A stretch of DNA of 64,000 nt from the NCBI GenBank assembly GCA_041908165.1, contig JAYRFV010000065.1, positions 11,954 through 75,953 on the forward strand, written 5' to 3'. The translations under genes and the position numbers were made by a program. Every line of letters starts with the position of its first letter. The first letter of the stretch is position 1. Below, one piece after another: positions 1-64,000 of this stretch. Under the pieces are notes generated by a model. That model was not told the DNA's origin. It saw only the letters and a list, made by a program, of their open reading frames with translations, and did not search any database. The DNA comes from Holophagales bacterium. GTDB lineage: Bacteria > Acidobacteriota > Holophagae > Holophagales > Holophagaceae.

Positions 1-3000
1 CACGTCCTGGCCAGCCTGCAGGTCGAACGGATCGGCCTCCAGTCCGGACCGCTCCTCCTTCAGGGCCAGGGACGGCTCGAGGCCGACCTCTCCGACACGG
101 CCCTCAGGGTCAAGGCCCTGGAGGCCCAGCTCGGACGGAGCCGGCTGGCCCTCGCCGGCGGCCTGGACCTCAAGGACAGGGAAGCCCAGCCGGTCAAGGC
201 GAGCGGCGAGGCCCGCCTCGACCTGGACGAACTGTCCAGGTTCGCCTCGGCCGGGACCGCCTCCGGCGTGGTGGACCTCGGGCTCAGGGTTTCCGGCACG
301 CTCGCCGCCCCCGCGGTGGCCCTGGAGGCGGTGGGACGGGACCTGGCCCTGCCCGCCCTGCCGCTGCAGCCGGGCAGCCTGAAGCTGAAGGCGGCCGCCG
401 AGCCGACCCGTGTGCAGGTGACCTCCCTGGACTGGGAGAGCGCCGATGGCCACCTCCACGCCGACGGCGAGTGGCGCAGGGGCGGCGCCCTCCGCCTTCG
501 GGCGAGCGCCGAGCGGGTGGAACTGGGCGCCGTGGCCGAATCCGTCCGCGTGGGGTTCCTCCGGGAATTCCAGGCAGCCTTCCAGGCCGAGGCCACCCTG
601 CCCCCCGGCTCGGCCTTCCCGCCCCGGCTCGACCGGATGCAGGCCAGCGCGCGGATCGACCTGCAGCGGCACGGGCAGCCCGCCGGCCGCGCGGCCCTGG
701 ACCTCACGGAGGGCCGCCTCGAGGTGGCGGACCTCGACCTCAAGGCTCCGGAGATCGACCTCTCCGGCAAGGGCGCCCTCCTGTTCGACAGCCCCGGGCT
801 CAGCAGCCTCCAGGGCAGCGGCCGGGTCCGAACCGAGGCCGCGGAGGTGGCCAAGGTCCTGAAGGCCTGGAACGTGGTCGGCCTGGACATGGGTGGCAGG
901 GTGGACGGCCGCGCCTCCGCGTCCTGGTCCAGGACCCAGGGGCTGCAGCTCGACGGCTCCGGCGAGGTCCTCGCCCCCCGCTGGCAGAAGGCGCGGGCGG
1001 ACCGCGTCGTCTCGGACGTCCGGATCCGGGGCAGCCAGCTCTGGGTGGAGCGCACCGAACTCGTCAAGGGGGACGGCCGCGCCTGGGGCGAGCTCTGGCT
1101 GGACTGGGGCACCGTGAGGCCCGGGGCGGACACCCTCGACCTCTGCTACCGGGCCCACCACCTGCCGGTGGCGGAGGGCCTGAAGGCCGCGGACGATGGC
1201 CGGAACGGCGTCGGCGACCTCCCCATCAGCGGCCTGGGCAGCGCCTGGGTGCGCATCCACGGCGACTGGGACCGGCTGCGGCTGACGGGCGAGGGTCTGC
1301 TCGAGGAGGGCCGGGCCTACGGCCTGCGGTTGCCCGCGGGGCGTGCGAGCATCGACCTGGACCTCGCCGCCGAGCGGCTGCGCGTGCCTGAATTCAGGGT
1401 CGCGGAGAGCCTGGCCCAGCTTGGCGAAGCAGGCGCCGGACCGGAGGGGCTCCTGGCCCTCCAGGGCGCCCTGGACATGGACCTTAAGCGGTCGACGTGG
1501 ACCGGCCGCCTGTCCGGGAACGTCGACAGCACCCTCCTGGAACTGCCGGGACCGCGCTTCCAGGCCAACCTGGAGAGCCGGATCGAGGGTCCCTGGACGG
1601 TCTCCTTCGGGCCCCTCGAGCTTCCCGGCGGCTGGGCCACCTTCAGCCAGGGCCGGCTGCTGGTCGGGGACCAGAGCATCGAGGGATTGAAGGGGCAGCT
1701 TCGGCTGCAGGACGGCCGCCTCGAGGCGGAGGTTTCGAGCGCCGGCCACGACCACCCCCTCCTGCGCGTGGCGGCCCTCCAGACCGGCCGGGAGGTGCGC
1801 GGTGACCTGACCCTCCGCATTTCCCGCGACACCGGGGATACGGCCCACCTGGCGCGCCGCCTCACCGGGGACCTGCTGCTGGACGCGGCGGCGGACCTGC
1901 GCGCCGAGGGGACCCTCGACGACCGGGGCCTGCGCTGGCAGGGCCGGGTACCCGAGCTGACCGGCTTCTTCCAGGGCTTCACCCTGTCGCAGACGAAGCC
2001 GGGCCAAGTGTCGGGTGGCACCGCCGGGGCGCGCCTGGACCTGTCCCTCCAGGGCGCCCCCTCGGAGGCTGTGGCCGAGCGGTCGGCGAAGGGTCCGACC
2101 GCCAGCCTGCAGCTCACCGGCGAGGTTCCCTTCTCCCTCGACCGGCCCGGCGATCTCAAGGTCAAAGGTACCGGCGAGCTGGCCAACCTCAAGACCATCC
2201 TCGACCACCTGCTCGACCTTGAGAATGCCGCCGGGCTGCTGGCCGGACTGCAGCCCGAAGGCAAGGCCACCCTCGACCTGCGCGCCACCGGCACCTACGC
2301 CGATCCGGCGGTGCACGGCACCCTCGACCTGGTGGACGGCCGGCTCCGCCTCCGCGCCTACCCCCAGAGCGTGGAGGGGGTGATCTTCACGCTCCGGTTC
2401 AAGGACAAGGACATCCTCCTGACCGAGGAGGACCCGCTCATCGGCACCCTGGCCCAGGGGGCCCTCGGGCTCTGGGGACGGGCCACCTGGGGGATGGGCG
2501 GTCTGGCCAGCTACGATTTCAGCGCCCGCCTGGAGGAGTTCCTCCTGCGCGACGTGCCCCAGGGTTTCGAGCTCCAGGGCAGCCTCGAAGCCAACCTCGC
2601 GGGCAACGACACGGGCGGCGGCGTGCTGCGGGGCAGCCTCCAGGCGGACCGCGCCGCCTACCGCGCCGACCTCAGCCTGCGCGACCTGATCCTGGGCGGT
2701 TCCCTCGGCTCCACCCCCGAACTGTCCGGACTCGACCCCGACGACCCCCTGCAGCGCATCGACCTGGACCTGGACCTGCAGCTGTCCCAGCCCTGGGACA
2801 TCGACACCAACCTGCTGAAGATCAAGGGGCGCCCGGAGGGCTCCTTCAAGGTCCTGGGGACGCTGGCACGGCCGGGCCTGAAGGGCAGGATGGAGTTCCT
2901 GCCCGGTGGCCGGATCACCAACATCCTTCCGGCCGGCGACCTGATCCTCGAGCGAGGGAACATCCACTTCGTCGACCCCAGCGTGGTCAACCCCTCCCTC

Positions 3001-3537
3001 ACCGCCGAAGGCCGGATCGACGTGCCGCCCTATCTGGTGAGCCTGAACATCAACGGCACCCTGGACCAGCTCAACTTCATCCCGACCTCCACGCCCAGCC
3101 TCCGCCAGGACGAGATCGTGGCGATCCTGATCGATCCCGCCGCGGCGCAGAACATCGGCACCTCCAGCGCCGCCACCAGCCAGGCGTCCCTCAACTACGG
3201 CCTGGCCAGCGCCAGCAGCGGGCTGCTGGCGACGCTGGCCTTCGCCAATTTCGGCGAGACCCTGCGCAAGTCCCTGAACCTCGACCGGGTCAACCCGGTG
3301 GTCCGCACCGGCACCACCGGCACCCTCGAGAGCAGCCTGACCATCGGCAAGACCTTCGACCTGTTCGGCAGCCGCACGCCGATCATCGGCACCTACAGCC
3401 GCTCCGGCAACCTGGTCACCCTCAGCGGCCAGGTCGAGTGGCGGTTCGGCAACTTCGTGCTGCAGTTCGGCGCCAGCAGCGAGGGGTCGGGGATCAATCC
3501 GAAGGGCGAGATCCGCCACACCTGGAGCCCGCGGTAA
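1..3537 (+). CDS. tamB: TamB-like translocation and assembly module protein, 3' partial (5' end outside window)
   Basis: Frame 1 is open from base 1 to the stop at 3537 (ORF-track 268..3537 is the in-window Met). Long repetitive G/L/D/R-rich beta-type protein with a DUF490/TamB-style C-terminus (GKTFDLFGSRTPIIGTYSRSGNLVTLSGQVEWRFGNFVLQFGASS). Family assigned from memory of TamB C-termini. Confidence 0.6.
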   Translation, partial: HVLASLQVERIGLQSGPLLLQGQGRLEADLSDTALRVKALEAQLGRSRLALAGGLDLKDREAQPVKASGEARLDLDELSRFASAGTASGVVDLGLRVSGTLAAPAVALEAVGRDLALPALPLQPGSLKLKAAAEPTRVQVTSLDWESADGHLHADGEWRRGGALRLRASAERVELGAVAESVRVGFLREFQAAFQAEATLPPGSAFPPRLDRMQASARIDLQRHGQPAGRAALDLTEGRLEVADLDLKAPEIDLSGKGALLFDSPGLSSLQGSGRVRTEAAEVAKVLKAWNVVGLDMGGRVDGRASASWSRTQGLQLDGSGEVLAPRWQKARADRVVSDVRIRGSQLWVERTELVKGDGRAWGELWLDWGTVRPGADTLDLCYRAHHLPVAEGLKAADDGRNGVGDLPISGLGSAWVRIHGDWDRLRLTGEGLLEEGRAYGLRLPAGRASIDLDLAAERLRVPEFRVAESLAQLGEAGAGPEGLLALQGALDMDLKRSTWTGRLSGNVDSTLLELPGPRFQANLESRIEGPWTVSFGPLELPGGWATFSQGRLLVGDQSIEGLKGQLRLQDGRLEAEVSSAGHDHPLLRVAALQTGREVRGDLTLRISRDTGDTAHLARRLTGDLLLDAAADLRAEGTLDDRGLRWQGRVPELTGFFQGFTLSQTKPGQVSGGTAGARLDLSLQGAPSEAVAERSAKGPTASLQLTGEVPFSLDRPGDLKVKGTGELANLKTILDHLLDLENAAGLLAGLQPEGKATLDLRATGTYADPAVHGTLDLVDGRLRLRAYPQSVEGVIFTLRFKDKDILLTEEDPLIGTLAQGALGLWGRATWGMGGLASYDFSARLEEFLLRDVPQGFELQGSLEANLAGNDTGGGVLRGSLQADRAAYRADLSLRDLILGGSLGSTPELSGLDPDDPLQRIDLDLDLQLSQPWDIDTNLLKIKGRPEGSFKVLGTLARPGLKGRMEFLPGGRITNILPAGDLILERGNIHFVDPSVVNPSLTAEGRIDVPPYLVSLNINGTLDQLNFIPTSTPSLRQDEIVAILIDPAAAQNIGTSSAATSQASLNYGLASASSGLLATLAFANFGETLRKSLNLDRVNPVVRTGTTGTLESSLTIGKTFDLFGSRTPIIGTYSRSGNLVTLSGQVEWRFGNFVLQFGASSEGSGINPKGEIRHTWSPR

Positions 3538-3542
3538 ATCAT

Positions 3543-3662
3543 CCCGGGGGTTCCGCGCTCCGCTTCGCTGCGCGCCAACCGCAGCGGCGGACCGCCCCGA
3601 ACCCCCGCGCTTCGGGTCCGGCAAAGCCGGTCCCTCACTTCGCATTCCGGGGGGTTCCGCGC
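3543..3662. repeat. Intergenic element bounded by a 15-16 nt direct repeat (CCGGGGGTTCCGCGC) with internal short hairpins
   Basis: cccgggggttccgcgc at 3543-3558 and ccggggggttccgcgc at 3647-3662. Internal hairpins gctgcg..cgcagc and cccgaa..ttcggg. Sits between convergent tamB and moaD. Confidence 0.5.
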
Positions 3663-3681
3663 ATCGTCTCCGCGGGCAGGC

Positions 3682-3921
3682 TCAGCCGCCGCTGACCGGA
3701 GGCATGAGGGCGATCTCGTCGCCGTCCTGCAGGCGGGCGTCGCGGTCGGCGAAGGTCTGGTTGATGGCGAGGAGGGCCTCCGGAGGCAGGCGGACGAAGC
3801 GGGCGTCCTGCAGCAGCGCCCCCAGCCGGGGCGGCTCCGGCAGAGGCAGGGCGAGGCTGTCGAAGCCAAGCAGGTGCCGGTAGCGGGCGAAGGTCCGGAC
3901 TGTGAGCATGGCGGTTCCCAT
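3682..3921 (-). CDS. moaD: MoaD/ThiS-family sulfur-carrier protein (79 aa, C-terminal GG)
   Basis: ORF-track 79 aa ending PPVSGG. Size and diglycine terminus are typical of MoaD/ThiS. Lies directly downstream of ilvE on the same strand. Confidence 0.7.
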   Translation of the reverse strand: MGTAMLTVRTFARYRHLLGFDSLALPLPEPPRLGALLQDARFVRLPPEALLAINQTFADRDARLQDGDEIALMPPVSGG

Positions 3922-3962
3922 CCAGCCTCCAGCCTAGGGCCTGCAGCCCGTGGCCTCCAGCC

Positions 3963-4825
3963 TCAGCCCAGCCAGGTCAGCCACCCGCGGTGGGCGGGGT
4001 CGCGGCCGTGGACGAGGTCCTGGTAGCGGGCCTGCAGTTCCCGGGTGACCGGGCCCGGGTCCCAGCGACGGTGGCCCAGTTCGGCCACCGGGGTCACCTC
4101 GGCGCTGGTGCCGGTGAGGAAGACCTCGTCGGCCTCCAGCAGTTCCTCCAGGTCCACGATGCGACCGAGGCCGCCGGTAAGCTCCAGGATCGTGTCGCGG
4201 GTGATGCCGGGCAGGGCGTCGCCGTGGGCCACCGCCGTCACCCGGCCACCCTTCACCAGGAACACGTTTTCGCCGGTGCATTCCACCACGCAGCCCTGGT
4301 CGTCCACGAACAGCGCCTCCTCGAAGCCGCGCCGGCTTGCCTCGAGCTTGGCCAGGATCGAGTTCACGTAATTGCCGCAAAGCTTGAGCGGCGGCAGCGC
4401 CCGGGCCGGGTTGCGGCGCAGCGGGCTGACCGCGAGGCGCACACCGTGGTGGATGCCCTCGCCCAGGTGGTTGGCCCAGGGGATCGCCGCCACCAGCCGG
4501 CGGACCTCCAGCGGCGCCACGTCCAGCCCCAGCCCGCCGGTGCCGTAGTACACCAGCGGACGCAGGTAGGCCGAGTCCATCCCGGATGCGGCCAGCACCG
4601 CCAGGCAGCCCGCGCGCAGCTCCGCCAGGTCCAGGTCCATGCCCAGGGCCGCCGCGCCCATCCCGAGGCGCTCCAGGTGGGCGTCGAGGCGGAACACCGC
4701 CGGCCCCTCAGCCGTGGGATAGGCGCGGATCCCCTCGAAGACGCCGGTGCCGTAGTGCAGCCCGTGGGCGAGGGGGGAGGCCGCCGCCTGCCCCGCCTCG
4801 ACCAGCGCGCCGTCGCTCCAGACCT

Positions 4826-4829
<4 letters not shown>
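3963..4829 (-). CDS. ilvE: Branched-chain amino acid aminotransferase
   Basis: C-terminal 288 aa of ORF 3963..5165 ([37 protein letters not shown]...). GTG start at 4829 overlaps the ilvC stop (GTGA). The upstream 112 aa of the ORF is Arg/Pro-rich junk. Confidence 0.9.
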
Positions 4830-5839
<1,010 letters not shown>

Positions 5840-5893
5840 GGGGGCTCCTCTCGAAATGTGTCGATCGTGGATGTGTAGATTCAAAAAAACGCG

Positions 5894-6012
5894 TATCCGC
5901 AGATTCCGCCGATTTCGCCGATGCGAAACCCTGCCGCGGCTGTTTCGCGCCCGGCCTTCGTGCCGCCGAGCACCATCACTTCAATCGGCGTCATCTGTGA
6001 AATCTGCGGATA
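5894..6012. repeat. MITE/REP-like 119 bp element with perfect 12 bp terminal inverted repeats (TATCCGCAGATT / AATCTGCGGATA)
   Basis: tatccgcagatt at 5894-5905 and its exact reverse complement at 6001-6012. Occupies most of the unusually long ilvN-ilvC spacer. No coding capacity. Confidence 0.7.
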
Positions 6013-6052
6013 GAAAGGCATTTACTCCTCGTTCCCCAGTGAAATTCCGGAT

Positions 6053-6598
6053 TCACACCGACATGACCTGGGCGGTTCCGCCCTCGGCCGGGTCGGGGAA
6101 GGACGGTCCGCCGGCCTCGCCGAGGCTGCCGCGGGCCATGGCCACGGCGCCGGTGCGGCCGACCTCGAGGATGCCGAAGGGGCGCAGCATGTCCACCAGC
6201 GCCTGGATCTTCTCCAGGTTTCCGGTGCATTCGATCACCAGGCTGTCCTCGGCGATGTCGACGATGTTGGCCCGGAACACCTGGACCAGCTCCAGCACCG
6301 CCGAGCGCACGTCCGGAGCGGCCTTCACGCGGATCAGCGCGAGGTCGCGGATCACCTTGCGGCGGTGGTCGAGCTGCTGCACCTCGAGCACGTTCACCAG
6401 CTTGCGCAGGTGCTCCACGGCGCGGCGGGCGAGGGCCTCGTCGGCGTCCACCACGATGGTCATGCGCGACACCGACCGGCGCTCGGTGGGTCCCACCGTC
6501 AGCGAGTGGATGTTGAAGCCGCGGCGGCGGAACAGGCTCGCCACCCGGGTGAGGACGCCGGGCTCGTCGTCGGTGTAGACCACCAGGACATGGGACAT
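6053..6598 (-). CDS. ilvN: Acetolactate synthase small (regulatory) subunit
   Basis: MSHVLVVYTDDEPGVLTRVASLFRRRGFNIHSLTVGPTE... has the ACT-domain AHAS small-subunit signature. Confidence 0.93.
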   Translation of the reverse strand: MSHVLVVYTDDEPGVLTRVASLFRRRGFNIHSLTVGPTERRSVSRMTIVVDADEALARRAVEHLRKLVNVLEVQQLDHRRKVIRDLALIRVKAAPDVRSAVLELVQVFRANIVDIAEDSLVIECTGNLEKIQALVDMLRPFGILEVGRTGAVAMARGSLGEAGGPSFPDPAEGGTAQVMSV

Positions 6599-6654
6599 CA
6601 GGAACTCCAGGAGAATCGTTTCAGCATGGATACATCGGCGGAGAAAAGCTGTTC

Positions 6655-6735
6655 CACCGCCAGGACGCCAAGCGGCCCTGCGGGCCTACGCCAAGAAAGC
6701 CATGCCGTTCTTGGCGTCTTGGTGTCTTGGCGGTG
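6655..6735. repeat. Inverted-repeat element built from CTTGGYG / CRCCAAG heptads
   Basis: Left arm caccgccaggacgccaag (6655-6672). Right arm cttggcgtcttggtgtcttggcggtg (6710-6735). Lies in the 183 bp ilvB-ilvN spacer. Same arm motif as the element at 49387-49499. Confidence 0.6.
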
Positions 6736-6781
6736 AGATTTGTTTTTTTTCATTTCTCCGTGTCTCCGTGGTGTGCCTTTC

Positions 6782-8500
6782 TCAGACCGGATCCGACCCG
6801 GTTTCCGCCAGGACGCTGGGGGCGGGACGGCGGATCATCTCGTGCAGGGCGGCGCCGGCAGGCACCATCGGGTAGACGCTGTCCTCCTGCTCCACCTTGA
6901 ACTCGACCAGGGCGGTGCCCGCGGCGGCGCGGGCGCGGGCCACCGCCGCGGCGAGGTCGCTGCGCCGCTCCACCCGCTCGCCGGGGATCCCGTAGGCCTC
7001 GGCCAGCTTGACGAAGTCCGGCGACAGGATCGGCGTGGCGGCGTAGCGCCCCTCGTAGAACAGCTCCTGCCACTGGCGGACCATGCCCAGGTAGCCGTTG
7101 TTGACGATCGCCACGTTGATCTTCACCTGCTCCTGCACGGCCGTGATCAATTCGGCCTGGGTCATCTGGAAGCCGCCGTCGCCGGCCACCACCCACACCT
7201 CCGCGTCCGGGCAGGCCAGCTTGGCGCCGATCGCCGCCGGCAGGGCGAAGCCCATGGTGCCCGCGCCGCCGCTGGTGATCAGGCTGCGCTCCTGGTCGTG
7301 GTGGTAGTACTGCGCTTCCCACATCTGATGCTGGCCGACGTCGGTGACCACCACCGCCCGGCCCTCGGTGAGCCGCCACAGGTCGTGCATGACGTGGGCA
7401 GCGTAGAGGTGGCCGTCATCCGGCAGGTTCTGGATGTCGCGCACCGCCGAATCGCCCTTCCAGCCGCGGATCCGCTCCAGCCACGCCGACCGGTCCGCCA
7501 CCTCGACCCCGGGCAGGAGCGCCTTCAGCACCTCGCGCAGGTCGCCGCCGATCGGCAGGTCCACCGGCACCACCTTGTTCAGTTCGCTGGCGTCGATGTC
7601 GATGTGGATCTTCTTCGCGCCAGGGGCGTACGCCTTCAGCTTGCCGGTGACCCGGTCGTCGAAGCGCATGCCGAAGGCCAGCAGCAGGTCGGCCTCCTGG
7701 ATCGCCTGGTTGACCCAGGCCTCGCCGTGCATGCCCATCATCCCCAGGCTCAGCGGGTGGGTGGCCGGGATGGCGCCGAGGCCGAGCAGGGTGAGGGCGA
7801 AGGGCACGTCGGCCTTCTCCGCCAGGGCCAGCACCTCGGCGCGGGCCCCGGACAGCTGGATGCCGTGTCCGGCCAGGATGATCGGCCGCTGGGCGCCGTT
7901 CAGCATCCGCAGCGCCTGGCCGAGGGTGGCGCGGTCCGGGAAGGCCGGGAGGTGGCGCAGGTGGCGCTTCGGTTCGGCGGACTCCCAGTCGAACTCGGCC
8001 AGGCCCTGCTGGGCGTCCTTGGTGATGTCCACCAGCACCGGCCCCGGGCGGCCGCTGCGGGCCACCGCAAAGGCCTCGCGGATCGCCGGGGCGACGTCGG
8101 CGGCGCGGGTCACCAGGTAGTTGTGCTTGGTGATCGGCAGGGTGATGCCGGTGATGTCCACCTCCTGGAAGGCGTCGGTGCCCAGCAGGCCGGAGCCCAC
8201 CTGGCCGGTGATCGCCACCACCGGGCTGGAGTCCATCATCGCCGTGGCCAGCCCGGTCACCAGGTTGGTGGCGCCGGGGCCGGAGGTGGCCACCACCACG
8301 CCGACCCGTCCGGAGGCCCGGGCGTAGCCGTCGGCCATGTGCGCCGCGCCCTGCTCGTGGCGGACCAGCACGTGGCGGATCGGGTAGCCGAGCATCGCAT
8401 CGTAGGCCGGCAGGATCGCCCCGCCGGGGTAGCCGAACACCGTGTCCACCCCTTCGCGGACCAGGCATTCCCAGATGATCTTCGCCCCGGTCAGCGGCAT
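6782..8500 (-). CDS. ilvB: Acetolactate synthase large (catalytic) subunit
   Basis: MPLTGAKIIWECLVREGVDTVFGYPGGAILPAYDAM... ThDP enzyme of AHAS type. Start trimmed to the Met at 8500. Confidence 0.95.
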   Translation of the reverse strand: MPLTGAKIIWECLVREGVDTVFGYPGGAILPAYDAMLGYPIRHVLVRHEQGAAHMADGYARASGRVGVVVATSGPGATNLVTGLATAMMDSSPVVAITGQVGSGLLGTDAFQEVDITGITLPITKHNYLVTRAADVAPAIREAFAVARSGRPGPVLVDITKDAQQGLAEFDWESAEPKRHLRHLPAFPDRATLGQALRMLNGAQRPIILAGHGIQLSGARAEVLALAEKADVPFALTLLGLGAIPATHPLSLGMMGMHGEAWVNQAIQEADLLLAFGMRFDDRVTGKLKAYAPGAKKIHIDIDASELNKVVPVDLPIGGDLREVLKALLPGVEVADRSAWLERIRGWKGDSAVRDIQNLPDDGHLYAAHVMHDLWRLTEGRAVVVTDVGQHQMWEAQYYHHDQERSLITSGGAGTMGFALPAAIGAKLACPDAEVWVVAGDGGFQMTQAELITAVQEQVKINVAIVNNGYLGMVRQWQELFYEGRYAATPILSPDFVKLAEAYGIPGERVERRSDLAAAVARARAAAGTALVEFKVEQEDSVYPMVPAGAALHEMIRRPAPSVLAETGSDPV

Positions 8501-8654
8501 GGGTCCTCCCTCCGGGCCGCAGGCCCGGGCGTGTTTGAACACGCGCAGTGATTTAATGGTCGTTTTTCATGCTCTGACATCGACATGGCTCCAGACCCGG
8601 GGGCTCCCGGGACATCGGGGGTGGACGGTCGGAACGTGCGGCGGGTTGGGCTCC

Positions 8655-8686
8655 GGAAAACGAAAGGCCCCGCATCCTGCGGGGCC
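8655..8686 (-). terminator. Rho-independent terminator (attenuator) in the ilvB leader
   Basis: Minus-sense RNA GGCCCCGC-aggau-GCGGGGCC followed by UUUCGUUUUCC. The 5' arm can alternatively pair with an identical GCGGGGCC copy inside the leader ORF (plus-strand ggccccgc at 8718-8725). Confidence 0.75.
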
Positions 8687-8710
8687 GGGAAGGGAAGGTT
8701 TCGATCTTCG

Positions 8711-8863
8711 CTAGGATGGCCCCGCTGGAACTGGATCGCCAATGACGATCAGCCCGATAAGGCCCAGTACCCGAAGCAGCGAGGCCGCCGCCACGCCCCG
8801 GGAACCGGAGGCGGGGACGGAAGCTGCCGGGGACTGCTGCATGGGATCATCATGGGCATCCAT
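8711..8863 (-). CDS. Putative ilv leader peptide (50 aa from ATG 8863; alternative starts ATG 8842, GTG 8794)
   Basis: My manual translation gives MDAHDDPMQQSPAASVPASGSRGVAAASLLRVLGLIGLIVIGDPVPAGPS*. The C-terminal half is a run of Leu/Ile/Val codons. The TAG stop lies 24 nt upstream of the terminator hairpin. Too short for the ORF track. Confidence 0.55.
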   Translation of the reverse strand: MDAHDDPMQQSPAASVPASGSRGVAAASLLRVLGLIGLIVIGDPVPAGPS

Positions 8864-8927
8864 TCAGGGAATGCAAGAAAAAAGGAAGATAAATCGGATT
8901 GATGGGGCCATTCACCGCGCCCGGCCT

Positions 8928-9530
8928 TCATCCGACCCGGGTGTCGAAGTCCGCCCTCGCGCGCGCCTCGTGGGCCTGGATGGCCGCCTCGCGCTGCAGC
9001 ACGAAGCCGATGTCATCGACGCCCTCGCGCAGGCACTGGCGGCGGAAGGGGTCCATGGGGAAGGCGCGTTCCTGGCCGTCCGGCAGGCGCAGCGAGGGAC
9101 CGGCCAGGTCCACCCCCACGACGGCTCCGGCGGGAGCCTCGAGGAGCAGCCGATGGTCGGCGGCCTCCACCTGGATCGGAACCAGCCCGTTCTTGAGGGC
9201 GTTCTGCCTGAAGATGTCGGCGAAGGACTTCGCCACCACCGCCTGGAAGCCTGCGTCGAGGAGGGCCCAGGGGGCGTGCTCGCGGGAGCTGCCGCAGCCG
9301 AAGTTGTCGCCGGCAAGCAGCACCCGCGCGCCCAGGGCCTCGGGCCGGTTGAGCGGGAAGCCCGGCACCGGCGCACCGGCCGCATCGTAGCGCCAGTCCT
9401 GGAAGCAGTGCCTCCCCAGCCCTTCCTTCACGGTGGTCTTGAGGAACCGCGCCGGGATGATCTGGTCGGTGTCGATGTGGTCGCGGTCCAGCACGACGAA
9501 GGTCGACGCGAAGGCCTCGAAGGGTTTCAC
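8928..9530 (-). CDS. leuD: 3-isopropylmalate dehydratase small subunit
   Basis: [33 protein letters not shown]... Overlaps the leuC stop by 4 nt. Confidence 0.93.
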
Positions 9531-10927
9531 AGCAGCCTCCTCGGGTCGGCCACCGCGCCGGCCACCGCGGCGGCGGCGGCGGACAGGGGGCTGGCCAGGA
9601 AGGTGCGCGCGCCCTTCCCCTGCCGGCCCTCGAAATTGCGGTTGCTGGTGGCGACGCAGGTCTGGCCGGCGGCCACCTCGTCACCGTTCATGGCGATGCA
9701 CATCGAGCAGCCGGGCTCGCGCCACTCGGCGCCGGCGGCGCGGAACACATCGGCCAGCCCCTCCGCCTCGGCCTGGCGCTGCACCGCCTCGCTGCCCGGC
9801 ACCACCAGGGTCCGGGTGCCGGGGTTCACCTTGCGCCCCCGGAGGATCCGCGCGGCGTCGCGCAGGTCGGACAGGCGCCCGTTGGTGCAGCTGCCGATGA
9901 AGACCACCTGCACCGGCCGGCCGAGCAGGGGCCGGCCCGGTTCCACGCCCATGTAGTCGAGGCTGCGGAGGTAGGCCCCGCGCTCGGCGGCGGGCAGTCC
10001 GGAGGCCTCCGGCACCGTGCCGGTGACCGCCATGCCCTGGGCGGGGTTGGTGCCGAAGGTGATCATCGGCTCCAGCGCGGCGCCATCGAGGACGACCTCG
10101 CCGTCGAAGGCCGCGCCGTCATCGCTGCGCAGGCCGCGCCAGCGAATCACAGCCGCGTCCCAGGCCGCGCCCTTCGGCGCAAAGGGCCGGCCGTCGAGGT
10201 AGTCGAAGGTGGTGTCGTCCGGGGCGACCATGCCGGCCCGGGCGCCCGCCTCGATGCTCATGTTGCAGACCGTCATCCGGCCTTCCATGTCCAGCCCGCG
10301 GATGGCCGGACCGGTGTACTCGAGCACCGCGCCGGTGCCGCCGCCCACGCCCATCCGGGCGATCAGGGCCAGGATCAGGTCCTTGGCGGAGACGCCGGCG
10401 CCCAGGGCGCCGTCCACCCGCACCCGCAGGGCGCGCGGCTTGGGCTGCAGCAGGCACTGGCTGGCCAGCACCATCTCCACTTCGCTGGTGCCGATCCCGA
10501 AGGCCAGCGCGCCGAAGGCGCCGTGGGTGGCGGTGTGGCTGTCGCCGCAGACGATGGTCATGCCCGGCTGGGTGAGGCCGAGCTCCGGCCCGATCACGTG
10601 GACGACCCCCTGGCGGCCGCTGCCCGGGCCGAACAGCGGCACCCCGGCCTCGGCGCAGTTGGCCACCAGCTGGTCGATCTGGGCCTTGGCCACGGCGTCC
10701 TGGATCGGCAGGGCGCGGTCGTGGGTGGGGATGCTGTGGTCGATCGTGGCCACCGTGCGGTCCGGCCGGCGCACCTTCAGGCCGCGGGCCCGCAGGCCGG
10801 AGAAGGCCTGCGGGCTGGTGACCTCGTGGACCAGGTGCAGGTCGATGTAGACCAGGGTCGGGCCGTCGGCGACCTCGGCCACCCGGTGGGCGTCCCAGAG
10901 CTTGTCGAACAGGGTCGAGGGCATCAC
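9527..10927 (-). CDS. leuC: 3-isopropylmalate dehydratase large subunit
   Basis: [16 protein letters not shown]... aconitase-family protein with C-terminal Cys ligands ([17 protein letters not shown]). Confidence 0.95.
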
Positions 10928-12009
10928 CGGCCCCCTCCGACGGCGATGCCGGCGCAGACCGCGTCGCCGACCTCGGAGGTGGAGCCGCTCCCGCCCAGGT
11001 CCGGCGTCCGCGGCCCGTCGCGCAGGACCGCCGCCACGGCGTCCTCCACGGCGCGGGCCTCGGCGTGCAGGCCGAAGCTCCAGGCCAGCATCATCGCGGC
11101 GGAGCTGATGGTGCCCAGGGGGTTGGCCAGGCCCTTCCCGGCGATCGCCGGGGCCGAGCCGTGGATCGGCTCGTAGAGCCCGCGGTAGCCGCCGGAGGGC
11201 AGCTTGGGACCGAGCGAGGCCGAGGGCAGCAGGCCGATGGAACCGACGATCACCGCCGCCTCGTCGCTGAGGATGTCGCCGAACAGGTTCTCGGTGAGCA
11301 GCACGTCGAAGCCGGCCGGGTCCAGCACCAGCTGCATGGCGGCGTTGTCCACCAGCAGGTGGTCCACCTTCACGCCCGGATGGTCCGCGGCGACTTCATC
11401 CACCACCGTCCGCCACAGCCGGGAATTCTCCAGCACGTTGGCCTTGTCGACGCTGGTGAGGCGGCCCCGCCGCGCCGCCGCCAGTTCGAAGGCCAGCGTC
11501 GTGATCCGCTGGATCTCCGGGGCCGTGTAGGCCATGGTGTTGACCGCCCGGCGTCCGTCGCCCTGCCCTTCCAGTCCCCTGGGCTGGTTGAAGTAGAGGC
11601 CGCCGGTCAGCTCGCGGACGATCAGCAGGTCGGTGCCGCGGACCCGCTCCGGCCGCAGCGGCGAGGCGTCCAGCAGGCTGGCGTGGGCGCGCACCGGCCG
11701 CAGGTTGGCGTACACGCCCATGGCCGCGCGCAGTTCCAGCAGGCCCTTCTCGGGGCGCAGGGCCGGCGGCAGGCCGTCGTAGGCCGGCAGGCCGACCGCG
11801 CCGAGCAGCACCGCATCGGCCTCCAGGGCCTCCGCGCGCGCCGAGGGCGGCAGGGCGGCGCCGGTGGCCTCCAGGGCGGCGGCGCCGATCAGGTCGTGGC
11901 GGGCCTCGAGGCGGTGGCCGAAGCGCGCTGCAACGGCCTGCAGCACCTTCTCGGCCTCGCGGGCGACCTCCGGGCCGATGCCGTCGCCGGGCAGGAACAG
12001 GATCCGCAT
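10924..12009 (-). CDS. leuB: 3-isopropylmalate dehydrogenase
   Basis: [15 protein letters not shown]... and [12 protein letters not shown] motif. Start trimmed to the Met at 12009. Confidence 0.93.
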
Positions 12010-12037
12010 GTCAGCCCTCCCGTGGGTCACCAGCTTC

Positions 12038-13204
12038 TCACGCGCTGACCTGGGCCGCTTCCCGGGCGATCGCCAGGATTTCGCCGTCGCTGACGCCCTT
12101 GTTGCGGTCGGCCAGGGCGATGAAGCCGCGGTAGGCGCGCTCCAGGGCGGCGCCCTCGAGCGGCTGGCCCAGCTCCTCGCAGCGGATCCGCAGGGCGTGG
12201 CGGCCGCTGTGCTTGCCCAGGATCAGCCGGCTGGCGGGCACCCCGACGTCCTTCGGGTCCATGATCTCGTAGGTGGTGCGCTCCTTGAGCACGCCGTCCT
12301 GGTGGATGCCGGCCTCGTGGGCGAAGGCGTTGCGGCCGACGATGGCCTTGTTCGGCTGGGGGCCGAAGCCGATCACCTCGGCGAGGGCCTGGCTGGCCGG
12401 GAACAGGCCCTGGGTGCGCACCCGCGTGGCCAGGCCGAGCCGGGCCTGGCGGACCCGCAGGGCCATCACCACCTCCTCGAGGGCGGCGTTGCCGGCGCGT
12501 TCGCCGATGCCGTTGAGGGTGCACTCCACCTGGCGGGCGCCGGCGAGCACGCCGGCCAGCGAATTGGCGGTGGCCAGGCCGAGGTCGTTGTGGCAGTGGA
12601 CGCTCACCACCGCCCGGTCGCCGACCTCGGCGACGATCCAGCCGACCATCTCGGCGAACTCCTCGGGGACGGTGTAGCCCACCGTGTCGGGGATGTTGAT
12701 GGTGGTGGCCCCGGCCTCCACCGCGGCGCTGGCGACCAGGCGCAGGAACTCGGGCTCGGTGCGGGTGGCGTCCTCGGCGGAGAACTCGACATCGTCGACA
12801 TAGGTGCGGGCCAGCCGCACCGCCTCGGTGGTGGCCACCAGCACCTGCTCCTGGTTCATGCGCAGCTTGTGCAGGCGGTGCAGCGGGCTGGTGGACAGGA
12901 AGGTGTGGATGCGCGGCCGCTCGGCGCCCTCCAGGGCCTGCGCGGCCCGCCTCAGGTCGTCGGCCTTGGCCCGGGCCAGGCCGGCCACCGCAACCCCCCG
13001 CACGGCCCGCGAGATCTGCCGCACTGCGTCGAAGTCCCCGTCGGAGGCGATCGGGAAGCCGGCCTCCAGCACGTCCACGCCGAGGTCGGCCAGCATTCCC
13101 GCCAGGCGGACCTTCTCGGCCACGGTCATGCTGCAGCCGCAGGCCTGCTCGCCGTCCCGCAGGGTGGTGTCGAAAAGGGTGACGTGATCGTTTTTGGCGC
13201 TCAT
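12038..13204 (-). CDS. leuA: 2-isopropylmalate synthase-family enzyme, short form (388 aa, no C-terminal LeuA regulatory domain)
   Basis: MSAKNDHVTLFDTTLRDGEQ... HCHNDLGLATANSLAG (DRE-TIM metallolyase). ATG at 13204 confirmed on sequence. The upstream 136 aa of the ORF-track entry is not protein-like. Confidence 0.85.
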   Translation of the reverse strand: MSAKNDHVTLFDTTLRDGEQACGCSMTVAEKVRLAGMLADLGVDVLEAGFPIASDGDFDAVRQISRAVRGVAVAGLARAKADDLRRAAQALEGAERPRIHTFLSTSPLHRLHKLRMNQEQVLVATTEAVRLARTYVDDVEFSAEDATRTEPEFLRLVASAAVEAGATTINIPDTVGYTVPEEFAEMVGWIVAEVGDRAVVSVHCHNDLGLATANSLAGVLAGARQVECTLNGIGERAGNAALEEVVMALRVRQARLGLATRVRTQGLFPASQALAEVIGFGPQPNKAIVGRNAFAHEAGIHQDGVLKERTTYEIMDPKDVGVPASRLILGKHSGRHALRIRCEELGQPLEGAALERAYRGFIALADRNKGVSDGEILAIAREAAQVSA

Positions 13205-13232
13205 GATCTCAAGGGTGGTCAGCCCGGGATCC

Positions 13233-13247
13233 ATTAATCCAATTAAT
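13233..13247. promoter_or_regulatory. Candidate LysR-type (T-N11-A) operator in the leuA/LysR divergent promoter region
   Basis: attaatccaattaat (ATTAAT-N3-ATTAAT dyad containing T-N11-A) in an AT-rich 109 bp divergent spacer. A second perfect dyad, atccgcaatgcggat, lies at 13281-13295. Confidence 0.4.
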
Positions 13248-13313
13248 ATATTTTTTGTTTGAATAAGCATTCGTGATGGAATCCGCAATGCGGATGGGAC
13301 TGGAGGATCCCCG

Positions 13314-14225
13314 GTGGCCCAGGACTCGACCCTTCTGAATGTGTTCCTGACGGTGGTGGAGGAGGGCAGCTTCACCCGCGCCGCCGAGAAGCTGTTCCGG
13401 ACGCAGCCCGCGGTCTCCATGGCGATCCAGCGGCTGGAGGCGGAGCTGGGCGAGACCCTCATCGACCGCAGCGGGCGGGAACTGTCGCTGACCGACGCCG
13501 GGCGCCTGGTGCACGCCTGCGCCCGCCAGCAGGAGAACCTCCACCAGAGCCTGGTCAACCAGCTCGCCGAGCTGCGAAACAAGGCCTCCGGCCGCCTCGT
13601 GATCGGCGCCAACGAGTCGATGACGCTGTACCTGCTGCAGCACCTGTCGCGCTACAGGCGCGCCTTCCCCAAGGTCAAGGTGGTGGTGCAGCGCAGCCGC
13701 AGCGGCGAGATCGCGGACCGCCTCCTGGGCGGCGACCTGGACCTCGGGGTGGTCAGCTTCGCCTTCCAGGACGAGCGGTTCCGGTCCCAGGTGCTGTACG
13801 TGGACCACCTCTCCTTCGTGGTCCCGCCGGACCACCGGCTGGCCCGGCGCAGCTCGGTCCCGATCAAGGAGCTGGACGCGGAGGTGTTCGTCGCCCACAA
13901 CGTGGCCTCGCCCTACCGTGAGGCGGTGATCCGCACCTTCGCCCAGCACAAGGTCGCCCTGCGCATGGACATCGAGATGCCGACCATGGAGAGCATCCGG
14001 CGCATGGTCCAGGCCGGCGAGGGCGTGGCCTTCCTGCCGCGCATGGCGGTGGACCAGGATGTCCGCCAGGGGATCCTCAAGGAGGTCGTGGTCCAGGAGC
14101 TGAAGGTGGAGCGCAAGATCCACCTGGTCTACCTGGAGAAGCGGCCCCTCAGCCACGCCGCGAAGGCCTTCCTGGACCTCGTGCGGAAGGAGGTCGGCCG
14201 GCTGCCCCGGTCCGAGCCGGGTTGA
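13314..14225 (+). CDS. LysR-family transcriptional regulator
   Basis: N-terminal wHTH LLNVFLTVVEEGSFTRAAEKLFRTQPAVSMAIQRLEAELGETLIDRSGR. 303 aa. Divergent from leuA. Confidence 0.9.
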   Translation: MAQDSTLLNVFLTVVEEGSFTRAAEKLFRTQPAVSMAIQRLEAELGETLIDRSGRELSLTDAGRLVHACARQQENLHQSLVNQLAELRNKASGRLVIGANESMTLYLLQHLSRYRRAFPKVKVVVQRSRSGEIADRLLGGDLDLGVVSFAFQDERFRSQVLYVDHLSFVVPPDHRLARRSSVPIKELDAEVFVAHNVASPYREAVIRTFAQHKVALRMDIEMPTMESIRRMVQAGEGVAFLPRMAVDQDVRQGILKEVVVQELKVERKIHLVYLEKRPLSHAAKAFLDLVRKEVGRLPRSEPG

Positions 14226-14276
14226 GCGCGGTGCAGGGTCCGCCGGAGCCCCGGCGGACCCTGCGTCCCGCGCGCG

Positions 14277-15788
<1,512 letters not shown>

Positions 15789-15800
15789 TTATTCTTATTA

Positions 15801-16358
15801 TTACTTCGTTTTCGAATTTGATTGGTCCTGGCTTCGGGATCTTGAACCGGAGTCCTCCGAGCCCGTGGCTCGGCCGCCACCCTTCCCTGCCGTGACCAGG
15901 GCCGGTGCGACCGGGTTGGAGAGGTACTCGTAGACCAGGGAGGTCTCGATGTGGGCCACCTCCGGCCGGTTGGTGAACACGTCCAGGGCCAGGTCCTTCA
16001 GGTGGCCCATGTCCCGCGCCACCACGTGCACCAGGAAGTCGTGGGCGCCGGTGACGTAGAAGATCTCCCGCACCTCCGGCAGGGCCCGCAGGTGCTTCAT
16101 GAAGGTCTTCACGTGGTTGCGGTTGTGCTGGCGCATCCGGACGGCGACCACCGCCTGCACGCCGATGCCCAGCGCCTCCGGCGCCACCCGGGCGTGGAAA
16201 CCCTGGAGCGCGCCGGAGTCCCGCAGCCGCTGCACCCGGGCCAGGCAGGAGGAGGGCGCCAGTTCGACCGCGGCGGCCAGTTCCTTGTTGCTGAGGCGAG
16301 CATCATTCTGCAGGAGGTGCAGGATGCGGAAATCGATTCGGTCCAACGAGAATTCCAT
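15801..16358 (-). CDS. Lrp/AsnC-family transcriptional regulator with ~30 aa low-complexity C-terminal tail
   Basis: MEFSLDRIDFRILHLLQNDARLSNKELAAAVELAPSSCLARVQRLRDSG... The tail GSEDSGSRSRSQDQSNSKTK is encoded by the AT-rich spacer. Confidence 0.88.
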   Translation of the reverse strand: MEFSLDRIDFRILHLLQNDARLSNKELAAAVELAPSSCLARVQRLRDSGALQGFHARVAPEALGIGVQAVVAVRMRQHNRNHVKTFMKHLRALPEVREIFYVTGAHDFLVHVVARDMGHLKDLALDVFTNRPEVAHIETSLVYEYLSNPVAPALVTAGKGGGRATGSEDSGSRSRSQDQSNSKTK

Positions 16359-16472
16359 GGATGGGCTCCCGGACGCGGCGGCCTCGGCCGAATGCACCCT
16401 CATTCTAACTGTCCGCTCCCGCCCTCCCCTGCCCTTGGCCCCTGGATCCGGGCCGTTCGCCCCTGCAGCCGG

Positions 16473-17327
16473 CTACTTCAGGTGCCTGCGGAGGAAGGCG
16501 ACGGTGCGGCCCCAGGCCAGGGTGGCGGCGGCTTCGTCGTGGCGGGCGGCGTTGGTGTCGTTGTTGAAGGCATGGTGGACGCCGGGGTAGGTGTGGATTT
16601 CGTAGGCCTTGCCGGCGGCCTTGAGGGCCGCCTCGAAGGCGGGGACGGCGGCGTTGATGCGGTCGTCGAGCCCGGCGTAGTGCAGCAGGAGCGGCGCCCG
16701 GATCGCGGCCACGGCCTCGGTCCGGGGCGGCATGCCGTAGTAGGCCACGCCCGCCGCCAGGAGCGGGTCCTGGGCGGCCAGCGCGTTCACGGCGGCGCCG
16801 CCCCAGCAGAACCCGACCGCGGCGGCCCGGCCGCTGCCCTCCGCGTGGCCGCGGAGGAAGGCCAGGGCAGCGCGCCCGCAGGCCAGGGCGGCCTCCGGCG
16901 TCACCTGGGCCATGAGCCGCCGCCCTGCGTCCTCGTCGGCGGGGGTTCCCCCCAGCGGCGACAGGTAGTCCAGTCCGAGCGCGAGGAACCCCTCCAGCGC
17001 CAGCCGGCGGGTGATGTCCTTGATGTGCGGATTGAGGCCGCGGTTCTCGTGGACCACCAGCAGCCCCGGCCAGGCCTTCCCCTTGGCGGGCCGCACGAGG
17101 TAGCCCTGCAGGTTCTCGACGCCGGGAACGGCCACGGTGCCCGCGGCCAGCCGGGGGTCCGACTCGGCCACCCGAGGGTCGGCGGTGTAGTCGTTCTGCA
17201 GCACGGGCAGGATCGCCTGCGCCGCCACGGCGCTGCCCGCCAGGCCGGCGAGGCGGTCGAGGAAGTCCCGGCGCGAGATCCCGCCGTGGGTGTAGGCGTC
17301 GTAGAGCTGGACGATGCGGCGGTCCAT
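16473..17327 (-). CDS. Dienelactone hydrolase-family protein with Tat-like signal
   Basis: GISRRDFLDRLAGLAGSAVAA N-terminus. GFCWGG nucleophile motif. HHAF near the C-terminus. Confidence 0.8.
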   Translation of the reverse strand: MDRRIVQLYDAYTHGGISRRDFLDRLAGLAGSAVAAQAILPVLQNDYTADPRVAESDPRLAAGTVAVPGVENLQGYLVRPAKGKAWPGLLVVHENRGLNPHIKDITRRLALEGFLALGLDYLSPLGGTPADEDAGRRLMAQVTPEAALACGRAALAFLRGHAEGSGRAAAVGFCWGGAAVNALAAQDPLLAAGVAYYGMPPRTEAVAAIRAPLLLHYAGLDDRINAAVPAFEAALKAAGKAYEIHTYPGVHHAFNNDTNAARHDEAAATLAWGRTVAFLRRHLK

Positions 17328-17355
17328 GGAGCCTCCGTGCTGCGCGGTGCCGCGC

Positions 17356-17952
17356 TCAGGCCGGTCGGGGTTGGCGGAGCCCCCGGGCGCCGTGGAACAG
17401 GGCCTGGAGCCGCGGAAGGTCGGCCTCCAGGTCTCCGCTGGGATTGAACAGGGGCATCAGGTGGACCACGTGCGAGGCGAAGTCGAAGGCGACCGGGAAC
17501 ACCGGCACCCCGGCCTGCACCGCGATCTGGTAGAAGCCGGTCCTCCAGCGGCCGGCCCCGCTGCGCGTGCCCTCGGGGGACAGGGCCAGCATGAGGGCAT
17601 TCGCCCCGCGGAAGGCCTCGACGCACTGCCCCACCACGCCGTGGCTGGCCCGGCGGTCCACCGGGATGCCGCCCATCCAGCGGAGCAGGCCGCGGAAGGG
17701 GGCCCGAAAGATGGCGTGCTTGCCCAGCCAGGAGACCCGCAGGTCGAGGCCGAAGAGGATCGCCACCCCGAGCAGGAAGTCCCAGTTGGAGGTGTGCGGA
17801 GCGACGATCGTCACGAACTTGGACTCGACCGGGAAGGCGCCCGCGATCCGCCAGCCGGACAGCCGCAGGTAGGCCCGCCCCGCGACCTGCCAGGCCCTGC
17901 CGCGCCCCTGGCGGAAGGCCGCGGGGGGGACCGGGAAGGGGGTCGTCGTCAT
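17356..17952 (-). CDS. Lysophospholipid (1-acyl-sn-glycerol-3-phosphate-type) acyltransferase
   Basis: HTSNWD (HxxxxD) and SPEGTR motifs. Start trimmed to the Met at 17952. Confidence 0.75.
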   Translation of the reverse strand: MTTTPFPVPPAAFRQGRGRAWQVAGRAYLRLSGWRIAGAFPVESKFVTIVAPHTSNWDFLLGVAILFGLDLRVSWLGKHAIFRAPFRGLLRWMGGIPVDRRASHGVVGQCVEAFRGANALMLALSPEGTRSGAGRWRTGFYQIAVQAGVPVFPVAFDFASHVVHLMPLFNPSGDLEADLPRLQALFHGARGLRQPRPA

Positions 17953-18093
17953 GCCCGTGGGCTCCCTGATCAGGTGCTGCCAGTGTACCGACGAGGCCAC
18001 GGGCGCGGGTCCGCGAACCGCTGATGCAGGGAAGGTCCGAAACCGGGCCCTCACGGGTCCGGGAATCACCTATGATCGGACGTTGGAGTCCGC

Positions 18094-18261
18094 ATGCCGA
18101 GCCGCAGGTTGCCGTTGCAGGTCCGCGCCCGCCTGAAGCGCTCGGGTGTGTTCACCGACGAGGAGATCGACCGGGTGCTGACCCTTTCCTCCCTCGAGGC
18201 GATCCTGTTCATGATCCAGCCCCTCCTGCCGGCGGACCCGCCCGCCTCCGCGCCGGACTGA
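18094..18261 (+). CDS. Possible small protein (55 aa), unknown function
   Basis: ATG..TGA ORF read manually: MPSRRLPLQVRARLKRSGVFTDEEIDRVLTLSSLEAILFMIQPLLPADPPASAPD. Third-position GC is high, like the genuine genes. Not in the ORF track (below 60 aa). Confidence 0.3.
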   Translation: MPSRRLPLQVRARLKRSGVFTDEEIDRVLTLSSLEAILFMIQPLLPADPPASAPD

Positions 18262-18403
18262 GCTTCCACGATCCAGGTACGCAATCCACCGTATGGTTCT
18301 GCGGACCGCGGGGTCTGAAGATGGTCCTGCCCGGGCATCGAGGGCGGGCCGCAGCGCGGCTGGCGCCTCCTGCAGTTCGCCCCGGCCTTCCTCCGCCCAA
18401 ACG

Positions 18404-18826
18404 ATGAAAGGACCGACCATGACCCCCCTGCCCGCCCTCCTGCTCGGCGCCTCGCTGCTGCTGGCCTCCTTTCCCGCGGCCGCCGGCGAGTTCGCCACCC
18501 TCCGCGAGGAGATCAGTGCCGCCCGCGCCTCCCTGGTGAGCATGGTCACCAACCGCGACAGGCGCGGACCTCTCGAGCAGAAGCAGGTGAAGGACACCGC
18601 CGACGCGGTCAGCCTGCACCTGGCCCGGCTCAAGGCGCCCCAGGGACGGAGTGCCGAGTTCCAGGAGCTCGTGGCGACCTGGAACGCCTTCAAGGCCACC
18701 CGGGAGAAGGAGCTGGTGCCCGCCATCCTGGCCAACGACACCGCGAAGGTGACCAGGCTCGGCGCTGTCGTGCAGAAGGAGCGCCTGGACCGGATGTACG
18801 CGCTGCTGAAGGCCCTGGAGCCCTGA
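18404..18826 (+). CDS. Secreted all-helical protein (140 aa), four-helix-bundle sensor-like
   Basis: Signal peptide MKGPTMTPLPALLLGASLLLASFPAAAGE, then heptad-like helical sequence. Start trimmed to the ATG at 18404. Confidence 0.6.
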   Translation: MKGPTMTPLPALLLGASLLLASFPAAAGEFATLREEISAARASLVSMVTNRDRRGPLEQKQVKDTADAVSLHLARLKAPQGRSAEFQELVATWNAFKATREKELVPAILANDTAKVTRLGAVVQKERLDRMYALLKALEP

Positions 18827-19960
18827 TCAGCAGGGCAGGAGGACGGTGAAGCTGCTGCCGAAGCCGACTTGGCTCTGCGCCCGGATCTGCCCGCGGTGGG
18901 CCGCCACCAGGCGCTGGACGATCGCCAGCCCCAGCCCGAAGCCGCTGCGGCTGTCGCCGGGGTCGGCCTGGCGGAACGGGTCGAAGATGAAGGGCAGCTT
19001 CTCGGCGGGGATGCCGCGGCCGGTGTCGATGACGGCGATTCGCAGGTAGCGGATCCCCGCCTCGACGCCGGCGCCGTATTCCACCGAGGCCTCGAGCTTG
19101 ATGGCGCCGCCGCGCGGGGTGAACTTGAGGGCGTTGCCCAGGAGGTTGTGAACCACCCGGTCCAGCTTCCCGCGGTCCCCCGTGAGGTCGGGCAGGGCCT
19201 CCGGCCAGGAGGTCTGGAAGGCGATGCCCGCGGGTTCCGCCCGGAGCGCGAAGTGGGCCGCGAGCCCCTCGAGCCAGGCGGAGGTGCCGAAGGTCGTGGC
19301 CTGCAGCGGCACCAGGCCGTGCTCGCTGCGGTGGAGCTCCAGCATCTCGTCGAGCAGCTCCTGGACCCGGGCGTAGCTGGCGAGGCACTGGTCCACCAGG
19401 GCGGGACGCAGGTCGTGGCCGGTCTGCAGCATCTCCAGCACCAGGCCGACGCTGGTGAGCGGCGAGCGCAGGTCGTGCACCAGCATCGCCGTGAAGTTCG
19501 CCTTGAGGGTGTGGATCTCCTTGAGCTTGAGGTTGGCGTCGAGGAGGGACTGGTTCTGCAGCTCGAGGTGCTTCTGCAGGCGGCCGAGGTTGACGTGGTG
19601 CTCGACGCGGGCCAGGACCTCCTCCGAGGCGAAGGGCTTGGTCACATAGTCGCGACCGCCGGTCTCGAAGGCCTTGACCTTGTTCAGCGGGTCGTCCATG
19701 GCGCTGATGAAGAGCACAGGGATCGCCGCCAGGAGCGGGTCCTCCTTCATCCGGGTGCAGGTCTCGTAGCCGTCCATGCCGGGCATGGCGATGTCCAGCA
19801 GGACGACCTCCGGCGGCTGCCGGCGCATGGCGTCGAGGGCCAGTTCGCCGCTGGTCACGGTCCGCACCCGGTGGTTGCAGGACCGGAGGACCCGCGCGAG
19901 CACGTCCAGGTTCGTGGGGTTGTCGTCCACGAGGAGCACGTCGGCCGGCGGTACGAGCAT
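18827..19960 (-). CDS. Response-regulator receiver fused to histidine kinase (REC-HisKA-HATPase)
   Basis: MLVPPADVLLVDDNPTNLDVL...LLDIAMPGMDGYE (REC), then FTAMLVHDLRSPLTS (H-box), N-box NLLGNALKFT and G-box GFGLGLAIV. ATG at 19960 lies 7 nt after the upstream stop. Confidence 0.9.
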   Translation of the reverse strand: MLVPPADVLLVDDNPTNLDVLARVLRSCNHRVRTVTSGELALDAMRRQPPEVVLLDIAMPGMDGYETCTRMKEDPLLAAIPVLFISAMDDPLNKVKAFETGGRDYVTKPFASEEVLARVEHHVNLGRLQKHLELQNQSLLDANLKLKEIHTLKANFTAMLVHDLRSPLTSVGLVLEMLQTGHDLRPALVDQCLASYARVQELLDEMLELHRSEHGLVPLQATTFGTSAWLEGLAAHFALRAEPAGIAFQTSWPEALPDLTGDRGKLDRVVHNLLGNALKFTPRGGAIKLEASVEYGAGVEAGIRYLRIAVIDTGRGIPAEKLPFIFDPFRQADPGDSRSGFGLGLAIVQRLVAAHRGQIRAQSQVGFGSSFTVLLPC

Positions 19961-19967
19961 GGGAACC

Positions 19968-22946
19968 TCAGCGCAGCTGTTGGAGGATGTCCTCCAGATT
20001 GTAGGCCTGCAGGGCGGACCGCACCGCCCGGGCCAGTCCGGCGTCGTCCAGTTCCGCCAGGAGCCCTTCTGCCTCCTGCAGGTCGCCCACGGCCACCAGG
20101 TCGTGGAGGCGGGACCGCCAGACGGGGTCCTGGCGGGAGAGGCCGTCGAGGGGAGCGGCCCCGGGGACGGCCATGGGCTCCAGGGAGCGCCGCTCGAACC
20201 GGGCACCGAGCAGGCGCTCGACCTGGGCGAACAGCTGCTCCTCGTCGATCGGCTTGATCAGGAAGGCGTCGAAGCCCAGGGACAGGAGGTCCTCGGTGCT
20301 GACGTCGTAGACGCTCGCGCTGATCGCGATCACCGGGGTCCGGGACAGGGCCCCTTCGGCCTCCTCCCGGCGCAGGCGCCGCACGGCCTCGAAGCCGTCC
20401 ACCCCCGGCATGCGCAGGTCCATGAGGATCAGGCTGGGACGCTGCTCCCGCCAGCGCTCCAGCCCGGCGGCACCGTCCCCGGCCAGGATGCAGTCGAAAC
20501 CCAGGAGGGTCAGCAGGCGGTCGAGGATGTCGCGGTTCTCGCCGCGGTCGTCGACGATCAGCAGGCGGTGCCTGGGCTGCCCCTCCGCCAGCCGCACCAC
20601 CCGCCCCAGGGTCGGCAGCACCACCGGCGACTCGGGCTGCGGGAGGGGGATGCTGAACCCGAAGGAGGCTCCCTCGCCGGCCCGGCTTTCCAGCTCCAGG
20701 GCCCCTCCCATGAGGGCCACCAGCGACCGGCTGATGTGCAGCCCCAGGCCGGTGCCCGAGGCGGCGTGGCCGAGCGCGGTCTGGTGGAAGGCGGAGAACA
20801 GGTGCGCCTGTTCCTCGGCCGGGATGCCCGGGCCGGTGTCCTCCACCCGGAAGGTGCCCAGGTCCCCTGTCCAGCCGACGCGCAGCCGGACGGAGCCGAT
20901 GGCGGTGAACTTGAGGGCATTGCCCAGCAGGTTGACCAGCACCTGGCGCAGCTTGGCGAGGTCCCCCTCCACCTGGGGGGGAAGGCGACCGGCGTGGACG
21001 CTGAAAGCCAGGCCCTTGGCCTGCGCCGAAAGGTTGAAGAGGGCTTCCATCTCCCGCAGCAGGTCCGCCAGGGAGAAGGCCGTGGGCCGCAGCTCCATGC
21101 GGCCGGCCTCGATCTTGGACAGGGAGAGGACGTCGTTGATCAGGGCCAGCAGGTGCTCCCCGGAGCGGACGACCTGGCCGAGCTGGAGCTGGTCCTCCAG
21201 GCTCCGCCCCGGGTCCCGCGCCATCAGGCGCGTGTAGCCCAGGATGGCCGACAGCGGGGTGCGCAGCTCGTGGCTCATGCTGGCCAGGAAGGCGCTCTTC
21301 GCCCGCGACGCCTCCTGGGCCCGGGCCTCGCTGAGGCGGAGCGCCTCCTCGGACTGCTTGAGCTTGGTGATGTCCTCGGTGACGCCGTCCCAGAGCAGGC
21401 TCCCGTCCGGCTGGACGGTGGGGCTGCGCCGCACCCGCACCCACTTCAGTTCCCCGGGGCGGCTGGTGAAGGAGCGGCCCTCCCAGTCCAGGGGCTCGCG
21501 CCGGGTGGTGGCCTCCTGCAGGGCCAGGAGGAAGCCTTCCCGGTCATCAGGGTGGAGCTTCGCGAGGGCGTATTCGGGATCCCGCTCCAGCACGTCGGGA
21601 CCCTCGCCGTAGAAGGCGCGGAACTGCGGACTGACGAACCGCCAGACCCTCCGCCCGTCCGGCCAGACCTGGGTCTGGTAGACCACGTCGGGCAGGCGTT
21701 CGGCCAGCTGCCGGTAGCGGGCCTCGCTGGCGCGAAGCTCCTCGCGGAGCCGGCGGAGGTCGCGCAGGTCCAGGGCGACGCCCATCGTGCCCAGCAGGTC
21801 GCCCTCCGGTGTGCGGATCTGGGACAGCGTCAGCAGCACCGGGATCAGCGTCCCGTCGGCGGCCCGGAAGTGGCACTCGGTGGAATAGCCGGGGATCGCC
21901 CCGGCCACCTGCAGGGCCTCGACCCCCGGCTGCACCGGCCGCCCGACCTGGCGGGAGAGGTCCTCGGCCATGGCGTCCATCTCCTCGGCCACCCGCCACA
22001 CCATCGGCGTGACGCGGCCCACGGTCTCGGAAGCCCGCCGGCCGAGGAGGCGCTCCGCCCCCAGGTTGAAGTGGCTGACCACCCCCTGCAGGTCGATCCC
22101 GATGATGGCCGCCGGGGCGGAATCGAGGAGGGTCCGCTGCAGCGCCTGCTGGCCGCGCAGATCGGCCACGAGCCGCTGCAGGAAGGCCACGGTCCGGTTC
22201 AGCTCCTGCTGGGCCACCACGAACTCGCCCTCGCCCGGCTCCACGGTGACGGGCTCGAGGTGGCCGTCCGCCACGCGCCGCAGGTGGGCCACCAGGGAGC
22301 CGACGTCGTGACGGAGGTGGGCGGAGAACATCCGTCCGAATCCGAGGGTCAGGAGCAGCACCGAGGCGATCAGCACCAGGCCGATCGCGGACATGCGCCG
22401 GGACCGGGCCTCCAGCTCCTCGATCTGGACGCGGGCCTGGCGGTCCTCCTCTTCGCGCAGCCCCTGCAGCTGGCTCGAGAGGGACACCACTTCAGGCAGC
22501 CAGGTCCGGTCACCGAAGCGGCCGAGTTCCGGGGTCACGCCGGCGGGGAGCAGGATCTCCATTTCGAGGCTCAGCGCCCGCAGCCGCTGGAGGCCGGCCT
22601 CCGCCTCCTGGATCGCGGGGGTGGCCTGCCGGGCGGAGCGGAATTCCCGCCAGGCGCGGAGGGCCCGCGCCTCGTTCTCCCGGATGGTCTGCAGCCCGGT
22701 CTCCGCGGGCATCCTCCCGCCCCGCACCGCGCGCAGCACGAAGGTCATGTTCACCGCGTAGCACTCGTTGACCTCCACGAGCCGCTGGATCGGCAGCAGC
22801 CGGCCCCGGTACAGCTGGCTGGCGCCCTGGGCGGCCCGGCGCCCCAGGAGCAGGAGGCCGAAGCTGCCGGCCATCGTGAGCAGGGCGAGGATGCCCAGGG
22901 CCCATCGCACCTGGGTGGAAATGGATCTTTGCTGGAACCTGCCCAC
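19968..22946 (-). CDS. Hybrid sensor kinase: TM-4HB-like sensor-TM-HAMP-PAS-PAS-HisKA-HATPase-REC (start uncertain)
   Basis: FLASMSHELRTPLSAI H-box, NLLGNALKFT, GTGLGLHISRSL, then LLIVDDRGENRDIL...LMDLRMPGVDGFE. GTG at 22946 follows GGAG and precedes the first TM. The ORF-track Met at 23156 would overlap the divergent small gene. Confidence 0.88.
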   Translation of the reverse strand: MGRFQQRSISTQVRWALGILALLTMAGSFGLLLLGRRAAQGASQLYRGRLLPIQRLVEVNECYAVNMTFVLRAVRGGRMPAETGLQTIRENEARALRAWREFRSARQATPAIQEAEAGLQRLRALSLEMEILLPAGVTPELGRFGDRTWLPEVVSLSSQLQGLREEEDRQARVQIEELEARSRRMSAIGLVLIASVLLLTLGFGRMFSAHLRHDVGSLVAHLRRVADGHLEPVTVEPGEGEFVVAQQELNRTVAFLQRLVADLRGQQALQRTLLDSAPAAIIGIDLQGVVSHFNLGAERLLGRRASETVGRVTPMVWRVAEEMDAMAEDLSRQVGRPVQPGVEALQVAGAIPGYSTECHFRAADGTLIPVLLTLSQIRTPEGDLLGTMGVALDLRDLRRLREELRASEARYRQLAERLPDVVYQTQVWPDGRRVWRFVSPQFRAFYGEGPDVLERDPEYALAKLHPDDREGFLLALQEATTRREPLDWEGRSFTSRPGELKWVRVRRSPTVQPDGSLLWDGVTEDITKLKQSEEALRLSEARAQEASRAKSAFLASMSHELRTPLSAILGYTRLMARDPGRSLEDQLQLGQVVRSGEHLLALINDVLSLSKIEAGRMELRPTAFSLADLLREMEALFNLSAQAKGLAFSVHAGRLPPQVEGDLAKLRQVLVNLLGNALKFTAIGSVRLRVGWTGDLGTFRVEDTGPGIPAEEQAHLFSAFHQTALGHAASGTGLGLHISRSLVALMGGALELESRAGEGASFGFSIPLPQPESPVVLPTLGRVVRLAEGQPRHRLLIVDDRGENRDILDRLLTLLGFDCILAGDGAAGLERWREQRPSLILMDLRMPGVDGFEAVRRLRREEAEGALSRTPVIAISASVYDVSTEDLLSLGFDAFLIKPIDEEQLFAQVERLLGARFERRSLEPMAVPGAAPLDGLSRQDPVWRSRLHDLVAVGDLQEAEGLLAELDDAGLARAVRSALQAYNLEDILQQLR

Positions 22947-23121
22947 GGGCGCTCCGGGAAGGCGGGCGGGTGGCGATGGGCCTGCCGCGGCGGTCCGCGG
23001 AGGGGCTGTGGAGACGTGGAGGCGGACAGTATCCCGCCTTCCTCCCGGCTTCGCCGGGAATTTCTGCGGGGCGATTCGGCTATGCTGGCCGCGGCGCCTG
23101 CCGCGCCGGACCCGGGGACCC

Positions 23122-23346
23122 ATGAAGCTGACCGCACGCATCTCCAGCCTGCTCACCGCGCTCCTGGCCCTCGCCTGCTACGCCGGCGCCTACCGGAGCT
23201 TCCGGGCGATGGCGGCGGCCGCCGATCCCGCCCTCGCCCGGGACGCCCGGGGGTTCGGCTGGTTCGCGGTGTTCCTCGGCACGGTCTTCCTGGCGATCGC
23301 CGGGCTGTCCTGGTGGCTCCTCCGGGCGGAGTCCCCGGAGCCCTAG
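23122..23346 (+). CDS. Small two-TM membrane protein (74 aa)
   Basis: MKLTARISSLLTALLALACYAGAY...FGWFAVFLGTVFLAIAGLSWWLL. This is the in-frame tail of ORF 22768..23346. Confidence 0.45.
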   Translation: MKLTARISSLLTALLALACYAGAYRSFRAMAAAADPALARDARGFGWFAVFLGTVFLAIAGLSWWLLRAESPEP

Positions 23347-24368
23347 CCTGCCAACTCCGCCGCCGCGGCCTCGACACGACGGACCCAGGCCCTCCACGCC
23401 GGAGCATCGAAGCCATCGCCGGATGGACGGGGCAGGCCGCGCCGGAAGCGCAGCCCGGCCTGCAGGGACGCCTCCAGGTCGGCAGCCGGGAGCGCCCGCA
23501 GGGCGGCTGAGGCCTCGGCGAGGGCGGCAGGGCTCTGGCAGACCAGCAGGGCCAGATGCCCGGCGCCGATGGCCCGGCGCACCCGCTCCGGCCAGGGCCA
23601 GGCGTCCACCGCGCCCATCTCCAGGTCGTCGGTGACCCAGGCGGCCTCCACGCCCCACGGATTGCCGGCGGCGTGGCCCCGGTGCAGGCTGGCCGGCAGG
23701 CCGTCGCTCCAGGGCGTGCGCACGTGGGCGACCATCACCAGGCGGTCCGGCTTCGCCAGGGCACGGAAGGGTCCCAGCGCGCGCTCCACCACCGCCGGAT
23801 CCGTCAGTTCCGGCAGCGACTTGTGGCTGTCGACGCGGGTGCCGCCCAGCCCCGGGAAATGCTTGAGGCAGCCTTTCACGCCCTGCCCCTCCAGCCCGCG
23901 GAGGAAGGCGGCGGCGGCCTCCGCGGCCTCCTGCGGATCCTCCGCGGCGCGGCGTTCCCCGAGGCCGGTTCCCGGGATGCCGTCGTAGAGGTCCACGAGC
24001 GGGGCGAAGTCGATGTTGAACCCGAGCCGGCCCAGGCCCTCGCCCCACAGACGGCCCCAGGCCTCCGCGCCCGCGGCCCCGGAGGCCGTCCAGATGCGGC
24101 GGAAGGAGGGCGTCTCACCGACCCAGGCCTTGAGCCGGGACACCGGCCCGCCCTCCTGGTCGATGGCCACCGCCAGGGGCAGGTCACGGCCCCACCGGTC
24201 CTGCAGGTCGCGGATCAGCGCGTGGCAGCGCGCCGGCCCATGCTCCGGGTCGGGGTCGAGGTTCCGGGCGAACAGCACGACGCCCCCAGGTTCCGGATCC
24301 ATCGGAACGGGGGCGGCGTCCGGACCGGCGAGGCCCATCCAGATCGCGCTGCAGGGATTGACCGCCAT
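23343..24368 (-). CDS. nagZ: Beta-N-acetylhexosaminidase (GH3, NagZ-type)
   Basis: AIDQEGGPVSRL, KHFPGLGGTRVDSHKSLP motifs. No signal peptide. Start trimmed to the Met at 24368. Confidence 0.88.
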   Translation of the reverse strand: MAVNPCSAIWMGLAGPDAAPVPMDPEPGGVVLFARNLDPDPEHGPARCHALIRDLQDRWGRDLPLAVAIDQEGGPVSRLKAWVGETPSFRRIWTASGAAGAEAWGRLWGEGLGRLGFNIDFAPLVDLYDGIPGTGLGERRAAEDPQEAAEAAAAFLRGLEGQGVKGCLKHFPGLGGTRVDSHKSLPELTDPAVVERALGPFRALAKPDRLVMVAHVRTPWSDGLPASLHRGHAAGNPWGVEAAWVTDDLEMGAVDAWPWPERVRRAIGAGHLALLVCQSPAALAEASAALRALPAADLEASLQAGLRFRRGLPRPSGDGFDAPAWRAWVRRVEAAAAELAG

Positions 24369-24526
24369 GGAACCTCCTCGGGCCGCTGCGCCGGCCCCCG
24401 CAGCGTACAACAGTCGCCAGGGGCGCCGAACGCCGGTATCGTTTCCTCGATGGCCTCGGATCCTGCCCAGCCGCTCCGGAGCACCTCGCCTGGAGGCTCC
24501 ACCCGGGCCCCGCAACGGGGGTCCCG

Positions 24527-25546
24527 GTGACGCGGATGCTCGCCGAGACCCGCGAGGCCCCTGCCGCGGTGGCCCGGCTGCTGGAGGCCGACGCGGCCGA
24601 CTACGCCGCCCTCGGCACCTTCCTGCGCGCCAACCCTCCCTGCGGCATCCTGACGCTGGCCCGCGGCAGCTCCGATCACGCGGCCCAGCACACCGCCTAC
24701 CTCACGATGGCCCGGCTGGGCCGGCTGGTGACCTCCCTGCCCCCGTCCCTGGTGACGCTCTGCCACGCCGACCTGGCCCGCCCGGACCTGCTGGTGCTGG
24801 CGTTCTCCCAGTCCGGCCAGAGCCCGGACCTGGTGGACCCGCTGCGCTACTTCGGCGCCCGCGGCGCCACCACCGTCGCCCTGGTGAACGACCCCGGCTC
24901 GCCCCTGGCGCGGGAGGCCGGACGCGTGTTCGCCCTGCACGCCGGCGAGGAGCGCAGCGTGGCGGCCACCAAGTCCTTCATCGCCCAGCTGGTGGCGGGC
25001 CTGCGGCTGATCGAGGCCTGGCAGGGGGATGCGGGGCTGCAGGCCGGTCTCGCCGCGCTTCCCGATGCCCTGGCGCGCGCGGTCCGCGCCGACTGGTCCG
25101 CTGCCGTGGAGGCGCTCACGGACGTCGACCGCCTCTTCGTGCTCGGCCGCGGCGCCGGCCTCGCCATCGCCACGGAAGCGGCGCTGAAGCTGAAGGAGAC
25201 CTGCGGCATCCAGGCCGAACCCTTCTCCGGAGCCGAACTGCGCCACGGCCCCATGGCGATCGTCGAGGAGGGGTTCCCGCTGATCGTCTTCGCCCCGCGC
25301 GGGCCGGCCCAGGCCGGCCTCCTGTCCCTGGCCCGAGACCTCAGGGCCGCCGGCGCCCGGGTGCTGCTCGCCGCCCCCGGGGACATCCACGATGCGGACC
25401 TGCCGCTGGTGCCCGCCCCCCATCCCGACCTCGACACGGTGGCCGCGATCCAGAGCTTCTACCCGATGGCCGAGGCCCTATCCCGGGCCCGGGGCCACGA
25501 TCCGGACCACCCGCCGCGCCTGGCCAAGGTGACCCGCACCCTCTGA
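24527..25546 (+). CDS. Double-SIS domain sugar-phosphate isomerase/deaminase (GlmS isomerase-domain-like; NagB-II/AgaS-like)
   Basis: LTLARGSSDHAAQHTAYL, AFSQSGQSPDLV, VAATKSF, and a second SIS with LGRGAGLAIATEAALKLKE. Confidence 0.8.
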   Translation: MTRMLAETREAPAAVARLLEADAADYAALGTFLRANPPCGILTLARGSSDHAAQHTAYLTMARLGRLVTSLPPSLVTLCHADLARPDLLVLAFSQSGQSPDLVDPLRYFGARGATTVALVNDPGSPLAREAGRVFALHAGEERSVAATKSFIAQLVAGLRLIEAWQGDAGLQAGLAALPDALARAVRADWSAAVEALTDVDRLFVLGRGAGLAIATEAALKLKETCGIQAEPFSGAELRHGPMAIVEEGFPLIVFAPRGPAQAGLLSLARDLRAAGARVLLAAPGDIHDADLPLVPAPHPDLDTVAAIQSFYPMAEALSRARGHDPDHPPRLAKVTRTL

Positions 25547-25551
25547 AGCCC

Positions 25552-26436
25552 ATGCTGCCCAACACCGAACGGCCCCACCCCGACCACCCGTTACTCGACT
25601 GCTACCCGGCCCAGGCGCTGGTGGAGGCGCTGGTGGACGACCAGGCCGGCGCGGCCCGTGCCGTGCGGGCCGCGGCGACCGTGCTCGCGGCGGCCGTGGA
25701 GGCCGCGGTGCCGCGCCTGCGCCTGGGCGGCCGGCTCATCTACGTGGGCGCCGGCACCTCGGGCCGGCTGGGCCTGCTCGACAGCGTCGAGCTGCACCCG
25801 ACCTTCTCCTGGCCCCGCGAGCAGGCCGTCGACCTGCTCGCCGGCGGCCCCGGCGCGGTGCATTCGGCGGTGGAAGGCGCCGAGGACGACCAGGAGCAGG
25901 GCGCGCGGGACCTGGCCCGGCTCCGGCCCGGCGCGAACGACGTGGTGCTGCTCCTGGCCGCCTCCGGCGCCACCCCGTACACCCTGGGCGCGCTGGCGGC
26001 GGCGAAGGAGGCCGGCGCCTGCACCGTCGGCTTCGCCAACAACCCGGAATCGCCGCTCGCCGCCGGGGCCGATTTCGGCGTCCTCCTGGACACCGGTCCG
26101 GAGGTGCTGTCCGGCAGCACGCGGCTGAAGGCCGGAACCGCCCAGAAGATCGCCCTGAACACCTTCTCGACCGCGGTGATGGTGCGGCTGCACAAGGTTT
26201 TCGGCAATCTCATGGTCGACGTCCGCCCCACCAACGCCAAGCTGGTGCGCCGCGCGGTCCGGCTGGTGGCCCTCGCCGCCGGGGTCGACGACCCGCGGGC
26301 GCAATCCGCCCTGGAGGCCTGCGGCGGCGAGGTGAAGCCCGCGATCGTCCACCTCGTGAAGGGTGTCGAGCCCGGACAGGCCCGGCTGCTCCTGGCGGCC
26401 GCGGAGGGCAGCGTCCGCGCCGCCCTGGAGGGCTGA
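25552..26436 (+). CDS. murQ: N-acetylmuramic acid 6-phosphate etherase
   Basis: GGRLIYVGAGTSGRLGLLDSVELHPTF...GSTRLKAGTAQKIALN...FGNLMVDVRPTNAKL. This is the last 294 aa of ORF 24013..26436. Confidence 0.92.
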   Translation: MLPNTERPHPDHPLLDCYPAQALVEALVDDQAGAARAVRAAATVLAAAVEAAVPRLRLGGRLIYVGAGTSGRLGLLDSVELHPTFSWPREQAVDLLAGGPGAVHSAVEGAEDDQEQGARDLARLRPGANDVVLLLAASGATPYTLGALAAAKEAGACTVGFANNPESPLAAGADFGVLLDTGPEVLSGSTRLKAGTAQKIALNTFSTAVMVRLHKVFGNLMVDVRPTNAKLVRRAVRLVALAAGVDDPRAQSALEACGGEVKPAIVHLVKGVEPGQARLLLAAAEGSVRAALEG

Positions 26437-26438
26437 GC

Positions 26439-27725
26439 GTGGAGGCCGCGGCCCGACCGGGTCCGCCCGCCAGCCCCTGGGCCTGGATCCCCACGCTCTA
26501 CTTCGGCCAGGGCCTGCCCTACGTCGTGGTCATGCTGCTCTCGGTCGTGTTCTACAAGAACCTCGGCGTGGCCAACACCGACATCGCCCTGTTCACCAGC
26601 TGGCTCTACCTGCCCTGGGTGATCAAGCCGCTGTGGTCCCCGGTGGTGGAACTGGTCGGCACCAAGCGTGCCTGGGTGGTGCTGCTGCAGGGCGGACTGG
26701 GCGTGGCCTTCGCCCTGCTGGCCCTGGCGGTGCCGGGCCGGTCGTTCTTCGTGCTCACCCTCGCCATGTTCTGGCTGATGGCCTTCGCCTCCGCCACCCA
26801 CGACATCGCCGCCGACGGCTTCTACCTCCTGGCGCTCAGCGAGCGTTCCCAGGCCGCCTTCGTCGGCCTGCGCAGCGCCTTCTACCGGGCCGCGATGATC
26901 GCCGGGCAGGGCGGCCTGGTGCTGGCGGCGGGCAAGCTCAGCGAGGCCACCGGCGACCCCCGCCGCGCCTGGCTGACCATCTTCCTGGGCCTGTCCGCCT
27001 TCTTCCTCCTGCTGGGCGGCTGGCACCGCTGGGCGCTGCCGCGGCCGGCGGCCGACCATCCGGGCGGCGCCGGCGCGGGACTGCTCGCCGGGTTCCTGGC
27101 CACCTTCCGCAGCTTCTTCGCCCGCCGCGACATCCTGCTGGTGCTCGGGTTCCTGCTCACCTTCCGGCTTGGCGAGGCGCAGGCCATCAAGCTGGTCGCG
27201 CCCTTCCTCCTGGATCCGGCGGCGAAGGGCGGCCTCGGGCTGAGCACCAGCCAGGTCGGCCTGGTCTACGGCACCATCGGCGTGGCCGCCCTGACCTGCG
27301 GCGGCATCGCCGGCGGCTACCTGATCTCCCGGATGGGGCTCAAGCGCTGGCTCTGGCCGATGACCTTCGCGGTCCATGTGCCCAACCTGGCCTTCGTCTA
27401 CCTGGCGGCCCTCCGCCCCGAGGGCCTGGCCACGGTGGCCACCGCCATCGCCATCGAGCAGTTCGGCTACGGCTTCGGCTTCACGGCCTACACCATGTTC
27501 CTGGTGATGATCGCCGACGGTCCCCACAAGACCGCACACTATGCCATCGGCACCGGCTTCATGGCCCTGGGCATGATGCTGCCGGGCATGGGCAGCGGCT
27601 GGATCCAGGAGCGGATCGGCTACTTGATGTTCTTCGTCTGGGTCTGCGCCTGCACCCTGCCGTCGATCATCCTCACGGCCTTCCTGCGCATCGACCCCGC
27701 CTTCGGCCGCCGGGGCGCGCCGTGA
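26439..27725 (+). CDS. ampG: AmpG-family muropeptide MFS permease
   Basis: PWAWIPTLYFGQGLPYVVVMLLSVVFYKNLGVANTDIALFTSWLYLPWVIKPLWSPVVE. Multi-TM, 428 aa. Confidence 0.85.
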   Translation: MEAAARPGPPASPWAWIPTLYFGQGLPYVVVMLLSVVFYKNLGVANTDIALFTSWLYLPWVIKPLWSPVVELVGTKRAWVVLLQGGLGVAFALLALAVPGRSFFVLTLAMFWLMAFASATHDIAADGFYLLALSERSQAAFVGLRSAFYRAAMIAGQGGLVLAAGKLSEATGDPRRAWLTIFLGLSAFFLLLGGWHRWALPRPAADHPGGAGAGLLAGFLATFRSFFARRDILLVLGFLLTFRLGEAQAIKLVAPFLLDPAAKGGLGLSTSQVGLVYGTIGVAALTCGGIAGGYLISRMGLKRWLWPMTFAVHVPNLAFVYLAALRPEGLATVATAIAIEQFGYGFGFTAYTMFLVMIADGPHKTAHYAIGTGFMALGMMLPGMGSGWIQERIGYLMFFVWVCACTLPSIILTAFLRIDPAFGRRGAP

Positions 27726-28855
27726 CCGGCGGCGGGCGGCTCGCCTCCCTGGACGCCTTCCGCGGCCTCGCCATCGCCAGCATGGTGCTGGTCAACAACC
27801 CGGGCAGCTGGAGCCACGTCCACGGCCCCCTGGCGCACGCCGCCTGGAACGGCTGCACCTTCACCGACCTGGTGTTCCCCTTCTTCCTGTTCGCCGCCGG
27901 GCTGGCGATGACGATCTCCCTCGGCCGCCGGGCCGGAACCGGGCGGGACCGCCCTGCCCTGTACCGCGGCCTGGCCCGCCGCGCCGCGGTGATCTTCCTC
28001 ATCGGCCTGGGCCTGAACCTGATCTCCTCCTTAAGCTTCGCGACCCTGCGGGTGCCCGGCGTGCTGCAGCGGATCGCCCTCGCCGTCGTCCTCGCCGCGC
28101 CGGTGGTGATCTGGGGACGCTGGCGGGTGGCCCTGGCCGCCATCGCGGCGCTCACCGCCGCCTGGCTCCTGCTCATGCTGGCGGTGCCGGTGCCCGGCGC
28201 CGACGGCGTCGTCGCCGCGGGCCGCCTCCAGCCGGGCATGGATTTCGGCGCCTGGCTGGACCGGACGGTCCTGCCCGGCCACCTCTGGGCCAGCGCCCGG
28301 ACCTGGGATCCGGAGGGCAGCGTCGGCACCCTCACCGCCACGGCCAGCCTGCTGTTCGGCGTCCTGGCCGGGCGCTACCTGGAAGCACCGCAGGGAGCGC
28401 TGCGCAAGTCCCCCGGCCTGCTGCTGGCCGGACTGGCGCTGCTCGGTCTGGGCGCCGGGCTGGCCCGGCTGGGGCTGCCGTTGAACAAGAGCTTGTGGAC
28501 ACCCTCCTACACCCTGTTCACCGCCGGCTGGTCGGCCCTGTTCCTGGCGCTCTTCCACGCCGCCCTCGACGAGGCGCCGGAAGCCTTCCGCACCGCCGCC
28601 CGCCGGGCCTGCCTGCCGTTGACCATCTACGGCATGAACGCCCTGTTCCTGTTCGTCCTCTCCGGGCTCGTCGGCCGGCTGCTCCAGGCCCTGCGGGTTT
28701 CCGGCCTGCCCCTCAAGCAGCGGCTGTTCGACGCCCTGGCGGCCCTGCCCCTGGCGCCCGAGAACGCCTCCCTGCTGTTCGCCGTGCTGTTCAACCTGGT
28801 CATGTTCGGGGTCGCCTGGTTCATGTGGAGGAAGCGGTGGTTCGTGAAGGTCTGA
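27722..28855 (+). CDS. Integral-membrane acyltransferase, heparan-alpha-glucosaminide N-acetyltransferase-like (DUF1624/DUF5009)
   Basis: RLASLDAFRGLAIASMVLVNNPGSWSHVHGPLAHAAWNGCTFTDLVFPFFLFAAG. GTG at 27722 overlaps the ampG stop (GTGA). Confidence 0.75.
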   Translation: MTGGGRLASLDAFRGLAIASMVLVNNPGSWSHVHGPLAHAAWNGCTFTDLVFPFFLFAAGLAMTISLGRRAGTGRDRPALYRGLARRAAVIFLIGLGLNLISSLSFATLRVPGVLQRIALAVVLAAPVVIWGRWRVALAAIAALTAAWLLLMLAVPVPGADGVVAAGRLQPGMDFGAWLDRTVLPGHLWASARTWDPEGSVGTLTATASLLFGVLAGRYLEAPQGALRKSPGLLLAGLALLGLGAGLARLGLPLNKSLWTPSYTLFTAGWSALFLALFHAALDEAPEAFRTAARRACLPLTIYGMNALFLFVLSGLVGRLLQALRVSGLPLKQRLFDALAALPLAPENASLLFAVLFNLVMFGVAWFMWRKRWFVKV

Positions 28856-30369
28856 CCCGCCTGGGCGGGCTCCTCCTCCTGGGCTGGATCGCCCTCGCGG
28901 CCGGCTGCGCGCCGCAGCGCCCGGTCCAGGCCGCCCCGGTCGTCGCGATGCCCCCGCCCCCGGCGCCGCGGGAGTTCCGCGCCGCCTGGGTGGCCACGGT
29001 GGCCCACATCGACTGGCCCAGCGCCCGCGGTCTCTCCGTCGAGGCCCAGCAGGCCGAGGCGCGCGAGATCGTCGCCCGCGCCCGCGACCTCGGCCTCAAC
29101 GCCCTGATCTTCCAGGTCCGCCCCGCCGCCGACGCCCTGTACGCGTCGCCCCTGGAACCCTGGTCCGAGTACCTCACCGGCGAGCAGGGCAAGGCCCCGG
29201 CGAGCCCCTTCGATCCGCTCGGCTTCTGGATCGAGGAGGCCCACCGCGCCGGTCTTGAACTGCATGCCTGGTTCAACCCCTTCCGGGTGCGCCATCCCTC
29301 CGCCCGGTCGCCGCAGGCGCCCGGCCAGGTGGCGTCCACCCGCCCGGACCTGGTCCGCAGCTACGGCGACCAGCTCTGGCTGGACCCGGGCGAGCCCTGG
29401 GCGGTGGAGCACGTGCTGGCCGTGGTCCGGGACCTGGTGCGCCGCTACGACCTCGACGGCGTCCACTACGACGACTACTTCTACCCCTACCCCATCCTGG
29501 ATGCCGGCGGGCAGAAGGTCGATTTCCCCGACGACCGCGCCTGGCAGGCCTACCTGGACGGGGGCGGCAGCCTGCCCCGCGCCGACTGGCGGCGGCGGCA
29601 GGTGGACGGCTTCGTCGAGCGGCTGTACCGGGAAGTCCACCAGGAGAAGCCGCACGTGCGGGTCGGCGTGAGCCCCTTCGGCGTCGGCCGCCCGGACCGC
29701 CGGCCGCCGGGGGTGGTGGGCTTCAGCCAGTACGACGACCTCTACGCCAACGTCGAGCTCTGGCTGGAGCAGGGCTGGCTGGACTACCTGGCGCCGCAGC
29801 TGTACTGGAAGCTGGATTCCCCGGGGCAGCCCTTCGCGCCCCTCCTGGACACCTGGCTGGCGCAGAACCCCCTCAAGCGGCATATCTGGCCCGGGCTGTT
29901 CACCAGCCGGATGGGGCCGGACGGCCAGTGGCCGGCGGCCGAGCTCCTCGGCCAGATCCGGACCCTCCGCAGCCGCCCCGGCAGCGCCGGGCACGCGCAC
30001 TTCAGCGAAGTCGCCCTGCGCAAGGACTTCGGGGGCATCCGTGCCGCCCTCTCCCAGGCCTACGCCGGACCGGCCCTGGTGCCGGCCACGCCCTGGCTGG
30101 GTGGTGCACCGCCACCCGCGCCGGCGGTCCGACTGAAACCGGCGGAATCCGGCCGCGTCGGCCTCGAAGTGGGTTCCGAGGACCGCCCCTGGATCCTGGC
30201 GGTCTGGGGCCGCTACGGGGATCGCTGGCGGTTCTTCACCCTGCCCGGCGGGACGGGCACCCTCCCGGCGCAGGTGGACGGCGCGGACCTCGGCCCCGTG
30301 GTCGTCTCGGCGGTGGGACGCACGGGCCTCGAGAGCCCCAGGGTCGCCGCCCAGGAAGCACCGCGCTGA
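28825..30369 (+). CDS. GHL10/DUF187 (YngK-like) glycoside hydrolase-like lipoprotein (start +/- 30 nt)
   Basis: Lipobox LAAGC, then REFRAAWVATVAHIDWPS...LNALIFQVRPAADALY...HAWFNPFR. Confidence 0.75.
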   Translation: MEEAVVREGLTRLGGLLLLGWIALAAGCAPQRPVQAAPVVAMPPPPAPREFRAAWVATVAHIDWPSARGLSVEAQQAEAREIVARARDLGLNALIFQVRPAADALYASPLEPWSEYLTGEQGKAPASPFDPLGFWIEEAHRAGLELHAWFNPFRVRHPSARSPQAPGQVASTRPDLVRSYGDQLWLDPGEPWAVEHVLAVVRDLVRRYDLDGVHYDDYFYPYPILDAGGQKVDFPDDRAWQAYLDGGGSLPRADWRRRQVDGFVERLYREVHQEKPHVRVGVSPFGVGRPDRRPPGVVGFSQYDDLYANVELWLEQGWLDYLAPQLYWKLDSPGQPFAPLLDTWLAQNPLKRHIWPGLFTSRMGPDGQWPAAELLGQIRTLRSRPGSAGHAHFSEVALRKDFGGIRAALSQAYAGPALVPATPWLGGAPPPAPAVRLKPAESGRVGLEVGSEDRPWILAVWGRYGDRWRFFTLPGGTGTLPAQVDGADLGPVVVSAVGRTGLESPRVAAQEAPR

Positions 30370-30376
30370 GGTCGCA

Positions 30377-31297
30377 GTGGATCCCCGCCCCGCCCCGCCG
30401 CCCCTCGCCCTCGGAATCGACGCCGGCGGCACGGCCACCCGCTGGGCCCTCGCCGGCCCTTCGGCGACGATCCTGGCCGAGGGCGAGGTTCCCGGGTTCA
30501 GCGCCCTGGAGTTGCAGGGCCCCGGGCGCGAGCGGATCCGGGCCCTGCTCCAGGACCTGGCCGCGGCGGCCGGCACCCACGGCCGGCCGGGGCGCGCCCA
30601 CGCCGGCCTGACCGGGCTCGGAGCGGTCGACAGCGACCTGCCCGACTGGTTCGCCGGGGCCCTCGGGCTGCCCGCGGGGACGGTCACCCTGGGGGGCGAC
30701 CTGGAAACCACCTACCGGGACCTGTTCGCTCCCGGGGAGGGCTACGTGGTCTACGCCGGCACCGGGTCCGTGGCGGTCTTCATCGACGCGGAGGGCGCCC
30801 TCCACCGTGCCGGAGGCCGCGGCAACCTCCTCGACGACGGAGGCGGCGGGTTCTGGATCGCCCGGGAGGCCCTGCGCAGGGTCTGGCGCGCCGAGGACGA
30901 GCGGCCGGGCAGCTGGGAGTCCTCTCCCCTGGCCCGGGCCCTGTTCGACCAGATGGGGGGCGCCGACTGGGACTGCACCCGCCGGATCGTGTACGGCGGC
31001 GGCCGGGGGGAAGTGGGCCGCCTCGCCCTGGCGGTGGCACGGGCCGCCGCCGAGGACCCCGCCGCGCTGGGGAGCCTGCAGGCCGCGGGCGCGGAGCTGG
31101 CCCGGCTCGCCCAAGCCCTGGTGGGCCGCTACGGGCCGCGTCCGGTGGCGCTCACCGGGCGCGCCGCCGGCCTGCACCCCGCGATCGAGACGAACCTGAA
31201 GGCCGCCCTGCCCGCCGGGCTCCCCTTCAGCCACCGCCCGAGCCGCGGCCACCACGCCGCCGCCCGCCTCGCCCTGCGTGCCGGAGCCCAGCCATGA
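30377..31297 (+). CDS. BadF/BadG/BcrA/BcrD-type sugar kinase (GlcNAc/MurNAc kinase-like)
   Basis: LALGIDAGGTATRWAL, VVYAGTGSVAV, GGRGNLLDDGGGGFWIAREAL. Confidence 0.8.
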   Translation: MDPRPAPPPLALGIDAGGTATRWALAGPSATILAEGEVPGFSALELQGPGRERIRALLQDLAAAAGTHGRPGRAHAGLTGLGAVDSDLPDWFAGALGLPAGTVTLGGDLETTYRDLFAPGEGYVVYAGTGSVAVFIDAEGALHRAGGRGNLLDDGGGGFWIAREALRRVWRAEDERPGSWESSPLARALFDQMGGADWDCTRRIVYGGGRGEVGRLALAVARAAAEDPAALGSLQAAGAELARLAQALVGRYGPRPVALTGRAAGLHPAIETNLKAALPAGLPFSHRPSRGHHAAARLALRAGAQP

Positions 31298-32085
31298 GAC
31301 CCTCCAGCCTCGTCCCGGTCCTGGCCGCCATCCTGGCCCTGGGCTGCAGCCGCGGGCCGCGCATCGACTACGTCATCCCGGCGAAGAGCCAGGACAGCCG
31401 CGTGCAGTACCTGATCCTGCACTTCACCAACGAGGACTGGGAGTCGGCGATCCGGATCCTGGCCCACGGCAAGGTCAGCAGCCACTACCTGGTCCGCGAC
31501 CGGCCCGCGGAACTCGCCCGCCTGGTGGAGGAGGACCGGCGCGCCTACCACGCCGGCGTCAGTTCCTGGAAGGGCGACACCAACCTCAATGCGGCCTCGA
31601 TCGGCATCGAGATCGTCAACCGCGGCGACCTTCCCGACGCGGCCGGCAACCTCTATCCCGAGTACCCGGAGGCCCAGGTCCAGCTGGTCATCGGCCTGGT
31701 CAAGGACATCATCGTGCGCCACCGCATCCGCGGCGACCGGATCCTCGGCCACAGCGACATCGCGCCGCTGCGCAAGGTCGATCCAGGGCCGCGGTTCCCC
31801 TGGAAGCGGCTCGCGGAGGAAGGCCTCATCCCCTGGCCGGATGCCGCCGCCGTGGCCGCCGCGCGGCCCGCCTTCGAGGCCGCCCTGCCGGACGTCTCCT
31901 GGTTCCAGGCGAAGCTCGCCGAGCACGGCTTCGGCATCGCCCGCAGCGGCGCGCTGGACGAGGCCACCCGGCGCACCCTGGCGGCCTTCCAGATGAAGTA
32001 CCGCCCGGCCCGGTACGACGGCCAGCCCGACGCCGAGACCGCCGCCCTGCTGCAGGTGCTGACGGCCCCGGCCAGCCGCCCGTGA
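31294..32085 (+). CDS. amiD: N-acetylmuramoyl-L-alanine amidase (amidase_2, AmiD/AmpD type) lipoprotein with C-terminal PG-binding domain
   Basis: Lipobox LALGCS. HYLV...AYHAGVSSW...IGIEIVN...ILGHSDIAPLRKVDPGPRFPW. C-terminal LDEATRRTLAAFQMKY repeat. Confidence 0.85.
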   Translation: MRPSSLVPVLAAILALGCSRGPRIDYVIPAKSQDSRVQYLILHFTNEDWESAIRILAHGKVSSHYLVRDRPAELARLVEEDRRAYHAGVSSWKGDTNLNAASIGIEIVNRGDLPDAAGNLYPEYPEAQVQLVIGLVKDIIVRHRIRGDRILGHSDIAPLRKVDPGPRFPWKRLAEEGLIPWPDAAAVAAARPAFEAALPDVSWFQAKLAEHGFGIARSGALDEATRRTLAAFQMKYRPARYDGQPDAETAALLQVLTAPASRP

Positions 32086-32090
32086 ATGAA

Positions 32091-32116
32091 AAACCGGGGG
32101 GAGGTCCCCCCGGTTT
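32091..32116. terminator. Bidirectional rho-independent terminator between convergent amiD and the TonB receptor
   Basis: aaaccgggggg-agg-tccccccggttt: perfect GC-rich hairpin flanked by A-run and T-run. Confidence 0.8.
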
Positions 32117-32134
32117 CCGTCCGCTGCGGAACGT

Positions 32135-35068
32135 TCAGTACTGGAACCGCACGCCCAACTGGAAGCGGCGGGGGGACCAGAAGGACTGCAGCGCCATGAA
32201 GTTGGCATTGTTGGCCAGGCTCTGGACGTTGTAGCCGGTCTGCTTGTTGAAGACGTTGAAGCAGTCCGCCATAACCTCGATCCGGACCGCCTTCTTGACC
32301 AGGAAGGCCTGGGTGTACTTCAGGTCCATCTGGTAGTGGGAATCGGTCCGGCGAGAACCGGCCGGCTCGGCATAGCGGTTGGTGTCGCCGGTGGTGTAGC
32401 TGCTGCCGATCAGGGGCAGGTAGGGGGTGACCGACTGGATCTGCCAGGGCTGTCCGGACTGGTAGATCACCCACGCGCCGACCTGGGCGTTCCAGGGCAG
32501 GTTGTAGTTGGCCATCAGCTTCAGCAGGTGGCGCCGGTCGCCGGTGAGGTTGCCGTACTTGTTGTCCCAGATCTGCCGGCCGGGATCGTCGCCGATGTTC
32601 GAGGATCCGATGAACAGGTTGGCGTCGTTGCCGGTGGGCGTCGACGTGCTGTCCTGGTCGAAGTTGCCGTAGTAGTGGCTCCAGACGTAGGAGCCGCGGA
32701 AGTAGGCCTTCTCGCCGCGCCACTCGGCCTCGAGCCCGGCCTCGTAGTACTTGGTGAAGGCGCCCTGCATGTGGGCGATCACGAAGCTGCTGCCGCTGCC
32801 GATCTGCGCCAGCTTGGCGGTCAGGTCGGGGATGTACAGTTCGCGCGGGATGCCGTCCGGGGGATTGAAGGCCACCCGGGCGTTGTTGTTGGTGTCCTCC
32901 CAGAAGTTGTCGCTGTACCGGTAGCGCCCGTACAGACGGCCGGACCAGCCGCGGCCGAAGTCCTTGGTGGTGCCGACCAGGTACTCGTCGATGGCGCGGG
33001 GCTTCAGTCCGGCCTGGAACAGCTTGCCGGAGGAGGAGGCCTCCGGGGTGGAGCCGATGAAGATCCCGTTCGCGTCGAAGTAGGCATTGACCGTCGTGGC
33101 CTTGTTGCGCGCCCAGGAGGCGGCGCGAGGCAGCGAGGAGGCGGCCGGAACGTAGCGCGCGTAGTTGGCGTAGATGCTGTCCTGGCCGCGGTAGTTCCAG
33201 GTCACCCCGATGCGCGGCTGGAAGGTGTCCTTCCACTTGATCTCGTGCATCAGGTACTTGTTCCCGGGCGCCGCCACGAACCCGGAGAGGGCGTACGCAT
33301 CCCGCCGCAGGCCCTGGCCGTAGAGTTCGTCGTCGCTCATCAGGAAGCCGACGTTGAAGGTGAGGTCCTTCCAGCGGATCTTGTCGTTGACCTCGAAGTT
33401 GTAGGACACGTACTCGGACAGGATCGGCGGGACGCCGAGGATGCCCTGCTGCTGGACCTGGGCCTGGAAGATGGCGGTCTTGCCGTTGACCACCAGCGGC
33501 GTGGAGCGGAACGGGATGGACACGGCGCCCCAGCCGTTGGAATAGCGGTAGAGCTCTTCCCGGTCCTTCGACCACATGTACCCGAGGTGCAGTTCGTGGG
33601 TGACGGTGGACCCGAAGACCAGGTCGTAGGTCAGCTGCCAGCTCTGGCGGTAAAAGTCGTCGTTGTCGAACAGGGAGTTGGCGCCCACCAGGCCGCCCCC
33701 GTTGGTGTTGCCGGGGTAGCTGTAGGTGGCGATGTAGGGGGCGACGAGGGCGTTGTAGGCGATCTGCGCGGCGGTGAGGGTCGTTCCGGTCTGCCGCGTG
33801 GGCACGGTGAAGGCGCCCATGGTGTTCAGGGCACTGATGTTCAGGTTGACGCTGCCGTCGAGGGCCGGCTTGAAGCCGAGGATCGTATCCGGCGTCGCCT
33901 GGGTCTTCAGCCCGTAGTCGGTCATCTTGAAGTTGAAGAAGCTGTTGGGCGTGACCGACCAGGTGCCTTCGAGGATGCCGATCTCCTGGGTCGACTTGCC
34001 GCCGGTCCCCGCGGAGGGCTGCGTCGTGCCGCCGATGCTGTAGTGGCTGTACTTGCGGTCCGAGTTGCGGTAGCTGGCGTTGATCAGGATGTCGGAGGTG
34101 GGAGCCCAGGTGAGCTTGGCGAAGTACTCGTTGCGGGTGCTGTTCAGGTTCGGGACGTCACCGTAGACGTTCGACCGGTTCTGCTGGTCGAGGGTGGGCC
34201 GGTAGTAGGAGACGAAGAAGAACAGGTGCTCCTTCAGGATCGGGCCGCCGACGTGGCCCTGGAGGTAGGTGAGCGACTGCTCGTAGACCGAGAGGCTGAT
34301 CGTGGTGCGCTTCGCCACCCAGCTGTCCGGCATGACCTGGTAGGACAGCGCACCGGTGAAGGTGTTGGTGCCGGACTTGCTCACCGAGTTGACGGTGAAG
34401 CCCGCGGACCGGTTGAAGTCGGTGGCGGCGGCACCGCCCTTGCTGATGGCGATCTGGTCCATGTCGTGGGTCGCCGGTTCCGCCGACAGGGTGCCGAACA
34501 GCGGCAGGTTCACGTTGACGCCGTCGAACTTGTAGACGTTGTCCTGGCCGCTGCCGCCGGCGCTGGGGCCGCGCACGGCATCCTGGGTGTGCTGCACGCC
34601 CGGGATCAGCTTGAGCAGGTCGCGGTAGTCGTGGCCCACAGGCAGGCTGTTCATGACATCGGCACTGATGGCCGTCTTCAGCTCCGAGGAGGTGCGATCC
34701 ACCAGGTTGGCCTGGGCCACCACCTCCACCTCGGCGCCGGCCACCTGGGCCTCCGAAAGGGTGACGTTGAGCGCGGTGTTCTGCTGGAGCAGGACTTCGG
34801 CGCTGCGCTTGGCGGGCATCATGCCGCTCTGGACGAAGGTCAGGGTGTAGGTGCCCGGGGGAAGGAAGGGCAGCCGGTACTCGCCGTTCTCGCCGGTGAC
34901 CACCTTGCGGGGCTGGGGCAGGACGTTGGAGGCCGCCTCGATCTGGACGCCCTTGAGGGCGCGCCCGTTCTTCGCGACCACCTTGCCGACGATGGCACCG
35001 GTCTGCTGGGCGAAAGCCGGGAGGGCCACCAGGATGACCGCCAGGGAACCCCAGTTCCTTCTGTTCAT
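32135..35068 (-). CDS. TonB-dependent outer-membrane receptor with N-terminal carboxypeptidase-regulatory-like domain
   Basis: Signal MNRRNWGSLAVILVALPAFAQQ. GAIVGKVVAKNGRALKGVQIEA...GEYRLPFLPPGTYTL. Long beta-barrel ending ...QLGVRFQY. Confidence 0.9.
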   Translation of the reverse strand: MNRRNWGSLAVILVALPAFAQQTGAIVGKVVAKNGRALKGVQIEAASNVLPQPRKVVTGENGEYRLPFLPPGTYTLTFVQSGMMPAKRSAEVLLQQNTALNVTLSEAQVAGAEVEVVAQANLVDRTSSELKTAISADVMNSLPVGHDYRDLLKLIPGVQHTQDAVRGPSAGGSGQDNVYKFDGVNVNLPLFGTLSAEPATHDMDQIAISKGGAAATDFNRSAGFTVNSVSKSGTNTFTGALSYQVMPDSWVAKRTTISLSVYEQSLTYLQGHVGGPILKEHLFFFVSYYRPTLDQQNRSNVYGDVPNLNSTRNEYFAKLTWAPTSDILINASYRNSDRKYSHYSIGGTTQPSAGTGGKSTQEIGILEGTWSVTPNSFFNFKMTDYGLKTQATPDTILGFKPALDGSVNLNISALNTMGAFTVPTRQTGTTLTAAQIAYNALVAPYIATYSYPGNTNGGGLVGANSLFDNDDFYRQSWQLTYDLVFGSTVTHELHLGYMWSKDREELYRYSNGWGAVSIPFRSTPLVVNGKTAIFQAQVQQQGILGVPPILSEYVSYNFEVNDKIRWKDLTFNVGFLMSDDELYGQGLRRDAYALSGFVAAPGNKYLMHEIKWKDTFQPRIGVTWNYRGQDSIYANYARYVPAASSLPRAASWARNKATTVNAYFDANGIFIGSTPEASSSGKLFQAGLKPRAIDEYLVGTTKDFGRGWSGRLYGRYRYSDNFWEDTNNNARVAFNPPDGIPRELYIPDLTAKLAQIGSGSSFVIAHMQGAFTKYYEAGLEAEWRGEKAYFRGSYVWSHYYGNFDQDSTSTPTGNDANLFIGSSNIGDDPGRQIWDNKYGNLTGDRRHLLKLMANYNLPWNAQVGAWVIYQSGQPWQIQSVTPYLPLIGSSYTTGDTNRYAEPAGSRRTDSHYQMDLKYTQAFLVKKAVRIEVMADCFNVFNKQTGYNVQSLANNANFMALQSFWSPRRFQLGVRFQY

Positions 35069-35240
35069 GCGCAACTCCTTAGTTAGAGGGGGGGGTGGGT
35101 TCAAGCGTTTCAAACACGCGGGCTGTGGAGGGGTTGTCGCGAGTGTACAGCGTTCATGCGGCGGTGCCTACGCCTACTCGGGCAGCGCCGGGGCGTTCCC
35201 GCGCATAGGCCCGGAAACAGGCAAGCGATCGGCGACTCCA

Positions 35241-36725
35241 TCAGCCGGCGGTGCCGGACGGCCCGCCTCCCCGAAGGATCCGGCAGGCATTGCCCACACA
35301 CAGCGTCGCGGCGCAGCCGATCAGGGTGTGCCAGGTGAAATCGATGCGGGTGAAGGCCAGCACCAGGATCATGGCCAGCAGTCCCCCGATGAACCCCAGG
35401 AGCGCATCGATCAGGCCCGTGCGCGGAAAGAAAAGGCCCAGGAAGAAGGTCCCGAGCAGGCCTCCGTAGGTGAAGGAGGCGATCTTCAGGCCCAGTTCGA
35501 CCACCGGATTGCGCGTATCGGTGAACAGCAGCGCGCCGCCGATCAGGAGGGCGCCCCAGAGCAGCGTGAACAGGCGGGACCAGCGCACCTGGCCTCGCTC
35601 GTCCAGGTTCCGGCCCCGGTCCGTGGACTTGAACAGGTCCAGGAAGGTGGAGGAGGCCAGCGAACTGATCGAGGAGGACAGGGTGCCCATGGCCGAGGCC
35701 AGCACGCCGGCCACCACCAGCCCCGCCAAGCCGGTCGGCAGGTTCTCGACGATGAACTTGGGAAACACCTCGTCGGAGGACTTCAGGCCCAGCTGCGCCA
35801 AGCTGGCGCCGCCGTAGTAGGCGTACAGGCACAACCCCAGCACCAGGAAGAAGGCGAACTGGACGACGATGAAGGCGGCGTCGAGGATCAGCGCGCGCTG
35901 GCTCTCGGCGCGGTTTCGGCAGCCCAGCAGCCGCTGCACCAGCATCTGGTCGGTGCCGTGGGAGGCCATGGTCAGGAAGGTCCCACCCAGCAGCCCGCCC
36001 AGCAGCGTGTAGGGGGTGGCGAGGAAGTCCAGGATTCCGCCCCCGCCGCCAAGGTTGACCAGGGCGAACTTGTCCTGCCCGCCGGCCCGGGCGAAGGCCG
36101 CCACGTCGGCCCAGCCGTGCGGCAGCCGGTGCAGGATCAGGACCATCGCGGCCGCCGCGCCGCCCAGGTAGATGAACAGCTGCACCACGTCCATGGCCAC
36201 CACCGCCTTCAGCCCGCCCAGGTAGGTGTACAGCAGCGTGAAGCCGCCGATCAGCAGGATGCTGGCCGGGTAGTCCAGGCCGGTGATCAGGTGCACAGGG
36301 ATGGCGGTGGCGAACAGGCGGACGCCCGAGGCCAGCACCCGGGTGACGATGAACACGCTGGAGGTGAACTTCCGCAGCGGCAGGCCGAAGCGCCGGCCGA
36401 GGAAGTCGTAGGCAGTCTCCAGGTCGCCGCGGTGGTAGGCCGGGATGAACACGGCGGCGACGATCAGCCGTCCGATGAAATAGCCCACCGCCAGCTGGAG
36501 GAAGTGCAGGTTGCCCCGGTAGGCCAGGCCCGGGATGCTGATGAAGGTGAGGGTGCTGGTCTCGCTGGCGACAATGCTGAAACCCACCGACCACCACGAA
36601 AGCTGCTTGCCGCCCAGGAAATAGTCGCGGGGGCTCCTCTGCCGCCCGGAGATCAGGATCCCGGCAACGGTCACGCCCACCAGGTACAGGGCGACGATGG
36701 CATGGTCGAGGAAGGTGAATCCCAC
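35241..36725 (-). CDS. Sodium:solute symporter (SSF) family transporter
   Basis: MGFTFLDHAIVALYLVGVTVAGILISGRQRSPRDYFLGGKQLSWWSVGFSIVASETSTLTFISIPG. About 13 TM. Confidence 0.88.
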   Translation of the reverse strand: MGFTFLDHAIVALYLVGVTVAGILISGRQRSPRDYFLGGKQLSWWSVGFSIVASETSTLTFISIPGLAYRGNLHFLQLAVGYFIGRLIVAAVFIPAYHRGDLETAYDFLGRRFGLPLRKFTSSVFIVTRVLASGVRLFATAIPVHLITGLDYPASILLIGGFTLLYTYLGGLKAVVAMDVVQLFIYLGGAAAAMVLILHRLPHGWADVAAFARAGGQDKFALVNLGGGGGILDFLATPYTLLGGLLGGTFLTMASHGTDQMLVQRLLGCRNRAESQRALILDAAFIVVQFAFFLVLGLCLYAYYGGASLAQLGLKSSDEVFPKFIVENLPTGLAGLVVAGVLASAMGTLSSSISSLASSTFLDLFKSTDRGRNLDERGQVRWSRLFTLLWGALLIGGALLFTDTRNPVVELGLKIASFTYGGLLGTFFLGLFFPRTGLIDALLGFIGGLLAMILVLAFTRIDFTWHTLIGCAATLCVGNACRILRGGGPSGTAG

Positions 36726-36750
36726 GCGCAGCCTCGGGACGGGGCGGCCC

Positions 36751-37494
36751 TCAGCCGCCGGACTGGAGGCGGTTGAGCTTCGCCTCGAGGTTGTGCAGGA
36801 TCCGCAGGTCGAGAGGGTCCAGCTGGTCGGCCTTCTCGCCCCGGTAGTGCAGGCGGAAGGCGCGGATGGTCGCGGTCCGGTCCTTGAGGCTGTACCCGAT
36901 GCGCAGCAGGGCCCGGTCCGCGTCGAAGCCTGTAGGCGGCTCCGGCGGGTCCAGGTCCGGCCACAGCCCGAAGCCGCGCTCGGCCAGGCGGCGCCAGGGG
37001 AACAGCCCGCTGGGATCGCTCTTCCGCACCGGCTCCACGTCGGCGTGGCCCACCACCTGGTGCGGCGGGATCCGGTGCCGGCGTGTGAGGTCCTCCAGCA
37101 GCACCAGCAGCCGGTCGATCTGCACGTCCGGGAAGGGCTCGAACCCGTTGTTGTCCAGCTCGATGCCCACGGAGAGGGAATTGATGTCCCGGTAGGGCCC
37201 CCAGGTCCCGGTGCCGGCGTGCCAGGCCCGCTGGTCCTCGCTGACCAGCTGGGCGAGGCGGCCGTCGCGCCCGATCAGGTAGTGGGCGCTCACCGGGCCG
37301 CCGTCGTTGCGGGTCTGCAGCAGCTTGAGGGCGCCTTCGAAGGTGTTCCCGGCGGTGTGGTGCAGCACCACCAGCAGCGGCCGGCGCGGGTTGAAGTTGG
37401 GCGAGGGCAGCCATTCCGCCAGGGGATTGCGCGGCGGCCGGCAGGCCGCCAGCGCCAGCAGCAGGAGGGCGGCCAGCGGCCGGGCCGGCCTCAC
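36751..37494 (-). CDS. Second amidase_2-type N-acetylmuramoyl-L-alanine amidase lipoprotein
   Basis: Lipobox LALAAC. VVLHHTAG...SAHYLIGRDG...AWHAGTGTWG...SVGIELDNNG...VVGHADVEPVRKSDPSGLFPW. GTG at 37494 overlaps the upstream stop (GTGA). Confidence 0.85.
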   Translation of the reverse strand: MRPARPLAALLLLALAACRPPRNPLAEWLPSPNFNPRRPLLVVLHHTAGNTFEGALKLLQTRNDGGPVSAHYLIGRDGRLAQLVSEDQRAWHAGTGTWGPYRDINSLSVGIELDNNGFEPFPDVQIDRLLVLLEDLTRRHRIPPHQVVGHADVEPVRKSDPSGLFPWRRLAERGFGLWPDLDPPEPPTGFDADRALLRIGYSLKDRTATIRAFRLHYRGEKADQLDPLDLRILHNLEAKLNRLQSGG

Positions 37495-38858
37495 CGCGTC
37501 GGCCCCGCCGCCCCGGCCCGGCGGAACAGGTCGGCGTAGTCGCCGCGGCGGCGGATCACCCTGGCCCGGTCGCCCTCCACCAGCACCTCGGCCGGCATCG
37601 GCCGGGCGTTGTACTCGCTGGCCATGGAGAAGCCGTAGGCGCCGGCGTCCAGGATCGCCACCAGGTCGCCGGCCTGGGCCCTGGGCAGGGTGCGGCCCTC
37701 GGCCAGGATGTCGCCGGTCTCGCAGACATCGCCGGCGATGTCGACCTTGACGGGGTCCTGGGTCCGGCCGATCACCCGCACCCGGTGGTAGGCCTGGTAC
37801 ATGGCCGGCCGCATCAGGGTGTTGAAGCCGGCGTCGACGTTGACGAAGGTCTTCAGCGGGGTCTGCTTGACGGTGTTGACCCGCACCAGCAGCGTGCCGG
37901 CGCCGCCGACGAAGAAGCGGCCGGGTTCCAGCCACAGGGTCGGCTCGTAGCCGGCGGCGGCGACGCCCTCCTTCCAGATCGGCTCGAGGGCCGCAGCCAG
38001 TTCCTCCGGGGACATGACCTTCTGGCCGTCCTGGTAGGGGATGCCGATGCCGCCGCCGAGGTCGAGGAAGGCCAGCTGGATGCCCAGCTTGTCCTTCAGC
38101 TCCTTGACCAGGCCGAGCATCTTGCGGGCGGTCAGCTGGTAACCCTCGGCCTCGGTGATCTGCGAGCCGATGTGGCAGTGGGCGCCTTCGATGCGGATCT
38201 CGGGCATGGCCTTGGCCCGCTCGTAGGCCTTGAAGGCGAGCCCGCCCTCGAGGTGCAGGCCGAACTTGGACTCGGCGATGCCGGTGTTGATCTGGTGGAT
38301 CGTGTGCGGGTCCACCCCCGGGTTGACCCGGAAGGAGATGCGCGCCGTCTTCTTCTGCCGGCGCGCCTCGGCCTGCACCTGGCCCAGTTCGTCAAGGGAA
38401 TCCACGTTCAGCACCGTGCCCAGCTCGATGGCGCGGCGCAGCTCGCCGGGCCCCTTGGAGGAGGACGTGAACATGATCTCCGGGCCCTTGTAGCCCACCC
38501 GCAGGGCGGTCTCGATCTCGCCCTGGGAGACCACCTCGGCGCCCAGCCCCTCGGCCCGCAGCAGGCCGATGATGGCCGGGTTGGTGTTGGCCTTGAGCGC
38601 GTACAGGATCCGCAGCTTGGGGAAGCGCGGGGCGAAGGCCTTGCGCAACGCCGCCGCCTGGCCCTGGATGTGGGCCTGGTCGTAGACGTAGAGCGGCGTG
38701 CCGTGGGCCTTCGCCAGGCGCTGGAAGGCGGCGGCGACGCCGGGCTCGCCGGCGCGGTCGGCGCGGGCCGCCTGCAGGGCGTCGTGAAGGGTGGGGGCCT
38801 GCGCGGCCAGGGGCAGGACGAGCAGGAGTGCGGCGAGGGGGAGGCGGCGAAGGGGCAC
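37491..38858 (-). CDS. Diaminopimelate decarboxylase-like PLP enzyme (Orn/DAP/Arg decarboxylase fold III) with signal-peptide-like N-terminus
   Basis: TPLYVYD, YALKANTNP (PLP Lys), CHIGSQI, GGGIGIPY, EPGRFFVG, CETGD, YGFSMASEYNARP. N-terminus (GTG start, read as M) PLRRLPLAALLLVLPLAAQA precedes the conserved core by about 35 aa. GGAG lies 8 nt upstream of the start. Confidence 0.85.
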   Translation of the reverse strand: MPLRRLPLAALLLVLPLAAQAPTLHDALQAARADRAGEPGVAAAFQRLAKAHGTPLYVYDQAHIQGQAAALRKAFAPRFPKLRILYALKANTNPAIIGLLRAEGLGAEVVSQGEIETALRVGYKGPEIMFTSSSKGPGELRRAIELGTVLNVDSLDELGQVQAEARRQKKTARISFRVNPGVDPHTIHQINTGIAESKFGLHLEGGLAFKAYERAKAMPEIRIEGAHCHIGSQITEAEGYQLTARKMLGLVKELKDKLGIQLAFLDLGGGIGIPYQDGQKVMSPEELAAALEPIWKEGVAAAGYEPTLWLEPGRFFVGGAGTLLVRVNTVKQTPLKTFVNVDAGFNTLMRPAMYQAYHRVRVIGRTQDPVKVDIAGDVCETGDILAEGRTLPRAQAGDLVAILDAGAYGFSMASEYNARPMPAEVLVEGDRARVIRRRGDYADLFRRAGAAGPTR

Positions 38859-38877
38859 GGGGGTCTCCGAGGTGGGT

Positions 38878-40290
38878 TCAGTTCGGACGCAGGTCGTCGG
38901 GCATGCCCCAGGCCGCCCGGGCCAGGGCGAAGGCAGGCAGCGGGACCTGCACCAGCCGCGGCTGGCGGGCGGGGTCCAGCCAGCGCAGGAGCTCGAGCAG
39001 GTCCCCGGCGGTCAGGGCGGTGCAGCCCGCGGTGGCGAGGCCGGGGGGCACCGCCACGTGAAGGAAGATGCAGCTGCCTGCCCCGGGCCGCGGCCGCGTG
39101 TCGTTGTAGTGGATCACCACCATGTGCCGGTAGTGCTCGCTGTCCAGCAGCAGGTGCTCGGCGGAGCGCCAGGTCACCGGTGCCTGGGCGGAAGGCAGCC
39201 TGAGGAGGCGGTTGTAGTCGGGGTGGTCCGGGTCGTCGACGCAGCGGTCGCAGTCGGTGGCCCGGCGGTAGGCCAGCCGGATGCCGGCCGGCGCCTGCTC
39301 GGCGTAGCCCCACAGGTCGCCGAAGGCCATCACCCCGGCCGGTGAACGGCCGTCGCCCTCGCGCTTGACGGGTCCTTCGGCGGCGGGCGGCGGGGCCCCC
39401 TCGTCGCTGCGCCAGGCCATGCCCTGCTTACCGACCCACACCGCCATCGGCGGACCCACCTTGGCCAGCACCCCGTCGGACGTGCGCTCGAAGCGCTGGA
39501 GGGTGCCGGCGCTGGCATTCCAGTCGGCGGTGGTGACCAGCAGCACCTGCCCCGCCCGGGACAGCTCCGGCGCCGGCCGGCCGATGGCATCGAAAGCCAG
39601 GTTCAGAACCGGGTAGCGGGCGCCGAGGGGGTGGTCGTAGTGCCACCACTCCTCCTTGTCGACGCTGAACCCTTCGGCCTCCATCGCGGCGCGCAACAGG
39701 TCGCGGTGGCGGCGGGCGGCCTCGGATCCGCCGGAATAGGCCGGGTGGGCCTTCGGCGAGAAGTCGTCGTAGGCGCTGGGCATCTCCACGTCGGCGCCGT
39801 CCGCCAGCCGGACCAGGCTGAGGTCCACCGCGCAGCCGCGGTTGTGCACCGAGCCCTTGGCCGGATTGGCGACGTAGGCGCGCTTGGCCGGTTCGGTGGC
39901 GTCCCAGAACACCCGGGTCACCCACCAGGGCCGGTAGGCGTCGTGGATGCGCAGGGCGAAGCCCTGGGCGCGCAGGGCCCGGTTCGCCCGCAGCACCGCC
40001 GCGGCCACCGGCCGCTGCAGGAAGGCCCGGGCCTCTGCATAGACCGGGGCGCCGAGGAAGTTGTCCTTGCCGGCATAGCGGATGTCCAGCCGCAGGGTGG
40101 CGTCGAGGGCGGCGAGGTCCACCAGGTCCGGGGCCAGCAGGCCCGCGGGCTGCGCCGGGGGGGCCGCCCGCCGGGCCTCGGCGATCAGCGCCGGCAGCGG
40201 CCGCGGCTGGAAGCCCGGGGGGTCCGCCCGGGCCGCCAGGACGGCGAGAAGGACCGGGAGAAGGCGCAGGGCCGGCATCGGGAGCCTCAT
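38878..40290 (-). CDS. Exported fusion: VanX/DdpX-type D-Ala-D-Ala dipeptidase (M15D) + L,D-transpeptidase-fold (YkuD-like) domain
   Basis: Signal MRLPMPALRLLPVLLAVLAARA. N-domain DAYRPW, SVHNRGCAVD, EWWHYD. C-domain (about 38881-39558) GSCIFLHV....TAGCTAL. Confidence 0.8.
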   Translation of the reverse strand: MRLPMPALRLLPVLLAVLAARADPPGFQPRPLPALIAEARRAAPPAQPAGLLAPDLVDLAALDATLRLDIRYAGKDNFLGAPVYAEARAFLQRPVAAAVLRANRALRAQGFALRIHDAYRPWWVTRVFWDATEPAKRAYVANPAKGSVHNRGCAVDLSLVRLADGADVEMPSAYDDFSPKAHPAYSGGSEAARRHRDLLRAAMEAEGFSVDKEEWWHYDHPLGARYPVLNLAFDAIGRPAPELSRAGQVLLVTTADWNASAGTLQRFERTSDGVLAKVGPPMAVWVGKQGMAWRSDEGAPPPAAEGPVKREGDGRSPAGVMAFGDLWGYAEQAPAGIRLAYRRATDCDRCVDDPDHPDYNRLLRLPSAQAPVTWRSAEHLLLDSEHYRHMVVIHYNDTRPRPGAGSCIFLHVAVPPGLATAGCTALTAGDLLELLRWLDPARQPRLVQVPLPAFALARAAWGMPDDLRPN

Positions 40291-41420
40291 TCGCAGATCC
40301 TCCGGACGCGCCGGTGCAGGGCGCAGGTGACCTCGTAGGTGATGGTGCCCAGCAGCCGCGCCGTGCCCTCCACCGAGTTCGGCGGGCCAGGATCACGGCT
40401 CAGCAGCACCATGCGATCGCCGGGGTGGACCGGGACCTCCGGCGGCAGGGCCACGGTCATGGAGTCCATGGAGATCATGCCCACCACCGGATACAGGGCG
40501 CCGTGGAAGCCCGCCACGGCGCGGCCGGCCAGGGCCCGGGGGAACCCGTCGGCGTAGCCGCAGGCCAGGGTGGCGATCTGCACCGGCGCCGAGGCGACGA
40601 AGCGCCCGCCGTAGCCCACCGGGGTCCCGGCCGGCACCCGCACGGCGCGGAACACTTCCGCCTCCAGCTGCAGGATCGGCCGCAGCCCGGCGGCCTCGGC
40701 CCGGTCCGCCAGCCCGTACAGGGCGATGCCGGGCCGGACGTGGGTGTCGCCCTCGGTGAAGCCGCGCAGGCAGGCGGCGCTGTTGGCGTGGTGGACCTGC
40801 GGCGGCGCGAGGCCGGCATCGGCGAGCTGGGCCCGGGCTTCCAGGAACCGGCGCCGCTGCTCCTGCGACACCGAAGGGTCGGCATCGTCGGCCGAGGAGA
40901 AGTGGCCCATCAAGCCCCGCAGCCAGGGCCGGACGGTGCGCAGCAGGTCCAGGCAGGCTCCGAGTTCGGGCAGCAGCAGGCCGGACCGCCCCATGCCCGT
41001 GTCGAGCTTCAGCTGCAGGTCCACCGGGTGCCGGGGAAGCAGGTCGGCCAGGTCCCGCAGGTGGTCCGCCGAGACGACGGTGAGGTCCAGGTGGTGCGCG
41101 GAGGCCACCGGCAGGTCCTCGCCGGACAGGCCGCCGAACACCAGGATCCGGCCGCCGATCCCGGCCGCGCGGAGTTCCAGGGCCTCGGCCAGGGTCGCCA
41201 CGCAGAAGCCCGCGACGCCGGCCTCCGCCAGGGCCCGGGCCACCGGGACGGCCCCGTGGCCGTAGGCATCGGCCTTCACCACCGCCAGGAGGCCGAGCCC
41301 GCCCGCCGCCCGCCGCAGCGCGGAGAGGTTGTCCACCAGGCGGCCGAGGTCGATCCGGGCGACGGGCGCCCGGCCGGCCTGAACCGCGTCCGCGGCGGGG
41401 ATCGAACCGTTCGGAACCAT
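40287..41420 (-). CDS. alr: Alanine racemase
   Basis: LAVVKADAYGHGAVPVARAL (PLP Lys motif). 377 aa. No signal peptide. ATGA overlap with the downstream gene. Confidence 0.92.
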   Translation of the reverse strand: MVPNGSIPAADAVQAGRAPVARIDLGRLVDNLSALRRAAGGLGLLAVVKADAYGHGAVPVARALAEAGVAGFCVATLAEALELRAAGIGGRILVFGGLSGEDLPVASAHHLDLTVVSADHLRDLADLLPRHPVDLQLKLDTGMGRSGLLLPELGACLDLLRTVRPWLRGLMGHFSSADDADPSVSQEQRRRFLEARAQLADAGLAPPQVHHANSAACLRGFTEGDTHVRPGIALYGLADRAEAAGLRPILQLEAEVFRAVRVPAGTPVGYGGRFVASAPVQIATLACGYADGFPRALAGRAVAGFHGALYPVVGMISMDSMTVALPPEVPVHPGDRMVLLSRDPGPPNSVEGTARLLGTITYEVTCALHRRVRRICE

Positions 41421-41569
41421 GGGGCCAGCGTAGCGGAGAATGGAACCCGCCGAGGGGCGATCCTCGGCGCCCCGGGGGATTTCGGCTCCGGCCTGCCGCG
41501 GCGGTGGCCGCGGGTGGGACCATCTGCGACCATGGTCAACGGTTCACCTGTCGATGAAGGGGTCCCCGC

Positions 41570-42463
41570 ATGAGAACCGCCGTCCTGCGCGCCGTCCTGC
41601 TGGGGATCCAGTTGCTGGCCGGCGTCCGCCCGCTCCACGGGGCCGAGGCGCCCGCCCACGTGGTGGTGCAGGCGGTGGTGAACCTGCATGCCAAGCCCAG
41701 CGCCGAGGCCGAGGTGGTCAGCCAGGCCCTGCTCGGCGCCCGGCTGCTGGAACTGGAGCGCGACGGCGGCTGGGCCCGGATCAAGGCCGAGGACGACTAC
41801 CTGGGCTGGGTTCCGCTGTCCGCCCTGCGTACCCTGGAGGGCGCCGAGCGCTACCCGGCCTCGCTGGAAGCCGGCAAGGTGGTCGAGGTCGACGCCCTGG
41901 CCGCCAACATCTTCGCCGAACCCACCGTCACCCGGCGGGCCCCGCTGCTGACCGCGCCCTTCGGCGTGCGCCTGGAACGCGACCCCAGCCCCAAGGACGG
42001 CAAGCGCTGGCTGCAGATCCGTCTGCCCGACCGCCGCAGCGCCTGGATCCAGTCCGGGGACGTCCGCACCGACCTCCGGCCGCTTAGCCTGGATGCCTCC
42101 CTGCTGCTGGCCCGGCGCTTCCTGGGGGTCAACTACACCTGGGGCGGCACCTCCAGCTTCGGCTTCGACTGCTCCGGCTTCACCCAGACCATCGTCCGCA
42201 GCCGCGGCGTGCTGATGCCCCGCGATGCACGCGTCCAGGCGGCCTGGTCCGGCCTGGCCGAAGTGGCCGACCGCGCCGACCTGCGGCCGGGCGACCTGCT
42301 GTTCTTCCGCGAGACCTCGCCGGCCATCTCCCACACGGGGATCTACCTGGGCGAGGGCCGGTTCATCCACGACAGCACCAGCCAGCGCCCCTGCGTGCAG
42401 ATCTCCGAGCTGTCGGAGCCCGGCTGGTCCAAGTCCCTGGTGGCGATGAGGAGGCTCAAATGA
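41570..42463 (+). CDS. Exported SH3b + NlpC/P60 gamma-D-glutamyl-(L-Lys/mDAP) endopeptidase (YkfC-like)
   Basis: Signal MRTAVLRAVLLGIQLLAG. Two SH3b-like segments. YTWGGTSSFGFDCSGF (catalytic Cys) and ISHTGIYLGEGRFIH. Confidence 0.85.
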   Translation: MRTAVLRAVLLGIQLLAGVRPLHGAEAPAHVVVQAVVNLHAKPSAEAEVVSQALLGARLLELERDGGWARIKAEDDYLGWVPLSALRTLEGAERYPASLEAGKVVEVDALAANIFAEPTVTRRAPLLTAPFGVRLERDPSPKDGKRWLQIRLPDRRSAWIQSGDVRTDLRPLSLDASLLLARRFLGVNYTWGGTSSFGFDCSGFTQTIVRSRGVLMPRDARVQAAWSGLAEVADRADLRPGDLLFFRETSPAISHTGIYLGEGRFIHDSTSQRPCVQISELSEPGWSKSLVAMRRLK

Positions 42464-43587
42464 ACCGACGGGAAGCCCTCCAGGCCCTGGCCGCGGGCAG
42501 TGTGGGCGGTTCCCTGCTGGGCCGCGCGGGACGGTCGGCGGACACCCCCGGTGCCCCGCCCCCGGTCGCGTTCAGCACGCGCATCCGCCGGCTGGAGCTG
42601 CGCCACGCCTGGACCACCACGATGTCCACCAGCGCCCACCGGGACACCCTCCACGCCGAGTACACCCGGGACGGGATCACCGGCTACGGCGAAGGCGCCG
42701 GCATCGTCCGCTACAGGCAGAACGCCGCCGACGGCCAGCGTGCGCTGGAGCCCCTGAAACCGCTGCTGCTGGCCGCGGACCCGTGGAAGCTGGAGAGGCT
42801 CTGGGCCGAACTCGACCGCCGCCTGCCGGGCCAGCGCGCCGCCCTGGCGGCGGTGGAACTGGCGCTGATGGACTGGCGCTGCAAGAAGCTGGGGATCCCG
42901 CTGTACCGGTTCTTCGGCCTGGACCCCGCCGACGCCGCGGTCACCACCATGTCGATCGGCATCGACACGCCGGAGCTGACCCGGCAGAAGGTCCGCGAGG
43001 CCGAAGCCTTCCCGTTCCTCAAGATCAAGGTCGGGCTGGCCTCCGACGAGGCGACCCTCGACGCCGTCCGCAGCGTCACCCGCAAGCCGCTGCGGGTGGA
43101 CGCCAACGAGGGCTGGACCTCCAAGGAGGAGGCGGTCCGCAAGATCAACTGGCTGGAGAGCCAGGGCGTGCAGTTCATCGAGCAGCCCATGCCCGCGGCC
43201 ATGATCGACGAAGCGCGCTGGGTGCGCAGCCGCGTGCACATCCCCATTTTCGCCGACGAGGCCTGCCATTCGGCGGAGGACATCCCCAGGCTGCGCGAGG
43301 CCTTCGACGGCATCGTCGTCAAGCTCGACAAGTGCGGCGGCCTGCTGGAGGCCCACCGCCAGATCACCGTGGCCAAGGCGCTCGGCATGAAGACCATGAT
43401 CGGCTGCATGGTGTCCAGCTCCTGCACGGTCACCGCGGCCGCCCACCTGACGCCGCTGGTGGACTATGCCGACCTGGACGGCCATCTGCTCATCGCCAAC
43501 GATCCCTACGCCGGGGTCGGCGTGGAGCGCGGCAAGCTGATCCTGCCCGGCGCCCCGGGACTCGGCGTCCGACTGCTCAAGCCCTGA
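42460..43587 (+). CDS. L-Ala-D/L-Glu (dipeptide) epimerase, enolase superfamily, with Tat-like N-terminus
   Basis: MNRREALQALAAGSVGGSLLG, then enolase-superfamily core: FLKIKVG, LRVDANEGW, FIEQP, FADEAC, VVKLDKCGG. Overlaps the upstream gene by 4 nt, as in the ykfB/ykfC pairing. Confidence 0.8.
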   Translation: MNRREALQALAAGSVGGSLLGRAGRSADTPGAPPPVAFSTRIRRLELRHAWTTTMSTSAHRDTLHAEYTRDGITGYGEGAGIVRYRQNAADGQRALEPLKPLLLAADPWKLERLWAELDRRLPGQRAALAAVELALMDWRCKKLGIPLYRFFGLDPADAAVTTMSIGIDTPELTRQKVREAEAFPFLKIKVGLASDEATLDAVRSVTRKPLRVDANEGWTSKEEAVRKINWLESQGVQFIEQPMPAAMIDEARWVRSRVHIPIFADEACHSAEDIPRLREAFDGIVVKLDKCGGLLEAHRQITVAKALGMKTMIGCMVSSSCTVTAAAHLTPLVDYADLDGHLLIANDPYAGVGVERGKLILPGAPGLGVRLLKP

Positions 43588-43601
43588 TCCGCACCGACCG
43601 G

Positions 43602-44744
43602 ATGAACCCGATGCGCCGCCGCTCCTTCCTCCGCCGCCTGCTCCTCGGGCTGCTGCTGGTCGCCCTGCCCCTCCCGCTCCAGGCCCAGGAGCGGTTCCTG
43701 GACGCCCCCAGGCCGGCGAAGGACGGCCCCCGCCTGGTGGTGTTCAATCCCACGGTCTACAACATCCGCTGCCTGGCGGCCCTGCGCCGGCTGGCGATCC
43801 TGGACGTCCCGGGGCTGACCGTGATCGGCGTCTACCACGTCCGCCAGCGGGAGGACTTCGCCGCCGCCGAGCGGCACGCCCGCGACGCCCGGCTGGACTG
43901 GTTCCGCTTCCACGCGGTCTCGGCTCCGGTGGGGGAGGCCGACCTCTGGCGCGCCAACGCCTGCACCCCGGAATTCCAGGCGGTCGTGCAGAAGGCCGAC
44001 GGAGCCATCTTCTTCGGCGGTCCCGACATCCCTTCCGGGATCTTCGGCCAGAAGACCCACCTGCTGGCGAACATCGAGGACCCCGTACGCCACCACCTCG
44101 AACTGTCCGCCCTCTTCCACCTGCTCGGCGGCGCCCAGGATCCGGCCCGCACGCCCCTCCTGGCGGACCGACCGGCCTTTCCGGTCCTGGGCATCTGCCT
44201 GGGCTTCCAGAGCCTCAACGTCGCCACCGGCGGCACCCTCGTCCAGGACATCCCCACCGGGATCTACGGCCTGTCCTACGTCGAGGACATCCTCGCCCAG
44301 GACCCCGAGCAGTGGCACGCCAATCCGCACCGGCGGCTGCACCCCCTGGACAGGCTGATGCCGCAGAGCTACCACTCCCTGAACCTGGGTCCACAGGGAC
44401 GGATCTTCCCGGCCCTGGGCTTCGGCGCAGGCGACCACCCGCGGGTGCTCAGTTCGCACCACCAGGCCCTGGGCGCCCTCGGCCAGGGCTGGTTCGCCAC
44501 CGCCACGTCCCGCGACGGCAGGGTGATCGAGGCGATCGAGCACCGCCGCTTCCCGAACGTGCTGGGCGTGCAGTTCCACCCCGAGCATCTCCAGCTGTGG
44601 GATGCCTCGGCTCCGGTCCGGCAGCGGCCTGGCGAGGCCCCGACCAGCCACCCCGCCCTCCTCGCCGGCGCCCCCCGCAGCCTGGAGTTCAACCAGGCGA
44701 TCTGGAAATGGCTGGGTGCCCGACTGCGCGAGGCCCGGAAGTAG
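43602..44744 (+). CDS. Peptidase C26 / class-I glutamine amidotransferase-like gamma-glutamyl hydrolase with signal and ~130 aa N-terminal extension
   Basis: MNPMRRRSFLRRLLLGLLLVALPLPLQAQE. VLGICLGFQSLN (Cys), SSHHQAL, GVQFHPE (His). Confidence 0.78.
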   Translation: MNPMRRRSFLRRLLLGLLLVALPLPLQAQERFLDAPRPAKDGPRLVVFNPTVYNIRCLAALRRLAILDVPGLTVIGVYHVRQREDFAAAERHARDARLDWFRFHAVSAPVGEADLWRANACTPEFQAVVQKADGAIFFGGPDIPSGIFGQKTHLLANIEDPVRHHLELSALFHLLGGAQDPARTPLLADRPAFPVLGICLGFQSLNVATGGTLVQDIPTGIYGLSYVEDILAQDPEQWHANPHRRLHPLDRLMPQSYHSLNLGPQGRIFPALGFGAGDHPRVLSSHHQALGALGQGWFATATSRDGRVIEAIEHRRFPNVLGVQFHPEHLQLWDASAPVRQRPGEAPTSHPALLAGAPRSLEFNQAIWKWLGARLREARK

Positions 44745-44768
44745 CCGGAGCGGCCGGCCCGCTCAGGA

Positions 44769-46199
44769 TCAGCGCCGGCCCTCGAGGGCCTTCCAGACGG
44801 TGGGCAGGGCCTGCACCAGGGCACGGGAGGAAGCCGGCAGGGTCCTCGGGGTGAGCGGCACCGCGCTGGTGTCTTCGACCTGCAGGTTGCCCGGGGCGCG
44901 GCCCAGGCGGTAGCCGTTGTCGAGGCCGCCATCGCCGCCCAGGCGGATCCCGGGTGAGGCCGGATTGGCCACGGTCAGGTAGAAGCCCGCCACCGCCGGG
45001 GGACGACGGACGGCCTTGGACCTGCGCAGGCGGCGCGAGGCCAGCTCCTTGAAAAGGCTGCGGGCGGCGTGCTCGGCCGGGTTCACCAGGACGACCTCCT
45101 CGGCCACCCGGTCCGCGAAGGGCCGCCCACCCTCCTTCGCCTGGAAGCTCCGGGTCTGGCGGAAGGCGTCCTGCAGGTCCGCGCCCACCAGCGGGAAGTG
45201 GGTGCAGCCGAGCACCACCAGCTTGAGCGGCGGCGCCTTCGGATGGCTGGCCTGGAAGCCGCTGACCAGCCCGGCCACGTCGAAGCGCACGTAGTCCGCC
45301 ACGGCGTTGAGGGTGCCCGCCAGCAGCCGGGCCCGGTCCAGGCCGCCGAGCTGGGCCAGGTCGGCGCTGACCTCCGGGCCCTGGTAGGGCACCGGCCTAA
45401 TGGCGGCGGGGGTGACGAAGGCCGGGTTGCCCTCGATCGCCCCGGCCAGGCCGACGCTGCCCTGCTGGACCACGACCGGCCTCCCCTTGCCGGCCCGCTC
45501 CGCCGCCGCGGCGATGGCCGCAGGGTAGGCCCCCGAGGCGCAGGTGCCGACCGTGGCCATCACCCCCACCGAGGGCACCGGCCCCAGGGCGGGCAGCAGT
45601 TCCGCCACCGCCTCGGCGCCGGCGTCCACCACCCCGATCACCGGGATGTCCAGGCCCCAGTCCTTCAGCGCCGCGCGGATGTCGGCCAGGCCGTAGGCGG
45701 TGGCGGTGTTGCAGGCGATCACGATGGCCTTCACCGGTGGCTTGTCGAAGCGCGGCGCCGCCGAGGCGGCGGACCGGTAGCGGCGCCCCAGCAGGAACAC
45801 CACGTCCTTCAGGATCAGTTCCCGCAACAGGTCGGTCTTCCCGACCGACGGGTAGTTGCCGTAGGGCATGTTGGCCTGGTCCCCCAGGTAGATGAAGCGC
45901 TCCCCGGCGAGGTCCGGAACCCCGTCCGGCTTCGGAGCCAGGGTCCGGTTGTCCACCGCGTCCACCGTCAGCAGCGCCTCCAGCACCGTCAGCCCGCCGA
46001 TACCCGAATCGAACACCCCGATCGGCAGGTCCCGGTGCGGCCCGCGCCGCAGGGCCACCAGGTCAGCCGTATGCACCAGCCGGCCCGAAGGGTGCGCCGC
46101 GACCCGGGCCTTGAGGGGCCCGAGGGGGTCCTGGGCCAGGGCGGGCAGCAGCAGGCAGGCGGCGAGGAAGCATCGGGGGATGTGGGTTGCCAGGCGCAT
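44769..46199 (-). CDS. Glutamate racemase-like protein, atypically long (476 aa) with signal peptide, insertion and C-terminal extension
   Basis: MRLATHIPRCFLAACLLLPALAQD. IGVFDSGIGGLTVLEAL, IVIACNTATAYG, LVVLGCTHFPLVG (both catalytic Cys motifs). Confidence 0.8.
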   Translation of the reverse strand: MRLATHIPRCFLAACLLLPALAQDPLGPLKARVAAHPSGRLVHTADLVALRRGPHRDLPIGVFDSGIGGLTVLEALLTVDAVDNRTLAPKPDGVPDLAGERFIYLGDQANMPYGNYPSVGKTDLLRELILKDVVFLLGRRYRSAASAAPRFDKPPVKAIVIACNTATAYGLADIRAALKDWGLDIPVIGVVDAGAEAVAELLPALGPVPSVGVMATVGTCASGAYPAAIAAAAERAGKGRPVVVQQGSVGLAGAIEGNPAFVTPAAIRPVPYQGPEVSADLAQLGGLDRARLLAGTLNAVADYVRFDVAGLVSGFQASHPKAPPLKLVVLGCTHFPLVGADLQDAFRQTRSFQAKEGGRPFADRVAEEVVLVNPAEHAARSLFKELASRRLRRSKAVRRPPAVAGFYLTVANPASPGIRLGGDGGLDNGYRLGRAPGNLQVEDTSAVPLTPRTLPASSRALVQALPTVWKALEGRR

Positions 46200-46298
46200 C
46201 GGGCCTCCTCGCGGCGGGTCGGTCGCTCCATTGTGCGTCGACCTGCACCGCGCGTGACTGCTCGGTTGCGATCCACCCGGCCCGTCGTCCGGGCAGCC

Positions 46299-46688
46299 TC
46301 AGCGATCCTCCATCTCCGCCAGCCAGGCCTCGGCGGAGGGCAGGTCGCGCACCACCTGCACCTCCCAGCCGACCTGGGCCATGGCGGCTTAGTACATGCG
46401 GGCGAGGCCGAAGGCCAGGTCGGTGGGCGCCGCGATGGCGACCCGCGTGACCTTGAACCGTCGCGAGTGGCCGCGGTCCAGGGTGGCGATGGTCTCCAGT
46501 TCCGCGGTGGTGATCTCCAGGCGGGTGACGGCCGTGAGGTCGATCAGACCGTGGGTGATCCGCTCGGGCTCGGGCACCTCCTCGGGGAGGGCGCGGACGG
46601 CCTGGATGATCTCCTGGCCGGTGAGCACGCCCTCGCCAATGCGGCGCAAGCACCTCCCGTCCTGGGTGATCACGAGGCGGTACGGCAT
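46299..46688 (-). pseudogene. Small STAS/SpoIIAA-like hypothetical gene interrupted by an in-frame TAA (99 aa + stop + 29 aa)
   Basis: ORF 46389..46688 ends ...DLAFGLARMY-TAA. The same frame continues AAMAQVGWEVQVVRDLPSAEAWLAEMEDR-TGA (46299-46388) with genome-typical codon usage. AT-rich promoter-like tract at 46710-46780. Confidence 0.5.
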
Positions 46689-46839
46689 GGCGGACCTCAG
46701 GGTGCAGAGAAGGTGAACGCGAATTTTTTTTATTGTTAATACAGATTTTATCAATAGAACACAAAATGTTTTGCCGAGTCCTTCCCCATGGCCGCCTGCG
46801 CAGGCCAAACGCTGGTCACGGCGCGGGACGCTCGAACCG

Positions 46840-47284
46840 GACCAAGAGCACCTGGCTGGGGACACCGCATTTCCCGTTTCAACCGTCCACTTGACGGTCT
46901 CCACCTGTGGCCACCCTTCGCCAGGATTGGCGAATGGGACGGAATCGCCAGAGGCGATTGCCGCCTGGAAGGCGAGGAGGCAGGACGCGCCCTCGTCAGC
47001 CGGGCCGCGGATGTTCCTCGACGGTCCGAGTCCTTCCCGAACCATGAACCGGGTCGGTAAACAGGAAGCGGCCGCTGATCGTTCAACGGCCGCCCTTGGT
47101 GGCTGGGGACGGACTCGAACCGCCATCCGCTGGCCCCGGCCACGACGGCTCCGACCGTCCACTGGACGGTCTCCTCCTGTGGCCTAACGGACCGCGGATG
47201 TTCCTCGACGGTCCGAGTCCGTCCTGTGGCATGAACCGGGCCGGTAAACGGGAAGCGGCCGCTGATCATCCAACGGCCGCTCTT
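46840..47284. repeat. Tandem, progressively decayed duplications of the tRNA-Met 3' end plus its downstream flank
   Basis: Copy A 47005-47122 and copy B 47192-47310 (period about 187 bp) are near-identical. The 26 nt tggtggctggggacggactcgaaccg occurs at 47097-47122 and 47285-47310. A hairpin-plus-cctgtggcc module occurs at 46881-46912 and 47153-47184. Older fragments (ggttcgagcgtccc, gtccccagcca) lie at 46825-46865. Confidence 0.8.
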
Positions 47285-47361
47285 TGGTGGCTGGGGACGG
47301 ACTCGAACCGTCGACCTAAGGATTATGAGACCTTCGCTCTAACCACCTGAGCTACCCAGCC
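47285..47361 (-). tRNA. tRNA-Met family (anticodon CAT), CCA encoded
   Basis: Reverse complement ggctgggtagctcaggtggttagagcgaaggtctcataatccttaggtcgacggttcgagtccgtccccagccacca. Acceptor ggctggg/cccagcc, T-arm gacgg-ttcgagt-ccgtc, anticodon loop ctCATaa. I cannot distinguish elongator Met from Ile2(CAU). It lacks initiator hallmarks. Confidence 0.9.
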
Positions 47362-47373
47362 GGAACCGGCAGT

Positions 47374-48519
47374 CTACCGTGCGGGGGCGCCGAGATCCAG
47401 GGTTGTCTTGGCGGGGGCGAGCACCCGCTCGTACAGGTCCTCGTAGAGGTCGACGATGGGGCCTTCGGCGAAGGTGTCGAGGGCGCGGGTGCGGGCGGCG
47501 TCGCCGAAGGCCTGGCGGCGGGCGGGGTCCTTCAGCAGGTCCAGGCTGCGCGCGGTCATGGCCTCGATGTCACCAAGGGGGACCAGGAAGCCGTCGACGC
47601 CCTCGCGCACCACCTCCGGCAGGCCGCCGACCCGGTTGGCGATCACCGGCACCCTGTACGCCATGGCCTCCAGGGCCGCCAGGCCGAAGCTCTCGGTGGC
47701 GCTGGGCAGCAGGAACAGGTCGCTGCAGGCCAGCACGGTGCCGATGTCGAGCTGCTTGCCGGTGAAGCGCACCTCGGCCTCGAAGCCGTGGTCGCGGGCG
47801 TAGGCCTCGGCCTCGGAGCGGTCCGGACCGTCGCCCACCATCACCAGCCGGGCCGGGACCTGGGTGCGGATCCGCTCGAAGGTCCGCAGGACGTCGAGCA
47901 CCCGCTTCACCGGCCGGAAGTTGGAGATGTGGGTGACCACCTTGGCCCCGGCGGGGGCCAGCCAGGCCCGGCATTCCATGCGCTCGCCCGCCGGCGGCTC
48001 GACGAAGTTCGGGATGACGTGGATCTCCCGCCCCTCGCCGAAGGCACGTTCGGTTTCTTCCTTGAGGAAGCGGCTGACCGCGGTGACCGCGTCGCTGGCG
48101 CGGATCGCCAGCTTGACCATGGGCAGGTAGCTGGGGTCTGCGCCGACCACGGTGATGTCGGTGCCGTGCAGGGTGGTCACCACCTTCAGCCGGTCCTCCA
48201 GGGCCATCCGCGCCAGCAGGGCCGAAAGGGCGTGGGGGATGGCGTAGTGGGCGTGCATGATCTGCAGCCCGTGGTGGCCGGCGACGTCGGCCATCTTCGA
48301 AGCCAGGGCCACCGAGATCGGTGAGGCCTCGAACAGCGGGTAGGGGGCGGCGGTGACCTCGTGGAAGAACACCCGGTCCTCGAAGCCCAGCAGCCGCGGC
48401 GGCAGCGCCGTGCTCAGGATGTGCACCTCGTGGCCGCGGGCGGCCAGCGCCTTGCCCACCTCGGTGGCGACCACGCCCGAACCGCCGAAGGTGGAATAGC
48501 ACGAAATGCCAATGCGCAT
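47374..48519 (-). CDS. bshA: N-acetyl-alpha-D-glucosaminyl L-malate synthase (bacillithiol GT4 glycosyltransferase)
   Basis: [35 protein letters not shown]...HAHYAIPHA...[10 protein letters not shown]...[10 protein letters not shown] closely parallels B. subtilis BshA as I recall it. Confidence 0.8.
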
Positions 48520-48591
48520 GGGCGCTCCCGATGACGGATATGATGAGGGTGAATCCCGGTCCCGACCAGCCCCGGGCCGGCCTTTCCCAGG

Positions 48592-48849
48592 ATGCCGATG
48601 TTCCCTTTGCTGTTCATTGTCGACCACATCATCAACGCACTGATCATCCTGATCGTGGTCTCCAGCATCCTGTCCTGGTTCCAGCCGGACCCGCGGAATC
48701 CGGTGGTGCGGCTGGTCAACGCCATCGTCGAGCCGCTCCTCCACCCTCTGCGCGCGGTGCTGCCGACCATGGGCCCCCTGGACCTCAGCCCGATGGCGGC
48801 GATGGCCATCCTCTGGCTGCTCCAGAACCTGCTGCGCGGCGCGTCCTGA
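48592..48849 (+). CDS. yggT: YggT-family membrane protein
   Basis: 85 aa. IINALIILIVVSSILSWFQPDPRNPVVRLVNAIVEPLLHPLR. Confidence 0.85.
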   Translation: MPMFPLLFIVDHIINALIILIVVSSILSWFQPDPRNPVVRLVNAIVEPLLHPLRAVLPTMGPLDLSPMAAMAILWLLQNLLRGAS

Positions 48850-48857
48850 GGCACCCC

Positions 48858-49367
48858 ATGCGATTCACCCCCCTCGACATCCAGCGCCGGGAGTTCGAGA
48901 AGGCCTTCCGCGGCATCGACGAGGGCGAGGTCCGGGCCTTCCTCCACGAGATCGCCTCGGAGTGGGAGGAGCTGCTGGCCTCCAACCAGCGCCTGCGCGA
49001 GGAGGTGCTCGACCTGCGCGAGCGCAACCGCCAGTACCAGGAGCAGGACCGGATCTTCCGCGAGACCCTGCTGCAGGCCCAGCGCACCAAGGAGGACCTG
49101 CTGGCGGTGGCGACCCGGGAAAAGGAACTGCTGGTCCGGGAGGCGCACTTCAAGGCCGACGAGATCCTCCGCGACGCCGAGCAGCGGGCGGTGGAACTGG
49201 AAGTGCAGATCCGCAACCTGAAGCTGGAGCGTTCCCGCTTCCTGACCGAGTTCGACGTGCTGCTGCTGCGCACCCGGCGCTTCCTCCAGGAGGAGGTGCC
49301 GGATGCCTTCCCACCCTCCGACCCGACCCTGCGCCTGGACGATCTCAATCTGGACGAGCCGGTTTGA
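48858..49367 (+). CDS. divIVA: DivIVA-domain protein
   Basis: MRFTPLDIQRREFEKAFRGIDEGEVRAFLHEIASEWEEL, then coiled coil. Follows yggT, as in dcw-distal clusters. Confidence 0.85.
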   Translation: MRFTPLDIQRREFEKAFRGIDEGEVRAFLHEIASEWEELLASNQRLREEVLDLRERNRQYQEQDRIFRETLLQAQRTKEDLLAVATREKELLVREAHFKADEILRDAEQRAVELEVQIRNLKLERSRFLTEFDVLLLRTRRFLQEEVPDAFPPSDPTLRLDDLNLDEPV

Positions 49368-49386
49368 TGAGGTGAGGAAACCGATT

Positions 49387-49499
49387 CACCACCAAGGCCA
49401 CCAAGTAAAAGCACGCCAATGGGCCTATTCGGGCCGATCGGCTTACCCCCGATCCTGCTTTCCTTGGTGCGTCCTGGCTTCCTTGGTGCCTTGGTGGTG
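49387..49499. repeat. Inverted-repeat element of the CTTGGYG/CRCCAAG family (about 113 bp)
   Basis: caccaccaaggccaccaag (49387-49405) versus cttggtgccttggtggtg (49482-49499), near-perfect reverse complements. Extra internal ccttggtgc copy at 49462-49470. Lies between convergent divIVA and arfB. Confidence 0.65.
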
Positions 49500-49520
49500 G
49501 TGTACTCCCCTTCCCTGCCG

Positions 49521-49946
49521 CTAATCGTCGCCGCCGGCCTTCCGTCCGCGCTTGCGGTCGCCGGCGCGGCGCTTGGCCTCCAGGCGCCGCGCCTGGCTGG
49601 CCCGGGTGGGGCGGGTGGCGCGCCGCGGCACCGGCGGCACCATCGCCGTGAGGATCGCCTGCTGCACCCGTGCGCGGGCCTCCTCCAGGTTGCGAACCTG
49701 GTCGCGGCTGCGGGAGACCACGACGATCCACCAGCCTTCGGCGTCCAACTGGTTGCGGACCGCGTGCCGCAGGCGCGCCAGGGCCTCGGGATGAAGCCCG
49801 AAGATCATTTCAAGATTTACCCTCAATTCTACTTTTGATGAGACTTTATTGACATTCTGCCCGCCCGGTCCGCCAGCCCGGACGGCCTTGAAGGCCAGCG
49901 CATCGGAGGGCACCAGGATCTGGTCGGTGACGGCGATGGGATCCAT
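49521..49946 (-). CDS. arfB: Alternative ribosome-rescue factor / peptidyl-tRNA hydrolase ArfB (YaeJ)
   Basis: RAGGPGGQNVNKVSSKVELR (GGQ motif) and basic C-terminal tail RRATRPTRASQARRLEAKRRAGDRKRGRK. Confidence 0.88.
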   Translation of the reverse strand: MDPIAVTDQILVPSDALAFKAVRAGGPGGQNVNKVSSKVELRVNLEMIFGLHPEALARLRHAVRNQLDAEGWWIVVVSRSRDQVRNLEEARARVQQAILTAMVPPVPRRATRPTRASQARRLEAKRRAGDRKRGRKAGGDD

Positions 49947-49949
49947 GGC

Positions 49950-50693
49950 TCAGGTCCGGCCGGCGAGAAAAGCCCCGAGGCCCTGGCCTTCGTGCAGGGC
50001 CTGGACCAGGGCTGATCCGACCACCGGCGTGGCGCCCTGGGCCCGCACGGCCGCGAGCGCCTCGGGACTGGACAGGCCGAATCCCACTGCCAGGGGGCGG
50101 TCTCCCAGGCGTCGAAGCTCGGCCATGCGGGACTGAACTGGGGTCAGGTCCGTAGCTGACCCGGCGCCAGTCACGCCCAGGCGCGCCACCACGTAGGCGA
50201 AGCGCTGGGCGAAGGGAGCCTTAGGGCCTGGATCCGGCCGGGCCGCGAGCAGGGCCGCAGCCCGTTCCGGCGTGGTGGTCGGGGCCAGCAGCGGGACCAT
50301 CGGGAAGCCGGCCTGCCGCAACCGGGCCTCGAATTCGGGTTCCTCACCGTCCGGAAGGTCCACCACCAGGAGGGCCTTCACCGGCGTGCGCGGCAGCAGC
50401 TCGAGCAGGACCTCGGCCCCGACCTGCAACAGGGGATTCACGTAGGTGAACAGCACAATATCAGGGCTTGCAGTGATTCCAGTGATGGTCTCCAGGACCT
50501 TCATGGGGGTCGCGCCCCCGGCGATGGCGCGCTGGGCGGCGGCCTGCAGGACCGGACCATCGGCGATGGGATCGCTGTGCGGCAGGCCCAGTTCGAGACA
50601 GTCGAGGCCCAGCGACCGGGCCTCCGCCAGCAGCCCCGGCAGGGCCTCCAGGGAAGGATCGCCGGCCATGATGAACGGCAGGATCGGGTTCAT
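49950..50693 (-). CDS. trpA: Tryptophan synthase alpha chain
   Basis: MNPILPFIMAGDPSLEA...LELGLPHSDPIADGPVLQAAAQRA. ATGA overlap with the trpB stop. Confidence 0.92.
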   Translation of the reverse strand: MNPILPFIMAGDPSLEALPGLLAEARSLGLDCLELGLPHSDPIADGPVLQAAAQRAIAGGATPMKVLETITGITASPDIVLFTYVNPLLQVGAEVLLELLPRTPVKALLVVDLPDGEEPEFEARLRQAGFPMVPLLAPTTTPERAAALLAARPDPGPKAPFAQRFAYVVARLGVTGAGSATDLTPVQSRMAELRRLGDRPLAVGFGLSSPEALAAVRAQGATPVVGSALVQALHEGQGLGAFLAGRT

Positions 50694-51868
50694 AGGCCCA
50701 GCCTCCCCTGGTAGGTCGATAGGTCCTTGTCGCCCCGGCCGCTCAGGCCCACCAGCACCGTGCGCACACCTTCCCCGGCGAGGGCGGCGAGGGCGGCCAG
50801 GCCGTGGCTGCTCTCCAGGGCGGGCAGGATGCCCTCCAGCCGGCAGAGCTGCTGCGCCGCGGCCAGGGCCGCCTCGTCCGAGGCGCGGCGGATCTCGACC
50901 CGCCCATCGAGCGCCAGGGCCGCCAGTTCCGGGCCCAGCGCAGGGTAGTCCAGGCCGGCGCTGATGCTCGCCGTCTCCGCCGTGTGCCCGTGCTCGTCCT
51001 GCAGCACCAGGGTCCGGCAGCCGTGCAGCACCCCCAGGCGGCCGCCGTCCAGGCGGGCGGCGTGCTCGCCCAGGGCCGACCCGTGGCCCCCCGCCTCTAC
51101 CGCCAGCCGCCGGCAGGGGTCGTCCAGGAACGGCCGCAGCAGGCCCAGTCCGTTGCTGCCGCCGCCGGCACAGGCGACCACCGCCTCGGGCAGCGCGCCG
51201 TGGCAGGCCAGCACCTGGTCGCGGGCCTCCTCGCCGATGACGGTCTGGAAGCTCCGCACCAGGGTCGGGAAGGGATGCGGCCCCAGTGCGCTCCCGAGGA
51301 CGTAGTGGGCGCGGTCGCAGCGCCCGGCCCAGGCGCGCAGGGCCTCGTTGACCGCCTCCTTGAGGGTGCCCTGCCCCGCGGCCACCGGCACCACCTCCGC
51401 GCCGAACAGGCGCATCCGCGCCACGTTGGGCGCCTGCCGGGCCATGTCCACCACGCCCATGTAGACCGTGCAGGCCAGCCCCAGGCGGGCGCAGGCCGCG
51501 GCCGTGGCGACCCCGTGCTGGCCGGCGCCGGTCTCGGCGATCACTTCGGCCTTGCCCATCCGCCGCGCCAGCAGGCACTGGCCAAGGGCGTTGTTGATCT
51601 TGTGGGCGCCGGTGTGGGCGAGGTCCTCGCGCTTCAGCCAGAGCCGCTCCAGGCCGAGTGTCCGGGCCAGCCGCGGGGCCTCCGTGAGGGCCGTGGGCCG
51701 GCCGACGAAGCTGCCGAGTTCGGCGGCCAGGTCCGCCTGGAACCGTGGATCCTCCAGCGCCGCCCGGAACGCCGCCTCCAGGTCCAGCAGCGGCTGCATC
51801 AGCGTCTCCGGGGCGTAGCATCCGCCCAGGCCCTGCCTGCCGAAGCGTTGCGCGAGCTCAAAGGGCAT
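50690..51868 (-). CDS. trpB: Tryptophan synthase beta chain
   Basis: LKREDLAHTGAHKINNALGQ (PLP Lys), AETGAGQHGVATA. Start trimmed to the Met at 51868. Confidence 0.95.
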   Translation of the reverse strand: MPFELAQRFGRQGLGGCYAPETLMQPLLDLEAAFRAALEDPRFQADLAAELGSFVGRPTALTEAPRLARTLGLERLWLKREDLAHTGAHKINNALGQCLLARRMGKAEVIAETGAGQHGVATAAACARLGLACTVYMGVVDMARQAPNVARMRLFGAEVVPVAAGQGTLKEAVNEALRAWAGRCDRAHYVLGSALGPHPFPTLVRSFQTVIGEEARDQVLACHGALPEAVVACAGGGSNGLGLLRPFLDDPCRRLAVEAGGHGSALGEHAARLDGGRLGVLHGCRTLVLQDEHGHTAETASISAGLDYPALGPELAALALDGRVEIRRASDEAALAAAQQLCRLEGILPALESSHGLAALAALAGEGVRTVLVGLSGRGDKDLSTYQGRLGL

Positions 51869-52496
51869 GGATTCCTCCTGGTTCCAGGTCCCGGGCCGCG
51901 GCCAGGTAGGCCCGGACCTTCGTTTCATCCTTCAGCCCGGGGGCGCGCTCCAGGCGGCTCGCGGCATCGAAGCCCCGGAGGTACGCGCGTGCCGAGGCCG
52001 GCAGGGCCGCGATCCGGTCCGCCAGGTTGCCGCCGTCCAGGCCGCCGGCGAGCAGGTAGTGCCCCGGGGGCGGATGCGCCAGCGGGTTTGCCAGGCCCGA
52101 GCCGCCCTCCAGTCCGGTGTTCGCAGGGCCCGGCTCCCACAGGTAGAGGCAGCCCTCCAGCGGCTCCTGGCCGGGCTGGTCGAGCCAGGGCAGCAGCACC
52201 TCGAAGCCCGCGCGCTGCAACGCCGCGGCCACCTGCGCCCGCCGCCGGCCGTGCGGCTGGATGCGTCGGAGGCCGGCGCGGTCCGCGGTTCGCGCCAGGT
52301 CGGCCGGATCGTCCGCCACCATCACCAGCACCGCCCGCTCGCGCACCGCCGCCACCGCTCCCACCAGGTCGGCGCAGTGGCGCGGGCTCGGGGGATGCAC
52401 CACGAAGCCCAGCAGGTCGGCGCCGGCGGCCGCCGCGAAGGCGGCGTCGACGGCGCTGGTCAGGCCGCAGACCTTGACCAGCAGGGCCGGGTTCAC
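51858..52496 (-). CDS. trpF: Phosphoribosylanthranilate isomerase
   Basis: VNPALLVKVCGLTSAVDAAFAAAAGADLLGFVVHPPSPRH. GTG start inferred from the frame and the 4 nt overlap with the trpC stop. Start coordinate +/- 3 nt. Confidence 0.85.
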   Translation of the reverse strand: MNPALLVKVCGLTSAVDAAFAAAAGADLLGFVVHPPSPRHCADLVGAVAAVRERAVLVMVADDPADLARTADRAGLRRIQPHGRRRAQVAAALQRAGFEVLLPWLDQPGQEPLEGCLYLWEPGPANTGLEGGSGLANPLAHPPPGHYLLAGGLDGGNLADRIAALPASARAYLRGFDAASRLERAPGLKDETKVRAYLAAARDLEPGGIHAL

Positions 52497-53305
52497 GACC
52501 CGGTCCTCGCCGCGGCGATGCGCCTGAGGAAGCCGGCCGGGTCGGCGCTGCGCATCAGCGCCTCGCCGATCAGCACCGCATCGAAGCCGGCCTCGAAGGA
52601 GGCGGCCGCGTCGCCGGGGGCGGCGAGACCGGATTCGCGCACCAGCACGGCGTCGGGGAAGGCCTCCCGGAGCGCGTCCGAGCCGGGGCTGCCGAGGGTG
52701 AAGGTGGCCAGGTCGCGGGCATTGATGCCGACCACCCGGGCCTGGGCGGCCTGGGCGAAGGGGACCTCGGTGAGGTCGTGCAGTTCCACCAGCGGCTCCA
52801 GTCCGAGGTCGCGCACCGCCTCGGCGAACCCGGCGGTGTGGCCGCGCAGCACGCGGGCGATCAGCAGCACCGCGGCGGCGCCGCAGGCGGCCGCCTCCTG
52901 CACCTGGGCGGCGGAGATCACGAAGCCCTTGTAGAGGCAGGGCGGGCCGAGGGCGGCGGCGCGGCGCAGGTCCGCCGCCGAGCCGAGGAAGTGTGCCGGT
53001 TCCACCAGGATGGAGAAGGCGGCGGCGCCACCCTCCTGGTAGGCCCGCAGCCGCTCCAGCAGCGGCGTCCCGGCCGCGAAAGGCCCCAGCGAAGGCGATC
53101 CCTGCTTGTATTCCGCGATCACGGCACGGCCGGCGGCGGCACGCAGGGCGGCCTCGAAGCGGCCGGTCGCCGGCCGCACGGCGGGCGGGGGCGGCGGGAC
53201 GAAGCCGTCGAGCCGGCCCAGCTCGCTGCGCAGCACCCGCTGCAGGTGGGAGGCCGGAGGCAGGCCGGCGGCCTCCACCAGGGCGTGGGGGTCGGGCAGG
53301 CTCAT
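52493..53305 (-). CDS. trpC: Indole-3-glycerol phosphate synthase
   Basis: AVIAEYKQGSPSLG, FSILVEPAHFLGS, LYKGFVI, VGINARDL. Confidence 0.92.
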   Translation of the reverse strand: MSLPDPHALVEAAGLPPASHLQRVLRSELGRLDGFVPPPPPAVRPATGRFEAALRAAAGRAVIAEYKQGSPSLGPFAAGTPLLERLRAYQEGGAAAFSILVEPAHFLGSAADLRRAAALGPPCLYKGFVISAAQVQEAAACGAAAVLLIARVLRGHTAGFAEAVRDLGLEPLVELHDLTEVPFAQAAQARVVGINARDLATFTLGSPGSDALREAFPDAVLVRESGLAAPGDAAASFEAGFDAVLIGEALMRSADPAGFLRRIAAARTGS

Positions 53306-54345
53306 TCGGCGGTCTCCAGCAGGTGCGGCAGGGGCAGCGGGAAGCCGCGCTCCAGGCCGGCGCGCACCTCCAGGAGCCGGGCGGGGAGCTGGTCCAGCTC
53401 CTGGCCGTGGTGCAGCAGCAGCCCGAGTCCGGTCTGCAGGGCGACGGCGTCGGCCACCGCCGGCCGGAAATCGGCGGAGGCGGCGCCGGCGTGGAGGCCC
53501 AGCGCCACCCGCAGGGCCTCGGCGCGGTCGCCCACCGCCAGCGCCTCTCGAGGCGGGACGACCAGGCCGAGATCGCGCGGAACCAGCACCTGCACCGGCA
53601 GCACCCGGACACCGCGCACCTCCAGCACCCGGGTGGGGCCTTCGATGGAGGGCTCGTCCATGCCGGCCCCCTCGGCGTCCTTGCCGTGCACCACGAAGGC
53701 GCGCTGCACGCCGCGGGTGGCCAGGGCCTCGGCCATCGGCGCCAGCAGGTCCTCGCGAGCCACGCCGAGCACCATGTAGGCCGGATGGCCGGGGTTCAGC
53801 AGCGGCCCAAGCAGGTTGAAGATGGTCGGGATGCCGAGCCGCCGGCGGATCTCCCGCAGCCTGCCCAGCAGGGGATGGTAGGCGGGGGCGAACAGGAACG
53901 CGAAGCGGCCCCGGCGCAGGTCGGACTGCAGGGCGGCCGCCGGCCGGTTGAGGTCGCAGCCCAGCGCCTCGAGCAGGTCGGCGGCGCCGCAGACCCCGGT
54001 GGCGGCGCGGTTGCCATGCTTGAGCACCGGAGCGCCGAAGTGCGCCAGGGCCAGGGCCGAGAGGGTGCTGAGGTTGGCGGTGGAGCGGCCGCCGCGGCTG
54101 TCGCCGCCGGTGCCGACCACGTCCACGGTGGAGAGCCCGCTGTCGGGGAACGGCACCGACACCGCCGCAAGCGCGTCGGCGAAGGCCGCAAGTTCGTGCG
54201 CCTCCGGGGTGCGCTGGGCCAGCAGGGCCAGGCAGGCGCCCACCAGCAGGGCGTCGGTGTCCTGGTCGATGAACATGTCCATCAGTTCCCGGGCGGTGGC
54301 GGCCGGCAGGGGGCGGATCGGATTGTGGGTGGTCAGCAGCGTCAT
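53302..54345 (-). CDS. trpD: Anthranilate phosphoribosyltransferase
   Basis: VDVVGTGGDS, LKHGNRAATGVCGAADLLEALG. Start at the Met at 54345, 1 nt after the trpG stop. Confidence 0.92.
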   Translation of the reverse strand: MTLLTTHNPIRPLPAATARELMDMFIDQDTDALLVGACLALLAQRTPEAHELAAFADALAAVSVPFPDSGLSTVDVVGTGGDSRGGRSTANLSTLSALALAHFGAPVLKHGNRAATGVCGAADLLEALGCDLNRPAAALQSDLRRGRFAFLFAPAYHPLLGRLREIRRRLGIPTIFNLLGPLLNPGHPAYMVLGVAREDLLAPMAEALATRGVQRAFVVHGKDAEGAGMDEPSIEGPTRVLEVRGVRVLPVQVLVPRDLGLVVPPREALAVGDRAEALRVALGLHAGAASADFRPAVADAVALQTGLGLLLHHGQELDQLPARLLEVRAGLERGFPLPLPHLLETAE

Positions 54346-54346
54346 G

Positions 54347-54937
54347 TCAGGCTCCGCCAGCAAGGGTCCGGGCCAGGCCCAGGAAGTTCCGGATCATCGC
54401 CGGGCCGTCGGGGGTGAGGATGCTTTCCGGATGGAACTGCACCGCCCAGCGCGGCAGGCTCCGGTGACGGAGGGCCATGATCTCGCCGAGCGGGCTGGTC
54501 CCGGCGACAACCCAGCAGGCCGGCAGCGATTCCGGTTCGGCGATCAGGCTGTGGTAACGGCCCACCGGCAGGCCCGCCGGCAGGCCGGCGAACAGGTCCC
54601 GGCCATCGTGCTGCAGCGGCGTGGCTTCGCCGTGCAGGGGCTCGCGGGCGCGGACCACCCGGCCGCCCGAGGCCGCCACCAGCGCCTGCTGGCCCAGGCA
54701 CACGCCGAGCATCGGCACCGCCCAGTCCGACCCGGCCAGGGCCATGTGCGCCGGGCTCTCGGTGGGGTGTCCCGGCCCGGGCGACAGCACCACCGCCGCC
54801 GGGGCCAGAGCCTTGGCCTCGGCCAGGCCGATGGCGTCGTGGCGCACCACCCGCACCTCCGTTCCTAGCGTCTCGAAGGCCTGCACCAGGTTGTAGGTGA
54901 AGGAATCCAGGGCATCGATCAGCAGGATCACCGGCAC
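54347..54937 (-). CDS. trpG: Anthranilate synthase component II (glutamine amidotransferase)
   Basis: ILLIDALDSFTYNLVQAF, GVCLGQQAL, VQFHPESILT. GTG start (54937 or 54931) overlaps the trpE stop. Confidence 0.9.
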   Translation of the reverse strand: MPVILLIDALDSFTYNLVQAFETLGTEVRVVRHDAIGLAEAKALAPAAVVLSPGPGHPTESPAHMALAGSDWAVPMLGVCLGQQALVAASGGRVVRAREPLHGEATPLQHDGRDLFAGLPAGLPVGRYHSLIAEPESLPACWVVAGTSPLGEIMALRHRSLPRWAVQFHPESILTPDGPAMIRNFLGLARTLAGGA

Positions 54938-56319
54938 ACCTCCTCGAGGTCGACGCCCAGGGCTTCGGCCACCGCGCCCATCTTGGCGAGGGTCTCCTGG
55001 TACTCCTTGGCCGGCACCGAGGCGCGGACGATGCCGGCACCCGCCTGCAGCCAGGCGGCGCCGGCGGCGTAGAGGGCGGTGCGCAGGATCAGCGCGGTGT
55101 CGAGGGCGCCGTCGGCACCATAGCGCAGCAGGGCGCCTCCGTAGGGCCCGCGCAGCTCGCCCTCCATCTCGGCGATGCGCTGGGCGGCGCGGATCTTCGG
55201 CGCGCCGCTGACGGTGCCGGCCGGGAATGCGGAGGCCAGCACGTCGAAGGCGTCCAGGCCCGGCTTGAGCGTGGCCTTGACGGTGGTGGTCAGGTGCAGG
55301 ACGTGGCTGGTGCGCTGCAGCGCCAGTGGCTGCTCCACCCGCACCCCGCCGGGCACGGCGATCCGGCCCAGGTCGTTGCGCGCCAGGTCCACCAGCATCT
55401 GGTGCTCGGCCAGTTCCTTGGGGTCGCTCCGGAGCGCCTCGAAGCGGGCGGCGTCCTCCGCCTCGCTGGCGCCGCGCGGCACCGTGCCGGCGATCGGCAG
55501 GGTCTCGGCCTCGCCCGCCTGGACCCGCACCAGCATTTCCGGCGAGGCGCCCACCAGGGCCAGCCCGTCCCACTCCAGCAGGTAGCCGTAGGGGCTCGGG
55601 TTGAGCCGGCGCAGCCGCCGGTAGGCCTCCAGCGGGGCCGGCGCGCCGTCCACCCGGATCCGCTGGCTGGGCACCAGCTGGTAGACGTCGCCGTCGAGGA
55701 TCCGCTCCTGGGTGCGGCGGACCATGGCCTCGAAGGCCTCCCGGGTGGTCTGCGCGGTGGCCCGGGGACGCTCCGCTGCGGCCGGGCCCGGGAAATGCGG
55801 GTCGCGCAGGAGCGCAGCCCAGGCCGCCAGCCGCTCGAAGCCGGCGAGCTCGCCTCCGGCCTCCGTCAGCAGCTGCAGTTCCGCCACCTGGTGCAGGTGG
55901 TCGAGCACCAGCGCCCCGCGGTAGCTGCGCGCCCACACGCTGGGCAGGCCCAGGCTGTTGCGCGCCGGCAGCGGCAGGCTGGGCTCCAGGGCGGCCAGGG
56001 CCTCGAAGCCCACGTAGCCGGCCAGGCCGGCACCCACCGGCATGGGTGCGCGTCCGGGGCCGACCTCGCTGGCAGGGTCCAGACGGTCGCCCTGCACCGG
56101 CGCCCCCGCCAGCGCCCGCAGCGCCTCCGGCCAGCCGGTCGCGCGCGGCTCCAGCCGCAGCTCGGCGCCCGGGTCCAGGAGCACGAAGCTGTGCCGGCCG
56201 ACGCGCTCGCCCAGGTCGCAGGATTCCAGCAGCAGGCTGGCCCCGGCCTCGCGCAGGGACAGGTAGGCCGACAGCGGCGTGATCAGGTCGGCGGGAAGGC
56301 GGTGGCGGAGCAGCAGCAT
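54928..56319 (-). CDS. trpE: Anthranilate synthase component I
   Basis: 463 aa. LLESCD...RHSF, GTVSGAPKIRA, GGALLRYGADGALDTALILRT chorismate-binding core. Confidence 0.93.
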   Translation of the reverse strand: MLLLRHRLPADLITPLSAYLSLREAGASLLLESCDLGERVGRHSFVLLDPGAELRLEPRATGWPEALRALAGAPVQGDRLDPASEVGPGRAPMPVGAGLAGYVGFEALAALEPSLPLPARNSLGLPSVWARSYRGALVLDHLHQVAELQLLTEAGGELAGFERLAAWAALLRDPHFPGPAAAERPRATAQTTREAFEAMVRRTQERILDGDVYQLVPSQRIRVDGAPAPLEAYRRLRRLNPSPYGYLLEWDGLALVGASPEMLVRVQAGEAETLPIAGTVPRGASEAEDAARFEALRSDPKELAEHQMLVDLARNDLGRIAVPGGVRVEQPLALQRTSHVLHLTTTVKATLKPGLDAFDVLASAFPAGTVSGAPKIRAAQRIAEMEGELRGPYGGALLRYGADGALDTALILRTALYAAGAAWLQAGAGIVRASVPAKEYQETLAKMGAVAEALGVDLEEVCR

Positions 56320-56345
56320 GGGGGACTCGGGTCTGGGATCAGGCG

Positions 56346-56380
56346 GCAGGAAAGGAAAAGCCCGGCGCTGAGGCCGGGCT
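56346..56380 (-). terminator. Rho-independent terminator (attenuator) 26 nt upstream of the trpE start
   Basis: Minus-sense AGCCCGGC-cucagc-GCCGGGCU followed by UUUCCUUUCCU. No gene lies upstream on this strand, so it can only act within the trpE 5' leader. Confidence 0.75.
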
Positions 56381-56400
56381 CGGAAGGGTGTCGGGGTCCG

Positions 56401-56499
56401 CTAGAGGCGTTCCGCCGCACCGTCCGAGCCCATTCGCCACCCCCAGCCCTGGGGGGCCCGGTGGCGGAGGTTCGCGGCGACGGACGGCATGGGATGCAT
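56401..56499 (-). CDS. Putative trp leader peptide (32 aa) with two Trp codons
   Basis: Manual translation: MHPMPSVAANLRHRAPQGWGWRMGSDGAAERL*. TGG codons at 56443-56445 and 56437-56439. Stop lies 20 nt upstream of the terminator. GGGCUCGG (56424-56431) can pair with CCGAGCCC, which overlaps the terminator 5' arm (56376-56383). Confidence 0.55.
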   Translation of the reverse strand: MHPMPSVAANLRHRAPQGWGWRMGSDGAAERL

Positions 56500-56602
56500 T
56501 CAACCCCGGAGGCGGGGCCCCCGTCAACCGGAAAGGCGGCCGGGCGCAAAGGGGACCCGCAGGCTCCGCCGGGTGTGGTTCCATGGAAGTGGAAGACCAC
56601 GC

Positions 56603-57607
56603 ATGGAAGTCCCTGCACCCCCCGATGAGAACCTCCCCGAGCGTCCAGCGCGCCTGAGCCTGGACGATCCGCTGGCGCCGCGACGGCCGTGGTCCTTCTG
56701 GAGGGAGGCTCTCCCGGGAGGATTCCACTTCTGGGGGCGGCAGTTCATCGCCGGATGGCTGCTGTTCCAGGTCCTGACCTCCGCCGTGTGGGCCCTCCAC
56801 CTGAAGGCCCACGCCGGATTCGGCCTGGGCCACCCCGGCGGCAGCGGCCTGACCAACCACTGGGGGGAGATGCTCAGCGCCCGCGCCGTCTGGGAGTTGC
56901 TGGAGAATGGCGGCCTCAAGAACGACATCCTCGGCACCGCGACGCCGGTCATCGCCGCCTTCGGCCTCGGCTGGCTGCTCTGGTCGGGCTGGCGCCTCCA
57001 GGCGGAGGCCGCCGGCGTACCCGGGCGGGCGGGTCCATGGCTGATGGGGTTCCTCGATGCGCTGCTCATCGGCACCCTGCCGCTGGCCCTGGCCGCCGCG
57101 CCGCTGCTCTGGGGGCTGGGCAGGCTGGCCGAACTGGGCTTCGCCACCCTCGGCTGGCTGAACCTGGCCGGCGGCACGGTGCTTCGCGCCGCGGTGGTCT
57201 CCGCGCTGCTGCTGCAGTGGTGGCTGTGCCGGCTGAACCGGGCCGCAAGCCCCTCCGGCGGATGGCGCCTCGGCTCCTGGGAGGCCTACGGCCGCCACCT
57301 GGCTGCTTCCTTCCTCGCCTTGTGGCGGCATCCGATCCACTGGGGCACCCTCCTGGTCGCCGGTGCGGCGCTGCGGCTCGGGCTCTCCGGACTCGTCCTG
57401 GGGCTAGGCTGGCGAATGGGGGGAGGTTCGACCGGCCGGGTCTGGCTGTTCCTGCTCCTGCAGGCCCTGGCCACCGCCGCCGGCGCCTGGCTGATCGGCT
57501 GGTTCCTGCGCCTGACCGGCCTCCACTGGGCCCAGGACCGGAAGGTGGCCCTGGCCCGCACCGAACTCGAAACCCGCTTCGGGGATTCCCATGCTGCCGC
57601 GACCTAG
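56603..57607 (+). CDS. Polytopic membrane protein, unknown function (Trp/Leu/Gly-rich)
   Basis: MEVPAPPDENL..., then multiple hydrophobic segments (FIAGWLLFQVLTSAVWAL, VIAAFGLGWLLWSGW, LLIGTLPLALAAAPLLWGL ...). No family recognised. Confidence 0.6.
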   Translation: MEVPAPPDENLPERPARLSLDDPLAPRRPWSFWREALPGGFHFWGRQFIAGWLLFQVLTSAVWALHLKAHAGFGLGHPGGSGLTNHWGEMLSARAVWELLENGGLKNDILGTATPVIAAFGLGWLLWSGWRLQAEAAGVPGRAGPWLMGFLDALLIGTLPLALAAAPLLWGLGRLAELGFATLGWLNLAGGTVLRAAVVSALLLQWWLCRLNRAASPSGGWRLGSWEAYGRHLAASFLALWRHPIHWGTLLVAGAALRLGLSGLVLGLGWRMGGGSTGRVWLFLLLQALATAAGAWLIGWFLRLTGLHWAQDRKVALARTELETRFGDSHAAAT

Positions 57608-58385
57608 TGCCTGCCTCCTGCTCTGCCTGCCGCTGCTGGCGCAGAGTCCCGAACTCCGCCGCGCCGAATCGCGGCCGGTCAACGAATCGGTCGCGGAGGA
57701 CGCGGACCTGCTGAAGGTCATCGAGCCGGCACGGAAGGAGATCCTCGCGGGCTTCGGCAAGGTGATCGCCCAGGCCCCCAACGGCCTGTTCCGCGGCCGG
57801 GCCGGCGAGGAGAACCTGCTCGGGTACTGGATCGCCGACGCCATGAGGGTCCGGGCCACGGCGCTGGTGGGAAGCCCGGTCAAGTTCGCCTTCACCAACG
57901 GCGGGGGCATCCGCGGCAACGTCAAGGCGGGCGACGTGAAGGTGGGGGACATCTTCGAGGTGATGCCCTTCGAGAACGAGATGGTCATCGTCGAGCTGAC
58001 CGGGGCCGAAGTCGTCCAGGTGCTCAAGGAGTCCTTCCTGCGCCGCGCCGGAGAACCCTCCTCGGGCGTGAAGGCAAGCCTTTCCGGCAGCCCCGACGCG
58101 GCGGTGCTGACCGTCACCTGGAGCGACGGCAGCGCGATCGCCCCGGACGAGGTGGTCAAGGTCGCCACGTCCGACTACCTGTACGGCGGCGGCGACTCCA
58201 TCCCCACGTTGAAGAAGGGTCGGCGGCCCTACACCACGGGCCTGGCCCTCCGCCAGGTCCTGCTCGATGTGTGCGAGGAGCACGGCAAGGCCGGCAAGCC
58301 GCTGCAGCCGCCCCCGGGCGGCCGCTACGCCGTCCCGCCCGAACTGTTCCAGTCGATCCGCGACCGCAAGCTGAAGTTCCCCTGA
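57591..58385 (+). CDS. 5'-nucleotidase C-terminal (substrate-binding) domain protein, exported
   Basis: Signal MLPRPSACLLLCLPLLAQS. NLLGYWIADAMR, FTNGGGIRGNV, GDIFEVMPFENEMVIVELTG, TSDYLYGGGD. Confidence 0.8.
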   Translation: MLPRPSACLLLCLPLLAQSPELRRAESRPVNESVAEDADLLKVIEPARKEILAGFGKVIAQAPNGLFRGRAGEENLLGYWIADAMRVRATALVGSPVKFAFTNGGGIRGNVKAGDVKVGDIFEVMPFENEMVIVELTGAEVVQVLKESFLRRAGEPSSGVKASLSGSPDAAVLTVTWSDGSAIAPDEVVKVATSDYLYGGGDSIPTLKKGRRPYTTGLALRQVLLDVCEEHGKAGKPLQPPPGGRYAVPPELFQSIRDRKLKFP

Positions 58386-58413
58386 ACCGCGCCCGCCCCC
58401 TGCCGAGAATTCC

Positions 58414-59385
58414 ATGGAACGCCGATCCTTCCTCGCCGCAACCGCCACCCTCGCCGGTGCCCCCTTCGTGCTCCGCGGCGCGGATCCGGCGCCCTCCGGC
58501 CGGATCACCCTGCTGCACACCAACGACACCCACTCGCGCATCGAGCCTTTCGGTCCGGGCATGGGCAGCCTCACCGGCCGTGGCGGCATTGCCCGCCGCG
58601 CCACCCTGGTCCGCCAGCTGCGCAAGGACCTGGGCCCGGTGCTGCTGCTGGACGCCGGCGACGTCTTCCAGGGCACGCCCTACTACAACCTGTACAAGGG
58701 CCGCCTCGACTACAAGCTGATGAGCCTGGCCGGCTACGACGCCGGCACCCTCGGCAACCACGATTTCGACTCCGGGGTGGAGGCGCTCCTCGCCGCCCTG
58801 GAGGAGGCGAAATTCCCCATGCTGAACTGCAACTTCGACTGCAAGGGCGCCCCGGCCCTGGGCAAGCGCCTGCGGCCCTGGCTGGTGCGCGAGTTCCCGG
58901 GCGTCAGGGTCGGGCTCACCGGCGTGGGCGTGGACTTCCGCAACCTGGTCTCACCCCGCAACCACGCCGGCGTGACCTGGAAGGACCCCTACGAAAGCCT
59001 CAAGCCGATGGTCCGGCACCTCCGCGAGAAGGAGAAGGTCGACCTGGTGGTGGTGCTCTCCCACCTGGGCCACGATTCCAAGGGCGAGCGCCACGACGAC
59101 CTGAAGATGCCCGCCGCCGTGCCCGGCATCGACGCCATCATCGGCGGCCATTCCCACACCTTCCTGGATGAGCCGGTGAAGGTGCCCACCGTCGCCGGAA
59201 GCACCCTGATCTTCCAGGTCGGCTTCGGAGGCGTGAACCTGGGCCGTCTGGATTTCACCTTGGTGAAAGGCGCGGTCAAGGGTGCCAGCGGCGCCGCCCT
59301 GGGGGTCGACCGGGGCTGGGACTGCCGCTGCGGCGGCAAGGGCTGCCCGGTCTGCGCGCAGCTGCCCGCACCGGCTTTGGGCTGA
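58414..59385 (+). CDS. Calcineurin-like metallophosphoesterase (5'-nucleotidase N-terminal domain) with Tat signal and Cys-rich tail
   Basis: MERRSFLAATATLAGAPFVL. LLHTNDTHSR, DAGDVFQGT, GNHDFD, SHLG, GGHSHT. Tail WDCRCGGKGCPVC. Confidence 0.82.
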   Translation: MERRSFLAATATLAGAPFVLRGADPAPSGRITLLHTNDTHSRIEPFGPGMGSLTGRGGIARRATLVRQLRKDLGPVLLLDAGDVFQGTPYYNLYKGRLDYKLMSLAGYDAGTLGNHDFDSGVEALLAALEEAKFPMLNCNFDCKGAPALGKRLRPWLVREFPGVRVGLTGVGVDFRNLVSPRNHAGVTWKDPYESLKPMVRHLREKEKVDLVVVLSHLGHDSKGERHDDLKMPAAVPGIDAIIGGHSHTFLDEPVKVPTVAGSTLIFQVGFGGVNLGRLDFTLVKGAVKGASGAALGVDRGWDCRCGGKGCPVCAQLPAPALG

Positions 59386-59456
59386 ACCCGCGGCGGGCCC
59401 GCCGCGGCTGTTGATCCCGGCTTCCACGCATGGGAGCCTGGAAGCCGACACCCTGA

Positions 59457-61694
<2,238 letters not shown>

Positions 61695-61711
61695 CTGCGG
61701 ATCCAGCGGAT

Positions 61712-62656
61712 TCAAGGGCCCGCCATCGCGGGCCCTGTTCCATGCTGCCGCGGCTGCCAGCGGGCCAGCCGGGAGGCGGCCCAGGCGCCCCATCCGCCCG
61801 CCAGCCGGCTGCTGGCTTCGCAGTGGCCGGCGCCGGGCACCACCGTCAGGTCGGGCACGCCCAGGGCAAGGACGCCGGCCACGGGCGTATCGCGGTCGGC
61901 CCCGCCGGTGACCACCGCCAGCGGGGTCCGCAGGCCCCGCGCCGCCCTCCGCGGTGAGACCGCCGCCGGGTCGAACCGGGCGAGCCGGCCGGCCCGGCCC
62001 AGGGCCAGCCATTCCGCGGGCCGCGCCAGGACCTCGAAGGGTCCGAGCGTTCCCCGGAGGTGGTCACGGGTGGCCGCCTGCAGGTCCTCGAAGGGGCACT
62101 CGAGCAGGGCGCCCCCCAGCGGGCCGCCGTCGCGCTCCAGGTCCTCGAGGGCGAGCAGCGCCACGGCCGCGCCCATGCTCCACCCGGCCAGGATGATGCG
62201 GCCACGCTGGACACCTTCGGCCTGGAGGTCCTTCACCACTGCGGCCACATCCTGGCGCTCCCAGCCACCCAGGGTGCAGGCGGCGGCGGGATCGCGGTCG
62301 CGGCCCCGGAAGCTGAAGCCCACCGCGTCCCAGTCGGCCAGCTCGGCGGCGCGGCCCAGGGTGCCCCAGGCGTCGTCGCCGAAGCCGTGGAGGTAGATGA
62401 CGACACCCCGCGATCCCGTCCGCTGCAGCCTCCAGACCTCCAGCGGGCGGCCCTCGCCGCCGAGCACCCGGACCTGTTTCCAGAGGGCCCCGCCCGAGGC
62501 CAGCCGCGCCCGGATCGCGGCGCGTTCGGTTTCGGTCCGAGCCGGCACGGGCCCCGCAAGCAGCAGCGGCGGCAGCAGCCAGTATCCGGCCACCAGGGTG
62601 GCCAGGATCCAGAGGACCAGGGCCAGCACGGCGACGAGCAGGGAACGGCGGCGCAT
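61712..62656 (-). CDS. Membrane-anchored alpha/beta hydrolase
   Basis: N-terminal TM. VVIYLHGFGDD, nucleophile elbow GWSMGA, C-terminal GAGH. Confidence 0.75.
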   Translation of the reverse strand: MRRRSLLVAVLALVLWILATLVAGYWLLPPLLLAGPVPARTETERAAIRARLASGGALWKQVRVLGGEGRPLEVWRLQRTGSRGVVIYLHGFGDDAWGTLGRAAELADWDAVGFSFRGRDRDPAAACTLGGWERQDVAAVVKDLQAEGVQRGRIILAGWSMGAAVALLALEDLERDGGPLGGALLECPFEDLQAATRDHLRGTLGPFEVLARPAEWLALGRAGRLARFDPAAVSPRRAARGLRTPLAVVTGGADRDTPVAGVLALGVPDLTVVPGAGHCEASSRLAGGWGAWAASRLARWQPRQHGTGPAMAGP

Positions 62657-62686
62657 GCCCCGGCTACGGGGCAGCCGCCGAGCCGG

Positions 62687-64000
62687 TTAGAGCTTGATCT
62701 TTTGCCTTCCGTCGGCCTTGATGTCGACCGGCACCTTTGTGGCCTTGTGGGCGAAGCCGATGATGTGGGGGCCCTTGGTGACTGTGATGGAGCCCTGGCC
62801 ATTGCTTTCGACGTCGGTGGGCAGGCCGTCGATGGTGACCATGTCGGAGGTGGGGAATGTATCGACCACGATCTTCACCAGGCCCGGCAGGGTGATCGTG
62901 TGCGGCTGCCCCGCCAGGATCTGCACGGTGTGGGTGGCCTTGTAGAAGACCTTGGGGGCGCTCAGCTCGACCTTGTACTTGCCGGGCGGCAGGGTGTGCT
63001 GGCTGGAGGTCGACAGCTCGCCGAGATCCTTGCCGTCGATCCGGGCGCGCACGGAAAAGGCCCCGGCGACCCGCAGGATCCCTTCGCTGCGGGCGTCGAT
63101 GACCTGCTGCTTCTCGCCTTCCTCCGCCAGCCGGAAGATCTGCCCTTCCGGGGTCTCGCCGATGTCGAAGTCGCGGACGAAGCCCTGCTTCCCGAGGCTG
63201 AGGGTGAACTTCGCCTTCTTCCCCTCGTTCCACTTGACCTTCATCGGCGTGGTGCCGAGCACGGTCCCGTCCACGTTGATGCTGGCCCCCTCGGGGATCG
63301 AGGTCACCAGGATCTCGCGGATCACCGGTTTCAGTTCCAGCACCGGCGGCAGCGGACGGCCTGGGTCGAAGGTCAGTTCCTGCTTCTCGAAGCCCTTTCG
63401 CTCGATCCTCAGCCGGGCGCCCGGCCTGAGCTGCACCGTGGTCGGGCTGAGCGACTCCTGCAGCCTGCCATCGACGAACACCTTCGCCTGCTCGGGCCGC
63501 GTGACCACCTGGAGGCTCTCCCCGCCCCGGCCCTTCAGGAACAGCCAGGCACCGCCGCCGCCCACCGCCAGCATCGCAGCGGCGGCGATCATCAGCGGGG
63601 CGCGGCCCCGCCGTGGCTCCGGCAGCCCCACCGCGGTCTCCTCGTGGGCCCGGTTGAGCACCGGCGCCGCCAGGACGGGCGCGGCCTGCCCTGGCGCGGC
63701 CAGCCCTGGCTCGGTCCCGGGCAGGTGCAGGATCCCCAGCAGTTCCCGTCGGTCGTCCTTGCCGATCTCGCTGGTGACGTCCATGAGGTCCCGGACGAAG
63801 GCGATGCAGGTGGGGTAGCGGTCCGCGGGCAGCTTCGACAGCACTTTCCCGAACACCCGCTTCCAGCCGTCCGGAACGACGCCGAGCACCGGCGGCACGA
63901 TCTCCACCGGCGGCTCGTTGACGATGCGGTAGAGGATGGTGTTGATGGAATTGCCCGGGAAGGGCGACTGGCCGGAGAGGATCTCGAAGGCCATCACCCC
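62687..64000 (-). CDS. Ser/Thr protein kinase, C-terminal part (kinase lobe end, TM, PEGA-type beta domains); 5' end outside window
   Basis: Frame is open to base 64000. AFEILSGQSPFPGNSINTILYRIVNEPP and RYPTCIAFVRDL (kinase subdomains IX-XI). TM LMIAAAAMLAVGGGGAWLF. PEGA-like VTSIPEGASINVDGTVLGTTP. Confidence 0.85.
   Translation of the reverse strand, partial: GVMAFEILSGQSPFPGNSINTILYRIVNEPPVEIVPPVLGVVPDGWKRVFGKVLSKLPADRYPTCIAFVRDLMDVTSEIGKDDRRELLGILHLPGTEPGLAAPGQAAPVLAAPVLNRAHEETAVGLPEPRRGRAPLMIAAAAMLAVGGGGAWLFLKGRGGESLQVVTRPEQAKVFVDGRLQESLSPTTVQLRPGARLRIERKGFEKQELTFDPGRPLPPVLELKPVIREILVTSIPEGASINVDGTVLGTTPMKVKWNEGKKAKFTLSLGKQGFVRDFDIGETPEGQIFRLAEEGEKQQVIDARSEGILRVAGAFSVRARIDGKDLGELSTSSQHTLPPGKYKVELSAPKVFYKATHTVQILAGQPHTITLPGLVKIVVDTFPTSDMVTIDGLPTDVESNGQGSITVTKGPHIIGFAHKATKVPVDIKADGRQKIKL

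Follow-up and report, generated by a model that had tools for sequence, protein, structure and literature searches.

A 23-kb block in the genome of a Holophagales bacterium appears, from its gene content, to be built for the import of bacterial cell-wall fragments via a TonB-type transporter of the outer membrane and for their degradation, mostly in the periplasm. We think it probable that this is a conserved, Holophagae-type acidobacterial locus for the use of peptidoglycan fragments as nutrients. A sequence-only reading had already proposed a block dedicated to peptidoglycan breakdown with outer-membrane import, an interpretation that is supported here by HMM families and by co-conservation in relatives.

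Gene content and organization of the block

The window, that is, the whole stretch of 64,000 nucleotides that was analyzed, has a G+C content of 72%, and genes were called on the basis of GC3. Exactly 18 genes (g1 to g18) fall within positions 23343-46199, an interval that ends at the stop of the NagZ gene on one side (23343) and at the first codon of the MurI-like gene on the other (46199). Both the number of 18 consecutive genes and the extent of the block in the earlier reading were thus reproduced, and Pfam and NCBIfam HMMs gave the same family as that reading for 18 of the 18 proteins, with none reassigned. The genes on either side are unrelated: two hybrid histidine kinases precede the block, and GT4, DivIVA and the trp operon come after it. 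Searches of the 18 proteins with Pfam and NCBIfam HMMs detected no HTH or other regulator domain, as had been stated before, and no shared operator motif was found among the promoter regions of the block.

Judging from gene overlaps, short gaps and a terminator between g8 and g9, the block is organized as five predicted transcription units. Presumed promoters of g1 and of g2-g8 lie, according to the gene coordinates, in a divergent intergenic region (24369..24526). A bidirectional intrinsic terminator, a G+C-rich hairpin with runs of A and T on its two sides, separates the convergent genes g8 and g9 (32090..32117). The g14-g9 and g15-g17 operons are divided by a second divergent intergenic region (41421..41569, from coordinates), which contains the palindrome GACCATGGTC; this palindrome is not common to the other promoter regions of the block.

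Glycan-side genes

The first gene, g1 (23343..24368, minus strand), encodes a NagZ-type GH3 beta-N-acetylglucosaminidase (Pfam Glyco_hydro_3, 1e-33; NCBIfam PRK05337, 8e-31) that has no signal peptide and is predicted to be cytoplasmic. GC3 and the N-terminus make a start at 24368 (MAVNP...) more likely than one at 24515, and the gene is syntenic in the Holophagaceae loci L018, L019 and L021 and annotated in L084. On the plus strand, g2 (24527..25546) encodes a putatively cytoplasmic double-SIS glucosamine-6-phosphate deaminase of the NagB-II type (two Pfam SIS domains; 251 bits against NCBIfam NagB_SO3506, under the cut-off of 430), whose orthologues are syntenic and 72-77% identical. It is followed on the same strand by g3 (25552..26436), the cytoplasmic MurNAc-6-phosphate etherase MurQ (NCBIfam NF003915, 359 bits vs a cut-off of 168), and by g4 (26439..27725), an AmpG-family MFS muropeptide permease of the inner membrane (Pfam MFS_1; NCBIfam TIGR00901, 176 bits, under the cut-off of 350). 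The product of g5 (27722..28855, plus strand) is an HGSNAT/NagX-like transmembrane acetyltransferase (Pfam HGSNAT_cat, 3e-13; NCBIfam NagX_SO_3504, 152 bits, under the cut-off of 480), and its synteny extends to distant loci.

The next gene, g6 (28825..30369, plus strand), encodes a GHL10 lipoprotein (Pfam GHL10, 1.6e-57), of which residues 49-399 match Cwp19 (PDB 5oq2) with an E value of 1.2e-65. Lytic transglycosylase activity on peptidoglycan has been proven for Cwp19 (PMC6016235), and g6, a close homologue by sequence, is a candidate for the same role; its lipobox (LAAGC) is kept in L084, L014 and L085. A putative amino-sugar kinase of the BadF/BcrAD type, MurK/NagK-like, is encoded by g7 (30377..31297, plus strand; Pfam BcrAD_BadFG), with PDB matches to 1zc6, a probable GlcNAc kinase, and 8zo3, a MurNAc/GlcNAc kinase, and a score of 45 bits vs a cut-off of 370 for the NCBIfam model of Shewanella NagK. 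That Pfam family also includes MurK of Tannerella forsythia (PMC5790795). The last gene of this group, g8 (31294..32085, plus strand), specifies a lipoprotein with Amidase_2 (7e-26) and PG_binding_1 (4e-8) domains, predicted to be an AmiD-like MurNAc-L-Ala amidase, and its lipobox (ALGC) is conserved in orthologues.

The earlier reading had held that all peptidoglycan residues could be converted into central metabolites. Full conversion would need genes located elsewhere, since the 64,000-nt window lacks NagA, which acts between MurQ and NagB-II, and none of the block's 18 genes was identified as AnmK.

Outer-membrane receptor and symporter

The minus-strand gene g9 (32135..35068) encodes a TonB-dependent-transporter-like outer-membrane protein with an N-terminal CarboxypepD_reg domain (Pfam CarboxypepD_reg and OMP_b-brl_4). 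With its start at 35068 the protein has 977 amino acids, carries a signal peptide and is identical to a database protein (P0001). Its AF2 model has the fold of a TonB-dependent transporter, since every one of the 50 listed Foldseek matches is such a protein (FusA, E 3e-20; YddB, 4e-17), in agreement with the receptor assigned previously. The plug region has low confidence in the model and no plug HMM matches g9 itself, yet the Plug HMM matches 9 of 20 orthologues.

The most constant neighbor of receptors of the g9 family is murQ. Of 80 acidobacterial loci, 25 have it no more than 10 kb from the receptor (15 of 37 among loci with full flanks), and in 16 of these 25 it is on the receptor's strand and within 1.2 kb. 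The murQ-linked receptors form coherent clades, and the link is seen across classes of Acidobacteriota; in 44 of the 80 loci, none of the block's genes are nearby.

Upstream of the receptor gene, g10 (35241..36725, minus strand) encodes a permease of the sodium:solute symporter (SSF) family (Pfam SSF, 6e-40; TIGR00813), a candidate MurT-like MurNAc importer. In the window, as in L084, L014 and Holophagaceae loci, it stands directly beside the receptor gene (78-84% identity), and homologues with 39-42% identity occur within 10 kb of the receptor in nine more distant loci, four of which are murQ-linked and of Thermoanaerobaculia type.

Stem-peptide enzymes and their predicted export

Ten proteins of the block carry export signals, called from N-terminal sequences alone, that are conserved in orthologues; those of g12, g18, g16, g17, g13, g15, g6, g8 and g11 are conserved though the signal sequences themselves diverge. 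On the minus strand, g11 (36751..37494) encodes a second AmiD-like Amidase_2 lipoprotein (Pfam Amidase_2, 8e-34; lipobox LAAC conserved in orthologues), and g12 (37491..38858) a diaminopimelate decarboxylase with an N-terminal Sec-type signal (TIGR01048 lysA, 455 bits vs a cut-off of 298). This signal is kept in Holophagae orthologues, including those of Geothrix and Mesoterricola: each Holophagae N-terminus combines a basic n-region with a hydrophobic h-region and an AXA-like site while the sequence drifts, and g12 has no alternative start ahead of the conserved PLYVYD. At 82-89% identity, vs 55-84% for the others, g12 is better conserved than any other protein of the set. Canonical signal-less LysA proteins in related classes (L023, L051 and L057) are only 35-38% identical to g12, for which reason its clade looks like a separate paralogue.

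The product of g13 (38878..40290, minus strand) is an exported protein in which a VanX-type D-Ala-D-Ala dipeptidase is joined to a YkuD-fold domain (Pfam Peptidase_M15, 2e-29; a weak YkuD match, 0.006). Its VanX motifs align with PDB 1r44, and its AF2 model (pLDDT 82.8) gave Foldseek matches to VanX (1.4e-14) and, with a probability of 1.0, to Bd1075 and Csd6; we infer that the latter two belong to the C-terminal domain. Orthologues carry PF03734, and Mesoterricola silvestris has a stand-alone homologue of this domain. The earlier description as a VanX-LDT fusion was therefore right about the VanX half, while the other half most resembles YkuD-fold L,D-carboxypeptidases, which is its probable activity according to the model. 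The adjacent gene g14 (40287..41420, minus strand) encodes a predicted cytoplasmic alanine racemase (TIGR00492, 275 bits vs a cut-off of 168) whose N-terminus shows no signal peptide; it was found only in the window and in L084, and the clusters of Geothrix and Mesoterricola lack it.

Three plus-strand genes follow. The exported SH3b-NlpC/P60 protein g15 (41570..42463; Pfam NLPC_P60 and SH3_16) has its best PDB matches in the YkfC and DPP-VI structures 3h41, 3npf and 3pvq and is predicted to be a gamma-D-Glu-diamino-acid endopeptidase of the YkfC/dipeptidyl-peptidase VI type. The product of g16 (42460..43587; Pfam MR_MLE_C/N) is a dipeptide (L-Ala-D/L-Glu) epimerase of the enolase superfamily; it bears a twin-arginine signal and matches 3iji (6e-79), the dipeptide epimerase 3jva and the L-Ala-D/L-Glu epimerases 1jpm and 1jpd; the RR signal is kept in L084, L014, L085 and L092. 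An exported hydrolase of the C26/class-I glutamine-amidotransferase fold is encoded by g17 (43602..44744; Pfam Peptidase_C26, 3e-26), with distant PDB matches 3fij and 7d4r and the motifs GICLG and FHPE. Finally, g18 (44769..46199, minus strand) encodes an exported, long (476 aa) glutamate-racemase-like protein with partial matches to Asp_Glu_race and TIGR00067, in which both catalytic Cys motifs (IACNTAT and GCTHFPL) align with PDB MurI. Its family comprises 135 representative clusters at E<=1e-30, and signal peptides or lipoboxes occur in 21 of 25 qualifying representatives. Of the exported racemase- and decarboxylase-type enzymes claimed earlier, LysA and the MurI-like protein hold up with conserved signals, but the alanine racemase lacks one.

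Conservation in relatives

Two uncultured relatives, as well as the cultured Geothrix and Mesoterricola, share the whole set with rearrangements, which answers the earlier call for a search for synteny. L084 has the genes in the same full order, and L014 keeps the set after rearrangement. In Geothrix sp. 21YS21S-2 and M. silvestris, the stem-peptide and glycan modules are contiguous with each other and a NamZ fusion is present in addition, and the P60-epimerase-C26 order of g15-g17 is kept in Geothrix and Mesoterricola; in Geothrix oryzisoli and relatives, the glycan module adjoins NagZ-SSF-receptor. Two more architectures combine the g9-family receptor with kinase-MurQ and with amidase, P60, epimerase, LdcA, NamZ or signal-bearing LysA. 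Since relatives that have undergone rearrangement still keep these genes together, their clustering is not due to chance, and the system is a family-wide Holophagae trait, not peculiar to the source genome.

Proposed pathway and alternative explanations

Outside the cytoplasmic membrane, the g6 lytic transglycosylase would cut glycan strands and the g8 and g11 amidases would strip stem peptides, while g9 would import MurNAc-containing fragments, its presumed substrate, into the periplasm. There, the YkuD-fold domain of g13 would take the C-terminal D-Ala or D-Ala-D-Ala off the diamino acid, its VanX domain would split D-Ala-D-Ala, and g15 would cut the gamma-D-Glu-mDAP bond. The Tat-exported epimerase g16 would convert L-Ala-D-Glu to L-Ala-L-Glu, g17 would probably cleave the leftover dipeptide or a gamma-glutamyl bond, g18 would turn D-Glu into L-Glu, and g12 would form L-lysine from meso-DAP, the products entering via ordinary L-amino-acid transporters. 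We infer these periplasmic stem-peptide reactions; the export signals themselves are seen in the sequence. At the inner membrane, AmpG (g4) would carry disaccharides and the SSF permease g10 MurNAc, and g5 may re-acetylate de-N-acetylated sugars. In the cytoplasm, NagZ, the g7 kinase, MurQ and NagB-II would lead to fructose-6-phosphate with NagA supplied from elsewhere, and Alr (g14) would handle D-Ala.

It is unlikely, in our view, that the locus instead recycles the cell's own peptidoglycan turnover, with periplasmic enzymes trimming growth-released fragments and a receptor that recaptures leakage or is unrelated. The block does contain canonical recycling genes, namely AmpG, NagZ, amidase_2 and MurQ, and periplasmic AmiD-like amidases and L,D-carboxypeptidases work on own turnover products too, as is the case for Escherichia coli AmiD, Csd6 and Bd1075. 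In Xanthomonas, the TonB-dependent transporter NixC is linked to self-derived fragments only indirectly (PMC4173781). However, NagB-II, LysA, the racemases and an epimerase yielding L-amino acids point to catabolism, and HMM searches detected neither Mpl nor MurU/AmgK nor any other re-use enzyme within the block. The receptor, moreover, sits in an operon with stem-peptide genes and belongs to a sub-family tied to murQ across classes, and material already in the periplasm needs no energized outer-membrane import. Self-recycling and nutrient scavenging are roles that are not mutually exclusive, and judged by sequence the substrate may be foreign peptidoglycan or the cell's own turnover material.

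Part of the block might also be housekeeping beside a recycling operon, with LysA biosynthetic, Alr supplying D-Ala and the N-terminal hydrophobic stretches not functioning as signals. LysA and Alr, like MurQ, exceed the equivalog cut-offs of their NCBIfam models, biosynthetic ones for the former two; since LysA passes the biosynthetic model and is also unusually conserved across Holophagae, with the highest identities in the set, g12 could be a housekeeping enzyme, and Alr has no signal peptide, nor do the Thermoanaerobaculia members of the g12 clade. We nevertheless judge this quite improbable: the signal architecture persists in every Holophagae LysA orthologue while its sequence drifts, without an alternative start ahead of the conserved core in g12, the clade occurs within peptidoglycan clusters that represent three distinct architectures, and the canonical LysA proteins are distant from it. 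An alpha-aminoadipate lysine pathway in the window was rejected, the suspected genes being leuABCD. There is very little likelihood that the block is a chitin or N-acetylglucosamine locus of the Shewanella/Xanthomonas NAG type (TonB-dependent transporter, NagX, NagB-II and NagK) to which peptidoglycan genes are merely adjacent. Caulobacter and Xanthomonas are known to have GlcNAc loci that rely on a TonB-dependent transporter, and the best NCBIfam names of g2, g5 and g7 are those of the Shewanella NagB-II, NagX and NagK models, but the scores given above are far under the cut-offs. Within the block there is no chitinase, GH18/GH20, NagP or NagA, whereas MurQ, two MurNAc-L-Ala amidases, a Cwp19-like lytic transglycosylase and seven stem-peptide enzymes are peptidoglycan-specific, and the receptor's most constant neighbor is murQ, not a chitin gene.

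Comparison with known systems

In agreement with the earlier view that the block is not a described system, no published description of such a locus was found in the searchable literature. Its layout had been likened to that of a polysaccharide-utilization locus (PUL), which fits loosely, as a utilization locus containing a TonB-dependent transporter; with no SusD partner of g9 in the block, and no regulator, it is not a Bacteroidota-type PUL. The closest known systems are the AmpG-MurT-MurK-MurQ scavenging operon of T. forsythia and ykfABCD-type murein-peptide catabolism, both of which lack an outer-membrane transporter as well as periplasmic racemase/decarboxylase steps. The acidobacterial locus is a real, conserved and apparently undescribed variant, with peptidoglycan utilization as its predicted function.

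Gene content and organization of the cluster

Because the G+C content of the window is about 72%, raw ORF lists were full of artefacts; genes were called from ORFs scored by third-position G+C (GC3), which gave a single clean gene set. Exactly 18 consecutive genes (g1-g18, 23343-46199) were found, as a reading made from the sequence alone had proposed, and Pfam and NCBIfam searches reproduced all of the families that it had claimed for their products. These are NagZ (g1), NagB-II (g2), MurQ (g3), AmpG (g4), an HGSNAT/NagX-like protein (g5), a GHL10 lipoprotein (g6), a BadF-type kinase (g7), two Amidase_2 lipoproteins (g8 and g11), a receptor resembling TonB-dependent transporters (TBDTs; g9), an SSF permease (g10), LysA (g12), a VanX-YkuD fusion (g13), Alr (g14), an SH3b-NlpC/P60 protein (g15), a dipeptide epimerase (g16), a C26 hydrolase (g17) and a long MurI-like protein (g18). 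Three of the 18 proteins pass curated NCBIfam equivalog cut-offs, namely MurQ (NF003915, 359 bits vs a cut-off of 168), LysA (TIGR01048, 455 bits vs 298) and Alr (275 bits vs 168), and the remainder are family-level matches.

The arrangement of the genes suggests five transcription units. Two of them, g1 and g18, are single genes on the minus strand. The plus strand carries g2-g8, with spacing from 7-nt gaps to 4-nt overlaps and a 31-nt overlap of g5 and g6, and also g15-g17. The remaining unit, g14-g9, is read from the minus strand and shows 4-nt overlaps, 19-25-nt gaps and, ahead of g9, a gap of 172 nt. Between the convergent genes g8 and g9 (32090-32117) is a hairpin rich in G+C, with A and T runs on either side.

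The flanks are unrelated to the block, with two hybrid histidine kinases, an acyltransferase and a dienelactone hydrolase upstream, and tRNA-Met, GT4, DivIVA and the trp operon downstream. The tRNA-Met gene (CAT; 47285-47361, minus strand) lies about 1.1 kb past g18, and a 99-aa ORF between them (46389-46688) has no family matches. The wider surroundings (268-17327 and 48858-61694) are of housekeeping type, comprising TamB, ilvE, ilvC, ilvN and ilvB, leuD, leuC, leuB and leuA, a LysR regulator, a beta-eliminating lyase with an AsnC regulator, DivIVA, trpA, B, F, C, D, G and E, and monomeric isocitrate dehydrogenase. Within the cluster, the G+C content dips to 65-67% at 32000-36000 (the receptor-SSF segment) vs 72-76% in its neighbours. 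Horizontal acquisition of this segment, which the low G+C had prompted us to consider, was ruled out by its high GC3 (0.94, the native value, for the receptor ORF and 0.89 for the SSF-containing ORF); the dip sits in codon positions 1-2 and thus reflects amino-acid composition rather than recent transfer.

Predicted location of the encoded proteins

Protein location was predicted from the N-termini, with every in-frame start marked. Lipoboxes were recognized in g6, g8 and g11, Sec-type signals in g9, g12, g13, g15 and g18, a twin-arginine signal in g16 (MNRREALQ...) and a signal of either Sec or Tat type in g17; g4, g5 and g10 are polytopic membrane proteins, and g1, g2, g3, g7 and g14 carry no signal. 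Orthologues from two uncultured relatives (L084 and L014), Geothrix sp. 21YS21S-2 and other genomes keep the n-region, h-region and AXA site, the lipobox Cys or the RR motif, while the signal residues themselves drift, which is the behaviour of real signals. The proposal that the stem-peptide set is largely exported therefore stands on conserved predicted signals for most of its members, with the exception of the alanine racemase g14. PLP-dependent diaminopimelate decarboxylase, MurI-type glutamate racemase and dipeptide epimerase are normally cytoplasmic. The predicted placement of racemase, epimerase and decarboxylase steps in the periplasm is unexpected, and would be a new element of compartmentalization.

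The outer-membrane receptor

The AF2 model of g9 contains a confident barrel (pLDDT 70-90). When it was compared with the PDB by Foldseek, 50 of the 50 matches listed were TBDTs (FusA at 3e-20, YddB at 4e-17, FpvA, Fiu and others), and Pfam OMP_b-brl_4 was matched at 1.7e-16. The model thus has the 22-strand beta-barrel of the TBDT fold. At the level of sequence, a plug and a TBDT relative in the PDB were sought for g9, but neither the Plug HMM nor any PDB sequence matched it, and the structure model and a scan of orthologues were used instead. The plug region (residues 108-233) has an AF2 pLDDT below 50 and its sequence reads plug-like; Plug PF07715 was matched in 9 of 20 g9 orthologues, with a best E-value of 1.2e-4. 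A TonB box was not identifiable in g9.

The sequence-only reading had likened the layout to that of a polysaccharide-utilization locus (PUL), and this comparison holds in part. The Bacteroidota-type SusC/SusD pair is absent: g9 is a CarboxypepD_reg-type receptor, and no SusD-family protein was found by Pfam in the 18 genes and flanks. On the other hand, the locus qualifies as a TBDT-containing utilization (CUT) locus, as it joins a TBDT (g9), inner-membrane transport and degradative enzymes (AmpG, SSF, GHL10, the amidases and others) in conserved synteny. The cognate transcriptional regulator of a CUT locus is missing from it.

Search for a regulator

In agreement with the earlier statement that no regulator is encoded inside the block, Pfam and NCBIfam detected no DNA-binding or HTH domain in any of the 18 proteins. 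Directly upstream of the cluster (18827-23156) lie two adjacent hybrid histidine kinases of 1062 aa (TarH-like/PAS/HisKA/HATPase/REC) and 377 aa (REC-HisKA-HATPase), which recall the hybrid two-component control of a peptidoglycan (PG) operon in Tannerella. They were rejected as regulators of the cluster, having no DNA-binding domain and no synteny with it in other loci. A palindrome search of four promoter regions, compared with the intergenic regions of L084, revealed no common motif for a shared operator; this search is of low power, and the intergenic DNA is too diverged for footprinting. Moreover, a relaxed Rfam scan of 22500-47500 detected no regulatory RNA or riboswitch, the sole match being the tRNA-Met outside the cluster.

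Enzymes acting on glycan strands and stem peptides

The GHL10 lipoprotein g6 matches Clostridioides difficile Cwp19 at an E-value of 1.2e-65 over 350 residues. Cwp19 is a demonstrated PG lytic transglycosylase (PMC6016235), which makes g6 a strong candidate for cleavage of the glycan strand. The kinase g7 belongs to the BadF family of amino-sugar kinases and matches GlcNAc and MurNAc/GlcNAc kinases about equally. For g15, the best matches are Bacillus cereus YkfC (3h41) and a Bacteroides dipeptidyl-peptidase VI, and for g16 they are dipeptide and L-Ala-D/L-Glu epimerases (3iji, 3jva, 1jpm and 1jpd); by sequence, the two resemble the ykfC-ykfB pair. The g17 product is a distant protein of the C26/class-I amidotransferase fold, in which the nucleophile elbow and His-Glu motifs are present.

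In g13, the zinc and catalytic motifs of VanX are intact, and VanX is the strongest Foldseek match (E-value 1.4e-14) of its AF2 model (pLDDT 82.8). Pfam YkuD was matched at an E-value of 0.006, under the gathering score. The model also matches the YkuD-fold L,D-carboxypeptidases Bd1075 and Csd6 with probability 1.0 and E-values of 3e-3 to 8e-3 but low TM scores, and these matches probably belong to its C-terminal domain. His411 and Cys423 (Gly-Cys) are invariant in 27 homologues, several orthologues carry YkuD PF03734, and M. silvestris has the C-terminal domain as a separate 'L,D-transpeptidase family' gene. We read g13, with the help of the model, as a putative L,D-carboxypeptidase fused to a D-Ala-D-Ala dipeptidase, a fusion that would make sense if the carboxypeptidase frees D-Ala-D-Ala from pentapeptides.

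Both catalytic Cys motifs of MurI (CNTA and GCTH) are present in g18, which has 476 aa vs about 260-290 aa for MurI; its N-terminal half alone matches MurI HMMs, well below the cut-offs, and the protein has a predicted signal peptide. The g18 family comprises 135 representative clusters at E<=1e-30, a number that rises to 362 at E<=1e-10; of 25 representatives in which the conserved DSGxGG motif is preceded by 35 or more residues, 21 have a signal peptide or lipobox. Judged from these sequences, g18 belongs to a distinct, long MurI-like sub-family of predicted exported proteins. To our knowledge, such an exported glutamate-racemase-like family is uncharacterized. Its members (proteins P0361-P0510) are widespread and have about 450-530 aa, and some are fused proteins of 800-1000 aa.

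A diaminopimelate decarboxylase with a predicted export signal

The score of g12 above the lysA equivalog cut-off identifies it as a diaminopimelate decarboxylase, and its PLP active site is intact (motifs ALKAN, HIGSQ, GGGIG, EPGR, CETGD and AGAYG); Pfam Ala_racemase_N also matches it. The hydrophobic segment and the conserved PLYVYD core have no alternative start between them, so the signal belongs to the protein, and g12 is predicted to lie outside the cytoplasm, whereas a biosynthetic LysA is expected inside it.

Is g12 possibly a plain housekeeping LysA? No other protein of the set is as conserved (82-89% identity to Holophagae orthologues vs 55-84% for its neighbours), as such an enzyme might be, and the Thermoanaerobaculia members of its clade lack a signal; yet the signal is conserved in g12 orthologues, and the clade occurs inside PG clusters of three architectures. 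Moreover, related classes possess canonical, signal-less LysA genes that are just 35-38% identical to g12 (in the loci L023, L051 and L057). These three, the divergent LysA-like genes near the receptor in Thermoanaerobaculia with intact N-termini, look canonical and served only as evidence that the g12 clade is probably a separate paralogue. An alpha-aminoadipate pathway of lysine synthesis upstream, which would free LysA from biosynthesis, was rejected, the genes at 8928-13612 being leuA/B/C/D with ilv alongside. Besides these, a g12-clade LysA with 66% identity and a clear signal peptide was found in a Candidatus Riflebacteria MAG (L088/L089, 10001-11443), in an unrelated neighbourhood (RF3 and a sigma factor). 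It seems that the predicted exported LysA may not be confined to PG clusters or to Acidobacteriota.

Conservation of the cluster in relatives

Homologues of g9 put the organism in Acidobacteriota, close to Holophagae. All 18 proteins were compared against 80 loci anchored on g9 homologues. The association of the receptor with PG genes, a central claim of the sequence-only reading, was borne out, as the set recurs in relatives in partly rearranged form. In L084, whose receptor is 69% identical, the same genes occur in the same order, with NagA adjoining NagB-II and a C26-like match that is only partial, in a 112-aa ORF. In L014 (receptor 58% identical), 14 of the 18 genes lie within 10 kb of the receptor, and the C26 and MurI-like genes are relocated. 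The clusters of the cultured bacteria Geothrix sp. 21YS21S-2 (L085) and Mesoterricola silvestris (L087) contain AmpG-NagX-GHL10-kinase-amidase, next to it C26-epimerase-P60 and a class-A beta-lactamase-like gene on the opposite strand, then VanX(-YkuD)-LysA-amidase, and after these a GNAT gene and a fusion of NamZ with a beta-lactamase that bears a signal. G. oryzisoli and other Holophagaceae show the arrangement from its other end, where NagB-II...kinase adjoins NagZ-SSF-receptor. Further combinations include L092, whose receptor-kinase-MurQ-amidohydrolase operon precedes genes for a NagX-like protein, an amidase_2 fusion, an epimerase with a Tat signal and a P60 fusion, and L091, in which a signal-bearing LysA, a Tat-signal LdcA, a NamZ fusion, the epimerase, NagB-II, the receptor, the kinase and MurQ are joined.

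In 25 of the 80 loci, and in 15 of the 37 with at least 8 kb on both sides, murQ and the receptor are no more than 10 kb apart, vs a chance expectation of about 0.5% (a rough estimate that assumes one copy of the gene and a genome size of about 5 Mb). It is on the receptor's strand in 16 loci, at a position 147-488 nt upstream of the receptor or about 1.1 kb downstream of it. In a neighbour-joining tree, murQ-linked receptors form coherent clades, mainly of Holophagae- and Thermoanaerobaculia-labelled loci, whereas a large sister clade, much of it of Vicinamibacteria type, has no murQ-linked members. The link between receptor and PG genes is thus a trait of a receptor sub-family.

Several additional genes were noted in the related clusters. 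A ParE toxin and a TraY/DUF6290 antitoxin are inserted between the receptor and amidase genes in L084 (13490-13961) and are absent from the window. A class-A beta-lactamase-like domain (PF13354), which may bind or cleave D-Ala-D-Ala, recurs in L085 (7623-8531), L087 (8228-9136) and L092 (18749-20365 and 21540-22913); in Geothrix and Mesoterricola it forms a protein of its own, encoded between P60 and VanX, and in L092 it is fused to Amidase_2 and to SH3-NlpC/P60. Signal-bearing fusions of 752-804 aa, combining a serine beta-lactamase/PBP-like domain (PF00144) with the exo-muramidase NamZ, adjoin the signal-bearing LysA or an amidase in L085 (12531-14789), L087 (12537-14795) and L091 (11458-13872), and NamZ is absent from the window. 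In addition, L091 encodes an S66 L,D-carboxypeptidase (LdcA; 8852-9940) with a twin-arginine-like N-terminus (MGSMLNRRGFLGQ...), which suggests a periplasmic LdcA in another acidobacterial lineage.

Proposed function and significance

The family identities, receptor fold, export signals and co-conservation come from sequence, predicted structure or synteny, and their best-supported reading is that the locus is a nutrient-acquisition system for PG fragments. Its functional description rests on the same three sources. PG fragments, possibly of foreign origin, would be the substrate of the receptor; the periplasmic reactions would follow in a putative order, and the C26 hydrolase, the NagX-like protein, the SSF permease and the kinase would have presumed roles in the system. 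We consider it quite possible, though a little less than evenly balanced, that Holophagae and related Acidobacteriota have a dedicated system for eating the walls of their neighbours, in which a CarboxypepD_reg TBDT sub-family imports muropeptides or PG fragments and the whole stem peptide is converted to L-amino acids in the periplasm.

If this proposal is true, these receptors would be the first known to be specific for the import of muropeptides or PG fragments across the outer membrane, and the locus would represent a new compartmentalization of PG catabolism and a molecular route by which necromass is turned over in soils, sediments and sludge. PG is a big, nitrogen-rich pool of necromass, whose consumers and passage across the outer membrane of Gram-negative bacteria are little understood. 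The locus offers a candidate family of muropeptide-specific TBDTs for testing, and the complete gene set could be used as a metagenomic marker of PG scavenging by Acidobacteriota. The predicted enzymology is also unexpected: a diaminopimelate decarboxylase outside the cytoplasm, a family of hundreds of long MurI-like proteins that are likewise exported, the joining of VanX to an L,D-carboxypeptidase and, in a nutrient system of Gram-negative bacteria, a lytic transglycosylase of Cwp19 type. Since the cultured Geothrix and Mesoterricola carry the same genes, the hypothesis is directly testable.

Comparison with known systems

The locus had been put forward as a system not yet described, and no prior description was found in the searchable literature, which leaves out most subscription journals. 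The closest characterized system is the Tannerella forsythia operon Tanf_08345-08385, which encodes AmpG, YbbC/NamZ, the sodium-symporter-superfamily protein MurT, the BadF-family kinase MurK and MurQ, is regulated by GppX and takes up exogenous muropeptides and MurNAc (PMC5388701, PMC7670621, PMC5790795). At the family level only, the window shares AmpG, an SSF-type transporter, a BadF-family kinase and MurQ with it; the MurQ expected of such scavenging is g3. NamZ was not detected in the window proteins by Pfam, and the likeness extends to it in the fusions of the Geothrix and Mesoterricola versions and of L091. However, the Tannerella operon has neither a TonB-dependent receptor nor stem-peptide catabolic genes, and its role is mainly anabolic, as it relieves a MurNAc auxotrophy. 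Its control lies with a hybrid two-component regulator that has an AraC HTH, and no such GppX-like AraC-type hybrid regulator was found in the block or flanks of the window.

Murein peptides are catabolized by operons such as ykfABCD of B. subtilis and mpaA-ycjG/pepD and ddpX of E. coli. The window likewise pairs a YkfC-type SH3b-NlpC/P60 endopeptidase with an L-Ala-D/L-Glu epimerase, has a putative L,D-carboxypeptidase step, as these systems do, and contains a D-Ala-D-Ala dipeptidase of DdpX/VanX type (best NCBIfam match PRK10178). Unlike theirs, its epimerase, endopeptidase, dipeptidase and carboxypeptidase all have predicted export signals, its putative carboxypeptidase is of YkuD fold and VanX-fused rather than S66, and the set is extended by LysA, a MurI-like racemase and a C26 hydrolase.

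Gram-negative recycling in E. coli and Pseudomonas follows the route AmpG-NagZ-AmpD-LdcA-AnmK-MurQ-NagA-NagB. AmpG, NagZ, an amidase_2 enzyme and MurQ are present in the window, but its amidases are lipoproteins by lipobox (AmiD-like), not cytoplasmic AmpD, and a TonB-type receptor and predicted periplasmic amino-acid-converting enzymes are added. AnmK, LdcA (S66) and Mpl were not detected among the 18 genes by Pfam and NCBIfam, so that the block lacks the cytoplasmic AmpD, AnmK, LdcA and Mpl of anhydromuropeptide re-use. NagA is absent from the window; it and AnmK, which would be needed if g6 makes anhydro-MurNAc ends, would thus have to come from elsewhere.

TBDT loci for GlcNAc are represented by the Nix/Nag system of Xanthomonas and the NagA TBDT of Caulobacter (PMC4173781, PMC13046382), and the Xanthomonas TBDT NixC has been tentatively linked to uptake of PG degradation products (PMC4173781). 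They resemble the window in clustering an outer-membrane TBDT with an inner-membrane transporter and degradative enzymes, but they target GlcNAc, chitooligosaccharides or N-glycans, have GntR/LacI-type regulators and lack MurQ and the stem-peptide catabolic set. Muropeptides are not among the TBDT substrates listed in a review from 2024. The window also departs from the NAG regulon of Shewanella and Xanthomonas: the NagB-II, NagX and NagK models score far under their cut-offs, and NagP, NagA and chitinases are absent among the 18 genes by Pfam and NCBIfam.

Bsr/BsrV and the Alr of Pseudomonas putida are periplasmic broad-spectrum amino-acid racemases, Sec-exported PLP enzymes of fold type III. 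They provide a precedent for exported PLP enzymes of the fold class to which LysA belongs, but Bsr enzymes produce non-canonical D-amino acids for wall remodelling. We know of no description of an exported diaminopimelate decarboxylase or an exported MurI-type racemase. Taken as a whole, the locus is real and conserved, and combines known kinds of system: PG recycling and scavenging on the one side and a TBDT utilization locus on the other.

Follow-up and report, generated by a model that had tools for sequence, protein, structure and literature searches.

DAP decarboxylase (LysA, EC 4.1.1.20) is commonly viewed as a housekeeping enzyme of biosynthesis that resides in the cytoplasm, and as a target for antibiotics. 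In the window analysed here, a 64-kb stretch of DNA from a Holophagales bacterium of the Geothrix/Holophagaceae group (Acidobacteriota), a lysA gene with an N-terminal leader lies among genes for predicted exported, wall-digesting enzymes (Table 1). This raises the question of whether a true DAP decarboxylase could work in the periplasm. Full-text literature searches turned up no relevant paper on a DAP decarboxylase that is exported, periplasmic or dependent on Tat.

Table 1. Features of the lysA locus, with positions in the window (residue numbers for the last row).
Feature	Position	Strand	Basis or remark
lysA open reading frame	37491..38858	-	455 aa, GTG start
Predicted mature LysA-type meso-DAP decarboxylase	37491..38795	-	residues 22-455 and stop; Pfam, TIGR01048, PDB, Foldseek, alignment
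Predicted Sec-type signal peptide, codons 1-21	38796..38858	-	RR in n-region, h-region LAALLLVLPL
Shine-Dalgarno-like GGAG	38865..38868	-	6 nt before the lysA GTG; read from sequence
Alanine racemase (alr), first operon gene	40287..41420	-	TIGR00492, 275 bits (cutoff 168)
Exported VanX-type D-Ala-D-Ala dipeptidase (M15) with YkuD-like C-terminal domain	38878..40290	-	PF01427, 1.7e-29
Amidase_2 (AmpD/AmiD-like MurNAc-L-Ala amidase) lipoprotein	36751..37494	-	PF01510, 9e-34; lipobox LAAC
Sodium:solute symporter, candidate importer for amino-acid products	35241..36725	-	PF00474, TIGR00813
TonB-dependent outer-membrane receptor with CarboxypepD_reg, last operon gene	32135..35113	-	Pfam; conserved synteny
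Terminator-like GC hairpin and T-run	32097..32111	-	just past receptor stop; likely operon end
Exported NlpC/P60 endopeptidase with YkfC-type SH3 (gamma-D-Glu-DAP endopeptidase type)	41570..42463	+	PF00877, PF18348
Enolase-superfamily dipeptide epimerase (L-Ala-D/L-Glu epimerase-like)	42460..43587	+	MR_MLE_N, MR_MLE_C; Tat-type leader MNRREALQ
Exported Peptidase_C26 (gamma-glutamyl hydrolase-type)	43602..44744	+	PF07722; leader here and in orthologs
Adjacent amino-sugar half of the island	23343..32085	.	GH3, SIS, AmpG-like MFS, GHL10, BadF-type kinase, Amidase_2+PG_binding lipoprotein; Pfam
Key LysA residues	K89, H229, G268-G270, E311-R314, R350, Y354, C379-E380-T381, D383		invariant in a 60-sequence alignment

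Enzyme identity and substrate

The encoded protein scored 455.3 bits against the lysA equivalog model TIGR01048 of NCBIfam (cutoff 297.9), with residues 44-446 aligned to profile positions 15-414 of 417, and matched the Pfam domains PF02784 (3.6e-55) and PF00278 (6.9e-25). It has the two-domain fold-type III architecture, a TIM-barrel PLP domain together with a C-terminal beta-sheet domain. The Pfam match to Ala_racemase_N was marginal (24 bits), and no Ala_racemase_C domain was found with Pfam. Sequence matches in the PDB include 2p3e and 1twi (~1e-84) and the best of them are all DAP decarboxylases; the same applies to the best 14 Foldseek matches (TM 0.75-0.93) of the AlphaFold model, which has a pTM of 0.88.

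All DAP-decarboxylase motifs listed by a preceding sequence-only reading of this DNA (ALKAN, HIGSQ, GGGxG, EPGR, CETGD and SxYNxRP) were recovered in the open reading frame. Following TPLYVYD (54-60), they are ALKAN with K89, HIGSQ (229-233), GGGIG (268-272), EPGR (311-314), CETGD (379-383) and SEYNARP (414-420). The PLP-binding set, consisting of K89, H229 of HIGSQ and G268-G270 of the GGG loop, is present and invariant in 60 homologs. Equally invariant are R314 of EPGR, R350 and Y354 of RPxxY, and C379, E380 and T381 of CE(S/T), which the partner subunit supplies; they align with the same motifs of 2p3e and 1twi. In the M. tuberculosis enzyme, R303, R344, Y348, C375, E376 and S377 grip DAP or lysine at the distal L-centre, and by comparison with this structure and that of M. 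jannaschii we take the listed target residues to do the same. A literature search on DOKDC together with DAPDC found nothing. Judged from sequence and modelled fold, the protein is a LysA-type DAP decarboxylase with an intact active site, and activity on meso-DAP is predicted.

The nearest functionally distinct relative is DokD (D-ornithine/D-lysine decarboxylase, Salmonella STM2360; 6N2H), which shares the fold and, like the predicted activity of the target, decarboxylates a D-centre. In contrast to DokD, the target has retained the Arg and Tyr residues responsible for binding the distal DAP carboxylate. The membership of DokD in the family would be in line with a drift of the exported enzyme to another D-amino-acid substrate (D-Lys, D-Orn or another D-centre of the wall) with loss of DAP use, as would a second exported clade in which YNSF(L/Y)LP stands where YNxRP is expected. 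We nevertheless consider such a drift very unlikely for the target, because YNARP and all DAP-binding residues are kept and the DokD model NF052544 gave only 187.5 bits (cutoff 700), whereas the LysA model was passed.

Start codon and N-terminal leader

The GTG at codon 1 is the sole ATG, GTG or TTG ahead of codon 71. Codon 71 itself is an in-frame TTG; the earliest further GTG and the earliest ATG are at codons 109 and 129, respectively, and all three lie downstream of TPLYVYD, which bears out the earlier statement that no internal Met or GTG precedes the conserved core. No earlier start was found in the open frame upstream of the GTG, and an independent gene call agrees on this start. The GGAG that had been described 8 nt upstream is present, but at a distance of 6 nt. 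From the reading frame, the start codon is forced and the leader inescapable.

As had been claimed, the leader reads MPLRRLPLAALLLVLPLAAQA followed by P. Its n-region contains R4 and R5, the best 10-aa Kyte-Doolittle window of the protein's leader reaches 2.9, and it resembles the leader of the TonB receptor from the same operon, MNRRNWGSLAVILVALPAFAQQ. In the AlphaFold model, residues 1-20 have a pLDDT of 54-59, values rise to 95 or more from residue 21, and the remainder is mostly at least 90. A hydrophobic N-terminus that forms part of the fold was rejected because its pLDDT is low and both its length and its sequence vary, and a lipoprotein signal on the grounds that the leader has no Cys.

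Conservation of the leader was analysed with a heuristic in the 121 closest sequences. A leader is carried by 103 of the 121 sequences; the hydrophobic 10-aa window reached at least 2.0 in 98 and the n-region contained K or R in 99 of these leaders. No leader column shows a majority identity except at hydrophobic positions: the properties are kept while the sequence drifts. Applied to the ~150 nearest 50%-identity representatives from the LysA family, the same heuristic found a leader only in P0093, P0122 and the clade fragment P0185. Because it is present in 103/121 close homologs compared to a few of the ~150 family representatives, the leader is more than chance. P0164 was also flagged among the representatives and is a repeat artefact.

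With respect to the export route, the sequence-only reading had noted an RR pair without a canonical Tat motif, and indeed the target reads L-R-R-L-P-L. The RR is incidental: it is present in only 31 of the 103 clade leaders and a Tat-like motif in 4, and for this reason Tat export of the target was rejected and Sec is the predicted route. Two cleavage sites are candidates, one after L17-A18-A19 and before Q20 (19/20), the other after A19-Q20-A21 and before P22 (21/22). Most orthologs show AQA or AQV followed by AKP at the candidate site. Pro at +1 blocks signal peptidase I in E. coli. The AXA site proposed earlier exists as AQA, but cleavage there would leave an unfavourable Pro at +1, and LAA before QA (19/20) is presumably at least as likely a site. 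Altogether, codons 1-21 encode a genuine-looking Sec-type signal peptide, and export is predicted.

That the leader is an annotation artefact, with translation from a non-canonical downstream start yielding a cytoplasmic protein, seems scarcely credible to us. The G. oryzisoli ortholog P0044 is indeed annotated by NCBI from an internal Met (428 aa) and several in-frame CTG codons lie inside the leader. These points have to be set against the lack of ATG, GTG and TTG before codon 71, the proper spacing of GGAG from codon 1 and the maintenance of the leader properties in ~100 divergent homologs. Furthermore, third positions are G or C in 19 of the 21 leader codons, like in the rest of the gene (0.97), and the Tat motifs of sister clades cannot be accidental.

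Two observations count against a periplasmic enzyme. Cys228 and Cys379 lie at the catalytic site and would face the oxidising periplasm. In addition, a leaderless subgroup exists at ~67% identity, and therefore the same enzyme can work in the cytoplasm. In a neighbour-joining tree without support values, the leaderless 436-aa subgroup falls inside the Sec clade, which tentatively suggests secondary loss of the leader.

The peptidoglycan island and exported relatives

The predicted operon consists of alr, the VanX/YkuD-like fusion, lysA, the amidase lipoprotein, the Na+/solute symporter and the TonB receptor, in this order. Its genes overlap or abut, and a terminator-like hairpin follows the receptor; no sigma-70 promoter was detected when the locus was scanned. 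Both neighbours between which lysA had been placed, the amidase lipoprotein and the VanX fusion, were found, with the YkuD-like part of the latter below threshold. Its C-terminus scored 19 bits (E 0.002) against Pfam YkuD, below the gathering cutoff of 23.4, and shares 37% identity (E 2e-13) with the YkuD domain of the fusion protein P0090, which itself scores 51 bits. The VanX/YkuD-like gene is located directly upstream of lysA at a distance of 19 nt and retains a Sec leader in orthologs. Directly downstream, the GTG start of the amidase gene overlaps the lysA stop (GTGA); the lipoprotein has 247 aa according to an independent gene call and its lipobox is conserved in orthologs. Between the alr stop and the VanX start there is an overlap of 4 nt, and neither Alr nor its orthologs have a signal peptide.

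The genes for the NlpC/P60 endopeptidase, the epimerase and the C26 peptidase are in divergent orientation to the operon. Orthologs of the NlpC/P60 protein keep Sec leaders and are syntenic in Holophagaceae. In the epimerase orthologs, the motif RRE(L)(F/L)Q is invariant; the epimerase itself scored below the cutoffs of both NF011708 (126 bits, cutoff 343) and DgcA (205 bits, cutoff 400). The same gene order recurs at 19 Holophagaceae loci as well as in Geothrix sp. 21YS21S-2, where the same set of amino-sugar genes flanks the ortholog. Among orthologs of the partners, export signals (Sec, Tat or lipoprotein) are retained, Alr being the exception.

Taken together, these results make it likely that the gene encodes a true meso-DAP decarboxylase, synthesized as a Sec precursor, which works in the periplasm within an exported pathway for peptidoglycan fragments. 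Since an export signal is found together with an operon of exported wall-digesting enzymes, cell-wall DAP is probably converted to lysine outside the cytoplasm. The reading as an exported LysA in peptidoglycan-peptide salvage, as first put forward from the letters of the DNA, agrees with every in silico test, and export itself is a prediction. It is supported by the forced start, the leader properties in ~100 homologs, the Tat sister clades, the position of the leader outside the AlphaFold fold, the exported partners and the fusion of a LysA of this kind to a YkuD domain in P0090, since YkuD-type domains act outside the cytoplasm.

We infer the following order of steps. The TonB-dependent receptor would take muropeptides across the outer membrane, the amidase lipoproteins would cut the stem peptide off MurNAc and the VanX/YkuD-like fusion would take off D-Ala residues. 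The YkfC-like NlpC/P60 endopeptidase would then cleave gamma-D-Glu-mDAP, and L-Ala-D-Glu could be processed by the Tat-exported epimerase and the C26 peptidase. Exported LysA, presumably loaded with PLP in the periplasm, would decarboxylate the D-centre of free meso-DAP, its presumed substrate, to L-lysine and CO2. The resulting ordinary amino acids would be imported, perhaps via the co-transcribed Na+/solute symporter, and D-Ala would be handled by the leaderless, presumably cytoplasmic, alanine racemase.

Predicted export of LysA, by Sec or Tat, extends to members of the clade in Acidobacteriota, Riflebacteria, Planctomycetota and Bacteriovoracaceae-like bacteria. Automated annotation labels all of these proteins plain 'diaminopimelate decarboxylase'. 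Textbook Tat motifs (RRSFFE, RRDFFK, RRKFFK) are present in a clade of Bacteriovoracaceae-like MAGs. Distant exported homologs adjoin NamZ, GH3, a TonB receptor, an SSF transporter, an MR_MLE epimerase, Transgly or SLT, and at the distant locus L020 the SSF gene follows the LysA homolog. By contrast, some exported homologs, such as P0107 of Riflebacteria and L037/L040 of Bacteriovoracaceae, have no peptidoglycan genes nearby, which counts against salvage.

Within stem peptides, YkuD-type domains work at the DAP position, and where DAP is not cross-linked its D-centre has a free amine and a free carboxylate. The exported enzyme might thus act on peptide-bound meso-DAP in tripeptides, muropeptides or uncross-linked sacculi and convert it to lysine in place, so that stem peptides would be edited ahead of complete hydrolysis or as a substitute for it. 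The YkuD-like domain encoded next to lysA, the LysA-YkuD fusion P0090 and the Tat-clade protein P0316, whose gene abuts those of a peptidoglycan glycosyltransferase and an SLT/LysM protein, all point in this direction. We regard it as unlikely, because the residues that bind a free L-centre amine and carboxylate (R314, R350, Y354, E380, T381) are invariant, the target scores as a full LysA equivalog and the operon already encodes an endopeptidase able to free DAP. There is likewise only a small chance that LysA-like enzymes with an export signal, among them those of Bacteriovoracaceae-like predators that use Tat, attack DAP still bound in peptidoglycan peptides and so convert stem peptides of the mDAP type to the lysine type within the periplasm. 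If true, this would amount to a new form of post-synthetic editing, of the cell wall or of prey or foreign muropeptides, as opposed to plain salvage of free DAP.

Whether salvage is the primary role also depends on a second lysA copy. None was found in the 64-kb window, and a contig scan with query-specific peptide patterns yielded nothing beyond orthologs and distant LysAs from other taxa. Among 20 leaderless LysA representatives none belongs to Holophagae; the taxa are Methanolinea, Elusimicrobiota, Bacteroidota, Verrucomicrobia and Planctomycetota. If the genome has no other, leaderless lysA, the role of the target would be biosynthetic, not purely catabolic, or both. As the only LysA of the organism, the enzyme could carry out the final reaction of lysine biosynthesis in the periplasm, after which lysine would be re-imported, or the precursor could remain partly cytoplasmic, and salvage would be secondary. 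The single copy in the window fits this scenario, as do the lack of a paralog at 65% identity or more from Geothrix genomes, the housekeeping-looking neighbourhoods of some exported homologs and the fact that the nearest leaderless relatives are the ordinary LysA of other organisms. We still hold it to be improbable: the operon that contains the gene is catabolic and includes hydrolases and a TonB receptor, the target sequence offers no internal start for a cytoplasmic isoform, and exporting DAP merely to re-import lysine would be wasteful.

Comparison with known systems and implications

Murein-peptide catabolism is known from B. subtilis (ykfABCD) and E. coli (MpaA, YcjG, PepD, LysA). The chemistry predicted here is the same, with an LD-carboxypeptidase, a gamma-D-Glu-DAP endopeptidase, an L-Ala-D/L-Glu epimerase and a dipeptidase, and with freed DAP passing to LysA. 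In contrast to E. coli, where the core enzymes are cytoplasmic, nearly all have export signals in the Holophagales system, including the epimerase (Tat) and LysA (Sec). It also differs from both known pathways in its coupling to a TonB-dependent receptor, and the role of the LdcA/YkfA-type LD-carboxypeptidase would fall to the YkuD-like domain.

In plants and diatoms, a transit peptide sends the biosynthetic LysA across membranes to the plastid. These organelle enzymes (Arabidopsis 6N2A/6N2F, 'chloroplastic'; Phaeodactylum 7JPJ) share an N-terminal targeting extension with the target, but theirs is a eukaryotic transit peptide, whereas the bacterial Sec signal would direct a salvage enzyme to the periplasm. 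With the cytoplasmic LysA of M. jannaschii (1TWI), A. aeolicus (2P3E) and H. pylori (2QGH), the target has in common the two-domain PLP architecture with alanine-racemase fold and the catalytic and DAP-binding residues, and its model superposes on these enzymes at TM 0.8-0.9. It adds the predicted 21-residue Sec signal peptide and has a two-helix N-terminal segment (residues 24-52), where many canonical LysA differ in pattern. Moreover, its gene is part of a peptidoglycan-catabolic operon instead of being located with lysine-biosynthesis genes.

Export of a PLP enzyme had been called unusual in itself. For the alanine-racemase fold it is not without precedent, as BsrV of Vibrio cholerae and its relatives are PLP racemases of this fold whose place of action is the periplasm, close to peptidoglycan peptides (PMC7890096), and enzymes of this fold can therefore function after export. 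In contrast to the target, a predicted decarboxylase, BsrV is a racemase that makes D-amino acids for wall remodelling and takes no part in DAP salvage.

The exported clade, using Sec or Tat, is repeatedly linked to peptidoglycan hydrolases. If our reading is true, it would be a second case, after the Bsr racemases, of a PLP enzyme with alanine-racemase fold functioning in the periplasm. Metabolic reconstructions that count an exported lysA as lysine biosynthesis may then be wrong. For some bacteria, mineralisation of the peptide portion of wall material, foreign or recycled, would take place in the periplasm, and poorly transported DAP would be turned into lysine ahead of uptake, which would bear on the turnover of necromass in soils, sediments and sludge.

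The lysA reading frame and its leader

The lysA gene of the window encodes a diaminopimelate (DAP) decarboxylase of the LysA type, in which we recovered every hallmark motif listed by the sequence-only reading: TPLYVYD (residues 54-60), ALKAN with K89, HIGSQ (229-233) and GGGIG (268-272), followed by EPGR (311-314), CETGD (379-383) and SEYNARP (414-420). The N-terminus consists of MPLRRLPLAALLLVLPLAAQA followed by PTLHD, and its first 21 codons read as a Sec-type signal peptide (the leader). No ATG, GTG or TTG was found in the open frame 5' of codon 1, and the next in-frame start codons are TTG at codon 71, GTG at codon 109 and ATG at codon 129. None of them precedes the conserved core, as that reading had held for Met and GTG: all three are past TPLYVYD, the first conserved strand, so that the leader is unavoidable with any canonical start. 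We consider it very unlikely that the leader is an artefact of start-site choice. The GTG lies 6 nt behind a GGAG and 19 nt behind the stop codon of the upstream gene, and the same start was chosen independently by gene calling on a metagenomic contig of identical sequence (Logan SRR26835459). By our own count, 19 of the 21 leader codons carry G or C at the third position (GC3 of the whole gene: 0.97).

The leader was compared in the target and its 120 best homologs (65-97 % identical) from Geothrix, Mesoterricola, other Acidobacteriota, Riflebacteria and Ozemobacteraceae. An N-terminal extension ahead of the conserved 'TLH(D/E)(A/G)L' helix is present in 103 of these 121 sequences. Most of these leaders end in AQA or AQV a few residues ahead of the helix, 98/103 contain a 10-residue Kyte-Doolittle window of at least 2.0 (median 2.64, target 2.9) and 99/103 have a Lys or Arg in the n-region. 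In an alignment of 60 sequences, the leader columns retain hydrophobic character only, without conserved residues, and the mature part holds about 120 invariant columns; sequence drift with preserved properties is the mode in which signal peptides evolve. The RR pair in the target had been described as not canonical for Tat. RR occurs in only 31 and a Tat-like motif in only 4 of the 103 leaders. Because of these low counts, a Tat route was rejected for the target and Sec is the predicted export route.

The leader of the TonB-dependent receptor encoded in this operon, MNRRNWGSLAVILVALPAFAQQ, is very similar to the target leader and serves as an internal positive control, since this receptor must be exported by Sec. 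An AlphaFold run on the target with the 60-sequence alignment (mean pLDDT 89, pTM 0.88) gave pLDDT values of 54-59 at residues 1-20 and of at least 95 from residue 21, and the hydrophobic N-terminal segment is not predicted to belong to the fold. Cleavage after AQA would leave proline at +1, a position at which it blocks the E. coli signal peptidase I; LAA-QA (between residues 19 and 20, P16 being at -4) is as good a candidate site. The leader heuristic was also run over the whole LysA family, in its ~150 nearest representatives at 50 % identity, where it flagged only P0093 (representative of the target clade), P0185 (a fragment of the same clade), P0122 (representative of a Tat clade) and one repeat artefact.

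In databases the signal peptide is hidden because gene calls choose internal starts. The NCBI call for the Geothrix oryzisoli ortholog (P0044) comprises 428 aa from an internal Met, and the calls for P0007 and P0037 begin at a GTG within 'AQVAKP'. The DNA of G. oryzisoli SG189 (locus L019) encodes the whole leader, VSIRRLSLALLLSLPGLHAQVAKP.

Enzyme family and substrate

The target contains the Pfam domains Orn_Arg_deC_N and Orn_DAP_Arg_deC and reaches 455 bits with the NCBIfam lysA equivalog TIGR01048 (cutoff 298), and the DokD, FslC, SpeA and NspC models all score far under their cutoffs. Among solved structures, the DAP decarboxylases of A. aeolicus (4e-84) and M. jannaschii (3e-82) are closest, and all of the 14 top Foldseek matches to the target model are likewise DAP decarboxylases (TM 0.75-0.93). 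The target belongs to a known enzyme family and probably retains its chemistry. A substrate shifted to, for example, D-Lys or D-Orn is opposed by the profile-model scores and appears highly improbable.

Invariant in 60 homologs are K89, H229, G268-270, E311-R314, R350, Y354, C379, E380, T381 and D383. These match, by motif, the L-centre-binding residues of the M. tuberculosis enzyme, where R303, R344, Y348, C375, E376 and S377 hold the distal L-centre carboxylate and amine. Because these binding residues are invariant, free meso-DAP is the most likely substrate. A link to YkuD activity exists in the homolog P0090 (617 aa; locus L085, 488-2341), which joins a signal peptide and LysA to a C-terminal, bona fide YkuD domain (L,D-transpeptidase fold, 51 bits) that shares 37 % identity with the C-terminal domain of the VanX fusion in the window; the gene adjoins an epimerase and a YkfC-like endopeptidase. 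This fusion connects the LysA and YkuD activities and would favour action of the exported enzyme on peptide-bound DAP, but the invariant L-centre pocket speaks against such action, which we regard as unlikely.

The operon and a predicted exported pathway

Features of the lysA region and of other parts of the window
Feature	Position	Strand	Remarks
Alanine racemase (alr)	40287-41420	-	first in minus-strand order
VanX-type M15 dipeptidase with YkuD-like C-terminal domain	38878-40290	-	second, before lysA
lysA	37491-38858	-	455 aa, GTG start
Amidase_2 lipoprotein	36751-37494	-	fourth, after lysA
Na+/solute symporter	35241-36725	-	fifth
TonB-dependent receptor	32135-35113	-	sixth, last
GC-rich hairpin with T-run, terminator-like	32097-32111	-	directly after the receptor stop
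Amino-sugar half of the island	23343-32085		GH3, SIS, AmpG-like MFS transporter, GHL10, kinase, lipoprotein
Dipeptide epimerase	42460-43587	+	enolase superfamily, begins MNRREALQ
Racemase-like reading frame	44769-46199	-	476 aa, Asp_Glu_race Pfam match (2e-12)
Branched-chain amino-acid cluster	4826-13612	-	ilvC, ilvN, ilvB, leuD, leuC, leuB, leuA-like

Within the operon, alr/vanX and lysA/amidase overlap by 4 nt, and the hairpin is likely the terminator of the alr-to-receptor unit. Three divergent genes encode a YkfC-type NlpC/P60 endopeptidase, the MR_MLE dipeptide epimerase and a C26 peptidase. Past this trio, the racemase-like frame carries a Sec-like leader (MRLATHIPRCFLAACLLLPALA followed by QDP) and may encode an exported glutamate/aspartate-racemase-like enzyme at the island edge. 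In the amino-sugar half, the kinase is of the BadF/BcrA type and the lipoprotein (Amidase_2 with PG_binding_1) is the second amidase lipoprotein of the island. The complete genome of Geothrix sp. 21YS21S-2 has the same amino-sugar set beside its lysA ortholog, together with HGSNAT and, also nearby, a beta-lactamase-NamZ (exo-muramidase) fusion. The branched-chain cluster, read from ORF sizes and N-termini, is unrelated to the lysA finding.

The order C26-epimerase-NlpC, then alr-VanX-LysA-amidase, is conserved in Holophagaceae loci, with VanX upstream of LysA in all 19 recovered and the amidase downstream in 16 of the 19 (two others are cut by contig ends). L-Ala-D/L-Glu epimerases are canonically cytoplasmic. 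The twin-arginine sequence M(K/N)RRE(L)(F/L)Q is invariant in the Holophagaceae epimerase orthologs (L001-L019), and this L-Ala-D/L-Glu-epimerase-like enzyme appears to be Tat-exported. Sec leaders are kept in the C26, NlpC/P60 and VanX orthologs and the lipobox in those of the amidase; among these orthologs, only those of Alr are leaderless. As the partners keep their export signals, the predicted exported LysA would sit in a wholly exported pathway.

From these sequence-level facts, we infer the export of LysA, its substrate and the order of the following steps. Muropeptides would be imported by the TonB-dependent receptor, their stem peptides stripped off by the amidase lipoproteins and trimmed by the VanX/YkuD-like fusion and the NlpC/P60 endopeptidase. 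The epimerase, exported by Tat, and the C26 peptidase would take care of L-Ala-D-Glu. Periplasmic LysA would decarboxylate free meso-DAP at the D-centre to L-lysine. The result would be importable ordinary amino acids, perhaps taken up by the co-transcribed symporter, and the cytoplasmic racemase would deal with D-Ala. That the target is the sole LysA of the cell, periplasmic or with dual localisation, seems improbable. The target would acquire PLP after Sec export, as must likewise happen in BsrV, a periplasmic alanine-racemase homolog (PMC7890096). A LysA of the Tat clade could be translocated in the folded state together with its cofactor.

Sec and Tat relatives

Farther Sec-bearing homologs (50-72 % identity) occur in other Acidobacteriota, Thermoanaerobaculia, Riflebacteria and one Planctomycetaceae MAG. 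Some of these distant loci adjoin a NamZ/beta-lactamase fusion, GH3, a TonB receptor or an SSF transporter; no peptidoglycan genes were found at the Riflebacteria LysA locus. A leaderless subgroup of 436 aa (L084/P0103, P0101-P0119; ~67 % identical) from Thermoanaerobaculia-like MAGs retains the mature N-terminal helix, has GH3 and NamZ genes alongside and looks like a cytoplasmic form of this salvage enzyme. A neighbour-joining tree, which carries no support values, places the subgroup within the Sec clade and so suggests that the leader was lost secondarily; the closest outgroups are archaeal-type LysAs.

With a Bacteriovoracaceae homolog as query, we found a second family, in which ~18 clusters have textbook Tat leaders (RRSFFE, RRDFFK, RRKFFK, RRNFFK), ~35 clusters combine a Sec leader with a 'TGRFSH' motif and a few members are leaderless. 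The Tat member P0316 lies immediately beside genes for a peptidoglycan glycosyltransferase and an SLT/LysM protein, and the Sec member P0324 has an MR_MLE epimerase directly 3'. Tat-leader homologs come from Bacteriovoracaceae-like MAGs and relatives (L037, L040, L041; P0304-P0320, P0327, P0122), where RRQFMQ is a further Tat signal. In one Bacteriovoracia ortholog (L039, 8232-9536), neither the Tat leader nor the TPLYVYD strand is present in frame; the assembly may be faulty here or the gene disrupted. The second Sec clade (P0321-P0368, e.g. L035 and L088; Acidobacteriota and Riflebacteria), with a conserved 'TGRFSH' after the leader, has YNSF(L/Y)LP in place of the canonical LysA YNxRP and may have changed its specificity.

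Searches of the full-text literature, whose coverage is incomplete, yielded no account of a DAP decarboxylase that is exported, periplasmic or Tat-dependent; this is absence of evidence only. New for this enzyme are the predicted compartment, the Sec and Tat variants and the breadth of the clade, as well as the embedding of LysA in a predicted exported pathway of murein-peptide catabolism.
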